Shown: in pieces, positions 1 through 64,000 of the stretch | Layout of the letters: every line of letters starts with the position of its first letter | Position numbering within the stretch: the stretch's first letter is position 1 | DNA from: Glycera tridactyla | Taxonomy: Eukaryota | Assembly (NCBI GenBank): GCA_965644265.1 | Contig: OZ286471.1 | Span: 46,748,001-46,812,000 of the forward strand | Length of the DNA: 64,000 nucleotides | Direction: 5' to 3' | Made by a program: the position numbers and the translations under genes | The notes under the pieces: generated by a model | What the model saw: only the letters and a program-made list of their open reading frames with translations | Told to the model about the DNA's origin: nothing | Databases searched by the model: none

Positions 1-24
1 ATCATCTGTGGGGAAACTGCGAAG
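1..24 (+). CDS. Repeat exon E0 (3' end only)
   Basis: Reads (D)HLWGNCE then G|GTATGA donor; truncated by window edge. Confidence 0.85.
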
Positions 25-3000
25 GTATGACATTCAACATGTAGAAGTCAAATTGGGGAAATGAAGTTGATGAGTTCAATCCCAACCGCAAGAGTTCGGC
101 CTTATCCATTTTAGCCATTGTCTTTTTGTAGATCATTTGTGGAACTTTTGAAAATTTTGAGGCCAGTTTTCTCTTGAGCATCCTCTACCTTTATCTCTAT
201 TTCTTTAGAACAGGTATTCCTGATTCAGCCACAGTTTGTTTTGTTCTCTCACTTAGCAGCCTCTCTACATTTTGGCATCTTCTGACATATGACAAGCTTT
301 TATGATATTCTGAAGTATTGTGGATAGATACTTGTTTGGAAGCATGATCGGTGATGCTGCTTCCACAATTGTAGCGGTTGTCTGTGGTCAACCACGGCCA
401 ACCACAGCACCACCTCAGACTACTACTAGAGATGACTGCTGGATCCCTACTACTGGAGGATCTGCGGGCTCCTCTTCAGTGTGTATCTTCCCATTCAGCT
501 ACAGGAATGTCAGATATACAGGCTGTTCCACTGTCGATAATAGTGGCTACCCATGGTGTTACACCTCGTACAACTATGAAAATGATCATCTTTGGGGCAA
601 TTGCCAAGGTTAGTTGTGAATGAGACCTATCTTTCCGAGCCTCCCAAGTGAAAACTATACGTTTCTCTTGAATTGTGGTCTTGTGCCGAGGATTGAATTG
701 TTCAATCGTGAAAAGATATGTACTGTAAGTTCAGATTCTTTATCCAATCACCTAGGTTTATTTGCTTCGACTGATCCTGCATTATTGGTGAATGGGAAAC
801 AATCTTTTTCTCATATCATGAATCCGGCAGAGGCTCTGCATGCCTTATATTCTACCGAGATAGGTGTGTGGTATTCTGACTGATATTCGACCAATTTTCA
901 GCGATGGTATGTGGCCAGCCCCGGCCGACAACCCAGGCTCCTGGGACAACAACCGGTCGGGACTGCTTTATCCCGACTACAGGAGGGTCAGCTGGAGGGC
1001 AATCCGTATGCATCTTTCCTTTCTCCTACAAAGACAGGACTTATAGTGGCTGTTCCACAGAGGATAATGGTGGAATTGCATGGTGTTATACTTCATACAA
1101 TTACAGGAACGACCACTTGTGGGGAAATTGCGGAGGTATGACTAAACAGAGACCTACGTTTTTATATTGAACAGTAGACTCACATTTTTTGGATGATACT
1201 TTTGCTGGGAGTTGGTTTTTTTGAGTTGTATTTCAATCTCGATTGCATCTCCCGGTGGGCATAATATGAGTTGTCCCAGTTTGAAGATTGTGTGTTTTCT
1301 GAGTGCCCAAGTGAAATTCACAACTGTAAAGATTTTTGATATTGTCCATGAGAATTTGTTTTCGTTGATACGACATCAACCATGTTCTTTTTAAAAAGAT
1401 ACATGTAACGGGAACGGATCTTCAGTCTGGTTGATGTGGGTATTGAAGCATCTTTATGCCATTCGAATTTGAATCTAGAGAAACATTTGGATATTGTTTG
1501 AATGATGATTGTCATATCAGAAACTAATTTGTTTCCTCAGCATTGAGATGTGGTGAGCCACGTCCAACAACTCCGGCTGTCAGGTCCACTACCCGAGAAG
1601 GCTGTTGGTACTCCACCTATGGTGGTACAGCAGGCCAAGCATCTAGCTGCATATTTCCCTTCTCTTATAAGAATGAGTTGTATGTATCCTGCTCCACTGC
1701 GGACAATGGAAATGTTCCCTGGTGCTATACATCATACAACTACGCTGAGGACCATCTCTGGGGCAATTGCGGAGGTAGGTCTCTACCTTGCATATTGAAC
1801 AAATATGAGTGAAATTCAGTCCCAGATTAAGCATTGCACCCATGATCAGCTAACAGCAGCACCGGGCTGGAATCATATTTGTACATCAACAATCACATAG
1901 ATGCATTCAACTATCGTCGAGATCTTGTCGGAAGTCATGGTGACAGTAGTCATCGTGGTTATGATGGTTGTTGATGTGGCAACGACTATGATGGCAGGTG
2001 GCATCGGTACTGGCTGCGGCAGTGCCAGTGATGATGGTGGTGATCATATGATTGCTGTTGGTGATGGTGGTGTTGATAGTGCTGCTGTCGGTGATGGTGG
2101 TGGAGGTGTTGGTTATGGTGATGGTCGTAGCTGCAGCAACAGTGATGATGATGGTGTTGGTGGTGGTAGTAGGGTTTGGAATTGAAAGTGGTGACGATGG
2201 TTCTTGTGCCTGTAGTGATGGTGAAGATTGGGTGGTAGGAGTAAGAATTTTGATGACCACCATTATCTTGCGGTGAAGGCATTCGGGCAAGACATTTACG
2301 ATAAGGAAGGCGGTGAGCTAGATAAGCTAACGTACATGCCCTGACATTGCAGCACTGGTCTGTGACCGACCACGGCCGGTCACTACCGGTACTGAAACAA
2401 CCACTCGCCAAGATTGTTGGATACCAACAGTTGGTGGTACAGCTGGTCAGCCATCAGTCTGCATCTTCCCATTCTCCTACAAAGGCAAAGAATACACCAG
2501 CTGCACAACTGAAGATAACCGCAATTATCCCTGGTGTTATACCTCCTACAACTACCAGAATGATCACTTGTGGGGAAATTGTGGAGGTATGTTTACCATG
2601 CCAGCAATCTGAACAATGGATTATCTCTCCTATTCCGAAAACAATTACATTCACCCACTGTTAGAACCAATATTTTGATGTCCATGTATTCAATAAATTA
2701 AGCCTCCTATTGGTGACCCAGGAGAAGATGTTTCGGAATAATCTCACCCATGCCCCTGCAATGACAGTCGCAATATAGCAAAAGTGCTTCAGACTAGATG
2801 GAGAATACCCGAACACCCAAACAAAATAAATATTTTTTGGCATCCTTTCATTTAAGAATGAGGGACAGTCTTACAATTCGAAGGGTGTGCCCCATGTTAC
2901 ATATGGTACCGCCTGAGCATCTCGAGCACTGCACCTGCACAAATATTCCAATGAAAAGAAAAATGTTATGCATTAATACTCGGGTATCCATTGAAGACTG

Positions 3001-6000
3001 ATCAGTCCTGGCATTTTCTGGAGAAAAATATTTCCCAGAAACCTAGATTCATGTGGTTCTTAATGACCTTAACTCTTCCACGGAATGGTCACACAACTAA
3101 GCTCTCAAAGTTCACAAACTCCTACTCGAGGCACAATATGTGGTTCTGGATTGTTTCTTTAGTGACTAATCCATTCTGCAGTAACTTCTGTCTGAGTAGG
3201 GGCAGTCATGAAGAGAAGCGGTTGAACAGTTTATGGATGTTTTCAGAGTTAGTTTGTGGGGAGCCACGGCCAACAACTCAGCCAACGCTCTCAACGACTG
3301 CTGGCAACTGCTTCATTCCAACCACTGGAGGTTCAGCTGGCCAATCATCCGTCTGCATCTTCCCTTTCACCTACAAGAATGTAATCTATACAGGATGTTC
3401 CACTGTTGATAACAGCGGCAGGGCATGGTGTTACACCTCTTATAACTATGCCAATGATCATCTGTGGGGTAATTGTGGAGGTATGTTCAAAGGATTCCTC
3501 TTTGGATGCCACTAACCTTCGAGAGGTAGAAGCAAGTAATAGCATCTGTTCAGAGAGTATCCCACTCAGACCTGTGCTGAACATATCTCCTCAGTTTTCA
3601 AAGTCACCTTCCAGTACGAGGCCTCCCATTAACGTCATGTCTTTGCTCAAATATGTGTGCAGCCACTGCTGACAAATTGAATTATCAAGATTGGTTTGGG
3701 CTACGCACCCTATATCCATGGGCATTTCTTGGTTCACTCATGCAATAATAGTTGTCCTTATAGGTGTCCGAGAATGGTTGTTCATCCGAGCAGAATTTCA
3801 TCATCTTGCCCAATTTCAGCGTTGGTCTGCGACCAGGAGCGACCAACTACGGCAGCACAGATGACCACAACACGTGGAGATTGCTGGATTCCTACCTATG
3901 GGGGTACAGCAGGCCAGTCAGTGTGTATCTTCCCTTTCACTTACCGGGATCGATCTTACACTGGCTGCTCTACCGTGGATAATGGTGGCTACCCATGGTG
4001 CTATACATCTTATGACTATAGGAATGACCATATGTGGGGCAACTGTCAAGGTACGCCACTAGGAGTTATCAAGATTGTAGTGCTCATATTTCTATTTCAC
4101 TCATCAGATGAATGAGGATGTACAGAAGTTCTCTCTTCTCGATGATGATGATGTGTGACAATAAATACTCCATGTGAGATCGTTCACTTGCATGGTCTAC
4201 ATTTGGTTTGGATTGCAAGATAAGAATGCGCGAGAAGATATCGTTTTCAAGAGTTTCAGTTAGGACTCAATTCTTACTTGTGTCCACCTAATAGCCATAC
4301 GCATCGTGATCACTCAGAATTACTCACCTGTAACCATTCATATGATTGTAATCAGATTGACATACACAGAGCCATCATGATGTTTGTATTACCATGCATG
4401 ATGATTTTCAGGAATGGTATGTGGACAGCCTAGACCAACAACTCCAGCAACAGGCACTACGACCAGGCGAGACTGTTACATTCCAACTAGTGGTGGTTCA
4501 GCCGGGCAGGCCTCTGTCTGTGTTTTCCCTTTCACTTACCGCGGTGTGACTTACAGCGGCTGCTCGACAGTAGACAATAGTGGATATCCGTGGTGTTATA
4601 CATCTTACAATTATGAAAATGATCATCTCTGGGGCAATTGTCTGGGTAGGTCAACCAATTCATGTATGACAATTTCAAAAAAGATGGCAGATTGAAATGG
4701 TCTTCGAAACTATCTTCAACTATGCACATATATCATTTTTTGGTATGAATCTCTTTTGGGGTCGACAGTGCAAATATTTCATCCTCCCGATTAATGTTGC
4801 GTTCATCAATCACAAAGATCTCATTCACCTGTAAGACCTTTCTTGGAAGAATCTAATGAGTATCCCTACCAATATAGAAATTGGAGGATCTGCCTATCAC
4901 ACGTAGCAGTTCCGTCTATACCCCCAACACTAGTCACCAGCCAGATGTTGATAGGTTCTTGGCTATAAATAAAGAAGTGCATTTGATATGCAGTTGACTT
5001 TGGCTATGACTATGATACCGGGCCTGAAATGATCAAATTTGTATCCTTGTAGGAGAGCACGTGATATTTGGGTTATTTTATTCAGATTTGATATGTGGTG
5101 GTGACCGTCCGACCACTCAACCTACAAGATCGACGACAAACCGAGACTGTTACATCCCAACAACTGGCGGCACTGCGGGTGACTCAGTCTGTACCTTCCC
5201 ATTCACATACAGGAATGTACAGTATACAGGCTGCTCCACTGTCGACAATAGCGGCTACCCCTGGTGTTATACGTCGTACAACTATAGGAATGATCATCTG
5301 TGGGGAAACTGTGGAGGTTTGTCACCCTGTCTCTGCTCTACATGACAGGAAAGGAACTGGAGCACCCCTCACCACACCTGATGTTGTGGTGTAGATGGCA
5401 TTGAGCTGTTCAATCAATGTCATTTCTGGTCAGATGATCTTGACCTTATTCTGCTACATTCTGATGCTGGTTTCTTGATAATAACAAGCCTGTCTTTTGG
5501 CAACAAGCTTGGTACAGAAGCAATGAATCGGAAATTTGTTATCCGATATCCATACATTAAGATGGTTAGTCATCACATCCTTTCCAGTTGACATGTAGGT
5601 GGATGTTTCGATTTATTTGGATGTAGCATGGCCTGCATTACATTGTCTCTTAATTGTGCTTGTCTGATTAGGTCAGTGCTGATAAAAATATCACTTCTCA
5701 TTAAGGTATCCAGGCCCATGATCATCATAGCAGACATATACCTCTGTTTTACTCTGTCATGAGCAGGGCTTGACTTTTGAAGCAGAGGGCTCTCCCTAAT
5801 TCAGAGTGAGTTTACATCATCTCTGCTGATATTTGCAGCGCTGGTATGTGGTAGGGATCGTCCCACCACTGTACCACCATCCACCACCACAGACTACGAC
5901 TGCTGGGTGCCGACATATGCTGGGACTGCGGGTCAGTCCTCCTGCATATTCCCATTCACCTACAGGGGAAAAGAATACACAGGATGTACCCGTGTAGATA

Positions 6001-9000
6001 ATGGTGGATACCCTTGGTGCTATACAAGCCCAGACTATGAGAATGATCACCTGTGGGGCATATGCCAAGGTAACGATTCAGTCTCTTACCCACTCGCATT
6101 TCTATCTTATCGTCAGGTACAACAAAGCCACATTATAAGCTGTTACTCATTTTCGCGATGGAATTCCGACTACTGCCCCCATCTCCTGTGAATCTCCAGG
6201 GAAAATTTCATCAAGAACTAGTACTGACGATCTCTATATATGTAGACATCTAATTTGCAGTGTTTAGATTGTGAAATATGAGCCACCATAATAAGACAAC
6301 AAATATAACTTTTTGATGAGCTATTTGTCGCTACAATTCAGGCTCACACATCACAGTCAGGAAACGTCATTTCAAGCCATGTGAATGCCCTAAGAAGCCG
6401 AACATTGTTTATAATCAATTAGAACTGATGTCATCAGTCATACATCTGTAAATGGCATCCAGCTTACTGGGACACTGTATCCACATCCTTTCCCTTGGAG
6501 GTTAGATTGGTCTTGAGTGTATTCCGAATTCAAGTTCTTCAGCATAATAATGCAGATTATCCATTGACCCAGTCATACATGCACACTCACACACATGCAC
6601 GCAGACCCATCCATCTTTCTTCTTAGTCAATATGTTCATCCATTCATTCATCATTCATGTATTGCTTGTTGATCTCCCTATAATCACGTCTATACACTCT
6701 GTATATCACTATTATCACCTATCGACCCTTTCTTTCATTCATCACGCTGGTCATCTTACCACCAATTGTCATATCCATCTCAGAGCCCATCCATTCCTCT
6801 AACAATATTTCAGAAGGTCTCCAAACAATTGACATATTGCATGGAGAAGGTAATAATGCAATGATCCATAGATCACCCTTCAGATACTCAGTTTAACACT
6901 CCATTAATGCAGATCCGACCTGCCTCCAAGACGATAGGTGACCCTCTAATCACCTTACAATGCTTGGCCTGACAAGTCACCTGTTGATGGTGTCATTTTT
7001 CAGATGTTGTATGTGGAGTACCACGACCTGAACGTGAAGGTCTTGGTACGACGACCAATAGTCGTTGTTGGATCCCAACTTATGCGGGTACAGCAGGCAA
7101 ATCCCTCTGTGTGTTTCCCTTCACCTACCGTGATAAAACCTATACAAGCTGCACCACGGTCGATAATGATGGTTACCCCTGGTGTTACACATCCTACAAT
7201 TATGCCAATGATCACTTATGGGGCATATGTCAAGGTACTTCTCATGACTCGTCGAACATGATTCATAATTGGAACAGTTACTATCCACCAGTCAGGTGTC
7301 TAGTTGCAGCTAAAATCACAAAAAATTCTGTAACAGAAACAGGGTCCCCATCCTTTTTTGATACGCTTGAAATGAAGAATATTCAATATGGGATTTGGCA
7401 AATGTTTTCTTCTGTTAGCTCAACTGAATAGCCTACTGGTACATTTTTTTCCTATATGGTAGACTGGATCACGAGACCAATGGGTGATAGCACCGCAGCA
7501 AACCGAATGAGCAGGATAACATGATATTATTCAATGCTTTCTGATCTCTGCCTCAGTTTTCTCAATGAATAATGAAGTAGAACAAAGTCGAATTCATGAA
7601 TATGACTTGATAATGACATATTGGAAAACCAGGAACCATGGCTTCCAAGAAACCACTTATCATATGGACCATTGGCTCATGTGCGAGCCATTTTCTCGCA
7701 AAATGTGAACTACCAGAATCTTTTCTTCATGCACAGTTTCATGAAGATATTTATTGAGAAAACTTTCAGCGACAGGTACTCGAACCTCTACTCAAGTATT
7801 TGATGCAGCTTTCACCAATTCTGGAAATTCCATGACCAAGTTGAGGTATACTCTGAAAATCATCCCATCATTACTTGTAAAGTACGGACAATGATATATT
7901 TTCTTATCAGTCACCACCTAATTTAACTGTTGATACTAAATTCTGCAGGCTGTTGTCAACTGTTGACCGATTGCCATAGCAGCGAAATCGGATTTTATCA
8001 TGATTTTTTCCTATCAAGGCCTGGCGCAATGCCAATACTGCATAACTTCACTTATGCTTGGTATCAGAATGTGCAACTTATTGAGCTTGACAATTTGGCA
8101 CTGGCACAATTTTAGTTCGGCAACATATCCTTCATAAAATCCATTTCTGTGGTAAAAATAAAGAAGTTTGAGCCTCAATTTCACACTAAAATGTGGATTG
8201 CAGAATTTCTAAGGCCAAATTGATATATAATTTCCATATATCATTTCATTCGCATGTATCGTATCTTGCTCTAATCTGACCCTTTGATATTTATTTCTGT
8301 GATCTGCTCAAACTGCATTAACGACTTGAGTATAGGTATTCAGTCGAAAATACTATTGATACAAAATACATCATGTTGATACCTGGGCAGCCTTGATTCT
8401 CTATCCAACGTTATTTGTAGATCTGGTTTGTGATGAACAACGGCCGACAACTGCACCTCTGGTGACGACCACAGGTCGTGATTGTTGGATCCGAGCAGTA
8501 GGGGGCACAGCCGTCGCCTCCTCCTGTATCTTTCCCTTCACATACCGGGGTGTTGTATACACTAGCTGTTCCACTGTCGATAACAATGATTATGCTTGGT
8601 GTTACACCTCCTACAACTATGCTAACGACCATTTGTGGGGGAACTGCCAAGGTACGGTGACACACAAATGCATTTCACATGGTGATCACTTACCAATGGT
8701 TGAGAAATAGAAATAAAATCAAGCACCAAGATATATCATGCTACTTATACGATCGTGAAATTTGCACGAAACTCGGCGAATGATAGGGTTATAGATCATG
8801 TTGGTCCTGAGCAGAGATGTTTCGATCATTATTGGTAAGATGCTTATCAGTTCATATCTCCGAGATGTCAGAAATTCCAGTTAATGGTTAGGGAAGGTGC
8901 AGTGGGAAAAAAGCTTTCGATTCTGATTAGTCGTGTGATTCACAATTGATATATGTGGTATTGGAGAATGGAAGAAAAATTTGATGTCATAGTATGAATT

Positions 9001-12000
9001 TTCAAGTTATGATCCAAGTTGTGATCCAATGACAACATCTGGCAATATGAGATTTGATTTCTTTTCATGAAATTCAGGATTTTTGACATTTTTTGTCTTA
9101 ATTTACTGTTGAATATCCAGGCGATGGTTGGAAAGGCTTATCCCTTGGACACGGTGATCAATGGTTCAGAAACATCTGATTTTCAGTGAAAATTTGTTGC
9201 TTGACCTACTTTGAGAAAACACATGGTTGATTCCACTCTGAAGTTATCATTCAGGAGAAAACAAAGAAATCCAGATGTCATGGTTCAAATGAATTGTTCA
9301 CATGCCATCTTTTTCCGGGTTATCCAACTCCTGGGCAAATGAGGATCTTGAAGACACTGTGACACACTCGGTGACAGTAAGTGTTATGTATCAGTGGGGT
9401 GCTTGATGAATACATAATGAGTTTCATGGCATCTCAGCTAGCTTCATTGAACTTTGAACCCATACTAAAATTGTCCAGTCTGCTGGTGCTTTGGCAATAC
9501 GCTGCAATCTCCCTAAATGATGTCCACGACTAGCACCAAATCTGGTGGTTATTCATCAAATGTGAATCCATACAAAAATCCCGGTGGAATAGTGGATTAC
9601 CATCTGAGAAATTGCCATTGCAGAATTAGTGTGCGACCAGCCAAGGCCCACTACGGAGCCCACTAAGACAACCACTGGTGCTGACTGCTTTATTCCAACA
9701 AGTGGTGGTACAGCTGGTATCTCAGTCTGCATTTTCCCCTTCACATACCGTGATGTCACCTATACGGGATGCTCCACAGTCGATAACAGTAACAGGCCCT
9801 GGTGTTATACCTCATTTAACTACAGAAATGATCACCTTTGGGGTGACTGTGGAGGTATGTCCAGGGCGCCGATATTCTCGATGCAAATATTAGATAATGG
9901 GCAGTATGTGGGTGTGTGTGGATACGTAGCAGGTGTGTGTAACTTTGTCACTGAGCAAAAAGAGAGGGGGGATGTGGGGATGAGGGATTTTTGAGTCATT
10001 GATTGAATGAATCAATGAGTGGTGTGCCTATGAGTGATTGATTGATTGATCGAATGAGTGAGTGTGCGACTGAGTGAGTGATATAATGTGGCAAATGGAG
10101 CAAGTCAAAACACTAGCAGCAGTGGGGAATATTGTAGTGTCATCACTTGCGGGAAAGTACCAATGCCTTATTTGCCATTAAGCTGACAGGGTCCTGTAAC
10201 TCGCTAGTTATGACTGATCAGTACCAGAAACGTATCTCAAACAATAGTTGTGATTACCCGATTTTCAGGGCTGATTTGTGGCCGAGACAGGCCCACAACA
10301 GCTTCTACACTGCAAACAACCGATCGTGACTGTTGGATACCAACATATGGTGGTACAGCTGGCCAGTCAGTTTGTATCTTCCCCTTCACCTACAGAGGAG
10401 AAACCTATACCAGCTGCACGAACCGTGATAATGGTGGATACCCCTGGTGCTATACATCATACAACTACCAGAATGATCATTTGTGGGGTAATTGCCAAGG
10501 TGAGAGAGCAAGAGAAGGTGCTATCTTAACTCATTGGATATTCGAGATAACATCATGGAGGGCTGCACCGAAGAGTTGATGTCCAATGTTTAGGCGGATT
10601 CAGATAGGAACAACAGTCGTTGATATGACTTTGATTCAACTCGCTTTATTACTGTATACCGCTTGTATCTCACTGTCAAGGAAGACTCAATCATGCTATC
10701 CCAACAGAAACGCAAGCATCTCACATATCTACATATGCCATCTTCTGGTTCAGTATGCCATGTTAACTAGGTAGAAGTGTATCTGAACTCTCAGCTACTT
10801 CCACTTGACAATATCTTAGGTTTCCCAGCATCTGATTATCAGGGTTTGTGAAAGTGACGTCTGCAGAGGAAAGATTATCTCACTTTCAGTGACCAGCATC
10901 ACTCGGCATACTTAATCTACTGGGTTGATATGTGCTTCCAAACAAACAAACAAAACTGCCACATCCCATATATGTGAGAAACAGTCACAGTATATGCTAC
11001 ACTATATTGGTGCAATCATTCCTGATCTGATAATATACATTGTTATTGAGAAGTGGCATGATCCACATTTCAGCGTTGGTCTGTGGTGAGCCAAGACCTA
11101 CTACTCATCTACCTGGCACTACAACACGTGATGACTGTTATATTCCCACATTCGGGGGAACTGCTGGCGTATCTGTCTGTATCTTCCCATTCACCTATCG
11201 TGATGAGACCTACACGGGATGTTCGACAGTGGACAATCAGGGTTACCCCTGGTGTTATACCTCGTACAACTACCGTGAAGATCACCTGTGGGGTAACTGC
11301 CAAGGTGCGTGGAGAATGACCAAATTCATTCTATGGAGATTGAAGGAGGCACGAAAGGTCTTCGCAAGGTCTCATAAGTGAATAGAAGGATTCATTTATG
11401 AAACGGCACTGCCAAATCTCTCACACCTCTTCATGTGCATTCGACATAGGATATTTCCAAAACTTTCTATCATAACCCTCTGCATTATGAAACTAGGTCG
11501 TTAGCTCTCAAAAATGAACATGCAGCCATTAATCCTTGAAGTCATAGAAATGATTATTCGGGATGTCTTTTGGGGGGCCCATCTGAACTTGTGCGTCTTC
11601 GACTAATCCCTCCAACAAGACTGACTTTTTCAAAATCGCCTTTCGCCCAACATTCATAAGACTATTCTCATTGTATCAGCTTCGAGCCGCATTCTCTATC
11701 ATGCTGGTAGTCGAGCATGGGGATGTGAAATCAGAGAGAGCCGAAAATACCAGATGTCGAAACTACAAGTCGAATTAGACCAACGATAACGATGCAACTT
11801 GGTATTAATGCTGTATGGATTAAATCTGCTCATCTCGACTACTGTGATTTGGTTCATGCCTAAAACACATAGAAAATTGTCAGCCTGCAGACCAGCTTGT
11901 AGACCTTACTTTTGTGCGAAAACGGGTATTTAATGTCAAGTAAATCAGGCATGCATCGGGAGTTGAATCTTGATAAGTTGTATAAATGATATCAGTGCAG

Positions 12001-15000
12001 ACTGATTTTCTAGAACTCAAAGTAATGATAGGCAGAGTAATTCAAAAGAATTATCGAACCTGGTCTCGAACACTCTGGGAGATGACAAAAACCAGCATAG
12101 TATTATGATAGAACAGTGCAAAACTGGAAAACAAATGCATCATTTCACTGTTGGTGCAGTGAAAGGTTTGGGATGCCTAAACTCAAAATATACAATTCAA
12201 GTACCAGGAAATCAATCCTTGAAAACAAAATTGCCTTTTTATCAACCTTCTCTACTCAAAAGTATGGTTGGATTGCACACCCTGTTATCCATGGACACAA
12301 TTATGTATAGGGTGTAGTATCAATAACCCTGCGCATATTCAATATTCTGCCTGATTTCCATATCAATCAATTAACCAATTCACCCCTATATTTCACCCTG
12401 GCCACACCCACCCATCGCCGATCATTAATTTTTGACAGACCACCAACACCATTGATTACTGCGTTACCACTAACAAGGACTTAATAGATTCATCTCGATT
12501 CCTGTATATATGCTTATTCAATATATTGTTTTCATGTTTGTTGGATTTTTCATTATTGCTTAGCTCCGTAAGTAAGTATGTGGTGATAGGACTTACATAA
12601 TATTTGTTTCTATTCATTTCCATTCTCGCTCTTATTCCTAGTTGTTTCTCCAATATTTCGCCCCTGCTCCCTCTTGTTGCTCCTCATTGTCTATCCTTCC
12701 TTCACCTACTGCGCTTTTTCATTATCCTAATGTCTGTCCTGACTTCAGGGCTTTTCCATGACACTCAAGTCTTCCTCTGTCAGCAGTACCTCCTCGTACT
12801 CTGCGGGATGCCCTGTGGGTGTTGTGTTCGCAAGAAAGAAAATAATAATGTATGGGTTTGTAGAACTGGTATGTGGTCGTCCTCGACCAACCACCTCAGC
12901 TCCACAGACAACCACTCTGGGTGATTGTTGGATTCCGACATTTGGTGGCACAGCCAGACAGGCCTCTGTGTGTACACTGCCCTTCAGCTACAGGGGTGTG
13001 GAGTATACAGGATGCACACAGGTCGATAATGGAGGCCTACCCTGGTGTTACACATCCTACGACTATGAAAGCGACCATCTGTGGGGAAACTGTTTAGGTA
13101 AACATTTCACCTATCAGACAACTATCTGACCGTTGTCATACATTTGTGCTACGTACGGAAAAATATTGAGTGTTTTGATTGCTTCAGTTCTCAGAAAAAC
13201 TGGTGCAGCTCAGACTTGATTTGTTCTTATGTGCGAATCCATTTGAATTTTGTTCTCAATTTCAGAAAGAGAACCATCAAGGTATAACTGCTTGATTGAT
13301 ATTTCATTGAACAAAAGCATCCGAATGTTGGAAGTCTCGAATATATCATCCACTCATCTTCAGTCCAGGAAGGTATCGCAGATTGAGTAAAAATGAATTT
13401 TTGTGCCAATGAATACTTGAAAAATGTGATCAACCTGATGGTCATTCAACATCATCGTTGGGAACATCACTTTTCTCAATACCTTAATCAACCTGAGGTC
13501 AAATATCATGCCAATCATTGGAATACCCCTTCCATCATCTGAACGATTCAATGTCATGACTCCCTCCAGATGTTGTATGCGGTGAACCTCGGCCAACAAC
13601 CGCCTCCACGCTGACGACAACCCCACGTGACTGCTACATCCCAACGACAGGTGGCAGTGCACAAGAACCATCAGTATGTGTATTTCCCTTCGCTTACAAA
13701 GGGACCATCTACACTGGTTGCTCAACTGTCGATAATGGAAACATGCCATGGTGCTATACCTCATACGACTATGCCAACGATCATCTCTGGGGAAACTGTG
13801 GAGGTATGATGAGTGCAGAATGTCTCTTTTGGGTATTAGTGTCTTCCCCTTGAAGATGGGGTGTCCTCATTTGTGTACAACTCCTCCAATTATCATGGTA
13901 TCTATTTCTCGATTGAATTATCAGCATCAGCTCTGATTGTAGGTGTTTTTAGGTTTATGGGCAATAAGATGAAAGTTATTGAGACACTGGAAAAAAATAT
14001 TAGATAGTATGAATCAGGATTTCCATATTTCCATTAGCTCCGAAATACTGAAGGCAGCACCTGACTGGCAAATATGTTTAAATGCCATCTTCACCATCAT
14101 CACAGAATGTGGCAGAATGCAATCGAAAAGTAAATGAGAAGAATCATTGTCTAAAATATTCTGAAAAAAAGATGCTTTCATTTTTCAAATATCTTCACAT
14201 ATTGTAGAGCTTATTTGTGGCCAGGCACGTCCGACGACTGCCTCGACAGTTGCCACAACAGGCAGTGACTGTTGGATGCCGACCTACGGAGGAACAGCAG
14301 GACAGTCATCAGTGTGTACCTTCCCATTCTCGTACAGAGGAGAGACATACACAGGGTGTACGACAAGAGACAATAGTGGCTATCCCTGGTGTTACACCTC
14401 TTACAATTACGAAAATGATCATTTATGGGGAAACTGCCAAGGTACGGCCCGACCAAAAAAGCAAGAATGATTACCTATATTCTCATCTCGTGAGACAACA
14501 GATAAATCGCACCAATCTGCATCTATTGTGGTAGCTTCATGAAAATATTGGCGTTTTGACATCAGGGCACTTCACCGGAAAGTTTTTAGAGGTGCTGGAC
14601 CCTGTCTGATGAGCCATCGCCTGTTATTGTCTCCCAAAGGTCTGAAATGAGAAAAGACGCATATTTTAGTTTCACCAATGAATCCTTATGGATGCTCTTT
14701 CCCAACAAACCACTAAAGTTATGTTGAAATTTAAGTGTTTTGCCTGCTGAACATTGACTCTGGCAGATGTCTGACAACATATTTTTTTCTATACTGTGAA
14801 TTACAGGGAATTGTCAGCCCACACTTCATATGGACTGCGTTGTAGCACCAATATGGATTTTGTCGGTATGCGATCTAATTGAGGATCCAAGTAGTACCCT
14901 ATATCCCATGAACTTGATCTTGTGTATCTAGGAAATTATGGTCAATTACCATCTCAACTAATTGCAGCGTTGGTGTGTGGTCTACCACGACCGACAACAG

Positions 15001-18000
15001 CAGCAACCATGACAACAACTGGTCGGGACTGCTGGATCCCCACAGTCGGTGGTACAGCACGTCAACCTTCTGTCTGCATCTTCCCATTTGCTTACAAAGA
15101 CATAATCTATACAGGCTGCTCTACAGTGGACAATGGGGGTGAACCCTGGTGTTACACCTCTTATGACTATAGAGACGATCATCTTTGGGGCAACTGTGAG
15201 CGTAAGTCTTGAAACAGTGATGATTCATTGTATACCGTAGAGGAATAAATTGAATCAAAAATTATCCGGTGGAATTTACAATAAAAGAATTCTGGTTATG
15301 TATCGAAGGCCAGCTAATGTGAAAGCCCTGTGACGCTCACATAAAGGATTGTTTTGGGTGTCCCAAGCATATTCATTCGATTCTATCAACTACTTCAGTC
15401 GAGTAGCATCCAGAGACAAGTTCAAGTTGAACATTGTCCTTGATAACAGGCCAGTTTCAAAATGTGATTTGTTATTTTACACTTCCAGCAATGGTTTGTG
15501 GTCAACCTAGACCAACTACTGCATCTACATTGACAACTACTCCAAATGACTGCTGGATACCGACATATGGTGGCACAGCTGGTCAGTCAGTCTGCATCTT
15601 TCCCTTCTCCTACAGAGGGGTTGACTACACAGGCTGTTCCACTGTTGACAACAGAGGCTATCCCTGGTGCTATACCTCATATGATTATGCCAACGATCAC
15701 ATGTGGGGCAATTGCGAAGGTATGCAAATGGTATTCATAGAAAGATTCATCGAACCATTTCTTCCATTCTCAACAATTGAGCTAAAATATTACCAATATA
15801 TTTCAATTAATGATCGCATTATATTTTAACCAGAGATAGGAGATATGAGTATATGTGTAGGTTTGGGTTCTTCCATCAATTTTCAATCAGAAATGATGCT
15901 TTGCCAAAGATCATTATCGGATTGTGCAGCAATTGCTTTGTTGCTGTCAGCACATACATATTTAGATTTCAATTACTGTCCAGCACGCCGTAAAAGAAAT
16001 CTCCGTAGACAATAATCGTTCATGCTGGTGCAATATTATCATTTCAGCTTTGGTTTGTGGTCAACCAAGACCAATAACTCAACCAACTGGAACCACCACG
16101 AGCAATAATTGTTGGATTCCGACAACTGGAGGCACTGCACGTCAACGATCTGTGTGCATTTTCCCATTTGAATACAAAAACCGAATATATACTGGTTGTT
16201 CCACGCTGGATAATAGTGGATATCCTTGGTGTTATACGTCATATGATTATCGAAATGATCATCTATGGGGGAATTGTGGAGGTAGGAATCGGTCCCATTC
16301 GGAGCATTCTAAATCATATTTCATTCAGATAATAGTTATTGATAAGAGCGAGAATAGCATGACAATGACTGAGACCCCAACAATCTGACCTGATTTGTGA
16401 AATCTGAAGTAATTTCCATCATCCATAGCTTTCGATATGGAAATGCTTAGTTTGAGAAGATATTGGGGCAAGTGATACCTCAAGTCATACTTCCAAGTAC
16501 CATGAGTTTCATGTATATATATACGTGTGTGTGAGTCTGTGTCTGCGTGTGTGTGTTTTGCGGGATGACTGAAGCATACATCAGTTAAAGTTTCCATGTT
16601 TATTGGCAGTCTCATTTTCTTTGTCTATCTGCCTTACAGATCTTGTTTGTGGCGAGCCTCGGCCCACCACTGCAGTGACTATGACAACAACAGGCCGGGA
16701 CTGCTTCATTCCAACAACGGGAGGCAGTGCAGGGGAGAATTCTGTCTGCATCTTCCCCTTCTCCTACAGGGGAGTACTCTATTCAGGGTGCTCCACTGTT
16801 GATAATGATAATCGGGCCTGGTGCTACACCTCGTATAACTACCAGAATGACCATCTGTGGGGAAATTGTGGAGGTACTCATCCTCACTGAGATATGTTGC
16901 ATGATCCAAAGAATTTGTGAAGGAGTATGGGGATTTGGCAGGGGTGACTGGGTGACAATATCGGATGTTTCTGGGTCATGCTTTAACTATTTCATGTGTA
17001 TGCGTATGAAAGCATATACGATGAAGGTGTAAGGCATGGAAGGGGGATTTTACCATGACCGAGTAAAGGAATAATTAGGCTGTAGAGGATTGCATGGATA
17101 TATCAGATACGGACGAGACATTAGTATTATTCTGGATCAAAGGCTCTGATTCATCAGATTGATGAGAATATATTCGTGTTTTAGCTGGTAAGAACTTGCT
17201 GGGGCACTGGTCCCTGGCATTGTGACTTCCGTCTTTGTGAAATGTCTCAGCTTTTTATTCGGATCTGGCGTGATGCCACAAGTAGCTGACATTCATTTCA
17301 TTTTCGCAGTACAGTCAAATCTGCCTATAGAGGCCAGGGTGGCCTGCATAGACATTGATAGGTGGTCTCTCGATCAGGTTCGACTTCACCAGTCTTCTCG
17401 GATATCGTGAACTCAATATTGCTTCCATTTTTTGGAATAGTATATTCTGACGTCTGATCGAGTCAAACTTGAATTTTCAGCGCTGGTGTGTGGTCGGCAA
17501 CGTCCCACCACATCTGGCATACCCCGTACTATTGGTACGGATTGTTTCATACCCACTCATGGCGGTACAGCTGGGGACTCGGTCTGTATCTTCCCCTTTG
17601 AGTACAGAGGAGTTGTTTATCAATCCTGCACCGCCATTGATAATGATAATAGGCCCTGGTGCTATACCTCCGAAGACTACAAAAATGACCATCTATGGAG
17701 CAACTGCTGGGGTAGGCTTTTTTCCACACATTCCAAAAATCGCATCCATTTCGAGAATGGAAAGAAAAATCCGATTAGACAGATTGAATGATCTTTAGAA
17801 TGACTGACATACAACCAACTGATTGGTCATGATGGAATATTTGGATTATAACCTTTGGTTGAAAAGGGGTTGATCCTGTACTCTACAAAGAAGTGATTTC
17901 AGGATAAGTATGTCAGGGAAAATGCTTGGGGTTATGAACATTCAACATCAGCAGATTATGCCGTAATCAATGCTACCACACGTTGACTGCGTATACGATT

Positions 18001-21000
18001 TCGTAACGTTGGAAAATATACATAGAAAATCTTCTGATAGGTTTGGGTGTTCATTTTCAGAGGAGGTCTGTAATGAACCTCGCCCAACCACACCAGCATC
18101 AGCGACCACAACAGGTAGTGATTGCTGGATACCTGCTGTAGGAGGTACTGCAGTCCAGTCCGTGTGTATATTCCCATTCAGCTATAGAGGCACCACCTAC
18201 ACTGGCTGCACCACTCGCGACAATAGTGGATATGCATGGTGCTATACCTCGTACAACTACGAGAACGACCATCTATGGGGAAATTGTCAAGGTATGGCAA
18301 TACGAATCATAAGGCTCCATAAATTTCATTCAGAAGATTCTCTCTTTCCCTTTTGTCAGTGAGATATATTTATTTGACCGTTGACTTCATTGCTAGTTGT
18401 ATGTATACCTGAAAGAATCAGTCAGTACATGAGAGTGGCAAACAATTGAAACCGTCTAGAATATGTATTTCTGGCTGAGAATGGAACAAGTTCATCAATA
18501 CTTGCTCGCATAAAAGCTGATATAATCTCCACACCATTTTTGAGATGTTATTGTCTACACAAAATGCAGTTAACAATTGAAGTTTTGTCACATAGCAACA
18601 ATATGATCACATTGCTTATTTTCTTCAGAAATGGTATGTGGAGAACCTCGTCCAACAACGTTGTCTACCATGACAACCACACAAGGCGATTGTTTCATAC
18701 CTACCACTGGTGGCACTGCAGGAGGGGATTCTGTGTGCATCTTCCCATTCAGTTACAAAAATGTTGAATACACTGGATGCTCCACCACAGATAATGGTGG
18801 GATGCCCTGGTGCTATACCTCATTCAACTATAGAAATGATCACCTATGGGGAAACTGCAGAGGTGTGTCATTACTACATTTTTATCAACCATTTCTATTT
18901 GGATGATATATGCTGAATGTGGTATTTTAATGCAACCAACTGATTGATGGGCATCTGTAATGCTTCTTCCTGATAGTTTGCTTCTTTGATGGGGCGCCTA
19001 ATGTCAGTTTCGACCTCAAACTGCAGTTTTCTTGAGATATTCGTCATGCTTAATGTGGTTTTTTAATGCAACCAACTGATTGAAGGGCATCTGTGTTGAT
19101 GTGGCATGTTGGTATTAGCTTCTCCCTGATGTTTTGCTTCTTTGATGGGGCGCCTAACGTTTTGACCTCAAACTGCAGTTTTCTTGAGATATTCGTCATA
19201 GTTGTCTGGCTCGTCGCACATTCCATCATGAATTTTCAGAAAGCAGCGGAAGTCATGTGCTGGAACCTTCAAAATCATTGAAACCTAGCAATCCAAAGAC
19301 CCTATTCTAGTATATCATGAGATTGGACAAAATTTGGACAATCATCGCAGCTTACGAATACATCTGATATACTTTTTCAAAGCCTTCAGCAATCTGGAGT
19401 AAAAGTGCAGTTGAAACGCCCATCAAAGAATTTCATCACATATACATGTCTTACACATTTTAGCACTGATATGTGGCCAGCCTCGACCGACCACGGCATC
19501 AGTTCTCACGACAACTGGAGGGGAATGTTGGATGCCTACCTATGGGGGCACAGCTGGTGTAAGATCGGTCTGTGTCTTCCCCTTCGAATACCGAGGGGTG
19601 GTCTATACCGGATGCTCAACGGTGGACAATGACGGCTATCCCTGGTGTTACACTTCTTATGACTACAAGACAGATCACTTGTGGGGAAATTGCCAAGGTG
19701 ATTACTGGATGTAGAGAATTCACGTCATCAGTGAATAATGAAGCCTTATGGTTAGCATATCACTCTTGCGAACACTTTCTCGGAAGAGGCCATTCAGTCA
19801 GCCACATATTTCTTCCGGTCATACAAGCTGGACTATCATGTTATACATGATGTTATCTGTTTACTGGAGAATACGTAGAGACCCAACATTATCATTAGAT
19901 AAAGTCGCATGGTTCGCATATATGTCTTTTTAACAACTTCTTATATGTGACGTGCATCCAGTTACCTATGTAGACCACATATCTTCTTGTTTAAAAAGGC
20001 TAGACTCGTAAATGATGTCATCTTACGTGACAAGAAATATCAGATGACATACTTCATGGTGAGAGAATGTTGATAAACAAGTCATGCCATTATCAAGCTT
20101 TACCAATTGGCAGGTGTGCCACAAAAGTGATTCTTGAAAAGGGTTAGATGGAATGAGACGAAGACTAAGATTCCCAAATGGAATTTCAGTCATATACCTC
20201 ATTGTAGGGCACATTTTCTCAATACTACTTAGTTGATAGACATCACTTTTGGTGATCACTCATTACTTATTGATATTCGCATCTCACTCAAATTTCAGTG
20301 TTGGTTTGTGATGAACCAAGACCAGTGACCCGATCAGGCTCAACAACAACGAGCAGTGATTGCTGGATTCCAACAATAGGTGGCACTGCAGGCCAAAGAT
20401 CCGTCTGTATCTTCCCTTTCGATTATAAGGGTGTGACCTATACCAGCTGTTCAACTGTCGATAATAGAGGCTACCCTTGGTGCTATACCTCATATGAATA
20501 CAACGACGACCATCTGTGGGGAGATTGTTTGGGTATGACTTGACTAACCAATCATACTTGAATGCCATTCACTCCACACATGTATACAGTTCGATATATA
20601 TTAGTCTCAGACTCGCTTCGTTTGGTGCTGATCAAATGAGTGTAGAAGGATGTGTGGCATTAGATGATAGATATAAAGAATATGGATCATATGACCGGAT
20701 ATCGAAGTAATTCCTGAATTAGGCGTGATTTGTGGATTATGAATATGTAAATTATTACTCAAGGTTTGCTCAAGGTTTAAGCATGTGATATTTGCCTCTG
20801 ATTGAATTCTTGTATAACCCATCACAGTCCAGTGAGTAATTGACGCCAAAGCATAAAACGATTGGTCAATTATCAGAGCAGACATCCCTCTGATTCTTGT
20901 GACTATTTGGATTCGATGCAAGTTGACAAACATCGTGCAGACATTATGTTGGCACTCTTTCCCAAATTTCAGACCTTGTGTGTGGTGAGCCACGGCCTAC

Positions 21001-24000
21001 CACTGGGAGCACCCTGTCAACGACTCCATCTGATTGTTTCATTCCCACGACTGGAGGAACAGCTGGCGGCCAATCTGTATGCATCTTCCCCTTCTCCTAC
21101 AAGGATGTCAGATATACAGGCTGTAGCACAGTCGACAATGGTGGCAGGGCATGGTGCTATACCTCATTTGATTATAGAAATGATCATCTGTGGGGAAATT
21201 GTGGAGGTGTGTTTCTTATTTGATTTGTGTTTCGTGGTTATATCAATTTCGCTCATTATACAGACCAAATTTCAGACAGACCAAATTTCCAAATATGACT
21301 TGTATCATGATCATACCATTCATCCTAACCAAAAATGGATTTCTTCTATCTCTGATCTGAGTATGAAATGACTCCATCAATCTCTAATTGACTGACCGAA
21401 GAAAGAATCAAGTTCAATTATATGCCCCATTTTTTTTCGAAAGAGGAGATTCGGTACTGCTGCCACGACCAGATGAGTGGGCAGTGTTTAGATATAGAAT
21501 TGGGCAGAAAAGAATCCTTGCAATGACTTGATGAATGACTGACTTGATCGTGATTGCAGAGTTGATCTGTGGTCGCGATAGACCAACAACTGCATCGACG
21601 TTATCAACGACAGGCCGTGATTGCTGGATTCCTACATTTGGGGGAACTGCTGTCCAGCGATCTGTCTGCATTTTCCCCTTCTCCTACAAAAACGTTGAGT
21701 ATACTGGCTGCTCAAATGTGGATAACAGTGGCTATCCCTGGTGCTACACATCGTACAATTACAAAAACGACCATTTATGGGGGAACTGTCAAGGTATGAC
21801 ATCTCACTGATGCCCACCTCATATGAAGAGGCCCCCCCTATGTTGAGTTAGTCGATGTGAAAGATCGAAGGGTCCATGAAAGAAAACAGTGTCTAGCTTT
21901 GTATCATAGAATGGCTGGCCCAATTCGAGCAGTGAGGGGAATTCCATTCAAATAGATTGATCTCGAGATCATTATCGTTTTTCGAATGGAGATCTGATTC
22001 AATATTGTTTCAGTGTGGTGTATGGCCTGAACCAAAGCTATTCATAGGCCAGGTCCCCTTGGCGGTGGTTGGAATAAATCAATCAATTGTCGTACTACAT
22101 AGGATCACCAATTGAATCATCGGGGATTTTCAACAGATCCAGATATCAAAGAGGGTTCTGGTTGCTTCAGATGTGACATCTGAATTGGCTGATACTTGAT
22201 AACATAGGGGTCTCATCTGTAGCAAGCCTGGATGAAAAAAAAACTGTGATCCCCACTATTGGTGTTTTTTTTATCATATGATCAAAATGGTTCCAGCACT
22301 GGTCTGTGATGAACCACGACCAAGTACAGCCTCCACGCTATCAACAACAGATAGTGACTGTTGGATACCGACTCTAGGCGGGACAGCTGTGCAACCGTCA
22401 GTCTGCACATTTCCCTTCTCCTATAAGGGGGTAAGGTACAGTGGCTGCTTGAGAGAAGACAATGGTGGAGTACCATGGTGTTATACCTCCTACAATTATC
22501 AAAATGATCATCTATGGGGAAACTGTCAAGGTAATTCAGTTATGATATTCATACTCCTGTTCGAATTCACCATGGAGAAAAGAGACATTTAAATTCTACT
22601 GTAAAGCTATTTGGTTTTCATCTCCTTGAATCGATGTATAAGTGTATCCATGAGTACTAAACTTTGACGAAGCGTACCTCTCCATGAAATCCCCTTGACA
22701 CCTACCTCCATCTAGAATTTCTACTTCGGGTGGAGTCAATCTATCACTACCATGATGTTACATTTCAGAGTTGGTGTGTGGTGAGCCACGACCAACCACT
22801 GCCTCCACACTTACGACTACACCTGGGGATTGCTACATTCCAACATTTGGTGGTACTGCCATGCAGGACTCGGTCTGTATATTTCCATTCTCATACCGTG
22901 GTGTGGAGTACACTGGTTGCTCCAATGTCGATAATGATGGCATCGCTTGGTGCTATGTCTCCTATGACTACAGCCAGGACCATCTTTGGGGCAATTGCAG
23001 AGGTTTGTGGACAATTATCCTCATGTCATAAATAGAAAAGTTAGTCCATATTCCTATCTCAGTGAAGCGTTAACTACATTCGAGATATCCGGTCAAGGGA
23101 AAATGACCAAATTGAAGTTGCAATCACCAATATCTGCCGCAGTCTGACTGAGGAGACTTCATGTTTTAAGGGTCCGGGCCACCCTCAGCGGTGCTGTCCA
23201 GAAATAAATAAGTGATATGCGATCTTTAAACATGATGTGTGTCAAACGTGACAAATATAGTGGATTTGATGAGAAAATTTGCGATTCATAGCCAACTCCG
23301 GCCATTATTCGAATCGTCAATGGAGCGCCCTTACTTCCGCTGGTATTCGTGTCGACGTCAGCTCATGAACCATGGAGCCAGCTCCCAGGTGAAGAATGTA
23401 TGGAGGAAGCCTATCTTGCCAAGACATCGTGTATGGAAAAAATCACCGTGTCACGAATATTAGGATCCGAAAACTCGCTGGTCAATGCAAAATTATATGA
23501 CGAACACGTGCGCCATCTTGTATTCTCGATGGCTGAGTATCTTAATCAGAAATGGAGGGTGAATCGCGAATGTTCATTCGGAAATGTGCAAGTCTCAACA
23601 ATGGCAGTTTTGCAAGTGTCTGCCATACATTCGCGCTGAGGAATATATGAATATATTTGTCAAATGACTCAACATAGTGATGAAGCTGGCACGTTTGTTG
23701 CCTCCTACATAACGATTGACTCGTATATACTCCATTTCGATGTTTGATACAGCATGAAGATGATTCTCTGCAACGCCGCAGGTAGACTCCATGTCTTGCT
23801 GGGTCACCTGCAAGACACAAGTGTGTGAGCCATTGTTTCAGAGATGCGCACATAGTGTCCACATGGTGGCGGGAATGGGGAACCACAACCGAGTTTGATA
23901 GGCTATTCATCGTTACCAATGCAACTTCGCAATTTATTTGTGAAGAAAATAAATGACCAGAGATGATCTCATTATCCCATATATATTTGCAATTGGGATT

Positions 24001-27000
24001 TACATTTCTAATATCAATTTCGCGATTTCACATGTCATGATATGGGCATAACATTTATACTAGTACAATGCTACCAGCGAGATTTGATAAGCTGTCACTC
24101 GATACAATCATTTTTTGCCGTGAATTTCGTCTTCCGAATTCGTTGAAGGAACTCCAGATATTGAAGACCTGGCAAATTTTCCGTACCACATGTCTTGATC
24201 ATCCCAGGTCTTTCCTATGTATTTTTGCGCTTTCGGGAGCGTACCATGTCTGCTGAGCTGACGTCACAAAATGGCGAACCCTCGTGAATAGTGGCGGGAA
24301 TTTCAAATTGATTTTTCTCACACATAACCCTCATATATATTAGCGGCGTATGTATGACATTGTTTCATGAGGACCTCCCTACACGTCCGAAAAGAGATCT
24401 CAGCATCGTCAAAGTGCGTCCTGGGCCCTTAGCAACTTCAATGACGAGTCTCTGAGTTCTCTCTATATACAGCCATTCTTCAATCATAATGATTCGTCGA
24501 AAATGTGCAGGTGTACAAGATGTGAAATTCCAAGAAGCACACACCCTCTGAATATTCTATTCATATCCTATCCATGTTTACTTGCAGCTTTGGTCTGTGG
24601 AGGGCAGAGACCTACAACTGCTTCCACATTGACAACAACTGGTAGGGATTGTTGGATACCCACCAGTGGTGGTACAGCCGGCCAGTCTGTCTGCATCTTT
24701 CCATTCAGTTACCGAGACACTGTCTACACTGGCTGCTCTGATAGGGACAATGATGGCAGACCTTGGTGCTATACCTCATACAATTACAAGAACGACCATC
24801 TCTGGGGAGACTGTGGAGGTAGATATAGAGATATGATCGAGAGAGAATTGTCTGCTCATTCTTGAAAATACGTTCTAATGTTTTCATATATACAATAAAA
24901 CGATCTATAGCTTTTACAGGACATGAACTATCCAATTTGTGATAAACATCTGTAGCTTTTCTGTAGAATATCAAATTCAGCCTGAACGAGTCATCATTCT
25001 ATCATTACTAATATGCCATGCTTAGTCCTGCTGATGAAGGCTACCAACTATGCATCCCGGACAAGGTATAGCTTGATAATTCTGGTGAATATATTGCAAA
25101 TAATTGAGTAAGTGACTGCATAATATGATCAGCTGATAACAATGCCAGGTTTCAGTTCACTGAAAATCTCATTTTGATGTGAATTACACACTGATACTAC
25201 AAAGATTTAATTCATATCAATTTCAGCGATGGTCTGTGGGGAGCCACGGCCAACCACAGCTTCCACCTTGTCCACAACTGCATCAAACTGCTGGATTCCA
25301 GCTGTAGGGGGTACTGCTGTGGAGTCTGTGTGCGTTTTCCCTTTTGAATATCGAGGGGTCACCTACACAGGTTGCTCTACAGTGGACAACAGTGGATATG
25401 CCTGGTGTTATACCTCATATAATTATAAAGAGGATCACTTGTGGGGCAACTGTCAAGGTATTTATCATTCTGATCGGTGTACCCTCCTCCCAATACGCTG
25501 AATCATATATCGGTCATGAGTACCCTGCTGAGTGGCATGACTTGGCGCGTTGAGGGTTTACAATTCAGATTAAGTCTTTTTTTCTGTTGTGCTAATCAAT
25601 AGTGACTACTTTTTTTATCACAATAGTAATCATTTTTCATGAAGCACGATTTCACTCAACACAAAATTTGTTTGAAGATAAATCCCCAGATTGTCGGTAC
25701 TAAGCATCAGCGTAGCTTCTTCTTCCATGCCTAGTTGGATAGAAATAGTGTATTCCTGCAAATTTCAAATGCAAGGACTTTCGTCAATATCCGCATATTC
25801 ATCATCTGTTGGGAGACGTGTTGAATATTTCGCTGAATGATTACTCTTTTCCAGAGCTGGTATGTGACCAGCCACGACCGATCACAAGAGAAATCAAGAC
25901 GACGACTCCTGATGATTGTTACATGCCAACCTATGGTGGTACCGCAATCACAGATTCTGTCTGTGTGTTCCCATTCTCGTATCGAGATGTCATATACACG
26001 GGTTGCACCATTGTTGACAATGAAGGCATACCCTGGTGTTATACTTCCACGGGCTACAGAGATGATCATATCTGGGGCAACTGTAAAGGTCTGTTTCCAC
26101 TGTACTTTGAATCTAAAATAGCAACCATGGAGGTGCATATGACCTGGTAGAGATCCATCCCAAGACAAGCGAATGTATTACATATTATATGCACTGTAAC
26201 CATCATGTCAAATAGACTGCAGAATCCCTATTGGTACCTTGGGGGACTTACAATGGGCGATTTGCCCCACTAAATTGATTTCCCTTATCCTTTCTTCTGG
26301 TATATTGTCATGCAATATGTTGAATTGCCCATGCAGAACATCATTGGAAATACACATGCTCATAGATATAGATGAGGATCACCACTTACCTTTTTCACTG
26401 ACCAACTGTCGTAAAGTTGGAGGTGTGTCTGAACTGCCAACTTCCAGTTGACAACTTTTAAGGTTCCCCATCATCTTGTGTTCAGGGTTCGTGAGAATGA
26501 TGTCTGCAGGGGAGGGAACATCCAACATTCACTGACCAGGACCGAATGGCATACATAGTCATGTGGGTTGATACTTACCATTAAACCTCAAACAAACAAA
26601 ACACTATCTGAGGGCCGGGCAGTTCTTGTCTGATGCATCTCTAATGGTGCTGAAGAGACAGTAAAATACCAAGCAATCGACCGGCCTTTCTACCGACTTC
26701 TGAAAACAATCTTCTTAGAAAGTAAGATTCATCCAGCTGATTCGACTATCATTACCAGGATAGATGATTTTTTTTTCAAACTTTTGTAGAATTGGTGTGT
26801 GGCAGAGAGCGTCCTACGACAATGTCCACATTAACAACCACCCCAGACAATTGTTATGTACTGACTCATGGTGGCACAGCCGGCGACTCGGTCTGCATAT
26901 TCCCCTTTGAGTACAGAGGAATTACATATACAGGCTGCACAGACAAGGATAACAGTGGTCAAAATTGGTGTTACACGTCTGAAGATTACATGAACGATCA

Positions 27001-30000
27001 CCTGTGGAGTAACTGCTTAGGTACGTCAGAATCATACACTTTTGCCTCTTCCAGACAGAAATTATGCAGTTGCATATGTCAGTCATTAAAAAGTGTCCAT
27101 TCATGGACTCATTGGTTTGCTTCCCTGAGCTAGCTATTGATTCTGATATGGAAGGGAATCATAATAGAGCAGTCAAAATAGACATTAGGATAATGCAGCA
27201 CATGTATTTCGAGCTGATGATGATACTAATTCGCCATATTTCAACCATACCATGTATTTGAGTTGATGAAATATCTTGAGATATGCTGTAATGGTTTGTG
27301 GCGTGCAACATTCAGCCAGTCATTTCACTGGAGGAAAATCACAATTGACTCATTGCAGAACTTGTTTGTGGTGGAGACCGCCCAACTACAGCATCCACAC
27401 AAACAACCACACCTGGTGACTGCTGGATCCCAACCACTGGTGGTACAGCTATCCAGGCTTCCGTCTGCATCTTCCCCTTCTCCTACAAAGATGTATCTTA
27501 CACGGGTTGCTCCTCTGTGGACAATGGTGGAATACCATGGTGTTACACCTCTTACAATTACAAGGATGACCATCTTTGGGGAAATTGCGGAGGTACGTCC
27601 AAAGGAGAGCTTCTTGATCCTCGAGTTTGATGATTCATCCTTATCCCTTCTAGTGTCAATATGCAAATTCATACTAGTATCTTTATGAATCGATGGGTCA
27701 CCTAGTCAATCAGTCAGTATAAATGCATACTGTGAATATCTGACAATGGTCGGGTACTCATAAGTCAGGGTATTTTAACCTGGGACCATGGTACCTCTTT
27801 AAAGAGGTTGCAACATATTGGCTAAGAGCAGAATAATTGGAAGGACCATTGATTAATAGCGATGTTGATGTATTCAAAATAGATCAAAATTAGGTATTTG
27901 AAATCATTGAAAATAAGGAAGAACTGCCATCATTCAATAATCTGCCGACTACTTTTAGGGTTAGTCTGCGGACGAGCTCGTCCAAGCACGGCATCTACAC
28001 TGACAACTACACAGAACAACTGTTGGATACCGACTGTAGGAGGTACTGCACTCCCGACCTCGGTATGTGTGTTCCCCTTCTCCTACAGGGGCGTCACATA
28101 CTCTGGTTGTACCACAGTGGATAACAGTGGTTATCCCTGGTGCTATACTTCTGTCGATTATGAGAAGGATCACCTGTGGGGGAATTGTCAAGGTATGATG
28201 ATGCTGATTAATTCATATCTGTATGATTCCTAAAACACTCACGAAGTTGTCTCAAGTATATAATTCACTGCTGGCATCAAGGAAATATGAATCAGCAGAA
28301 ACATCTTTGACAGTGGCGAATAATCGATATGCAGGACAGGAAATTGTCGATTCAGTCAATTTCGTGACCCAAAAGTTGTGAGCAGTTGCATACTGCTAGT
28401 GTTGATGATAAAAAAGTAGGTTTGGTTCAGTCAAGCGAGAAATTCAAAAAACAAGAGTTCATCATGAAATGTTGATGGTGGGGATAAACATGGATTACTC
28501 TCATATCATGGATATTTGGTACAAATATTGATTCTGAATTATATTCATCCTTCTAGCACTGGTTTGTGATGAGCCAAGACCAACTACCAGTGCCCCCATG
28601 ACAACAACTCAAGCAGATTGTTGGATCCCAACCTTTGGCGGATCTGCAGTGCAGCCATCAGTGTGTACTTTCCCCTTCTCATACAGAGGTGAAACATACA
28701 CTGGCTGCACGACAGTTGACAATGGTGGCAGGCCATGGTGCTACACCTCGTATAATTATGCCAATGATCATCTCTGGGGAGAGTGTGGAGGTAGGAGATC
28801 AGAATACTCGTTTTTCAAAGTGCCTTCGAGAATTCACCCATTTTTCATGTTTTTATACCCCCGTCCAAAGGAAGTTTGGAAGGGGGTTTACTGGAGTCAC
28901 TCTGTTGGTTGGTCACTCTGTCGGTTAGATGGTCAGTCGGTTAGATGGTTGGTTGGTTGGTCTGTCCGCAAAAGTTTGTCTCTCAAACTACTCCCACATT
29001 TCTCAAGCTATTGGATTGAGACTTTGCATATGTCATCACCATATAGTGTAGATGTGCAAGACATAATTTTCATGCAGATTGGTCAACAAATTCCAGAGTT
29101 ATTCAAGGAAAAAGAAAATTGTTTGTATCTGTCTTTTTGGTTGTATCTGTAGGTTTGGAATTCATTGAGACAGGGAAATCAACAGGCTCATTAATTGTCT
29201 GTTTGGTGTAAGGCCGCTCACACTCCCCTTGGCTTTCCTTTCATGGTTATGTAAGATTCTCAGGGAATAGACTGCTTCTGCTGTTCTCCTCTATGACAGG
29301 TGTCTATTTCTTTGCTCTCTCCACCATTACATAACAGACCCTCAACACACATATACACACATGGATGCACTCACATTGTCAAACCTGCTCGAGAGACCAT
29401 CTCTCCATAAATGTCACCCTGAGCTGCGACCATGATACTTTTTTTCACCGGTAAATGACCTCTATCAAAACCACATGTCTACAAAGGTCACTTTTAGGTG
29501 GCAGTCGGTGGCCTTTATAGACAGGTGGGCTATATGTTGGCCATATTGCATACATTCTTAGTATCAAAGTGGCGGCGGGGGTATTATTGGTCACCTCTGT
29601 GACAAAGTTCTAGTTTTTTCTGGTTTTGAGAACTGGACTAAACCAGAAACCTCATTGAATTTATGTATGACTGAAATCCAGATTGCAAAGCATGAATGGA
29701 AATTAAGAATTGTCGATGATCTGAAATAGTGCCTGTCTGGTACCATGTGGGAAATCCTGTTATCTGACTTTTACAATTTCATAGTGCAGCACAGTATCTG
29801 AAATTGCGATTTGCTTCAAATTATTAGACCGAATCAACTCATGTATGTATGACAACAAAATGTTCATTTTTTCAGCGTTGGTATGTGGTGAACCACGACC
29901 AACGACAATGTCGACGCTGACCACAACTGGCAGTGACTGCTGGATCCCTACCGTTGGAGGCACAGCTGTCCAGAACTCTGTCTGTGTCTTCCCTTTCAGT

Positions 30001-33000
30001 TACAAGGGAGTGGAATATTATGGGTGTAGCACTGTTGATAATAGCGGCAATGCTTGGTGCTATGTCTCTTATGACTATCAAAATGATCACCTATGGGGCA
30101 ACTGTCAAGGTGAGCCCCTTTTACAATCTCGGTAATATTAATCATTCCTTCTGAGAGCATTCAATCAGAATAAATTAGATAACTTCTGAAAGAAAAGTTC
30201 TGGCGATGATCCCAGAACCAATTATAATGGATGGGAAGAGGTTTTGTGAGAGAATAATTTGTCTGTCCGTGCCAGCAATCCGTTCAATTTGACATCATAC
30301 GATACCCTCATATGGATCATAGCATGTATCAAATCTTTTCAGCATTGGTTTGTGGAGAGCCACGACCAACAACAGCTTCCACGCTGACTACCACAGGAAG
30401 AGACTGTTGGATACCAACAATGGGTGGCACTGCTGTGCAGAGGTCCGTTTGTACATTTCCCTTCGAATATCGAAATGTGATTTATACTGGCTGTTCCACT
30501 CAGGATAATGATGGAACGCCATGGTGCTACACATCCTATGATTATAAGAACGACCATCTTTGGGGCAACTGTGGAGGTATGTCTTTTGTCACCGTTGTGG
30601 AAGCCTTTAATGGGCTAAAGGTTCAAAGGCCTAAGATAGCTCAGCATATACCAAACCTATCGAAGTACGCTTCTTGTGTTCCTGAGATTCAGCACGGCTT
30701 TTGACAGGAGATCTCCACTATTAGTCAAGCAATTGGAAATAGATATCAACAACTTTTCTGCACGTTTCTATCATCAATTCACTCTTGGCTTTGCAGAAAA
30801 CAATTATTAGAATCAATGTCACTTGATATATAAACTTAGTGACAGGCCCATTTTCGCCAATCACATCTTCAAATTTGATGATTTCAGCAATGATATGTGG
30901 TGAAGCTAGACCAACAACAATGTCAACTTTAACCACTACCGAAGGCAACTGTTGGATACCGACTGTTGGTGGAACTGCAGTTCAGAATTCTGTCTGCATA
31001 TTCCCTTTCAGTTACAAAGGTGTCACACATACTGGATGCTCCACCGAAGACAACGGTGGTAATCCATGGTGCTACGTCTCATATGACTATGAGAACGATC
31101 ATCTGTGGGGGAACTGTCAAGGTATGTCATCTTCTGATGGACCATCACTATTCGCTCACATTCTTGAAATGCGATGCTTCAGAAAACTTCGAAATTATTC
31201 ACAAAGTTCTTTGAAACAGAGTGATTGTAGTCGCCTCTCTTCTTTGGTACTGAGTTGCATATAAGTCATGAGGTGATGAAGGCCACTCATTCCATTGTTG
31301 GATGACGATATTACTGACTTTCAATGAAAAGTGGACCAATTGGTCTTTTGTGATGAAATTTTGATCTACTTTTCATCGATCATACTGATACTAGATCTGT
31401 GACTGTTTCGAGAATGCTCATACCCACCAGCTGCATTTGATCTGAATGGTCATCATATTGATGAATGGTTTCCAGAGATCATATGCGATGAGCCAAGGAG
31501 AGTGACGTCATCAACACTGACAACAACCCCTGCTGATTGTTATATCCCAACTTCGGGTGGCACTGCCATCCAGGACTCTGTCTGTGTCTTCCCCTTCTCC
31601 TACAAAGATGTAGTCTACACGGGATGTTCTACCGTGGACAATGGTGGGGTTGCCTGGTGTTACACATCCTATGACTATCGAAATGATCACATCTGGGGCA
31701 ACTGCGGAGGTGCGTGTCTAGGATGTAACATATATTAGCATTTGTAACAATCTGCCCAAATAAGTTATAAGATATGTGAGCTATTTAGTATCAGTAATCA
31801 AGACAGTACAATTAAATAGAATCCTACTGAGAGGACTGCCCGTTTTCATCAGACAAACTTACCTCATAGTTAGATGTTGGGTAGAGAGAGTCAATATATG
31901 AGCTATATAAGGTCTGTGTGGTCTATTTGACCAGGTGCTATTTGTGCTGAGGCAGTGTGTGATGCAAATTCGATTCCATATGGCTTTCTTCTTTTCGCAT
32001 CTGATGTTCAGATATTCCTTTAAAAGTGTGCCCTTGGTGTACTATCCCATGCGTGGTTGTTTTTGAATAACATTACAGTACCTGCTTGGTGACATTTCAG
32101 GTATGGTTTGTGGTCGGGCAAGACCCACTACGGCCTCGACGCTGACTACAACGCCCTCAGATTGCTGGATCCCCACAATAGGTGGTACAGCAGTACAGCG
32201 GTCTGTTTGTATATTCCCCTTCTCCTACCGAGGGGTATCATATACGGGATGTACAACAGTGGATAACGGAGGCATCCCATGGTGCTATACATCATATGAC
32301 TACGAGAACGATCATATCTGGGGAAATTGTCAAGGTATATCCTCATATGATATGTCGTATTTATCATCCGATAAATAGATAGAACAATGTATTACCTTCA
32401 ATTTGGTGTTTAGATTGTAAAAATCGGACAAGCGGTTGAGGAGTTACATCGATTTTGCTTGAGGCATCTTTCCAAACTATAGCCGTGACGCTGCGTAAAT
32501 CGAACCCGCGACGCTGCCAGTTGACCCTTGACCTCGATTGTTCTATGGTTACATGACGCACAATGTAACCTCTGAGATCACACGATCCCTATGTACGTTC
32601 ACGGTGAACTACGATTACATACACGCTACAAGGGACATTGGATGATATGTCGGTATCATATCAAAGTCTTAGTGAGCAGGGGGTTAATCTGTCCTCATAG
32701 ATGTCTCAACTTTTCTCACAATAATCATATAGTATCAACACCATTCTCATTATTCCCTATCATTGCCATTGCCTTGAATGTGATCAGTTCGTGAGAATGG
32801 AGGGCTAAGAAGTAATATTACAAGGAGCACCTTGCTACCTCCATTGATTACGAATATGGGTACCCTTCATTAAGAGGCACGATGTAATGACGTATGTCCT
32901 GTAATTCCTCGATTTCAGAGTTGGTTTGTGGAGAGCCACGGCCAACCACCATGTCATCATTGACCACCACCCAAGCTGATTGCTGGATTCCAACGAGAGG

Positions 33001-36000
33001 GGGCACAGCGATACAGGATTCTGTTTGCATCTTTCCATTTGAGTACAGAGGCATAGTCTACTCTGGTTGCTCTAATGTTGACAATGATGGTCGGCCTTGG
33101 TGTTATACCTCGTATGACTATAGAAATGACCATCTGTGGGGCGAGTGTGGAGGTATGTTGGGCAGAAAATTATTCAGCATTGCCACACAGAAGCAATAGT
33201 GATGTTACCTTATGATAAAGCTCGTCGTTCTTATTCAAATAGGCAAAGTTGGCAATATTTCGTTTCTCATGCTTCCATAGGATAATTCAGTATTTTTTTG
33301 TAATTCGTTCTTTTTTGGTTGATCTCATCTTCTGCATAGGTGCCACACATTAGTACCAAAGAACAAGAGTAACTTCGCAATCTATCAAAAAACTAAACAC
33401 ATAACTACAAGATAACAATTGCCTGAATTGTATATATTGGTTATGAATAGTATCCAGTCCATTGAAAGTTTTCCAGATGTCAGTACTTAGTCAACTCATG
33501 CCTGTATCAAATGAAACGGTTTGAAATGAGCCAGGAAGATGAACCAAACTTCTCATCATGGCACTGGTCAATAAGTGAAGCATGATAGAGTTGAGAACGA
33601 ATAAATCATAGTTACTGATGTTAGGATTGGTGCCTTTGCAGCGATTGTGTGTGGCAAAGACCGGCCAACAACTGCTTCAACATTGAGTACGACGCCAGAT
33701 GACTGCTGGATTCCTACTTATGGTGGTACAGCTGTGCAGCAGTCAGTTTGCGTGTTCCCATTCAGTTATAGAGGTGTTACCTATACTGGATGTACAACTT
33801 TGGACAATAGTGGCTACCCATGGTGTTACACATCAGTCAATTACCCAGATGACCATATTTGGGGTAACTGCCAAGGTATGCTTGATTTGTCAAGAGCAGA
33901 GCTCTGATCGGAACCCCTTGGCATTTGTGTCACCGGTTCGCTGATGAGCTGTTTGTATTTCATAATGTATAATCAAATAAAACCAAACCCGCAAATTACA
34001 GCCCATTGACAACTCATGGACACATCCAAGTTGACTAAATTTTTGATTGAGAAGACTATAATCAGAGCTACAGTCGAAAAATATACTTTCGGAAGGTCTC
34101 ACTTTCTCCCACCACAATGTCGAGGAATTCTTTGAGAACACCAGCAAAGCTCCTTGTTTTTCTTTTCTGTTTGCATTGGAGTCACTAATCTATCACCAAT
34201 CTATGTCCTCGGGCAAACTGATCGTTGTTGAAATAATATTCAGTTATAAATATTCTCTAGGTGTGTATTATTGGCTATCTGATCTTCTGTTACCACAAGT
34301 GCATTTGTGATGACTCTTTGGTGATTTTTCCATAGCGTTGGTGTGTGGTCAGCCCCGCCCAACTACTGCTTCCACTCTGACAACCACGGCCAGCGACTGC
34401 TATATCCCAACCATAGGAGGGACAGCTGCCCAGCCATCTGTCTGCATCTTCCCGTTCAATTACAAAAATGTGGCATATACAGGATGCACCACTGTTGACA
34501 ACGACGGTAGACCCTGGTGTTATACCTCCTTCAATTACAGAGATGACCATATCTGGGGAAACTGTGGAGGTACGATAATAACTCAAGTCAGGTGCCGCTC
34601 TTTCATACAGGTTTTCACTGGCAATACTCGGCAAAAATTCCAACCTCAAGCTTGCTCACGAGCTATTGAATAAAGTGGCGGAACTATTGAGAGAAATTGT
34701 TCTCAAATATGAGAGATGCCAAGTAATTAATTATGTGACCTAACAATTCGCTTATATCTCTCATTATGACCTCACTGTCTACTCGATTCAGTTGAGTAGC
34801 AATGTTTCATTAGTTACCCAGGACCCATATTCTCTCTTGTTTCCATATTTTACTTTACCTGCTGAGAAGTGAATAAACCTCGGATCCAGGGTATGTTTTG
34901 TGGTCAATTTTGAATTTCAACCCTCATGCAGCAGATTATAAACGTTCAAATAATCATTTTTAGAGTTGACGTGTGGTCGTAATAGACCCACCACCGCATC
35001 GACCTTGACAACGACAGGCAGTAACTGTTGGATCCCTACAGTTGGTGGAACAGCTCTCCCTCGTTCGGTGTGCATATTCCCCTTTGAATATAGAGGGACT
35101 GTATACACTGGATGTTCTACAGTGGACAATGATAACTATCCGTGGTGTTACACCTCCTATGATTATAAGGATGATCACCTCTGGGGCAACTGTGAAGGTA
35201 TGTCCGTGTATAATCATCACAGAAATTGCATTTCATAGACTCCATGATCATGCGTATATCGATGATTTCCTGGACATAATTCAATAGAGAAAATTCATCT
35301 CTGAAAGTGACTTGCCATGAATCGGCATTGTTGTTTGTATCTCATGATGAAAAGTGACGGTAACGAATTGCTAGTTTTGAAGTTTCTATTCTTCAAAATA
35401 AGGATGAACATTTGTTTACACCAACGTGAGATGCTCGAGTCCCATGACTGACTTGCCATGTGACATCTTGGAATAACTGTATTGAAAAACCTATTTTCAG
35501 CGATGGTATGTGATGCTCCCAGACCAATAACTGAAAAGCCTATGACAACAACAGCACGGGACTGCTGGATCCCAACAATTGGTGGAACTGCAGTGCAGAG
35601 ATCAGTATGCATCTTCCCATTTAGCTACAAAGGAAAAGAATATACAGGCTGTTCAACTGAGAATAATGATAATATTCCATGGTGTTATGTCTCCTATAAT
35701 TATGAGAATGATCACCTTTGGGGCAACTGCGAAGGTACGTCAGTTTATCAACCTGATTCCTAAGAGTTTCCAAACATCAATCCTATGTGTTCTTGCATGG
35801 ATAATTTGTCTTACCTGTTTGATTGAATTGAATTGGATTGAAGTCTCATAGCAAAGTCACAATATTTGACCATATCTTTTTCACTCGGGAAAAGGAAATA
35901 TAACAGTGAAAAATCATAAAACATAAGTAGAATAACATAAAGATCATAGGGTTGATTTAGAGGATCTCCGACCAGAGAAATAAAATCTACTGCGCACAGG

Positions 36001-39000
36001 TATAAGGGGGTATCACAAAAGGCTCCATGGCGGCTTTAACGGATATTGAAGTCAGAATCGTCATGGATCCCATGCGTACTTGATGGGCGATACTGCATTT
36101 GTAGTACTGTATTCATGGATTCAGACTTGACTAAAGATGGAGATATGTATGATCATATCATCAAGACTAGAGTGCTCGTTCTTGAATAATGGCACTAGCA
36201 CAAAGAAACCTAAATGAAAACCAAGTTCTAGGATCGTTGCTCCCGAGTTGCCGGGATGATAATTTTTCTGGTCCCATATGGTAAAGACCTAATCTGATTT
36301 TGGAACCTATTGCAGAGCAGTCTACATTGACAGTAGATATCAGGCGATCGTCCGCCCTTGAGCCTCGTGAATTAAAAAAGTGCTCGGAGTGTCTCATCCA
36401 TTTTATATCAATATCAGTGTCTTTCGTAACCACATATGTGCTGTGTGTCACAGAATTTTTTTGTAATTGTAGAGTGAGAAGATCCATGCAATCTGTATAC
36501 ATAGATATACAGTAGCTTTTCCCATAGGGATTTCAATGATATCCCTGTTATCATACATTGACTGTGAGTGAAAGTATATTTGTGGCTCACAGGCAGGTAA
36601 TGAATGTTATCATCACTTCAGTATGAAGTCACAATGACATGGGGATGCATGTGACAAATCCTCGGTTGTAGACTTGGTGTGTGGGGAGCCTAGGCCCACA
36701 ACGGCCTCCACACTGACAACAACAGGTAGTGACTGCTGGATTCCAACAGTTGGTGGGACAGCATTCCCTCGGTCTGTCTGTGTCTTCCCATACGAATACC
36801 GTGGAGTGACTTACACAGGGTGTAATACTCGAGACAATGAGGGTTACCCATGGTGTTACACCTCTTACGACTATGCAAATGATCACCTATGGGGAAATTG
36901 TCAAGGTGCGTTGAAGATCTGCGTGACCAATACGTATATAGTCTTAGTCTTTCTTCTACATCCTCCCCATAGATACATATTTGATCACTGCCAGCACCAA
37001 TATAAAACCCATTCTCGCATAATGTGTCTGTATATTGTGATTTACTACTTATGCTGTGAATTTCGGTGAAAGTGACAAGTATCGAATATGTGTCGTTTAA
37101 TCCATCAATCGTGTTACTCTGTGTGATTCCACATATTGATATATGCCAGTGATATGTAATACCTGTCTAATTCTTGGAATTAGGCCAGAAAATTGGGCCT
37201 ACCGCTGTCATTGTCGAATACAGTCATATGTATTGTAACCATGCATTTATTTCTTAACAAATTACCTCTCAAGTTGAACTTTTTGGAAATGTTGATGGTG
37301 CATTCTTTCAGCGATGGTCTGTGGAGAACCACGGCCAACAACTGCTTCAGTGCAGACCACAACCGGCAGTGATTGTTGGATACCCACAGAGGGTGGCACC
37401 GCAGTGCAGAACTCCGTGTGCACGTTCCCCTTCTCATACAGGGGTACTCAATACACCGGATGTTCCACTGTGGACACTGATGGCCAGCCATGGTGCTACA
37501 CCTCATACAACTATGCATATGATCACCTATGGGGATATTGTAAAGGTACGACCAATATTGAAATCCACTCCAGTTGCATGAAAGCCCGATAATCAATACG
37601 AATCAAACGATCGATTTGTCTCCTTGCTACTCAACCCAGAAAATACTAGCTTCATTGAAGTGCATATATCAAGCACTATATTGCTATAAGGTGCGAATGC
37701 TGGCCTAATAATTCTTATGTCATTGTATGATTCATCTTTGTTTGGTGAGGTATGTAGAGGTGCGTCTGATCGTTCAACCACTAGAAAAGCTCCTTTATTT
37801 CTCACAATCTTTCGCTCAGCGTTTCTGCGAATAATCCTTGTTGAGGATAACATTTTTAGGTGACCCATACCATCAATCCCTGATCGACCAACTAGTCAGG
37901 CATATACAAATATTGATGATTGAATCAAATTCAGACAATGATGCCAGTACGTCAATAATCCAGTCCTGTCAACTGGGCTGTGAAATGCCGTACGTCGGCA
38001 TTTTCTGCACCCAACAATATTTTGATTGAATAACTTGGCAGCAGAAAATTTCCCTTGTAGAACTTTTTATATCCGAATCAAATATATAATTTTATGCTTC
38101 ACTCGCTCAATTTTTGGGGGAATCGATCGACACTCCAAGATGTATAACATACACAAATTTATTTCGATCTGTATCAAAGACATTGTTATTGCTCACTGTG
38201 TGCCACGTACGTTGACAGAGATGGTATGTGGCCAGGCGAGGCCGACGACTATGTCCACACTCTCCACCACTGGCAGTGATTGCTGGATTCCAACTATTGG
38301 AGGCACGGCCATCCAGAGATCCGTGTGTATCTTCCCTTTCTCCTACAGAGGAATCGAATATACCGGCTGTACCACAAGAGACAATGGTGGCATACCCTGG
38401 TGTTACACTTCGTATAACTACGAAAACGATCATATATGGGGCAATTGCCAAGGTATGTCCAGCTCAGATATAGGGGGCCTTCCTGCAGATTCCCTCGAAT
38501 GTGGCTGTTTGGCTGAAGAAAATTGCTTTAGGCATGGGTGTCAGCTATTTGCTAGTAATATAGTGAGATGTGCAATACAGAGGCTCATACGTGCTATTAC
38601 AAATGTAGATAGAGGGAGGCTTGAACTGACAATTATTTCCTTTTAACACTGGCCCCAACCTTTGTAACCCTATGTTCAATGTATGTGAGAGTGATGCATG
38701 AAGGGGAAAATGTAACCAGTCCACTAATACCACACTGCATGCAAGATACTGTGGCATGATGCAAGCTTCGAAGCTTGATCGACCATCCAACCAACTTACA
38801 AACATTGGATACAGATGACTCATTTGAAGCCGCTTTTATAATAATACCATCCATGCACTTCTCCTTAGGTCTATTAACAAACCAAATAATGGTACATAAT
38901 GAGTAAAGATCTACATGAAGAGCATTTCCAATTGGCTAATGGATATATTTACCATGATTACCATTTCATTCGTCCATGCAACAAGTCCTGCTCGTTTCCC

Positions 39001-42000
39001 TGCATTACATTCTCATCTGTTTTGGCATTCTGAATAGAAGCACTCTGAGACTCAAAGTTCTTATTCCAATATGCTGCCAATACAAACACTTCAGATGTTT
39101 TGGGTCACACATGAGAATTGGCCGTTCATATTTTCAGAGTTAGTATGCGGTGAGCCGCGTCCCACAACTGGGAGTACTCTCACAACCACGCCCAGTGGCT
39201 GTTGGATTCCAACAAGAGGTGGCACAGCAGTGCAGGACTCTGTGTGTATATTCCCATTCTCCTACAAGGATGTAGGCTACACGGGTTGCTCCACTGTGGA
39301 TAATGATGGACGCCCGTGGTGTTATACCTCCTACGACTATGAAAATGATCATATTTGGGGCAATTGTGGAGGTATGTGTAAATCGTATAAAGTGCGCAAA
39401 TTCAATGCAAAAAGACTGCCCAAAGTATTTCTAGACCACTTGCGTAGATTGCATAAACGTTTTACAGTGCATCATTCAGGCGAGTTCTTCTAGACTTATC
39501 AAGAGGATTGTCATCAACTTTGTGGAATGATGCAGCTTGATTTCCTTGGATTACTGCATGAGACGACATGAGGCATCGACTTATTCATGTGCAATCGACA
39601 TAGATCCATATTCATTCTTTTCTGGCATGATTGTGCATTGTTCTCAGCAAATGATAGAGATATGGCCCTGCCCGTTTAACCAGTAATCAAGCATATATGG
39701 ATAGGCTAAATGTCATTCGATCATGAGTCAATTTTCCATATTGTAGAGATGGTCTGTGGCCGTGCCCGGCCCAGCACGGCGTCTACACTGAGCACAACTG
39801 CTGATGACTGTTGGATACCAACAGTTGGTGGTAGTGCATTACCCACATCAGTCTGTATCTTCCCATTCAACTACCGAGGAACTACTTACACAGGATGTAC
39901 CACACAGGATAATAGCGGCTACGCCTGGTGCTATACATCCTACGACTATGAGAATGACCATCTATGGGGCAACTGCCAAGGTAGAAATGATTGGGAGGAG
40001 GGGGTTCATTGCCTGAAACTCATATACAATATAATGCATATCGATATCTCATGGTATCATTTCAGATCTATTTCACCTCGGACCATGGTGACTAAGCAAT
40101 AAAATGCTGGAATTATGCAATCTTCTTGTTGTCAACATGGAACATTGATGTTAATTCAGACATTTCTCGATAGGATGATGCAGGTTAATTGAGACATGGT
40201 ATTCATGTCTGGTCGAGCTCACGGTATTATTAGCACCTGACTAAATTGGTGATACTAAACTTGACTATGCATAGAAATTCTATCATGATTTTCCACACTT
40301 GGGAGCCAGTTGACAGATCGAGAAATATATTAGTGAATATCCCCATTGAGATGAGTGTGACTGATTTTCAGCGTTGGTATGTGGTGAGCCACGACCGACT
40401 ACGGGTTCCACACTCTCCACCACCCCACGTGATTGCTGGATCCCGACTTTCGAAGGAACTGCCATCCAGCCATCTGTCTGTATCTTCCCATTTGAATATC
40501 GTGGTGTCACCTACACTGGATGCTCCACGGTAGATAATGGAGGCAGGCCCTGGTGCTATACGTCATATAATTACAAAGATGATCATATCTGGGGCAATTG
40601 TGGAGGTATGCACTGTTAATGAACTTTGAAATTCTGGTCCTTTATTCACTTTTGATTTCTATGAGACATTTTCTATCCTATGAGTAACTCAATGATGTGA
40701 TATGATATCAGCTGAATATGTCTCTGGTATATTTCCAATATGTAGAAGTGGACCTTTCTCTATCACTTTATCATACCTACTAATAGTATGAAAGCCTGAT
40801 ACCGAGTTATTCAGCAATTTGTATTGTGAGCGTGGTAGGGATTGATATGGACAGTGAAAATCGAGGAATTTGATGCGAGTAGTTTGGGATGTCTTCTTGG
40901 CTTCTAGATGATCCAATAAACTTGAGATTATGTTGATATGAGGTGGATTTCTTTCCAGCGTTGGTGTGTGGTGAACCACGTCCAACCACTGCCTCAACCC
41001 TCACAACAACTGGCAGTGATTGCTGGATCCCAACTGTAGGGGGTACTGCATTTCCGACCTCCGTCTGTATCTTTCCCTTCGACTACCGTGGAGAAACGTA
41101 CACTGGCTGTACCAATAGGGATAATGGAGGAATCCGTTGGTGCTATACCTCCTTTGACTATGAGAATGATCACCTCTGGGGAAATTGCCAAGGTAAACAT
41201 GGGCAACCTTATGTGATGCTGAATGATGCCTCGTACATAGCACCAAGATGCTGCTGTTCACCATGAGTTGCAATGCCTGGAATTGAAATATAAGGGATAA
41301 TATCGCAGTCAGTACCGGTAGTATGAGCCGGTAAAATTGAAATGGTATTAACAAGTAAAATTGAAGAAAATACTAAAATTGTATATTCATACATGAATTA
41401 TACAGTATGTTAAAGCATTGAGAGGCTATTCATTGTTGTCGTGGCTATGAGTTTATCTTGGGTATCGGATGCTGTGGCACACACTGTTCAACTATTTCTC
41501 CTTTCCAGAGTTGGTATGTGGTCAGCCACGGCCAACAACTGGCTCGACACTTACAACTACTGGTAGTGATTGTTGGATACCGACCGAGGGGGGTACAGCG
41601 ATTCAAAACTCCGTCTGTGTGTTCCCTTACTCCTACAAGGATGTAGAATACACAGGATGCACCACGGTCGATAATGGTGGTGTCCCTTGGTGTTATACTT
41701 CGGGATTCTACAGGGAGGATCATCTTTGGGGCAACTGCCTAGGTACGAAATATGCAATCCAACTTTTTGATTTCACAAATACTAGTTATTCAGCAATTCT
41801 AAACGACAATATCATCAATTTGCTTTAGCTATTTTTGCACTGACACAGTATCACTCACCTCGTTAATGCAATCCATCGTCAACTCAAACCCAATATTGTC
41901 AATTGACAAATATCCTGGGTTGGAAGTGTGATTATTACATGTAACTTCCGCCATCATCATTGACTTGGCCACAGCCATTGCTACATATCAGTCACTTGGA

Positions 42001-45000
42001 TTTCACCGAGCTCTTCATTAGGTGTGATTTATCCTATGGATATAGAATGTGAACACCACGTATTGGTTCTGATAATAAATGGGATAGACATTACAAAACA
42101 TGTGCAGCAATGGGCAGTTGTGTGTTGACTCCATTATGAAAGTTCTTACGACTGCTTGAATGTACTCACATAAGTATCACTTACAGGATTGGTCTGTGGC
42201 AAAAATAGACCCACAACTGAATCCACTCTATCAACGACGGCCGAGGATTGCTGGATCCCAACAGTGGGTGGCACAGCACTGCCCACCTCAGTCTGCATAT
42301 TCCCCTTCTCCTATCGTGGAATCACTTACACAGGATGTACGAACAGAGACAATAGTGGCTACCCTTGGTGTTATACCTCCTACAATTACGAGAATGATCA
42401 TCTGTGGGGTAATTGCCAAGGTATGTTCAATGAGCTTTGATGTAAAATCATATGCTTTCATAAGTAAGATATATTTCTGAAAATATCAATCCTTAATATG
42501 TCAGAATATTTGCACTGTTTGCGATTTTAAGATACAGCGCAACAATGTAATGATTCAGTATCTGAAAGATATATGATGCCAACACCAAATGGGCCTTTAT
42601 TACCCTGTCTGTTGAGCGTCCATCATTGCAATTGAGATGACTTTCTATTTACTATCGTTTGTTTTATAGTGTTGGTTTGTGGTGAGCCACGACCAACAAC
42701 AGCCGCAACAAAGACGACAACAGGCAGTGATTGTTGGATTCCAACCATTGGTGGCACGGCAGAACAACCGTCCGTCTGTATCTTCCCATTCGAGTACAGA
42801 GGTACCATGTACACAGGCTGTACAAACCGTGACAATGATGACCGACCCTGGTGCTATACTTCTTATAACTATAAGAATGATAGATTATGGGGTAACTGCG
42901 GAGGTACGCTGATCTCTGTTCGTACTCATAATCCAATTCAGTTTCATTGTGTTCCGAATTTCTCAGATAGGATGACTTCATTTCAATTCATATCATTGAA
43001 ACAGACAAACAGTCAAATAGACAGTAGAACAGACAGTCAGACAGACAGTCAAATAGACAGCCAAACAGACAGTCAAATAGACAGTCAAACAGTCAGACAG
43101 AGAGTCATATCATAATCTGAATGAATAAACGAGATGAAGCGAGGGGATAGCCTGTTCTTAAAACCTGACTTTACCGTGGCCTACCATTGCAGGATTGGTT
43201 TGTGGTGAGCCGCGACCCACCACTATGTCAACACTGACGACGACAGGCAGTGACTGTTGGATACCCACAGTTGGTGGTTCCGCCTTGCCTACATCTGTCT
43301 GTATATTCCCCTTCTCGTACAGGGGTAGAACCTACACAGGGTGCAGCACTGTCGATAACAGTGGCTATCCCTGGTGTTACACCTCTTTCAATTACGAAAA
43401 TGATCATCTATGGGGAAATTGTCAAGGTATGCTCATTTGGATTGCTTGACTGGTAATGATACACCAGTTTGTGTTACTTTTTCTAATGTGACAAATACTA
43501 TACATCTTTGCATATTATGATGAATTTTAGGTTGAGAAAAACCTCATGGGATTGGAAGTTTGGAAGAAATGAGTGGCTCAGACGTGGCAGTAAATGTGTT
43601 TTCAAGACTCTTGCTCTGTGTGAGCATTCAATATTATCAATCGATCCTCTGAAATTGAATGAATGATGGATTTCATGGTCAAATGATGGTAACACGTTCT
43701 GTAATAGTCGTAACCACATTAAGATTGGTTAATATGTACTGGACCCATTATTGCCAGTACAAACGAAATCGAGATGTCTTCCCAGAATTATCCTAAATCG
43801 ATCAGAGCTATTCACTGGGCATGTCATGTATCTTCTTTCCTCAGAGATGGTATGTGGTGAGCCACGGCCCACCACGGGTTCAACGTTGACAACGACACCC
43901 AATGATTGCTGGATTCCTACCAGTGGTGGCACTGCAATCCAGAATTCTGTATGCATTTTCCCTTTCGACTACCGGGATGTGACTTATACTGGATGCAGTG
44001 ACCGTGACAATGATGGTCGACCATGGTGCTACACTTCATATAATTATAGAGATGACCACCTGTGGGGCAATTGTGGAGGTATGCAGCGATTGACCGCTGA
44101 CTAACGGTTCATCGTTATCAGCAAGAATAGTGAACATCAAATGAGAACACTTCTTTCTGAACAAGATGTTTGGTAATAATGAGACGTGGAACAGCAGTCA
44201 ATCAACCAATCGCAATCACGCTCATCGAGAATGATACGAGTGGTACTCACGTGTTGATGAGTGCTAGTCAGATTTGAAGAAAGCACCTAAATTGTCTTAG
44301 CGAGAAACTGTAATTAAGAAACGAATCAAGTGTTTTGATAGGACTTATTCTCATGATTTTTTCTCTTGAAGAAACACATTAACTTACCTCGCAAATCACC
44401 AGATAAGATCCTAAACTATTGAATCACGATCTATATCAGCCATACGAATCTACATATAACATTTCGGTATTGTAGTCGTGAGTTATCAGGGGTCTTTGAT
44501 GTGTATATCATTATCATTCCCTCTCTCTTCCAGACCTAGTGTGTGGTGAGCCCCGGCCAACCACTGCCACTACAGAAACAACCACACCTGGCAACTGTTA
44601 TGTACCCACAATAGGTGGTACCGCTGGTCAGGCATCTGTTTGTGTCTTCCCCTTTGAGTACAGGGGTACAACCTACACAGGTTGCTCCACTTTGGACAGT
44701 GGAGACAATGCATGGTGTTATACTTCCACAAACTACAGAGATGATCACTTGTGGGGGTATTGCCAAGGTAAGCAGCAGTTGAAGGCAGCTTTCTGGTCGA
44801 TGTGACTATGATTGGATGTTGATCTCTTGCGGATTGAATATGAGAATTTCAACATTCATCTGATCGATCTGACATCAGAGCTATTGAAGTAGCTAAAATG
44901 ACAAACAGACATTCATAATTTGCATAGGGCGATATCAAACTTGCGAAAGAACCTTTCAATGGCTTTGAAACTCACTAATCGATTATTGATTTCTCATGAG

Positions 45001-48000
45001 AGCTGGAATCCTTTGAATGGGATAGACGAACTATCCTAGGCATTTTGTGGCACCCCTTTTATCATGATAGGCTCGCAATCATGTATTTAGAGACGATTGT
45101 TTCTGGGTTTCTTTCAGTTATGGTGTGCAATAAGCAGCGACCTACAACAGCATCAACGCTGACCACCACAGGCAGCGACTGTTATATCCCCACATTTGGT
45201 GGTACAGCTATACAGGACTCGGTTTGCATATTCCCATTTGACTACAAGGGTGTTACCTATTATGGCTGCAGTGGGGTCGATAACGATGCCAAACCATGGT
45301 GTTATACTTCTACTGACTACAAAAACGACCACATATGGGGCAACTGTCGAGGTATTGACGCAAAAAATATAAATCACAGAGTAGTCATAATTTAGAAGAT
45401 TTTGATGACATAGAGTATTGTAAGCACATCGATGTATGAGGAAAATTGTCTTTTTTCCATTGCATCAACCAAATAGAAGCCCATGGATTGTTGGCGAATC
45501 CTGATGATGGTATCTAATCAGTGAATGAGGAATCTGTTTTTCCCTGTGGCATGTTGCTATATCAAGGATCAGTCCTCCTTGCCATGCACTCATAGTCAAT
45601 CCTGTTTTAGTTTGCCTGCTCCGTGCAACCTGTTGTGAATATATGAATGTTGATGTAGCATGACTTCCGGGGAAGATAATATATTTCCACAATTGGTTAT
45701 TCCAATCTCAAGAGAGATATTCGGAAATGCAAGCCTAATCATCTGAGATAATGCTTGTAGGATTGGTTTGTGGAGGAGACCGCCCAACAACAGCCTCAAC
45801 ATTGACAACAACTGGACAGGATTGTTGGATTCCAACCGTCGGTGGGACTGCTCTTCCCCGATCAGTCTGCATATTCCCCTTCAGCTACAGAGGGGTCACC
45901 TACACTGGATGCACAAATGTGGATAATGAAGGATATCCCTGGTGTTATACCTCATTCAATTATGAGGATGACCACCTGTGGGGAAATTGCCAAGGTATTT
46001 GACTTGTATTGAGTCACTTAACTTCCAAGTTATCCTCCAAGTTTACCTGCTACTGATAGTATAGGATAAAATGCACTAATTTCTATTGAGCGAATTTGCC
46101 ATGATAGATGGCCTACAGCTGAGAGCACTCATCCGAGAATAAATAGGTATCAACAAAGGCTCACTTGCACACCCTATGCTGAATTTAGTCCTATCGGTCA
46201 ATGGCCAAGGGAGGTTGAAAATCATAATCGATACATGTAGGTACTCACAATAAGCAACACAGGAATCGTAAAAAGTGACAAAACTCAAATTCATTCTTGG
46301 ATATCCATATTTGTTATCAACACTTGCGATGCCAAAACAAGATTGGTCATCAATTTGATTTTTACAGAATTAGTATGTGGTGAGCCCCGGCCGACCACGG
46401 GATCCACCTTAACCACCACAGGGAGAAACTGTTGGATACCGACCATAGGAGGCACAGCACAGACCCGCTCTGTCTGCATATTCCCCTTCTCCTATAGAGG
46501 TGTACAGTACACAGGATGCTCCACTGTGGATAATGGGAACATGCCCTGGTGCTACACCTCTTATGACTACGAGAACGATCATCTGTGGGGCAACTGTGAA
46601 GGTAAATCATCATCGATGATGGAAATGACATCCTATGGAGTTCAGGAAACGGATCGGATAATCCTACCACACTGCTCACTTCTGATATATTTCCAAATTA
46701 GTCAAACTTAAAAATATGCTACATATCAAAATGCTCTATTCAAAACACAGCATGCATGCTTCAGTCACATCAAGCTGTACTCTTAGTAAGGGGACAGAAC
46801 GTTTCATGGCATCTCCTCATCAATATCTGACGACAAAATCTGCAGACAACTCACATCCAGCAATGTACACATTGTCCTCATAATATGATGACCTTAAAGG
46901 TGATCTGAATATCTTTGCAGCCATGGTCTGCGGTGAGCCCCGACCGATTACGGTAACACCACAGACCACTACCCCTGATGATTGTTGGGTACCTACCATT
47001 GGTGGTTCGGCATATCAGCCCTCAGTCTGTACCTTTCCGTTTGAATACCGGGGTTCAGTATACACTGGTTGTACCACTGTGGATAACAATGGTTACGCCT
47101 GGTGTTATACTTCATACAATTATAAAGACGACCACCTTTGGGGTAACTGCCAAGGTATGTTCACTCATCAATGCATCCGTGAATTTTATGACGTTCATCT
47201 TCATTTTAGGTCTTAGAAAATGTTATCCTCACCACAACCATACCAGTTGGGTGGTGTAGATGCACTTGAAGGTTATCCAGCCAAATACACCAGTTTCTGG
47301 ATTCATGTAGTTGAGCTGTCAGCAAACTGGTGAAGAGATCATCGCATTTTAGGATAGCATAACAAGTATGATTATTCAACTCTGTATCAGAAAATTGGTT
47401 TGATATCAGATGCATTCGAAATAGCAGAAAGGTGATAACTTCATATAGATGATTAGGTGAGTGCAAATCATCTATATACCCTCACATAACCTGCCACAAA
47501 TATGAGTAATACTCATTTGACTGGAAATGCATTGGGGTGCCGGCCAAGAAAATTAAAGGCACATGATCGATGCGCCATCGGTGAATATATGAAGATATGC
47601 ACGGAGTCCAAGTGTAGCTGTATTCAAGTTTGTTTGATTTTTCGACTTTCTTTTAGCCATGGTGTGTGGTCAACCAAGACCAACCACCGCACCAACGGGC
47701 ACAACGACAGGCAGCGACTGCTGGATCCCCACCTTGGGTGGCAGTGCAATTCAGCCCTCTGTCTGCATATTCCCCTTCAGCTACAGAGATGTCACCTACA
47801 CTGGCTGTACCACGCGCGATAACAGTAACAATCCATGGTGCTATGTATCATATGACTATGCCGAGGACCATCTGTGGGGTAACTGCCAAGGTATGACTCA
47901 CGTGGTCAACGTTATGCATTCCAATATTTATGCATTTCTGCCTAATGACAAATACACTATTGTCGGAGTATATCGATGGAATAATCAAGGCTCACGATCA

Positions 48001-51000
48001 TGATCATCCAAAAAGATTTTTCCACTCTGCATCCCACAGCAGGTCTCAATAGACGCATGCCCTCACCCTAGGCAGGCGATGACAGCTGGACTGTGTCTAG
48101 ATGATAATGGATCTATCGATCCTCACGTATTCGTATTTGTTATATTCTTGGTCATGGCAGAAGCATACAGCTTCGGTGATCCAACAAATGCCTGCGATCT
48201 CTTTAATTCATTTTTACTTTGATGATTGGGTTTTAGCGTTGGTTTGTGGTCAGCCACGACCGACGACGGCCTCGACGCTGACAACAACTGGCAGCCAATG
48301 TTTCATAGCAACAAACGGTGGTTCAGCTGTTCAGTCATCAGTCTGCATCTTCCCATTCAGCTACAAAGGTGTTGAATATACTGGATGTACCACGGTGGAT
48401 AATGGTGGAATACCTTGGTGTTACACATCAGTGAACTACCCAAATGACCATTTGTGGGGCAACTGTGGAGGTATGCTGACATTAAATAGTGCTATTTCCT
48501 GTATAGGCAGACATATAACACTTCAAAACCTTATCTTTACAGGCTTCTTTTTTGAAGTCTGGTCATTTTCAGAAAGGTGGTGAACTTCAGCCTTGAGTGT
48601 AGATCTTAGGCCACTTATACATGCGTTAACTGATCTGAGCCACCATGCAAAATAGTTAGAATAGGATCATTAGAACTGACTCACCGATTAAGCATCTCCC
48701 CAAATCATTGGTAAATGATGTGACAGAAGCTTGTAGCAACCAGATCACGATTTGATTGATATTTGCTGTCCCACCCATGCAATAACTCCAGAACAAGACT
48801 CAAGACAGTATAGTTCGATAAGACACTCCTCAGTCACTCCTTCCACGAGAATCCATAATAGTGCAAACCCACTCAGTCTCCAATTTTTTCAAAGGCAGAC
48901 TGATTGTAGCCAATTTGGTAATGCTAGTAGTGATGGATGGCCCTGTAGGCTAGCAGATCGAAGCCATTCAATTATCCGGTACTAGTCCATTGATTGTATC
49001 TTTCGTGGACAGCATATATTACCTTGACCGTGATTTTGCCATCCACATATGATTTTGTGGAGGTGAGATAGGTGAGGAAAGATGGCTAGGAGCAGGATAC
49101 AAGGGGGGCTGCTTTTCAACAAGATGTCGAGGAAGAAAAATGAGAGTGAACAAAATCAGGATATTCCTTCGAGATATTCCCTCGACTTGGATATATGACT
49201 ACTTGATTTTCAAATGAGTGGGAACTATAGGATATCGATTTAATCTGTTTGTGATGATGCCAAGTTACTCTATGTATGAAAATTTCAGAACTGACCTGTG
49301 GTAGGGAGCGTCCCACCACGGCGTCCACACTAACAACAACAGCTCGTGACTGCTGGATACCAACAATTGGGGGTACTGCGCGGCAACCCTCTGTATGCAT
49401 ATTTCCCTTCGAGTACAGAGGCGTAACATACACGGGCTGTACCGAGGTGGACAATGAAAATTATCCATGGTGTTACACTTCTTTTGACTATAAAAACGAT
49501 CACCTGTGGGGCATCTGTGGAGGTATGTTTCTCATTCATGTACAATACTTCTTGAATCAAAAAGTGTATCATTCTTGACCGTGTAGAAAGTTCCTTGCAA
49601 TACACATGGATCCATGAAATTCAATTAGAAATATGAACGTGCTAATGTGGTATGAAAATACTCACCCGATTTCCGAAGTCAGTTGTCCTAGAATGGCAGT
49701 GAAATTCTTGATATTGGGCCATTGGTAGGAACATCCAATGTGAATCCAACACCCGGAAACTGATATATCAATATGGATCATCTATCACATCTAATTCAAT
49801 CATAACCACGGCCTTCCACATTTTTCCAGAATATCCAGTGGTCACTTATGTAGTCCATTTCTCGATTCCCATCATGTGATCCACAGGTCACTATCCCCCC
49901 ACCCCCCCCCCCCCCTACAAATCCCCATCCTCAGAAAAAAGTGTCGCGAATCGGTGTAGACAACATTCATGTTATTGCTTCATTCTTCTACCCTCCCTTA
50001 TGACCATCTCGCAAGTTAGCATGCCGATTCCATGCATGTAGCTTCCATTATCAGTGGTGCTTAATGCTTATGTGTATCATGATAATGCTGCTGTTATCTC
50101 TGGGTACCTGATTAAAACCTTTACTTTTTTGGCTGTTTATATTAGTGAACGAAGTGTATTCTGTTAGGTGGAATGACCTAGCGAACCCGAGGTCAGACCT
50201 CAGTACTATGGTGATGGTTTTTAAGGATTCATAGCTTCCAATGACACATCTTAGCCACGTTTGAATTGGATCTGGATTATCTGGATCATCCTGTTTTTGA
50301 CTAGGGCTGCATAGCCTCAATGATCTCGCTTTTGGTTATTTTGCCCATGTATGTAATCAAATGTTTCCTGTGTCAAGTACACAGGATTTCCCAGCTCATG
50401 ATATTACATAGATCAATCTAGTGTTCTATCACCGTGATCTCTCTGAATATTTGGGGACGATTCTCACCATCAGCATTTCCCCAGAAATCAATTGAATAGT
50501 ATATTTAATTTCAAAGTGTATTGAAAGAATATATGCCACATATCACCCGAACATGAATAGAAATAATATTATATCATCAGTATATATGGAACTATCTCGT
50601 CGTGGCTAATTGCAGATCTTGTGTGTGGTGAGCCCCGGCCTACCACCATGTCAACTGCTGCCACCACGGCAAGTGACTGTTGGATTCCTACAGTGGGTGG
50701 CACTGCTAGTCAACCCTCTGTCTGCATATTCCCATTCAGCTACAAGGATGTCACCTATACTGGATGCTCAAGTGTGGACAATGGTGGACGCCCCTGGTGT
50801 TATACCTCATTTGACTACAGAAATGACCACCTTTGGGGAAATTGTGGAGGTATGTCCACCTAAATGTGCAGCCCAGAGAAATCCACATTTATGTATAGTG
50901 GCCAAAAATAATTGCTTTCAAGAGACCAGGGTCAATATGAATGAAAGTTAAACACCTATTCCTTGAACCCTTGCAGTGTTTCTGTAAATTTGTCATTGCC

Positions 51001-54000
51001 AATAATTTACCAGTCCATTCCATGCATTTTCAAAGCATTGTGTTTAATCAGAGCTGTGTCTGAACTGAAGACTACCTTAAATCCTTTATTTCCACCATCT
51101 TGTGTCCAGGTTGCATGAGAATGGCGTGGGTAAAGCACATGGCCTTCATCGAATAGAAACAAAAGACATCCATGATCCCTTGGTTTTGTGCAGAATGCAA
51201 TCAAAGTCACAACCAAATAATCCTTGCCTGAGCCTCTCACTAGTGAACACATACTGAATTCACAGTGTGTGTGTGGTTTTTTGGAGGGGGGGGGGACGCT
51301 TGTATTACTCAACATTACCCAAAAAACGTCACCATCAGATCTTGTTTTGAAATGTTTTGAATCTTGAGGGGGTTAGTGAAGAGCAGTTTGTTCACCAATG
51401 TATTGTTGATCAATCATCAAAAAAGTAGTGCAAACCATCCAATGCATAACAGTCAAAATTATCCAAGTTAGGTACATGATTCAGGAAAACAATGACCAAT
51501 AAACTGAATGCAGTTGAAGTTCTATTGTGTCAGACTCCATCCAAAGTCCCTGGATATTCATTTGTGTGTCGGTCCAGAGTAAATATAGTAGTGATTTATA
51601 TTCTAGAAAATGTTGCTCATGAGGTAATGAAATATACTATCTAAGCAGTTCTGATTGATCAGTAGGTACAAGAAATTCATTGAGAATGATACTACTGAAT
51701 AGTAGCGTACAACAGGGAGACACAGGATATCCACATCAGAGGAATTTTACCCCGCATTCATAGTGCTCCCTGAAAAGTGTCACTTTTGTTATTGATCGAA
51801 AGTTTCAAAAAGACACCTACAGAAAGTATGTAGAGATAATCATGACGTTTCTGAATCTATATGGTTTGGATCATATGCAGGAGAACATCCCAAGCTTGTT
51901 TGATGGTACATATCATGATGAGTGGGTCGGGTTTCAGATCTTGTATGTGGCCGAGAGAGACCAACGACAATGTCGACGTTGACAACGACGCCGTCAGACT
52001 GTTTCATCCCAACATTTGGTGGGACAGCTGGAGGAGATTCGGTCTGTATTTTCCCATTCTCCTACCGTGGTGTTGAGTATACTGGATGTTCAACAGTCGA
52101 TCACGATGGCGTACCCTGGTGTTATACCTCTTACAACTACAACAATGATCACATCTGGGGCAATTGTAAAGGTGTGTTCAGTATTGCGCTGATATAGCTA
52201 AGAATGGGGTCGAATATGACATAGCTGTAGAGTGAGATTAGGGGAGAGGGAAGGTAATCGTTCTGGAATGCTGCAGCATTTATGATAAATGGATGAAATA
52301 TGACAACGGGCATCTGCCATCACACCCCAACTACTGAATGAAGGATTCTGCTCATCTGATATGAGCCCTGGTCTTTTTATGTCCAGTTTTCCGTTCAATC
52401 CACTCAGCAGCTCAATACCCGATGGCTTCAGGGCTTATGTGTGCATCACATAGCCTTCCTTGTCCGCCATTACCATGTGTCCAGGGTTCTCAGAAGTAAG
52501 TGTGCAGGGAACATAGCACCCAGCTTGTATATATTTGACCGAACAGAATATATAAGTCATTGGGCTGATATATGCTGTTAAAATTCTGACCGACCAGCCC
52601 ACCATATAGTCTGCTATCCGTGCAATTCCCACGAGGATCCCATCCATTAGTTTCGAGTTCGAGTCCAAGGCTTTGAATTCAGAAAGAAGGTGGAATTGAC
52701 CAAAAGGACAGGGTCACACCATTGTTGTTAGATCAGATTTTCATCAACAGTCATGATATTTCATTCATTAAATCTGTAGTGTTTTAGTTCAGGTTCATCC
52801 ATTGATTCTTAAATTGATACGAATCAAAACGTATTGGTATCAAATGCAATCAGTAACTGTGATCCATAAAAAGACGTGAATGTCGGATATTTCATCAATA
52901 TATTCATGAGTGAATTTACATGCGTATTGTGCAAAGTTGCATGTGTGAATTGAAACGATGCCATGGCATGTATTGCAGCGATGGTCTGTGGCCAGCCTAG
53001 GCCAACCACTGATGCTACGGAAACCACCACTGGTAGTGATTGTTGGATTCCAACATTGGGAGGGACAGCAGAACAGCCATCTGTTTGTATATTCCCTTTC
53101 TCATACAAGAATACTGTCTACACTGGGTGTTCTTCAGTAGACAATGGTGGATATCCCTGGTGCTATACTTCCTATAACTACAAGGACGACCATCTCTGGG
53201 GCAATTGTCAAGGTACAGCATGTTGGTCATATAGATCTCAATTCGCTTGCACATCGCCATAGAGATTCAATCATAATGTGGGAGTCAACATAGGGAGGAA
53301 TTAGAAGTAATAGAGCTGGTATCAGAAATTTGAGCAAGTCCAGCAGATTAGGTTTTGGGGTTGCTTAGTCTTGAACTAAGGTGTGATCTGTGAAGCAGGT
53401 CAATTGTAAATTCAACCTCTAGAGTTGTGTCGGGACTGATAATGATAGCAGCTATTTTCACTGATTAAGTATACCAGAGAACACAATGTTCTATTACACG
53501 TCATGTATTTCGGATAGGTCATTATATTGTGCATGTCAGAGTGAATACTGATGTGCTGGTGCAGTGTGAAGTGCCAATAGCATATCAGCATATCAGCAGA
53601 TCTAAAAGAGGAGATAAATATCATCTGTTCCGAATGTTGCTCATGACGGTCCAAATGTGTATTTTAGAGTTGGTGTGTGGTCAGCCACGCCCAACAACTG
53701 CAAGTAGCGTGTCGACGACTGCTGGTAACTGCTGGATTCCAACAACAGGTGGCACTGCCATTCAGAATTCTGTCTGCATATTCCCGTACAGCTATAAGGG
53801 TGTCACTTACACAGGATGTTCTACTGTGGACAATGGCGGCTTTCCATGGTGCTACACGTCATATGATTACAGGAATGACCACCTGTGGGGCAATTGTGGA
53901 GGTACACTATTTCAGACTCTCAAAGTTTCAGAATGGCATTTTGGTGATTGTTCCTTATCAGAAAAGATCATAATAATTCAACCATATAAGACAAGTGACC

Positions 54001-57000
54001 ATGAAGAATAAGAATTACATAGGGATGCCTAAATAAATTGGATTGTCATTTGTGGCCCGGATGAACTTCATTTGACGATGCTTCCAGTTGTGATGCATCA
54101 GTAAGACTCGGGTAGATAATTCTGCAGTGAGAGGCATCATGACCTTTCCTAATTCCAAGAGTTTTCATTTGTTTTTCTGGAGATTTTCATATTTGAATAT
54201 GTTCATTGGTAGGCAGGGTCTCCAAGGCACTGCCTGAAGGGGAATGAAAATTCACGTTCACATGACTGATGAAATTTCAAATAAGTCTGCTATGAGACTT
54301 CATCGAATCAGATAGATATTACCAGAAATCAACATATTTGTGACGGAAATAATTCATTTCTGGTGATCCTGTTTCAGCCTTGATTTGTGGTGAACCACGT
54401 CCCACAACAGGTTCTACCCTGACAACAACAGGGAGTGACTGTTTCATTCCTACCATTGGAGGCACTGCACAGCAGCCCTCAGTGTGTGTCTTTCCCTTTG
54501 AGTACAGAGGTGTTATTTACACTGGTTGTTCCAACGTTGACAATGGTGGTTATGCCTGGTGCTATACCTCCTATAATTACAAAGACGACCATCTTTGGGG
54601 CAATTGTCAAGGTATGTTTCATATGTCCGCTACCAACATCAAAACATTCTAGTAAGAGCCAAATTGTAGAATCTGCGGCATAATATATACTGCCCTGTAC
54701 ATGGCGAAATGCTTTTTGATCATGGCATAGATCTGGACTATGATTATCCGTACCTATTAAATGTTTGGGGCTATACAATCAGGTACACCTCGAGATATTT
54801 GTTCCTCACATGGTTGTGTGCTAGGCGGATTACACCTGCAAATGAAAAACTGAACCAGGAGTCCTTGTATGGAGTTAGCTGTTTGAAGTTCATTCTGAGC
54901 TTAGTTTGATATAATGACTACATTTTTCTTCTCAACAGCATGTACGCACATATTGGAACAGAAAAGATCATAGCAACTCTAGTGCGATTCATCACTTTCT
55001 TCGATGAACTCACGTTTACTCGAACTCTTGCAAATGGCTTCACGTTTTGCCTCCATTTTTGATTTCCCTCTTTTCATTCAGATAACTGACAATTGAGTTT
55101 CGCTCAGCAGAATAATACCAAGTGCTCGCTGTGCATAGAGTTGCCTCATGAAAAGTGAGGAGATGGAAGGGTATCTAGAGGGCTTCTGTGCTCTTCAGAT
55201 TTCGAGATTTAATATATCAACTGATGTATCTTGTTGACAGAGGTAGTTTGTGGTCAGGACCGACCAACTACAGCTTCTACATTGACGACGACTGGCAGCG
55301 ACTGCTGGATCCCCACTGTTGGGGGTACAGCACAACAGCGCTCTGTCTGCATTTTCCCGTTTTCGTACAGGGGTACGACCTACACAGGATGCTCCACAGT
55401 CGACAATGGAGGATATGCCTGGTGCTATACCTCATATGATTACAGGAATGACCACCTCTGGGGAAACTGTCAAGGTGTGTGTTGATCGCATCCCTGGCTT
55501 GTGCAAACCCAAATACCTGCATGTACATCTATCTAAACTATAATGAACCTTAGTTGTGTAAGCCAAATTTGTGTAGATCCTGCATGCCTAATCTTGTCTC
55601 CCGCTATTGTCTCCCAAACCATCGTCTCCCAAACCACTGCTCTGATGGTCGATGTTTCGAACTGGCTCTTAGAACCTTTTTTCAAGAAATTTGATTTAGG
55701 CTCTCGGGTACACTTAGTTCGTGTATTCAGGCAATTAGTTTCATGAGCAACCCATGCATATCTGTGCTGTGTCATTTCATCCTCTTATTCTCTGCCTGAA
55801 GTAGGATTACTTCTGGTTTGGGGCAGTCATGATACCCTTACCTTCATCTATTGTGAATACACTCTCATCACACTATTGATGATGGTATTCTGCAGACTGT
55901 CTTTCTTAGGCAGGCTTTCTCTCATTTCGATCCCCTATCTCGAAAATTAGTGAAGGTGTTGGTTGTTTTGAATTGCATGCACGTTATAGTTATGTCATAT
56001 ATCCCCGACCAGGTGTAAGAGACCTTGTGCAATACCTTGTCAATCAACTTGATAAAGTCTCAACTGAAGAAAAGTAACGCTTGGGTGATGAACATGTAGC
56101 TATACAGCAATATATTCATAGCTCTTTTCACAGAAACTGTATTTGATAAAGCGACCTCCTCGCTCACAGCCACACACTTATGAATTTACCTCATTCCTTA
56201 CCAACGAGTAGCCCCTCTATATCCAGCATTTCAGTGCTGACCCTACTCCAATCGTTTGGGAAAGTCTGAGAGAATTGAATTGAAATCATAAGAACTATAA
56301 TTTTTCCATGGAGTACAAAACACAAAAATGAATGATAATCACAATACAAAGATTGAAAGAGGATGAATGCAATGCTTAGAGGTATTCACAGGAAACATAT
56401 GATGGACGATATACTGTGTAATATGTCCGATAACATATGCAATATACAACTTGTTTTGTTACACCTTGGATCAATTGGTTCTCATTGAGTGAATTCTGTG
56501 TTGCAATTGATTCCGCTGCACATAGAATAGCCTTTCTTGCGGGCTACAGACACAGACACCCCTTTGGTTTTCTTGATTTGATATAGTCAAAAGGGAAAAA
56601 TGATGTACTAACCATAGATGTTTAATGACGATCATATTGAAATGTAGGTAAATTTCAGATCTGATGTATAGGTGACATTATTTGTCATGATTTGGATGGC
56701 GTGTTCCTATTACAGAGCTGGTGTGTGGGCAGCCTAGACCCACTACAATGGCCAGTGCAACCACATCAAATAGTGGATGTTGGATACCCACTGTTGGTGG
56801 AACGGCCATACAAAACTCTGTATGCATATTTCCCTTCGATTACAAAGGGGTTGCCTACAGTAGTTGCTCCACAGTGGACAATAGCAACTATGCCTGGTGT
56901 TATACCTCTTACAACTACAAGGAGGATCATCTATGGGGTAACTGCCAAGGTATGTGTCTCTAAGGGATGTTTTGCAAACAGGTGTGATTGGAACCAGTGC

Positions 57001-60000
57001 GGGTGCTCTCTATGATCTACTCAGATTCTCACTGCCTTATGCTCTATCCATGTGTATCATGTGAGATGTAGAAACTGATTATATGGCTGAAAATGAATCA
57101 TCCAAGTAATGTGGGCTTAGCGAGAGGAGCAGAGAGCACAATGCCTCAACACGAACCTCGAACAAACCCGGTATCTTTCATTGGGTAGCGATGATCCGCC
57201 AATGGTCACGGGCGATTGTTTGGCACGATGCAGGGATTCACTCAGCCCTGGGGATATGAGTTCCCAATCTCACCAATATTCCACATGATGATAGTTAATT
57301 CAAATCATACTTCCTACAGAGGAGTAATCAATTGTGCAGGCGCATTTGTGATGTCAGTCTTTACTGTCCGACAGACATGGTATGTGGGGAACCACGACCA
57401 ACGACTGCTTCGACATTGTCAACAACACGAAGTGACTGCTGGATCCCTACCACTGGTGGTACTGCGGGCTACCGTTCAGTCTGCACCTTCCCATTCAGCT
57501 ACAAAAATGTGGTTTACACTGGATGCTCCACCGTCGATAATAGCGGGAGGGCCTGGTGTTATACTTCATATGACTATGAGAATGATCATCTCTGGGGAAA
57601 TTGTGGAGGTATGTGTACACGCCTGTATGAAAATTACAGGATGTTGATCTGTGGAAAGTAGATTCATATTGATATGAAGTCCACAGTACTGAAGTTCTGC
57701 TGCTAACCAAATGGTGACCCCTAGCTGCCCAAATTCATGTGTATATCAAAAACTAGAAATGCATTTCTGCCTCAATCTGCCTCTTACAAAATCCTTCATT
57801 TGCTCAGCCAGCATTACAGAATGGAATTCTCCAAGTATGTATCATACAATCGGTCAAAATATTGTAGGCCAGCAGATTTTTTAATCTTGAAGAATCCGTC
57901 AAAAGATATTCGAAATGATATTATATTCCGTCGCACTGTGAGTGTACTCACTAGGTTTGACTGAACCTTGTTCTGTCCTTTCCTCAAACTAAATCACAAT
58001 CAGGGTAGGTCTTGTATCTTCAGTTCTGTAGTCTCTTTGATGAGGTGTGAATTGTCAGTGAAGGCTTATTGATGTATCAAATCTGTCTTGTAGCGCTTGT
58101 GTGTGGTGAGCCCCGGCCGACCACCCCGGCTACAGCTACAACCAGTAATAGGGACTGTTGGATCCCAACCATTGGGGGTACAGCCATCCAAAGATCAGTC
58201 TGTATCTTCCCATTCTCGTACAAGGATGTTGTCTACACTGGGTGCAGTGATGTCGATAATGGGGGTATCCCATGGTGTTACACCTCTTATGACTATAAAG
58301 ACGATCACCTGTGGGGAAACTGTGGAGGTATGTCCCTGAAATACGATGATAGATATTGATTGGGTGAAAGAAATGATTGAATTTCTATAGGTTAGAATAA
58401 TGCATTGGTGAACCATTTTGCCAACCCTGAGTGAGATTTTTCGGACAAGTGGCACTGAAAAATAGGTTTTACAGGATGTATGTACATTTATACATGTATT
58501 ATCTTCAATCGATACCCTGTCCTGTAAATTGAAACAAAGCTTGCTTCAGATTTCAGTTGAGCATTGAGCAGACTACAATTAGATACTTTGATAATACTGA
58601 TTACATTGATTCGCAGAGATGTTCTTCGTGATCCGTATATCTGTGTGCATCAAATATATATCTGGTACACAATGTCAGGACACTAATTCCACATAACTGA
58701 GCGAAATGTATGACAGAATCAATATAGCATCTTTTCTTTACTCGTCTATACGTTTCTCATATTTGGCACCTCATTGCACGTTGAGATTTTACGTATGGGA
58801 AGTTTGATCGTCTTTTGGCTTGATGATTCCTATCCTAAAAGATGGCGAATCCTTAGAGCTCGAACTTCAACCTGAAGGTTAAATAATCAGCCTGGTCTCG
58901 CTTTGCGATCTTCTATTTTACAGAGATAGTGTGTGGTGAACCACGCCCAACAACCGCATCCACCATGACGACCACTGCAAGTGACTGCTACATTCCTACG
59001 ATAGGTGGCACTGCAGGACAGCCATCTGTCTGCATTTTCCCTTTCAGCTACCGAGGTGTTGACTATACAGGATGCTCCACTGTGGATAACAGTGGATATC
59101 CTTGGTGTTATACCTCTTATGATTATCGAAATGACCATTTGTGGGGGAACTGTCAAGGTATGTCTTGATCCCATTATATCTACATCGTAGTCTTCGCCTC
59201 TAGTGATTGATGTATGCTGCAACATTCGATGCAATTCATCGAAGACTGACTCCTTCTGCTTCCCACCTCCTCCCTGTAGACAGATCCCTGACTTCACTAT
59301 CAGTATATTCTAAGAGAGGCATTGACACTGAGCTTTCCTTATGGGACATGATTGCCGGAAAGAATCGCTCGTCTAAGCCCCGCCTACTGTTTATCCGGCA
59401 TCGGTTGACCTCATGCATTAGATATTGCCAAGACCATTTGGCAGAGAATTAGCCTGGATCATGTAAGTATGCTTTGGAGTTGTCTCGTACCGAAATGTAG
59501 TTAATCACTTGTATTTGATGAATAATTTATATTCCATCTAGTGGCAGAATTTTTTGGAAAAATCCACTGATCTCCTACACCAGGTTCACACTCTCACGCC
59601 CTATGTATCATATTCAATACCTGTGACCATATCTCGCTTCCCTGTATTATTCCTTTTCCTAACCAGCCCAGAGTTGTAGTCTAACTATACATGGTCGTGA
59701 GTTCAGAACTAACCAGACATATGATCCTGATACTATGCTTCAATGTATTCATCACCGCTTCTTTTCCCTATTCACATATGAAGAAGCAAAGAGGTTCTGG
59801 TCTACCCTATCATCCTTTCCGATTTTTCACATGTGATGTGATACGTATCTCCTGAGAGCAGTGTTGATGTGCAAACTTCTTCTGCTAAGTTTAGATGCTT
59901 ATAGGTGGAGGTGCGCATATAGTTTGGTAAATTAATGAGTGCTGATGATATTGTGGAAAAGAGAAGAATAAGGAAAGTTCAGAGGAATAGGAGAAGAGAG

Positions 60001-62993
60001 ATATTCAGTGAGAGATAGNNNNNNNNNNNNNNNNNNNNNNNNNNNNNNNNNNNNNNNNNNNNNNNNNNNNNNNNNNNNNNNNNNNNNNNNNNNNNNNNNN
60101 NNNNNNNNNNNNNNNNNNNNNNNNNNNNNNNNNNNNNNNNNNNNNNNNNNNNNNNNNNNNNNNNNNNNNTTTTCGTACATGAGCGAGATGTATAAAGGGA
60201 CTGAGAAAGACAACCTCTAATTTTGATTCCTATCAAAGGAGTCAATCATTGCGATGATAACATGTGTTCTGATTGTCATTTCACTTTATCACAAATGCAG
60301 TGAACTTATCGAATATTCGCGATATGTGGGAATCTTATTTGGACAGACGAATCGCTAGCCGTATAATATGATGCAATCATACACTTATTTCCAGCTATGG
60401 TGTGTGGTCGAAACCGTCCACAGACTGTTGTGGCCCAGACAACAAGCAGCAGTAATTGCTGGGTGCCCACACTGGGTGGTACTGCGGGATCCCCATCTGT
60501 GTGTATCTTCCCCTTCTCTTACAAGGGCACGCTCTATGTTAGCTGTTCCAATGTGGATAACGGTGGTTATCCATGGTGTTATACATCATATGACTATGAG
60601 AATGATCATCTCTGGGGCAATTGCCAAGGTAACAGTGTGATTCTTAGTGTAGCCTCTCACACTAACATCTACTGTGAAACTAATTCAACCACATAGGATT
60701 AGATTAACAAATATATCCAACAGGTGCTTATTGTCGCACTCAGAATATATAACATAATGGATATAAATACTTATCCATTTCACGTTGGATTCTACTCACT
60801 AACGACGGACAGTGACTTATACTGGGCCAGCGAGAGTCCAGTCTAATCAATTCGACATGGATAATCGGTGACCTCCTAGTATATTAGGAATAGTTGAATT
60901 TGCATCCTCTCGGGCTTGAATTGCGCAATGGCTATGGCTTTCAACGATGTGCGGATCGTCTCATATTCAGGATGTTTGCTATAATATGAGATGAGTCATG
61001 GAGGTGTCCAGTGGAACAGAATTTCTTCATGTCATTGGTAGCACTGTTATTTCCTTGCCTTCAGATATGCTTGGCAGAGTGAATGGATGCATGTTACATA
61101 TACCAGAGTCACATATGAGAGAATATTGGAGTATTCATGTTTGTGACAATGAAGACTGTGGGCATTTGGTACTGACGTTAGCAGTTTGTGCTATTGCAGT
61201 CAATATATAGTTAAGTAGATGGCCGTACTGATATTCATGTCCTCACTGATTGTGAAGTTTGATATCATACTTGTAGCGATGGTGTGCGACCAGCCACGCC
61301 CTACCACCATCCCTGTCAAAACCACAACAGCTAGTGACTGTTGGATTCCAACAGTTGGTGGCACTGCTGGGCAGACATCCGTATGCATCTTCCCATTCTC
61401 CTATAAGGGTGTGACTTACACCGGATGTTCCACTGAGGATAATGGTGGTTACCCCTGGTGCTATACATCTTATAACTACAGAGATGATCACCTCTGGGGC
61501 AACTGTCAAGGTATGTCGCCATTCAGGAGGGATGAAACGCAGGGCAAGCTTGTCACTACATGTGGAATACTTGTCAGTACACGCTTCATACCGATATCGA
61601 TAAGATATCTGATACTGAATTAATCTCGAAAGAGACTAGCTAATATAGAATCATGGTACTTGGATACACCCTACATCAGCTCGTGGCAATCGTTTGTACA
61701 CACACCCATATTTCATATTCTTTGCGATTAAAATGCCTGAACAGGCTTGGCAGTTTGCTCTCATTCGAAACACTTTACTTTCAACTCCTCAGGAGGACAA
61801 CCATACCTTCATCACTTCCAGTGCAAGCATTCACAATACAGTACATGGATGCAAAGAACAAGGCGGACATGACAGCATACATTCAAGCATTTCCCTCATA
61901 GCAGTATTGTAGATCATCAAGAAATCCTCCATGCATCAGACGTTTGACACAGAATAATTATTTTGTGGTCAATTTTCATGTACTAAGCCGTAGCGACCGC
62001 ATCATAAGACCATAGAAATGCATGATGTGGGTTGTAATTCCCTGATGGCATGTTTACAGCAATGGTATGTGATCAGCCCCGTCCAACCACACAGGCACCT
62101 ATCACTACCACCAACAGTGACTGTTATATCCCAACATATGGTGGGACAGCTGGTAGCTCGATCTGTATTTTCCCATTCGAGTACAGAAATGTACGATACA
62201 CTGGCTGTTCGACGGTGGATAATGGCGAGATACCTTGGTGCTACACCTCAGTATATTATAATACTGACCATCTCTGGGGAAATTGTTATGGTATGTTCCA
62301 TCTGACTGAAACACTACAGAGAAATGCTGAGAAGCACTCACTGTCAATGGATAGTATATTTGTATCCTCCATCTGATCCCACATGGATTCCTTCATTGAT
62401 CTATATGAATATTGAGATGTGCGTCAGATGTCTATTTGATCAACTTCGCTCTACATGAGTGCTCAATTTCATACTGTTACATGGAGAGGAATCATTTGTT
62501 TATCACTAGAAATTAGGCATTCATATTTGATCTTGATATCATCTTTGATAAGGATGGCATTGTGTGTTTTCATTTTCCTCATTGGAAATATATACCAGCC
62601 CTAGGCTACAGGCAGGGCTAGCTAATACCAGGAGCACAATATACACCATTACTGGAAACACCAATACATTACTTTCAGTAATTTGGATCGCTTCATTGTC
62701 CATTGTCAATCACGCTTATGGCTTAGTGTAATCACAGTTTCATGCCAATATTGGGTATTTTCCAGAGGTCATATGTGATGGCAAACAGCCACGGACCTTT
62801 GGGACAACGACTGGTAGAGACTGTTGGGTACCAACTGTAGGGGGTACTGCAGGTGCTGCTTCTGTCTGCATCTTCCCTTTCTCATACCGTGACGTGCAAT
62901 ACACCAGTTGTAGTACTGTGGATAATGGTGGCTATCCTTGGTGTTATACTTCGTACAACTACAGAGAAGACCATCTCTGGGGCAACTGCCAAG
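1..62993 (+). CDS. Internal portion of a giant multi-exon gene encoding at least 82 tandem FN2/kringle-like modules with Thr-rich linkers (probably secreted/extracellular; 5' and 3' ends outside window)
   Basis: 81 complete exons plus 1 partial exon, all with AG/GT at equivalent positions, all phase 1-1, lengths divisible by 3, no in-frame stops. Conserved FN2 signature CxFPFxY...YxxC...WC...WxxC in every unit. A single constitutively spliced product is inferred, not observed. Confidence 0.85.
375..608 (+). CDS. Repeat exon E1 (FN2/kringle-like module)
   Basis: AG..GT, 234 bp; begins AVVCGQPRPTTAPPQTTTRDDCW. Confidence 0.92.
902..1135 (+). CDS. Repeat exon E2
   Basis: AG..GT, 234 bp; AMVCGQPRPTTQAPGTTTGRDCF. 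Confidence 0.92.
1541..1774 (+). CDS. Repeat exon E3
   Basis: AG..GT, 234 bp; ALRCGEPRPTTPAVRSTTREGCWYS (divergent). Confidence 0.92.
1938..2240. repeat. Cryptic (GAT/GGT)n trinucleotide low-complexity tract in intron E3-E4
   Basis: Runs such as gatgatggtggtgat and ggtgatggtggtgttgat; source of spurious His- and Thr-rich antisense ORFs. Confidence 0.8.
2353..2586 (+). CDS. Repeat exon E4
   Basis: AG..GT, 234 bp; ALVCDRPRPVTTGTETTTRQDCW (correct frame missing from ORF track; translated by hand, open). Confidence 0.92.
3247..3480 (+). CDS. Repeat exon E5
   Basis: AG..GT, 234 bp; ELVCGEPRPTTQPTLSTTAGNCF. Confidence 0.92.
3820..4050 (+). CDS. Repeat exon E6
   Basis: AG..GT, 231 bp; ALVCDQERPTTAAQMTTTRGDCW. 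Confidence 0.92.
4412..4645 (+). CDS. Repeat exon E7
   Basis: AG..GT, 234 bp; GMVCGQPRPTTPATGTTTRRDCY. Confidence 0.92.
5086..5316 (+). CDS. Repeat exon E8
   Basis: AG..GT, 231 bp; DLICGGDRPTTQPTRSTTNRDCY. Confidence 0.92.
5839..6069 (+). CDS. Repeat exon E9
   Basis: AG..GT, 231 bp; ALVCGRDRPTTVPPSTTTDYDCW. Confidence 0.92.
6575..6800. repeat. (CA)n / (CATC, CATT)n low-complexity tract
   Basis: cacactcacacacatgcac, ccatccatc, cattcattcatcattca. Confidence 0.6.
7004..7234 (+). CDS. Repeat exon E10
   Basis: AG..GT, 231 bp; DVVCGVPRPEREGLGTTTNSRCW. Confidence 0.92.
8421..8651 (+). CDS. Repeat exon E11
   Basis: AG..GT, 231 bp; DLVCDEQRPTTAPLVTTTGRDCW. Confidence 0.92.
9624..9854 (+). CDS. 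Repeat exon E12
   Basis: AG..GT, 231 bp; ELVCDQPRPTTEPTKTTTGADCF. Confidence 0.92.
9900..10085. repeat. (GT)n / (GATT, GAGT)n low-complexity tract
   Basis: gtgggtgtgtgtgg, gattgattgattgat, gagtgagtgtg. Confidence 0.6.
10269..10499 (+). CDS. Repeat exon E13
   Basis: AG..GT, 231 bp; GLICGRDRPTTASTLQTTDRDCW. Confidence 0.92.
10777..10956 (+). mobile_element. Dispersed 180-bp repeat, copy 1 (SINE-like 3' end with (CAAA)n tail)
   Basis: Colinear similarity to 26423-26602 (tctgaact, acttcca.ttgacaa, cagggtt.gtga, gtctgcag, tgaccag, ggcatac, tgggttgata, caaacaaacaaaac). Confidence 0.65.
11074..11304 (+). CDS. Repeat exon E14
   Basis: AG..GT, 231 bp; ALVCGEPRPTTHLPGTTTRDDCY. Confidence 0.92.
12864..13097 (+). 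CDS. Repeat exon E15
   Basis: AG..GT, 234 bp; ELVCGRPRPTTSAPQTTTLGDCW. Confidence 0.92.
   Translation, partial: NWYVVVLDQPPQLHRQPLWVIVGFRHLVAQPDRPLCVHCPSATGVWSIQDAHRSIMEAYPGVTHPTTMKATICGETV
13570..13803 (+). CDS. Repeat exon E16
   Basis: AG..GT, 234 bp; DVVCGEPRPTTASTLTTTPRDCY (hand-translated, open). Confidence 0.92.
14208..14441 (+). CDS. Repeat exon E17
   Basis: AG..GT, 234 bp; ELICGQARPTTASTVATTGSDCW. Confidence 0.92.
14968..15201 (+). CDS. Repeat exon E18
   Basis: AG..GT, 234 bp; ALVCGLPRPTTAATMTTTGRDCW; ends C|GTAAGT. Confidence 0.9.
15489..15719 (+). CDS. Repeat exon E19
   Basis: AG..GT, 231 bp; xMVCGQPRPTTASTLTTTPNDCW. Confidence 0.92.
16048..16281 (+). CDS. Repeat exon E20
   Basis: AG..GT, 234 bp; ALVCGQPRPITQPTGTTTSNNCW. 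Confidence 0.92.
16510..16560. repeat. (TA)n(GT)n microsatellite
   Basis: tatatatatacgtgtgtgtgagtctgtgtctgcgtgtgtgtg. Confidence 0.7.
16640..16873 (+). CDS. Repeat exon E21
   Basis: AG..GT, 234 bp; DLVCGEPRPTTAVTMTTTGRDCF. Confidence 0.92.
17310..17388. mobile_element. Short internally deleted MITE (TA-CAGT terminus, Tc1/mariner-pogo-like)
   Basis: Left end tacagtcaaatctgcctatagaggcca, right end ggtggtctctcgatcaggttcgact; both ends match 29374-29534 in inverted orientation. Confidence 0.55.
17481..17711 (+). CDS. Repeat exon E22
   Basis: AG..GT, 231 bp; ALVCGRQRPTTSGIPRTIGTDCF. Confidence 0.92.
18061..18291 (+). CDS. Repeat exon E23
   Basis: AG..GT, 231 bp; EEVCNEPRPTTPASATTTGSDCW. Confidence 0.92.
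18629..18862 (+). CDS. Repeat exon E24
   Basis: AG..GT, 234 bp; EMVCGEPRPTTLSTMTTTQGDCF. Confidence 0.92.
18916..19199 (+). repeat. Local direct tandem duplication in intron E24-E25 (about 132 bp + 148 bp copies)
   Basis: Both copies share aatgtggt...ttaatgcaaccaactgattga, tttgcttctttgatggggcgcctaa and gacctcaaactgcagttttcttgagatattcgtcat. Confidence 0.9.
19464..19697 (+). CDS. Repeat exon E25
   Basis: AG..GT, 234 bp; ALICGQPRPTTASVLTTTGGECW. Confidence 0.92.
20299..20532 (+). CDS. Repeat exon E26
   Basis: AG..GT, 234 bp; VLVCDEPRPVTRSGSTTTSSDCW. Confidence 0.92.
20973..21206 (+). CDS. Repeat exon E27
   Basis: AG..GT, 234 bp; DLVCGEPRPTTGSTLSTTPSDCF. Confidence 0.92.
21560..21793 (+). CDS. 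Repeat exon E28
   Basis: AG..GT, 234 bp; ELICGRDRPTTASTLSTTGRDCW. Confidence 0.92.
22297..22530 (+). CDS. Repeat exon E29
   Basis: AG..GT, 234 bp; ALVCDEPRPSTASTLSTTDSDCW. Confidence 0.92.
22769..23002 (+). CDS. Repeat exon E30
   Basis: AG..GT, 234 bp; ELVCGEPRPTTASTLTTTPGDCY. Confidence 0.92.
23169..24429. mobile_element. About 1.26 kb non-autonomous DNA transposon with long degenerate TIRs
   Basis: TA|agggtccggg ... cctgggccct|TA ends; exact inverted 12-mer gacgtcagctca (23354-23365) / tgagctgacgtc (24254-24265); further inverted matches (tgagaaaa, cca.tattc); sits in the longest intron. Confidence 0.55.
24588..24818 (+). CDS. Repeat exon E31
   Basis: AG..GT, 231 bp; ALVCGGQRPTTASTLTTTGRDCW. 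Confidence 0.92.
25227..25457 (+). CDS. Repeat exon E32
   Basis: AG..GT, 231 bp; AMVCGEPRPTTASTLSTTASNCW. Confidence 0.92.
25855..26088 (+). CDS. Repeat exon E33
   Basis: AG..GT, 234 bp; ELVCDQPRPITREIKTTTPDDCY. Confidence 0.92.
26423..26602 (+). mobile_element. Dispersed 180-bp repeat, copy 2 (SINE-like)
   Basis: Colinear similarity to 10777-10956 including the (CAAA)n tail. Confidence 0.65.
26790..27020 (+). CDS. Repeat exon E34
   Basis: AG..GT, 231 bp; ELVCGRERPTTMSTLTTTPDNCY. Confidence 0.92.
27359..27592 (+). CDS. Repeat exon E35
   Basis: AG..GT, 234 bp; ELVCGGDRPTTASTQTTTPGDCW (hand-translated, open). Confidence 0.92.
27959..28192 (+). CDS. Repeat exon E36
   Basis: AG..GT, 234 bp; GLVCGRARPSTASTLTTTQNNCW. 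Confidence 0.92.
28557..28790 (+). CDS. Repeat exon E37
   Basis: AG..GT, 234 bp; ALVCDEPRPTTSAPMTTTQADCW. Confidence 0.92.
28850..29112 (+). mobile_element. DINE-1/HINE-like (Helentron-associated) non-autonomous element
   Basis: Starts tttatacccc; 5' hairpin acccccgtccaaa/tttggaagggggt (28857-28887, 12/13 match); then GGTT/GTCY-type microsatellite ending tctgtccg. Family call rests on architecture only. Confidence 0.5.
29374..29534. mobile_element. About 160-bp MITE, same family as 17310-17388
   Basis: Left end gtcaaacctgctcgagagaccatct matches the reverse complement of 17361-17385; right end ggtggcctttatagacaggtgggctata. Confidence 0.55.
29876..30109 (+). CDS. Repeat exon E38
   Basis: AG..GT, 234 bp; ALVCGEPRPTTMSTLTTTGSDCW. 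Confidence 0.92.
30343..30576 (+). CDS. Repeat exon E39
   Basis: AG..GT, 234 bp; ALVCGEPRPTTASTLTTTGRDCW. Confidence 0.92.
30888..31121 (+). CDS. Repeat exon E40
   Basis: AG..GT, 234 bp; AMICGEARPTTMSTLTTTEGNCW. Confidence 0.92.
31476..31709 (+). CDS. Repeat exon E41
   Basis: AG..GT, 234 bp; EIICDEPRRVTSSTLTTTPADCY. Confidence 0.92.
32101..32334 (+). CDS. Repeat exon E42
   Basis: AG..GT, 234 bp; GMVCGRARPTTASTLTTTPSDCW. Confidence 0.92.
32919..33152 (+). CDS. Repeat exon E43
   Basis: AG..GT, 234 bp; ELVCGEPRPTTMSSLTTTQADCW. Confidence 0.92.
33642..33875 (+). CDS. Repeat exon E44
   Basis: AG..GT, 234 bp; AIVCGKDRPTTASTLSTTPDDCW. Confidence 0.92.
34336..34569 (+). CDS. Repeat exon E45
   Basis: AG..GT, 234 bp; ALVCGQPRPTTASTLTTTASDCY. 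Confidence 0.92.
34964..35197 (+). CDS. Repeat exon E46
   Basis: AG..GT, 234 bp; ELTCGRNRPTTASTLTTTGSNCW. Confidence 0.92.
35501..35734 (+). CDS. Repeat exon E47
   Basis: AG..GT, 234 bp; AMVCDAPRPITEKPMTTTARDCW. Confidence 0.92.
36672..36905 (+). CDS. Repeat exon E48
   Basis: AG..GT, 234 bp; DLVCGEPRPTTASTLTTTGSDCW. Confidence 0.92.
37312..37545 (+). CDS. Repeat exon E49
   Basis: AG..GT, 234 bp; AMVCGEPRPTTASVQTTTGSDCW. Confidence 0.92.
38219..38452 (+). CDS. Repeat exon E50
   Basis: AG..GT, 234 bp; EMVCGQARPTTMSTLSTTGSDCW. Confidence 0.92.
39138..39371 (+). CDS. Repeat exon E51
   Basis: AG..GT, 234 bp; ELVCGEPRPTTGSTLTTTPSGCW. Confidence 0.92.
39747..39980 (+). CDS. Repeat exon E52
   Basis: AG..GT, 234 bp; EMVCGRARPSTASTLSTTADDCW. 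Confidence 0.92.
40372..40605 (+). CDS. Repeat exon E53
   Basis: AG..GT, 234 bp; ALVCGEPRPTTGSTLSTTPRDCW. Confidence 0.92.
40959..41192 (+). CDS. Repeat exon E54
   Basis: AG..GT, 234 bp; ALVCGEPRPTTASTLTTTGSDCW. Confidence 0.92.
41509..41742 (+). CDS. Repeat exon E55
   Basis: AG..GT, 234 bp; ELVCGQPRPTTGSTLTTTGSDCW. Confidence 0.92.
42187..42420 (+). CDS. Repeat exon E56
   Basis: AG..GT, 234 bp; GLVCGKNRPTTESTLSTTAEDCW. Confidence 0.92.
42670..42903 (+). CDS. Repeat exon E57
   Basis: AG..GT, 234 bp; VLVCGEPRPTTAATKTTTGSDCW; only unit with DRLW instead of DH(L/I/M)W. Confidence 0.92.
43000..43100. repeat. ACAG-based tandem repeat with 12-bp period (acagtcaaatag)
   Basis: acagtcaaatagacag repeated; reads as QTDSQIDS in the intronic read-through ORF. 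Confidence 0.85.
43193..43426 (+). CDS. Repeat exon E58
   Basis: AG..GT, 234 bp; GLVCGEPRPTTMSTLTTTGSDCW. Confidence 0.92.
43845..44078 (+). CDS. Repeat exon E59
   Basis: AG..GT, 234 bp; EMVCGEPRPTTGSTLTTTPNDCW. Confidence 0.92.
44534..44767 (+). CDS. Repeat exon E60
   Basis: AG..GT, 234 bp; DLVCGEPRPTTATTETTTPGNCY. Confidence 0.92.
45118..45351 (+). CDS. Repeat exon E61
   Basis: AG..GT, 234 bp; VMVCNKQRPTTASTLTTTGSDCY. Confidence 0.92.
45761..45994 (+). CDS. Repeat exon E62
   Basis: AG..GT, 234 bp; GLVCGGDRPTTASTLTTTGQDCW. Confidence 0.92.
46368..46601 (+). CDS. Repeat exon E63
   Basis: AG..GT, 234 bp; ELVCGEPRPTTGSTLTTTGRNCW. Confidence 0.92.
46921..47154 (+). CDS. Repeat exon E64
   Basis: AG..GT, 234 bp; AMVCGEPRPITVTPQTTTPDDCW. 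Confidence 0.92.
47657..47890 (+). CDS. Repeat exon E65
   Basis: AG..GT, 234 bp; AMVCGQPRPTTAPTGTTTGSDCW. Confidence 0.92.
48237..48470 (+). CDS. Repeat exon E66
   Basis: AG..GT, 234 bp; ALVCGQPRPTTASTLTTTGSQCF. Confidence 0.92.
49289..49522 (+). CDS. Repeat exon E67
   Basis: AG..GT, 234 bp; ELTCGRERPTTASTLTTTARDCW. Confidence 0.92.
49895..49915. repeat. Poly-C tract
   Basis: ccccccacccccccccccccc. Confidence 0.9.
50616..50849 (+). CDS. Repeat exon E68
   Basis: AG..GT, 234 bp; DLVCGEPRPTTMSTAATTASDCW. Confidence 0.92.
51938..52171 (+). CDS. Repeat exon E69
   Basis: AG..GT, 234 bp; DLVCGRERPTTMSTLTTTPSDCF. Confidence 0.92.
52979..53212 (+). CDS. Repeat exon E70
   Basis: AG..GT, 234 bp; AMVCGQPRPTTDATETTTGSDCW. 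Confidence 0.92.
53668..53901 (+). CDS. Repeat exon E71
   Basis: AG..GT, 234 bp; ELVCGQPRPTTASSVSTTAGNCW. Confidence 0.92.
54378..54611 (+). CDS. Repeat exon E72
   Basis: AG..GT, 234 bp; ALICGEPRPTTGSTLTTTGSDCF. Confidence 0.92.
55241..55474 (+). CDS. Repeat exon E73
   Basis: AG..GT, 234 bp; EVVCGQDRPTTASTLTTTGSDCW. Confidence 0.92.
56716..56949 (+). CDS. Repeat exon E74
   Basis: AG..GT, 234 bp; ELVCGQPRPTTMASATTSNSGCW. Confidence 0.92.
57375..57608 (+). CDS. Repeat exon E75
   Basis: AG..GT, 234 bp; DMVCGEPRPTTASTLSTTRSDCW. Confidence 0.92.
58094..58327 (+). CDS. Repeat exon E76
   Basis: AG..GT, 234 bp; ALVCGEPRPTTPATATTSNRDCW. Confidence 0.92.
58924..59157 (+). CDS. Repeat exon E77
   Basis: AG..GT, 234 bp; EIVCGEPRPTTASTMTTTASDCY. 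Confidence 0.92.
60019..60169. other. Assembly gap (151 N)
   Basis: Run of N in intron E77-E78, preceded by an AG-rich low-complexity flank. Confidence 0.98.
60395..60628 (+). CDS. Repeat exon E78
   Basis: AG..GT, 234 bp; AMVCGRNRPQTVVAQTTSSSNCW. Confidence 0.92.
61277..61510 (+). CDS. Repeat exon E79
   Basis: AG..GT, 234 bp; AMVCDQPRPTTIPVKTTTASDCW. Confidence 0.92.
62060..62290 (+). CDS. Repeat exon E80
   Basis: AG..GT, 231 bp; AMVCDQPRPTTQAPITTTNSDCY. Confidence 0.92.
62766..62993 (+). CDS. Repeat exon E81 (linker 2 aa shorter)
   Basis: AG..GT, 228 bp; EVICDGKQPRTFGTTTGRDCWVPTVGG...DHLWGNCQ; + strand frame absent from ORF track, hand-translated, open. Confidence 0.9.
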
Positions 62994-64000
62994 GTTGGTT
63001 TTCACTAGGCTCAGTCACCCTTGATAAATCAGTGCAGTTCAGGAAAGAAAATCATACACACCGTTGAACAGATTTAGCTGTTCATACTTTTATGTGTGCT
63101 TGATTTTGAGCAAAGAACATATTTCCTCTTCGCTTGAATTGAACAGACAGGTCTACGTAGCCGATGTGTAATTATTTCTGGCATGTTCAGTGTGACATGT
63201 ACCACGGCATCAATAAAGATCGGAAGGGATGCTTCAACCAGGACATTGCTAACGGAATCGTAAAATCTCCATCTGCAATTATTGACAGAGGACATCTCAC
63301 AACACAATAATGCTTATCACTCCTGTGTGCCAACAGAACAAACCTACATGATGAAGCAGTTAATTCACACCATATCAAACATATTATACGGATAATCTGC
63401 ACTGTGATCTTGGGGAACCACCAGCTTGTTCAGACCAATATACTATTGAGTATATTTCAAGAAATGCAAATGGCGTACTGTACAAATAGCAGCATACATC
63501 TAGCTAATGGAAATTGACCAAAGATTGCCAACAATGTGATCTGAAGAGGTATTGAATATAGCACAATCGTGTATACTAGGAGTCCGGGATACATTTATCA
63601 TCGTTCTTATACAATCAGACGATGAAAAAGTTAATATGAATATCCAGCTACGGTGAAATGGAGGGAAAAACTACAAATCTCAGCACATGGCATACCAACT
63701 ATCACAAATTTGCAGTAACAGCTTTCCATCACATGAAAGTCTACTCAGCCTGCATACACTGGATTTCTATACATAAGATGGGTGCGATGTTGAGCAATGA
63801 TAACAGGACATCAACAAAGCAGACATAACCTGGACATGTATCAGTGAGGATCCATTCCATGCCAAGATGCTTTTGGTTGGCTGTATTGAACACATAGTGG
63901 TGGCTATGAAATTAAGCACATATTAGCTATTCTAGAATATGTTACTTGATATATGTGACAATTCTGCTAATATCCAATATCGCATCACGAACCTCATCAT

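What the first reader, a model, noticed from the sequence alone, without database searches (positions are those of the whole stretch)
1..62993. Giant one-exon-one-module array: at least 82 intact FN2-like units in a single gene
Seen: 81 complete exons plus 1 partial exon of 228-234 bp, all AG/GT, phase 1-1, same strand, with no stop or frameshift. The total is about 18.9 kb CDS, about 6,300 aa and 486 Cys, and the array runs off the 5' edge. Known: FN2 modules in fibronectin and MMP-2/MMP-9 are phase 1-1 single-exon modules, but characterised proteins carry few of them (fibronectin 2, MMP-2/9 3, ELSPBP1 4). Inference: this is an extreme FN2 expansion giving a very large multivalent extracellular protein (mucus, matrix, adhesive or recognition role). 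I know of no described protein like it, but I cannot run a search.
Basis: partly seen in the sequence, partly recalled or inferred. Interest (0 to 1): 0.92.

Follow-up and report, generated by a model that had tools for sequence, protein, structure and literature searches.

The report
Giant 82-module FN2 repeat gene
This 63-kb stretch, from what is probably a worm genome, is the middle of one transcribed gene in which each of 82 exons encodes a collagen-binding-type (FN2) module, about four times more than any protein found in a 1.8-billion-protein library, so it probably makes a huge, undescribed extracellular matrix or mucus protein.

Summary
The + strand carries one partial exon (1-24) and 81 complete exons (228-234 nt). 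All have AG/GT borders and phase 1-1, and none has a stop. Spliced, they give 6,308 aa (about 694 kDa, pI 4.7, 487 Cys).

Every unit tested is a Pfam fn2 domain, and the model folds like solved FN2 modules. Each exon also encodes a Thr/Pro tether of fixed length (17 residues) and two extra Cys.

RNA contigs from four runs in two studies join ten consecutive exons through nine introns, exactly at the predicted sites, with no depth in the introns. The units are ancient: synonymous sites are saturated, dN/dS is about 0.12, and no decayed exons remain. Single units have one-to-one counterparts in another assembly.

The N gap (60019-60169) lies inside an intron. It cannot break the frame, but it could hide exons.

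A profile search of 1.84 billion representative proteins found at most 21 FN2 stretches per protein, none in a characterised protein.

Function is inferred: a secreted, O-glycosylated, multivalent binder of collagen or another polymer.

The array runs off both window edges. Unchecked first-stage notes report FN2 arrays in neighbouring windows, ending in PAN/Apple modules, and on another piece of this genome.

Verdict: real, a new variant of a known kind, interest 0.7.

The parts
1..24 (+). 3' end of a partial FN2 exon (encodes ..HLWGNCE plus 1 base), donor GT at 25-26
   Evidence: Sequence read; frame continuity shown.
375..62993 (+). Array of 81 complete one-module exons, all AG/GT and phase 1-1, 228-234 nt
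   Evidence: list printed. Exons: 375-608 902-1135 1541-1774 2353-2586 3247-3480 3820-4050 4412-4645 5086-5316 5839-6069 7004-7234 8421-8651 9624-9854 10269-10499 11074-11304 12864-13097 13570-13803 14208-14441 14968-15201 15489-15719 16048-16281 16640-16873 17481-17711 18061-18291 18629-18862 19464-19697 20299-20532 20973-21206 21560-21793 22297-22530 22769-23002 24588-24818 25227-25457 25855-26088 26790-27020 27359-27592 27959-28192 28557-28790 29876-30109 30343-30576 30888-31121 31476-31709 32101-32334 32919-33152 33642-33875 34336-34569 34964-35197 35501-35734 36672-36905 37312-37545 38219-38452 39138-39371 39747-39980 40372-40605 40959-41192 41509-41742 42187-42420 42670-42903 43193-43426 43845-44078 44534-44767 45118-45351 45761-45994 46368-46601 46921-47154 47657-47890 48237-48470 49289-49522 50616-50849 51938-52171 52979-53212 53668-53901 54378-54611 55241-55474 56716-56949 57375-57608 58094-58327 58924-59157 60395-60628 61277-61510 62060-62290 62766-62993
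375..608 (+). Representative unit: extra Cys (Ca), 17-residue Pro/Thr tether, extra Cys (Cb), then the FN2 core with its 4 Cys
   Evidence: Pfam fn2 E 5e-13; PDB matches; AlphaFold2 model pLDDT 75 with an FN2 fold.
29876..35734 (+). Ten consecutive exons joined through nine introns, exactly at the predicted borders, in RNA contigs
   Evidence: GT..AG joints at 30109|30343, 30576|30888, 31121|31476, 31709|32101, 32334|32919, 33152|33642, 33875|34336, 34569|34964 and 35197|35501. One 2,869-nt contig runs through exons 30343-35734 in order. Intron depth is 0.
27359..45994 (+). Units 35-62: two-exon (A/B) higher-order repeat
   Evidence: Identity is 0.739 at even lags and 0.702 at odd lags, reached by 0 of 2,000 permutations. 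The residue after the last core Cys alternates G/Q.
59158..60394 (+). Intron that contains the assembly gap
   Evidence: both flanks of the gap look non-coding and no exon abuts it.
60019..60169 (.). Assembly gap (N), left unfilled
33642..33875 (+). Unit 44, which has a one-to-one counterpart in another assembly (locus L001)
   Evidence: 92% aa identity to unit 44 against 83% to the next-best unit; exon nt identity 80%; the introns do not align.
62994..64000 (+). Start of the next intron after an open phase-1 donor (CAAG|GTTGGT); no further exon before the window ends

Best explanation
The window is an internal part of one very large, transcribed gene.

Each symmetric (phase 1-1) exon encodes one unit of 76-78 residues. 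A unit consists of a Cys (Ca), a 17-residue acidic Thr/Pro tether (consensus G-x-P-R-P-T-T ... T-T-T), a second extra Cys (Cb), and a canonical FN2 domain with its two disulfides and its aromatic ligand pocket.

Serial splicing yields a beads-on-a-string polypeptide with at least 82 FN2 modules here (6,308 aa, about 0.7 MDa, pI 4.7).

Inferred: it is secreted, the tethers are O-glycosylated, and Cb of one module pairs with Ca of the next exon (C-x4-C after the last core Cys). That would be a kringle-like third disulfide clamping each module.

Inferred function: a multivalent, regularly spaced binder and cross-linker of a polymeric extracellular ligand. Collagen is the most likely ligand (cuticle or matrix collagen), as for the FN2 modules of fibronectin, MMP-2 and MMP-9. 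The protein would act as a scaffold in matrix, cuticle, mucus or tube.
For: Shown:
- Exon anatomy and the open frame.
- FN2 identity by Pfam, PDB sequence search and predicted fold.
- Spliced RNA joining ten consecutive exons in runs from two studies, with zero intron depth. The same RNA runs also hold words from window 1-10000.
- Purifying selection on every unit. Amino-acid identity is about 70%, but third-codon-position identity is 0.42, median pS is 0.79, and dN/dS is about 0.12. The highest nt identity between two units is 76%.
- No dead exons and no homology between introns.
- One-to-one counterparts of single units in other assemblies: P0002 to unit 44 (92% vs 83% for the next-best unit), P0001 to unit 25 (91% vs 80.5%), P0006 to unit 10 (85.5% vs 73.7%).
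- Invariant Cys spacing and invariant aromatic residues Y42, Y47, W60, Y62, Y67 and W73.
- Tether composition: 31% Thr and 13% Pro.

For the clamp:
- C-x4-C occurs at 81 of 81 junctions.
- In the salmon-louse protein P0068, the first FN2 follows a Cys-free mucin region yet carries Cb, followed by C-x3-C.

The collagen-binding role of FN2 is established knowledge, also stated in PMC6211748.
Against: - No signal peptide, start, stop or other domain lies in the window, so secretion and the gene's limits are not shown.
- Splicing was tested on only 6 of 63 kb. RNA word share at the 5' end (0.15 against an exon fraction of 0.28) is lower than in the middle (0.30 against 0.39).
- The ligand is untested. 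FN2 modules of seminal BSP proteins bind choline lipids rather than collagen.
- The fixed 17-residue distance between Ca and Cb would also fit a Ca-Cb loop inside the tether instead of the clamp.
- Tissue of expression is unknown.
- The organism was not identified here.
Confidence: 0.75

Rival explanations
1. Splice-diversity array. Every exon is symmetric, so any subset could be included. The locus would then produce many shorter isoforms of variable length rather than one giant protein.
For: All exons are phase 1-1. Nine exons have tandem acceptors 6 nt apart. A few contig joints skip or go back several exons.
Against: Every joint at a true exon border links neighbouring exons, in all runs. 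The odd joints lie inside exons at conserved motifs, with 18-33 nt on the shorter side, as expected from assembler cross-overs between paralogous exons. Each exon is individually conserved.
Confidence: 0.12
2. Polyprotein precursor. The chain is cut in each tether, at the conserved G-x-P-R-P-T-T motif, and releases many single FN2 peptides of about 78 residues.
For: R7 and P8 are present in 80 of 81 tethers, and the tether length is fixed. That is unusually strict for a passive linker.
Against: There are no dibasic sites. Pro directly after the Arg disfavours trypsin-like and furin-like cleavage (general knowledge). If Cb pairs with the next exon's Ca, cleavage in the tether would still release clamped modules, so the sequence does not exclude this reading. 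There is no direct evidence for it.
Confidence: 0.07
3. A cluster of several adjacent FN2 genes, or a partly non-functional exon array, rather than one gene.
For: Gene ends were not seen. The gap at 60019-60169 and some long introns (up to 1,585 nt) were not covered by RNA evidence.
Against: No first or terminal exons, stops or decayed exons were found. All exons share one strand and one phase. dN/dS is about 0.12. Serial splicing is seen wherever it was tested.
Confidence: 0.05

Closest known systems
Gelatin-binding FN2 modules of fibronectin (2 modules) and of MMP-2 and MMP-9 (3 modules)
   Same: Same Pfam family, same fold (rmsd 1.5-2.2 A, TM 0.7-0.8 to isolated modules), same two disulfides and aromatic pocket, and one phase 1-1 exon per module.
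   Different: At least 82 modules instead of 2-3. Each has two extra Cys and a fixed Thr/Pro tether. The core motif is WCYTS and an invariant Asp-His precedes the last Trp. No catalytic, FN1 or FN3 partner domains lie in the window.
Seminal plasma BSP/PDC-109 and ELSPBP1 (2-4 FN2 modules)
   Same: Proteins made almost only of FN2 modules; PDC-109 matches at E 2e-12.
   Different: They are small (about 100-220 aa), bind choline phospholipids, and have neither the tethers nor the extra Cys.
Apolipoprotein(a) kringle IV array
   Same: A long tandem array of a small disulfide-knotted module of the kringle/FN2 superfamily, joined by short glycosylated linkers. The C-x4-C after the penultimate Cys is as in kringles (from memory, not tested here).
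   Different: In apo(a) the repeats are recent, nearly identical and vary in copy number. Here the units are ancient (synonymous sites saturated) and individually conserved. The Pfam Kringle model does not match.
Uncharacterised multi-FN2 predicted proteins: Sardina XP_062381919 (17 FN2), Branchiostoma KAI8499649 (18), Palaemon and Macrobrachium (16), and a eukprot transcript, P0045 (21 profile stretches)
   Same: Tandem FN2 arrays; they were the top hits of the profile search.
   Different: Four or more times fewer modules. Most lack the Ca/Cb pair and the fixed tether. None has been characterised.
Mucin-plus-FN2 and FN2-plus-PAN proteins: Lepeophtheirus XP_040577333 (P0068) and the marine metatranscriptome proteins P0060, P0124 and P0013
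   Same: FN2 modules with an extra Cys before the core and another 3-4 residues after it, separated by Thr-rich spacers. P0060 has a signal peptide, then 6 FN2 and 4 PAN domains by Pfam. This matches the FN2-then-PAN end reported, unchecked, for this locus.
   Different: 6-7 modules only, variable spacers, and all uncharacterised.

Membership tests
Fibronectin type II domain (Pfam PF00040) | Match to the family HMM above the curated cut-off | tested here: met
   46-55 bits against a cut-off of 22.2, over the full profile (1-42 of 42), on all 7 units tested. The other units are 59-80% identical to the first.
Fibronectin type II domain (Pfam PF00040) | Four Cys with conserved spacing, forming the 1-3 and 2-4 disulfides | tested here: met
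   The spacing C-x13-C-x10-C-x14-C is invariant in 81 of 81 units. The pairing itself is inferred from the family.
Fibronectin type II domain (Pfam PF00040) | Conserved aromatic cluster that forms the ligand pocket | tested here: met
   F38, F40, Y42, Y47, W60, Y62, Y67 and W73 are invariant or present in at least 96% of units.
Fibronectin type II domain (Pfam PF00040) | FN2 three-dimensional fold | tested here: met
   AlphaFold2 with the 81-unit alignment gives pLDDT 75. The top 50 Foldseek PDB matches are all FN2 modules, with TM 0.72-0.79 by target for isolated modules.
Fibronectin type II domain (Pfam PF00040) | Binding of gelatin or collagen (or choline lipids) | not testable with these tools
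   Needs a binding assay with recombinant modules.
Kringle (Pfam PF00051) | Match to the Kringle HMM and fold | tested here: not met
   No Kringle hit at E up to 1 on 7 units. No kringle appears among the top 50 structural matches.
Kringle (Pfam PF00051) | Third disulfide (Cys1-Cys6) clamping the N and C ends, with C-x4-C at the C end | tested here: inconclusive
   C-x4-C is present at 81 of 81 exon junctions, and a Cys lies 13-14 residues before the first core Cys. The pairing was not determined. The two-module model failed (pLDDT 32), and the tool gives no coordinates.
Gel-forming or classical mucins | Long, variable Pro/Thr/Ser domains, with VWD/CysD/CK domains for gel-forming mucins | tested here: not met
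   The tethers are only 17 residues and of fixed length (80 of 81). Pfam found no domain other than fn2 on the 7 units scanned, and all 81 units align with 59-80% identity.

The most novel reading that the evidence does not exclude
The window may be the middle of a single gene of about 400 kb. Both ends of the window are open splice phases (shown here).

Unchecked first-stage notes report at least 43 and at least 66 FN2 exons in the two windows upstream. They report at least 48, at least 47 and 26 FN2 exons downstream, the last group followed by 17 PAN/Apple modules.

If all of these are one transcript, the protein would carry more than 300 FN2 modules and 25,000-30,000 residues. That would rival titin as the largest animal protein. 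It would be an extracellular ruler or cross-linker with strictly periodic binding sites.
Probability: 0.35. Interest if true: 0.88.

Novelty: new variant of a known kind. Interest (0 to 1): 0.7.

Why it matters
- **FN2 outside chordates.** FN2 is treated as a low-copy module "largely confined to chordates" (Hynes 2012, PMC3308698). Here a non-chordate-looking genome has expanded it to at least 82 copies in one transcript, and has kept every copy intact after synonymous sites saturated.
- **A periodic multivalent binder.** The fixed spacing of the modules suggests binding to a periodic ligand. If the genome is an annelid's, the giant cuticle collagen is an obvious candidate. That would give a molecular handle on how the cuticle or tube matrix is assembled.
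- **The FN2-kringle link.** The extra Cys pair offers a natural intermediate for the proposed evolutionary link between FN2 and kringle.
- **Annotation.** Genes like this are missing from annotation. No such protein appeared in 1.84 billion representatives, so the largest extracellular proteins of invertebrates may be systematically overlooked.

Tried and rejected
- **Two-module fold.** AlphaFold2 on the two-module relative P0082:15-173 without an alignment failed (pLDDT 32). No spliced two-unit sequence of the window can be given by reference, so the disulfide topology could not be modelled.
- **Kringle membership.** Rejected.
- **Pseudo-exons.** None in the introns.
- **Intron homology.** Only one 186-bp hit, between introns 14 and 34.
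- **Structured RNAs.** No Rfam family reached its gathering score.
- **Other genes.** ORFs of 110 aa or more are exon read-throughs or low-complexity sequence.
- **Tandem repeats.** Tandem Repeats Finder sees no array, because the units are too diverged and are separated by unrelated introns.
- **Literature.** Word-start searches for "fibronectin type II" also matched "type III". The exact phrase "fibronectin type II domain" together with "annelid" gave 2 irrelevant papers. No paper describing a giant FN2 protein was found.
- **Organism.** The run names are coded. The accession search only showed that P0060 comes from a Pacific seawater metatranscriptome. "Annelid" rests solely on an unchecked first-stage note.
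- **ESM Atlas.** It added only generic FN2 clusters.

Full report
**1. What is in the sequence**

A protein-motif scan found FN2-like cores only on the + strand: 79 with a strict pattern and none on the - strand. A looser scan added two units whose last motif reads WSNC instead of WGNC.

Delimiting each unit gave 81 complete exons. Each has an AG acceptor in phase 1 and a GT donor in phase 1. The donor consensus is AAG|GTATGT.

Nine exons have two acceptors 6 nt apart. Using the upstream one restores the junction spacing seen everywhere else. Exon lengths are then 234 nt (65 exons), 231 nt (15) and 228 nt (1).

The window opens inside an exon (1-24, donor at 25-26). The last exon (62766-62993) ends in an open donor followed by 1 kb of intron. 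The array therefore leaves the window on both sides.

Spliced in order, the exons give 18,927 nt = 6,308 aa without a stop. The product has 487 Cys, 14% Thr, mass 694 kDa and pI 4.7. Introns are 233-1,585 nt, median 440.

**2. The assembly gap**

N 60019-60169 lies inside the intron between exons 58924-59157 and 60395-60628. The letters on both sides look like ordinary intron, and no exon abuts the gap.

Because every exon is phase 1-1, the reading frame is the same whether the gap hides zero, one or more exons. The count of 82 is therefore a minimum. 

**3. What each unit is**

- Seven units spread over the array all match Pfam fn2 over the full profile (46-55 bits, cut-off 22.2). The only other hit is the short CPA1 leader-peptide family, weakly, on two units.
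- The best solved relatives by sequence are the FN2 modules of MMP-9, MMP-2, fibronectin and PDC-109.
- An AlphaFold2 model built on the alignment of all 81 units (A1) has pLDDT 75. The tether is poorly ordered (pLDDT 49 for residues 11-20).
- Its 50 best PDB matches are all FN2 modules: rmsd 1.5-2.9 A, and TM 0.72-0.79 relative to isolated modules. No kringle appears.

The Cys spacing is extraordinarily regular:

| Interval | Spacing | Units |
|---|---|---|
| Last core Cys to Ca, across the splice junction | 4 residues | 81 of 81 |
| Ca to Cb | 17 residues | 80 of 81 |
| Cb to first core Cys | 13 or 14 residues | all |
| Core | C-x13-C-x10-C-x14-C | invariant |

The aromatic residues that form the FN2 ligand pocket are invariant or nearly so. 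These are Y42, Y47, W60, Y62, Y67 and W73, together with the FPF motif.

The tether is 31% Thr and 13% Pro, with R7, P8, T10, T16 and T17 almost invariant.

**4. It is transcribed and spliced as predicted**

Three RNA-type runs from one study hold 23-30% of the sampled words of 30000-36000, where exons make up 39% of the stretch. Two runs from another study hold 11-15%.

Laid on 30000-35999, their contigs show nine GT..AG joints exactly at my predicted borders, and each joint links neighbouring exons. One contig of 2,869 nt runs through the exons from 30343 to 35734 in order and continues beyond the stretch. Intron depth is zero except over one short high-copy repeat.

In the run from the second study, contigs on exons 32101 and 34336 carry loose ends that read like the conserved 3' end of an FN2 exon (..WGNC..). 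I take this as spliced RNA from the upstream exon, but I did not match the letters to a particular exon.

The few joints that skip or go back several exons lie inside exons at conserved motifs, with only 18-33 nt on the shorter side. I read them as assembler cross-overs between paralogous exons.

The same RNA runs also hold 7-15% of the words of 1-10000, where the exon fraction is 28%. The 5' part is therefore expressed too, though less completely assembled.

**5. The units are old and each is kept by selection**

- Amino-acid identity between units is about 70%. Nucleotide identity has a median of 66% and a maximum of 76%.
- Third-codon-position identity is 0.42 and median pS is 0.79, which is saturated. 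For the pairs where dS can be computed, dN/dS is about 0.12.
- Introns share no homology, apart from one 186-bp piece.
- There are no decayed exons.
- Units 35-62 keep a trace of growth by two-exon blocks. Identity is 0.739 at even lags and 0.702 at odd lags, a difference reached by 0 of 2,000 permutations.

Single-exon fragments from other assemblies are each distinctly closest to one unit here:

| Fragment | Closest unit | Identity | Next-best unit |
|---|---|---|---|
| P0002 | 44 | 92% | 83% |
| P0001 | 25 | 91% | 80.5% |
| P0006 | 10 | 85.5% | 73.7% |
| P0005 | 64 | 84% | 79% |

The contig carrying P0002 (L001, from GCA_013332675.1) holds two consecutive exons. The second is the unit-44 counterpart (80% nt identity). 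The first resembles units 39 and 43. The intron between them does not align.

So the array, with the individuality of its units, predates the split from at least one other species. The divergence between units also makes an assembly artefact very unlikely.

**6. Mechanism (inferred)**

An FN2 domain with disulfides and Thr/Pro tethers points to a secreted, O-glycosylated protein. The intact pocket in every module points to multivalent binding. The known FN2 ligands are denatured and native collagens (fibronectin, MMP-2, MMP-9, Endo180, the mannose receptor) and choline lipids (BSP proteins).

The fixed tether length implies regularly spaced sites, as would suit a periodic polymer. I therefore favour a matrix, cuticle or mucus scaffold that cross-links collagen. 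I put roughly 0.4 on collagen specifically, and 0.75 on the overall "giant secreted multivalent FN2 scaffold" reading.

The two extra Cys most likely form a kringle-like clamp, with Cb of a module paired to Ca encoded by the next exon. Three points favour this:
- the invariant C-x4-C at every junction;
- the position of Cb before the N-terminal strand of the module;
- the salmon-louse protein P0068, whose first FN2 follows a Cys-free mucin region yet has Cb, followed by C-x3-C.

A Ca-Cb loop within the tether is not excluded.

**7. Comparison with what is known**

A profile of the 81 units was searched against 1.84 billion representative proteins. It found 3,004 FN2 proteins. The highest number of matched stretches among the best 150 is 21 (a eukprot transcript). 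Next come 18 (Branchiostoma), 17 (Sardina) and 16 (two shrimps). All are labelled uncharacterised or hypothetical.

A smaller protein with a signal peptide, 6 FN2 and 4 PAN domains exists in a Pacific seawater metatranscriptome (P0060). Its only similar relatives are also environmental and unnamed.

I found no paper describing a giant FN2 protein or an annelid FN2 array. Hynes 2012 (PMC3308698) regards FN2 as largely confined to chordates.

**8. Context from the scan (unchecked)**

First-stage notes treat this genome as an annelid's. They report FN2 exon arrays in the windows from about 117 kb upstream to about 309 kb downstream, the last ending in 17 PAN/Apple modules, and a further array on another piece of the genome.

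I could not read those windows. If they are all one gene, the protein would be titin-sized. This is given as the novel case, not as a finding.

**9. Verdict**

It is a new variant of a known kind: a known domain at an unprecedented copy number, with an added Cys pair and fixed tethers. Function is inferred only.

Noticed in passing
window 375-62993 (spliced product): The 6,308 residues contain no N-glycosylation sequon (N-x-S/T). Shuffling alignment columns predicts 5.9 +/- 1.7, and 0 of 2,000 shuffles reached 0. Composition alone predicts 66 +/- 7. Asn at unit position 44 (12 units) is never followed two residues later by Thr, although 31 units have Thr there. This may be avoidance of N-glycans, or shared descent of unit subtypes.
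   Followed up: partly
window 27359-45994: Two-exon (A/B) higher-order repeat in units 35-62. The residue after the last core Cys alternates G/Q, and identity is higher at even lags (0.739 vs 0.702). The pattern is weak or absent in units 1-34.
   Followed up: yes
window 3247/3253, 9624/9630, 27959/27965, 39138/39144, 44534/44540, 46368/46374, 55241/55247, 58924/58930: Tandem acceptors 6 nt apart (..cagNNNtag| type) at nine exons, including 46368. Using the downstream one would delete two residues and shorten the invariant C-x4-C to C-x2-C. None of these lies in the RNA-tested stretch.
   Followed up: partly
window 32400-32600: A short piece of intron has RNA-contig depth of 40-207, against 2-9 for the exons, with many different loose ends. 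It is probably a high-copy mobile-element fragment expressed from elsewhere in the genome. It has no Rfam match.
   Followed up: partly
window 1900-2300: Low-complexity GGT/GAT-rich intron segment. It has a 30-nt tandem repeat at 2032-2102 and open reading frames of 127-141 aa on the - strand. It looks like simple sequence rather than a gene.
   Followed up: no
window 10500-11073 and 26089-26789: Introns 14 and 34 share 186 bp at 72% identity. This is the only intron-to-intron similarity in the array and is probably a shared repeat insertion.
   Followed up: no
all units, alignment A1 positions 70-71 and 61-64: Asp70 is invariant and His71 is present in 80 of 81 units, just before the last Trp. 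The core motif is WCYTS (kringle-like WCYT) rather than the vertebrate FN2 motifs WCATT or WCSTT. A conserved His next to the pocket could make binding depend on pH or metal.
   Followed up: no
L002 (GCA_013332675.1 contig, 268-789): In another assembly, two units of the same type (P0082, with a C-x4-C junction) are encoded without an intron between them, so the one-exon-one-module rule does not hold everywhere.
   Followed up: no

Follow-up and report, generated by a model that had tools for sequence, protein, structure and literature searches.

A tandem exon array in Glycera tridactyla encodes six-cysteine FN2 modules that are probably clasped by a disulfide across neighbouring exons

FN2 modules are textbook four-cysteine, two-disulfide domains, and those of MMP-2, MMP-9, fibronectin and the mannose-receptor family are built around core cysteines spaced x13, x10 and x14, an FPF..Y...W-C core and a T.GG strand. 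The fold consists of two perpendicular two-stranded sheets, the N and C termini lie close together (full-text searches found no literature statement to this effect), and in vertebrates each module occupies one symmetric phase 1-1 exon. Kringles have six cysteines, spaced approximately x20, x28, x10-11, x11-12 and x4, and arguments for a descent of FN2 from kringles go back to 1984, drawn mainly from vertebrate proteins. Both are placed in the same kringle-like fold superfamily of SCOP according to PMC8373733, and the title of Ozhogina et al. 2001, as cited in PMC6211748 and PMC8373733, presents the neurotrypsin kringle as a potential link between FN2 and kringle.

The locus described here shares the core spacing, the aromatic core, the T.GG strand and the arrangement of one module per phase 1-1 exon with the characterised FN2 proteins, but also differs from them. 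Each module carries two more invariant cysteines, the first immediately ahead of the N-terminal strand and the second five residues past the last core cysteine; Pro/Thr-rich spacers lie between the modules; and at least 82 modules stand in a row, as opposed to one to three. The window, that is, the whole stretch of 64,000 nucleotides that was analysed (contig OZ286471.1 of Glycera tridactyla), contains 81 complete phase 1-1 exons on the forward strand between positions 375 and 62993, each encoding one FN2 unit. In addition, tblastn identified the last seven codons of a further unit, with the tail ...HLWGNCE, at positions 3-23 of the same strand (entered as 1-23), and the array runs on past at least the upstream edge of the window.

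The exons are highly uniform, with 65 of 234 nt, 15 of 231 nt and one of 228 nt, all divisible by three and together making up 6301 codons. Every one of the 81 is preceded by AG and followed by GT, and 80 end in G, the sole exception being the exon at 14968-15201 (+), whose last base is C; its junction codon is Pro and the C-x4-C spacing described below is preserved. A strict regular expression recovered 80 of the 81 units, and the remaining one (12864-13097, +) was recovered despite having CTLPF in place of C.FPF, being otherwise intact, with six cysteines and AG/GT sites. The most divergent exon is the final one in the window (62766-62993, +; 228 nt), with a spacer of 15 rather than 17 residues. 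The assembly gap, a run of N at 60019-60169, falls in a 1237-nt intron (59158-60394, +) between two intact phase 1 exons with canonical sites (58924-59157 and 60395-60628), so the reading frame is unaffected by it, and tblastn across the window found no partial FN2 coding sequence adjoining the gap. The array introns contain no large open reading frames hinting at transposons or other genes. The exons are under purifying selection: pN/pS is 0.26 for the exons as a whole, falling to 0.20 within the FN2 core and rising to 0.36 within the linker. We found no transcript evidence for the predicted splicing of the array, and the 150 best matches listed include no spliced product of this gene spanning several units.

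Each of the 81 exons encodes exactly six cysteines, in agreement with the sequence-only reading, which had counted six per unit where FN2 has four. In exon order, a unit consists of x-L-V-C, a Pro/Thr-rich spacer of 17 residues, (D)C-[WYF], an IPT.GGTA strand at the N terminus of the domain and an FN2 core that closes with NC-(Q/G). The in-exon spacings between cysteines are 17, 14, 13, 10, 14 in 65 exons, 17, 13, 13, 10, 14 in 15 and 15, 14, 13, 10, 14 in one, and the core spacing C-x13-C-x10-C-x14-C is found in all 81, of which 80 show a motif of the type C.[FY]P[FY] and the other CTLPF. The same reading had explained the apparent Gly after NC-(Q/G) as intron read-through, which holds, this codon being one exon base G followed by the intron GT. 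The C-x4-C it had proposed for the spliced junction, between the fifth and sixth cysteines, is present at all 80 junctions, most commonly as C-Q-[A/E]-L-V-C. Two further details, the x10 spacing between the third and fourth domain cysteines and the aromatic residue after the exon's second cysteine, which is the first of the domain (W in 58, Y in 13 and F in 10), proved invariant and present in 81 of 81 units, respectively, whereas two of its motifs need loosening: the cysteine of the DC motif is constant and is preceded by D in only 64 of 81 units (N, G, R, E or Q in the others), and PWCYT is exact in 59 of 81, with AWCYT, PWCYV and similar variants elsewhere. Thr, Ser and Pro account for 52% of the 1375 spacer residues and Thr alone for 31%, which gives a mucin-like (PTS) arrangement of low-complexity spacers between folded modules; the spacer is probably O-glycosylated.

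By sequence the module is FN2. Three exons tested against the Pfam fn2 profile (PF00040) scored 48.8-49.3 bits (E ~5e-13) against a cut-off of 22.2, with residues 37-77 covering profile positions 1-42 of 42, and no match to Pfam Kringle (PF00051) was found at E values up to 10. Pfam, PDB and Atlas were searched with the 54th exon (40959-41192, +; row 1 of alignment A1), which is flanked by the 53rd (40372-40605, +), whose core would, on the reading favoured below, be closed by the first cysteine of the exon that follows it, and by the 55th (41509-41742, +). In a phmmer search of the PDB with a single unit, the matches included MMP-9 (6.5e-22), MMP-2 and fibronectin, with no kringle among them, and across the PDB sequence searches only FN2-containing chains reached significant E-values.

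The predicted fold points the same way. The AF2 model was made for P0070:15-120, the closest continuous two-unit relative (~45% identical to the window units), with alignment A2 of 98 rows. In this model of a relative, the FN2 core has pLDDT above 90, both extra cysteines reach only 50-70 and the linkers, spacer included, stay below 50. The model superposes on solved FN2 domains with Z of 9-10 and an rmsd of 0.9-1.1 Å over 56-59 aligned residues, spanning residues 23-82 and thereby reaching both extra cysteines. The four core cysteines presumably keep the usual FN2 1-3 and 2-4 bonds, and with six invariant cysteines per unit the module departs from the FN2 rule of exactly two disulfides. We conclude that it is a true FN2 module of a widespread invertebrate kind, a variant differing in disulfide number only, and one that sequence and predicted fold together describe as FN2 with a terminal clasp.

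How the two extra cysteines pair was examined in related proteins, 48 of the best 150 of which listed are arrays of six-Cys FN2 units; judged from these sequences, such units are common in the proteins of other animals. In P0002, P0021, P0047, P0051, P0079, P0083, P0133 and P0136, as in Glycera, one cysteine precedes the FN2 core and one follows it, and many of these arrays have Thr/Pro-rich linkers between the beads. The Atlas cluster nearest P0133 takes its name from a protein of Hydra vulgaris, and a homologue search with P0070 returned just three distant PAN+FN2 proteins, all of them four-Cys. Unlike the Glycera array, the related ones comprise only 3-14 units and have the C-terminal extra cysteine at x1, x3 or x7.

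One conceivable pairing joins the VC and DC cysteines of the same exon; the 17-residue Thr-rich spacer would then become a glycosylated loop, and the FN2 domains would stay four-Cys modules on a very short effective tether. Both cysteines do lie in one exon, at an x17 distance that is almost invariant across the window, neither is confidently placed by AF2, and excision of C...C leaves C-Q-A-L-V / W-I-P-T-V-G-G-T-A, which resembles the inter-module junctions of MMP-2 in the PDB alignments. The flanks of the related arrays argue otherwise. We computed cysteine parity on 32 runs of at least three six-Cys units (31 of them independent, P0002 and P0155 being near-duplicates), using related arrays because the ends of the Glycera array lie outside the window. 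Of the 32 runs, 19 have exactly one cysteine on each side, N and C, and a single run has none on either side, which is the pattern of a linker loop, so that the extra cysteines bracket each FN2 core rather than each linker. Most of the remaining runs are explained by signal-peptide cysteines or partial units; the exceptions to simple parity are P0058, which is the (0,0) case, and P0017, P0128 and P0032, which have one extra cysteine per unit.

Individual proteins, complete secreted ones among them, show the same bracketing at their ends: a single cysteine comes ahead of the cores and a single one after them, the chain stopping on the latter or shortly beyond it. P0021, P0083, P0133, P0136 and P0027 have a signal-peptide-like N terminus, then one cysteine, then the cores, and P0018, which has no signal-peptide-like N terminus, still has a single cysteine ahead of its first core. 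The chains of P0018 and P0083 stop exactly on their last cysteine, and P0021, P0027 and P0133 end 4-7 residues past it. In P0002 the first unit is a four-Cys one lacking the extra cysteines, and the linker that follows it contains a single cysteine. Across the related arrays the two linker cysteines are separated by anything from 2 residues (C-x2-C) to 86, a range untypical of a structural loop and as expected of a free linker. Taken together, these comparisons make a bond within the exon unlikely.

The extra cysteines might instead be free, or might bond between chains or between beads and so cross-link the protein to a gel or fibre in the manner of polymerising mucins. The protein is indeed mucin-like and very large, and AF2 gives no confident intradomain bond. 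However, both cysteines are found in 81 of 81 units at a fixed distance from the FN2 core, small secreted proteins of three units have the same bracketing, and hundreds of free thiols would be unusual for a secreted protein; we consider this explanation highly improbable.

The pairing that the sequence-only reading had put forward, between the extra N-terminal cysteine (DC) of exon n and the first cysteine (VC) of exon n+1, is thus the connectivity best supported by flank parity, lone terminal cysteines, P0002 and linker spacing in the related arrays, and the most likely one in Glycera. Its corollary, a structural unit out of register with the exon, stands with it. The C-x4-C spacing also occurs in a paralogue from the assembly of a close relative (P0070/L001), at a junction with no intron. 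P0002, with 13 six-Cys units in a single uninterrupted ORF of 4659 nt, is at least one array that is intron-free, so that a clasp there would not span exons, unlike in Glycera. If the two extra cysteines sit on paired antiparallel ends, their offsets should track each other; across lineages, the offset of the N-terminal cysteine (from the GG strand) and that of the C-terminal one gave a Spearman rho of 0.29 (p 0.03) with unreliable anchoring, and this weak correlation was set aside as support for the pairing.

We therefore favour, at a probability of roughly three in four, a model in which the window covers an inner part of a giant gene whose secreted product is a beads-on-a-string protein with clasped FN2 beads. 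Each 78-residue exon would supply the last cysteine of the previous bead (x-L-V-C), next a 17-residue Pro/Thr/Ser-rich spacer, probably O-glycosylated, and then one FN2 domain that opens with the extra cysteine two residues ahead of its N-terminal strand. This cysteine of exon n would bond to the one that lies five residues past the last core cysteine and is the first encoded by exon n+1, and the bond would clasp both ends of the bead in the topological position of the kringle Cys1-Cys80 bond. Because all exons are phase 1-1 and open with x-L-V-C, any exon-exon junction recreates C-x4-C, so exon duplication or skipping would leave every internal bead clasped. By analogy with FN2 domains, the protein may function in multivalent binding of matrix, mucus or collagen-like ligands.

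The position of the putative clasp raises the question of how the module relates to kringles. Array units and the kringles of plasminogen (K4), prothrombin (K2) and neurotrypsin have in common six cysteines, C5-x4-C6, C3-x10-C4 and PWC(Y/F)T, as well as, on the favoured pairing, an outer 1-6 bond around nested 2-4 and 3-5 bonds. They differ in the distance from first to last cysteine (~62 residues in the array, ~80 in kringles), in the C2-C3 segment (x13 versus ~x28) and in having the sixth cysteine on the next exon; of the array spacings, x13/14, x13, x10, x14 and x4, only x10 and x4 agree with those of kringles. The P0070 model superposes on prothrombin K2 and plasminogen K2 with Z of 2.1-2.3 and an rmsd of 3.3-3.9 Å. 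In these weak superpositions, model residue 82 falls on residue 247 of prothrombin and model residue 80 on residue 77 of plasminogen K2; by extension, and in kringle numbering, the C-terminal extra cysteine would lie on kringle Cys6, in line with the favoured pairing. Calling the module an FN2/kringle hybrid or structural intermediate, as had been done from the letters alone, was overstated: only the fn2 profile of Pfam matches it, the comparison of predicted and solved folds gives Z of about 10 for FN2, the long kringle C2-C3 segment is absent, six-Cys FN2 units are common in other animals with extra cysteines whose place differs from lineage to lineage, and the intron between the fifth and sixth cysteines fits an ordinary FN2 exon to which cysteines were added.

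An evolutionary version of this idea makes the module a true intermediate: its outer bond would be the homologue of the kringle Cys1-Cys80 bond, kept from the common ancestor of kringles and FN2 and lost in vertebrate four-Cys FN2. When the six-Cys profile (A2) was searched against the PDB, only kringles followed the FN2 chains (9 sequences, E 0.055-4.2, the neurotrypsin kringle being the best), and a four-Cys control profile (A3) gave just two kringles, at E ~1, amid unrelated noise. When 48,161 chains were scanned without bias, the sole non-FN2 folds at Z of at least 2 were kringles, and C5-x4-C6, x10 and PWCYT match kringle motifs. Against this, every kringle match falls below significance, the kringle profile of Pfam finds nothing, and the C-terminal extra cysteine lies at x1, x3, x4 or x7 depending on the lineage, with the N-terminal one shifting too, a pattern that in sequence comparison suggests repeated gain or drift. 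Moreover, the phase 1 intron falls between the fifth and sixth cysteines, where an ordinary FN2 module would end and where vertebrate FN2 exon boundaries place the module end, which fits a cysteine added to an ordinary FN2 exon. We regard retention of the ancestral bond, and with it the view of six-Cys FN2 modules as keepers of a kringle-type outer disulfide and the long-sought living link between the two folds, as doubtful.

Full-text literature searches, with most subscription-journal papers outside their scope, turned up no account of FN2 with a third disulfide, and six-Cys FN2 modules are apparently a large undescribed invertebrate class. They provide material for choosing between an ancestral outer kringle bond and one gained repeatedly, with the Glycera gene as an extreme example in which the clasp would occupy the kringle position and the structural unit would be systematically offset from the exon, yet robust to exon duplication and skipping. 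They also carry a warning for annotation, in that Pfam fn2 domain boundaries trim off what are probably two structural cysteines.

A known parallel is the kringle IV array of apolipoprotein(a), encoded by LPA, which was expanded by duplication of exon blocks and is likewise a very long tandem array of kringle-like folds joined by Ser/Thr/Pro-rich linkers. It differs in consisting of true kringles, with two exons per module, in being restricted to primates and in having a terminal protease domain, and the comparison implies no homology beyond the fold superfamily. Should six-Cys FN2 modules prove to have kept the ancestral kringle bond, the Glycera gene would be an independent and far larger counterpart of the apolipoprotein(a) array, one in which the clasp is formed anew at every splice junction.

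Inspection of the window by motif scan, tblastn and examination of splice sites identified 81 complete exons on the + strand, located at 375-608, 902-1135, 1541-1774, 2353-2586, 3247-3480, 3820-4050, 4412-4645, 5086-5316, 5839-6069, 7004-7234, 8421-8651, 9624-9854, 10269-10499, 11074-11304, 12864-13097, 13570-13803, 14208-14441, 14968-15201, 15489-15719, 16048-16281, 16640-16873, 17481-17711, 18061-18291, 18629-18862, 19464-19697, 20299-20532, 20973-21206, 21560-21793, 22297-22530, 22769-23002, 24588-24818, 25227-25457, 25855-26088, 26790-27020, 27359-27592, 27959-28192, 28557-28790, 29876-30109, 30343-30576, 30888-31121, 31476-31709, 32101-32334, 32919-33152, 33642-33875, 34336-34569, 34964-35197, 35501-35734, 36672-36905, 37312-37545, 38219-38452, 39138-39371, 39747-39980, 40372-40605, 40959-41192, 41509-41742, 42187-42420, 42670-42903, 43193-43426, 43845-44078, 44534-44767, 45118-45351, 45761-45994, 46368-46601, 46921-47154, 47657-47890, 48237-48470, 49289-49522, 50616-50849, 51938-52171, 52979-53212, 53668-53901, 54378-54611, 55241-55474, 56716-56949, 57375-57608, 58094-58327, 58924-59157, 60395-60628, 61277-61510, 62060-62290 and 62766-62993. 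All exons have AG immediately upstream and GT immediately downstream, and all are phase 1-1: each codon split by an intron has one base before it and two after it. Exon lengths are 234 nt (n = 65), 231 nt (n = 15) or 228 nt (n = 1), introns range from 233 to 1585 nt (median 442), and the exons jointly code for 6301 residues.

The window opens partway through yet another such exon, whose last seven codons (3-23, + strand, tail ...HLWGNCE) are present, and the gene therefore extends upstream; no FN2-like sequence was found in the 1007 bases past the last exon (62994-64000). Exons 58924-59157 and 60395-60628 are intact with canonical splice sites, and the intron they flank contains an assembly gap (N run, 60019-60169), next to which no partial unit was found. 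Since all exons are phase 1-1, the reading frame is unaffected by the missing sequence, which may include a whole exon. Introns also carry tandem repeats of a 12-mer (ACAGACAGTCAA, x7.7, 43002-43096), a 30-mer (x2.4, 2032-2102) and a 39-mer (x1.9, 9992-10067), and the long His/Thr-rich ORFs on both strands of the 1900-2400 region look like repeat artefacts, not genes.

As the sequence-only reading had counted, each exon encodes exactly six Cys, with spacings of 17 (15 in one exon), 13 or 14, 13, 10 and 14. Its account of the splice junctions also held: the apparent Gly after NC-(Q/G) is one exon G followed by the intron GT, and in silico splicing yields C-x4-C at all 80 exon-exon joins. The motif it described around the second Cys survives in its aromatic part (W, Y or F follows in 81/81 units), whereas the preceding D is present in only 64, and its PWCYT consensus is exact in 59 of the 81. 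Thr, Ser and Pro make up 52% of the spacer between the first two Cys. For exon pairs drawn at random, pS was 0.79 and pN 0.20 (ratio 0.26; by segment, FN2 core 0.20, second-Cys region 0.28 and spacer 0.36), and because synonymous differences far exceed non-synonymous ones, the units are old and under selection rather than the product of recent inert amplification. The last full codon of the exon is mostly Q (36) or G (27); Q-type and G-type exons tend to alternate along the array, other spacer differences changing in step, a pattern compatible with a two-exon duplication unit.

By every significant test the module is FN2, and the earlier label of FN2/kringle hybrid or INTERMEDIATE was overstated. 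The sole Pfam match is fn2 (48.8-49.3 bits against a cut-off of 22.2), at exon residues 37-77 and over the full 42-position profile, with no match to Pfam Kringle at E up to 10. A single exon retrieved 32 chains from the PDB sequences, all containing FN2 (top match MMP-9, 6.5e-22) and none a kringle. The MMP alignments run through the exon segment I-P-T-V-G-G-T-A, so this segment is the ordinary N-terminal FN2 strand, with one extra Cys two residues upstream of it.

For structure prediction we used not the window's own spliced protein but residues 15-120 of a relative, P0070. Predicted without an alignment, P0070 reached a pLDDT of 29; built with the 98-row six-Cys unit alignment, in which all Cys columns are in line, the P0070:15-120 model exceeded 90 in the core, with only 50-70 at the extra Cys (residues 22 and 83) and below 50 in both spacers. 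Foldseek and VIA-align placed model residues 23/24 to 80/82 on solved FN2 modules (Z 9-10, rmsd 0.9-1.1 A), and the predicted canonical FN2 fold therefore reaches right up to both extra Cys. A scan of 48,161 chains, independent of Foldseek, gave 22 at Z of at least 2, FN2 accounting for 20; the other two brought in prothrombin kringle 2 (Z 2.3, model 19-82 on chain 177-247), and plasminogen kringle 2 scored Z 2.1 (model 17-80 on chain -4 to 77). Combined with the usual kringle numbering (prothrombin Cys243 and Cys248, plasminogen kringle Cys75 and Cys80), these superpositions weakly and indirectly suggest that the last core Cys coincides with kringle Cys5 and, by extension, the C-terminal extra Cys with Cys6.

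How the extra Cys are paired was approached through relatives. In the earlier proposal, each unit pairs its own two flanking Cys, one preceding the FN2 strand in exon n and the other following the core but coded at the x-L-V-C start of exon n+1; alternatively, the two extra Cys of one exon could bond each other, so that the spacer forms a closed loop. Within a uniform array both schemes look alike, and they make different predictions where an array ends or one unit type gives way to another. With 28 exons as a profile, a search of 1.84 billion representative proteins (E up to 0.001) gave 2626 matches. Among the 150 best matches, 48 are arrays in which most units are FN2 cores flanked on both sides by a Cys, and none is a spliced multi-unit product of the window gene. 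The ends of the window gene's own array fall outside the window, so parity was counted in related proteins only, in runs of at least three such units (n = 32, two being near-duplicates), over 24 residues before the first core and 12 after the last. One Cys on each flank, as cross-exon pairing predicts, was found in 19 runs, whereas the (0,0) expected of a closed spacer loop was found in one; the remaining runs are mostly (3,1) or (2,1), with the surplus Cys located in a signal peptide or in a preceding unit that is cut short.

Individual proteins point the same way. P0021, P0083, P0133, P0136 and P0027 begin with a signal-peptide-like N terminus, one Cys and then the cores, and P0018 has the lone Cys without such an N terminus. 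P0018 and P0083 end on the last Cys itself, P0021, P0027 and P0133 4-7 residues beyond it, and P0136 with a long Thr-rich tail. In P0002 the first linker, which follows a four-Cys unit, has a single Cys, the next 12 have two each, and one Cys lies past the last core. Across 124 linkers, the residues between the two Cys number from 2 (C-x2-C) to 86 (median 12), the behaviour of a free interdomain linker and not of a structural loop. Taken together, flank parity, individual proteins and linker spread make pairing around the core much more likely than a spacer loop for the six-Cys FN2 class. The window units share its Cys layout, and for them we consider the bond between the Cys before the strand in exon n and the first Cys of exon n+1 probably right on comparative grounds, at roughly 75%.

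Single-exon ORFs of public contigs are up to 91% identical to individual window exons (e.g. P0038 and P0039), P0038 (GCA_013332675.1, contig L002) reaching this value against exon 33642-33875. The same assembly holds P0070 as a continuous two-unit ORF (L001:268-789), whose first unit begins after ...cag|, as in the window, and whose second closes G|GTAAAT. No intron interrupts the junction between its two units, where the sequence C-L-D-K-V-C is succeeded by an x15 spacer and then the pre-strand Cys of the second unit; C-x4-C, spacer and pre-strand Cys are thus a feature of the protein and not a splicing artefact. Its outer acceptor and donor occupy the positions they have in the window, and this paralogue records the loss or gain of an intron exactly at the position that the clasp would span.

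The bond between the extra Cys could have been simply retained from a kringle-like ancestor. Against PDB sequences, the six-Cys profile found only kringles after the FN2 chains (nine sequences, E 0.055-4.2), the closest being that of neurotrypsin (2k4r, E 0.055), matched over the core (profile positions 55-90) and not the extra Cys. As a control, a profile built from 42 four-Cys FN2 units found two kringles (E ~1) among unrelated chains, and the neurotrypsin kringle was not among its matches. None of these kringle E-values is significant, and the signal they give towards kringles is small; a paper of 2001 names the neurotrypsin kringle in its title as a possible FN2-kringle link. Retention is nevertheless unlikely, since the C-terminal extra Cys stands at x1, x3, x4 or x7 by lineage, the N-terminal one also shifts, the long Cys2-Cys3 segment of kringles is absent from the window units, and the fifth and sixth Cys are separated by a phase-1 intron. 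Vertebrate exons for ordinary FN2 modules end at about this place, and the intron position is compatible with the addition of a Cys pair to the linker region of a standard FN2 exon.

Most likely, the protein is secreted and consists of compact FN2 beads in a row, with three disulfides locking each bead and short extended, probably O-glycosylated, spacers between them. Because every exon starts x-L-V-C and is phase 1-1, any two exons joined would recreate C-x4-C, so that array growth, shrinkage or alternative splicing would leave internal beads clasped.

A full-text literature search returned no account of a third FN2 disulfide, and the six-Cys FN2 is a widespread and apparently undescribed variant. 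Other FN2 arrays (P0017, P0032, P0099, P0128, P0078 and P0011) have a single extra Cys in each unit or show a Cys-Cys doublet in place of the first core Cys, so by these sequences the family would include several further undescribed disulfide variants. P0002, an uninterrupted 4659-nt ORF (L003:1001-5659, on a 1.09-Mb contig of ENA metagenome assembly ERZ22147071), has one four-Cys FN2 and then 13 six-Cys units, whose linkers are long and Pro/Thr/Ser/Lys-rich and whose cores are each followed by C-x7-C; its called product has no signal peptide and so may be incomplete. It is an intron-free relative of the window architecture, and the window gene is a spectacular member of the class, not a unique invention. 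In characterised FN2 modules an exposed aromatic cluster binds collagen or gelatin (PMC4635314); this cluster is conserved in the window units, and by analogy a multivalent matrix, mucus or adhesive role would be a natural guess.
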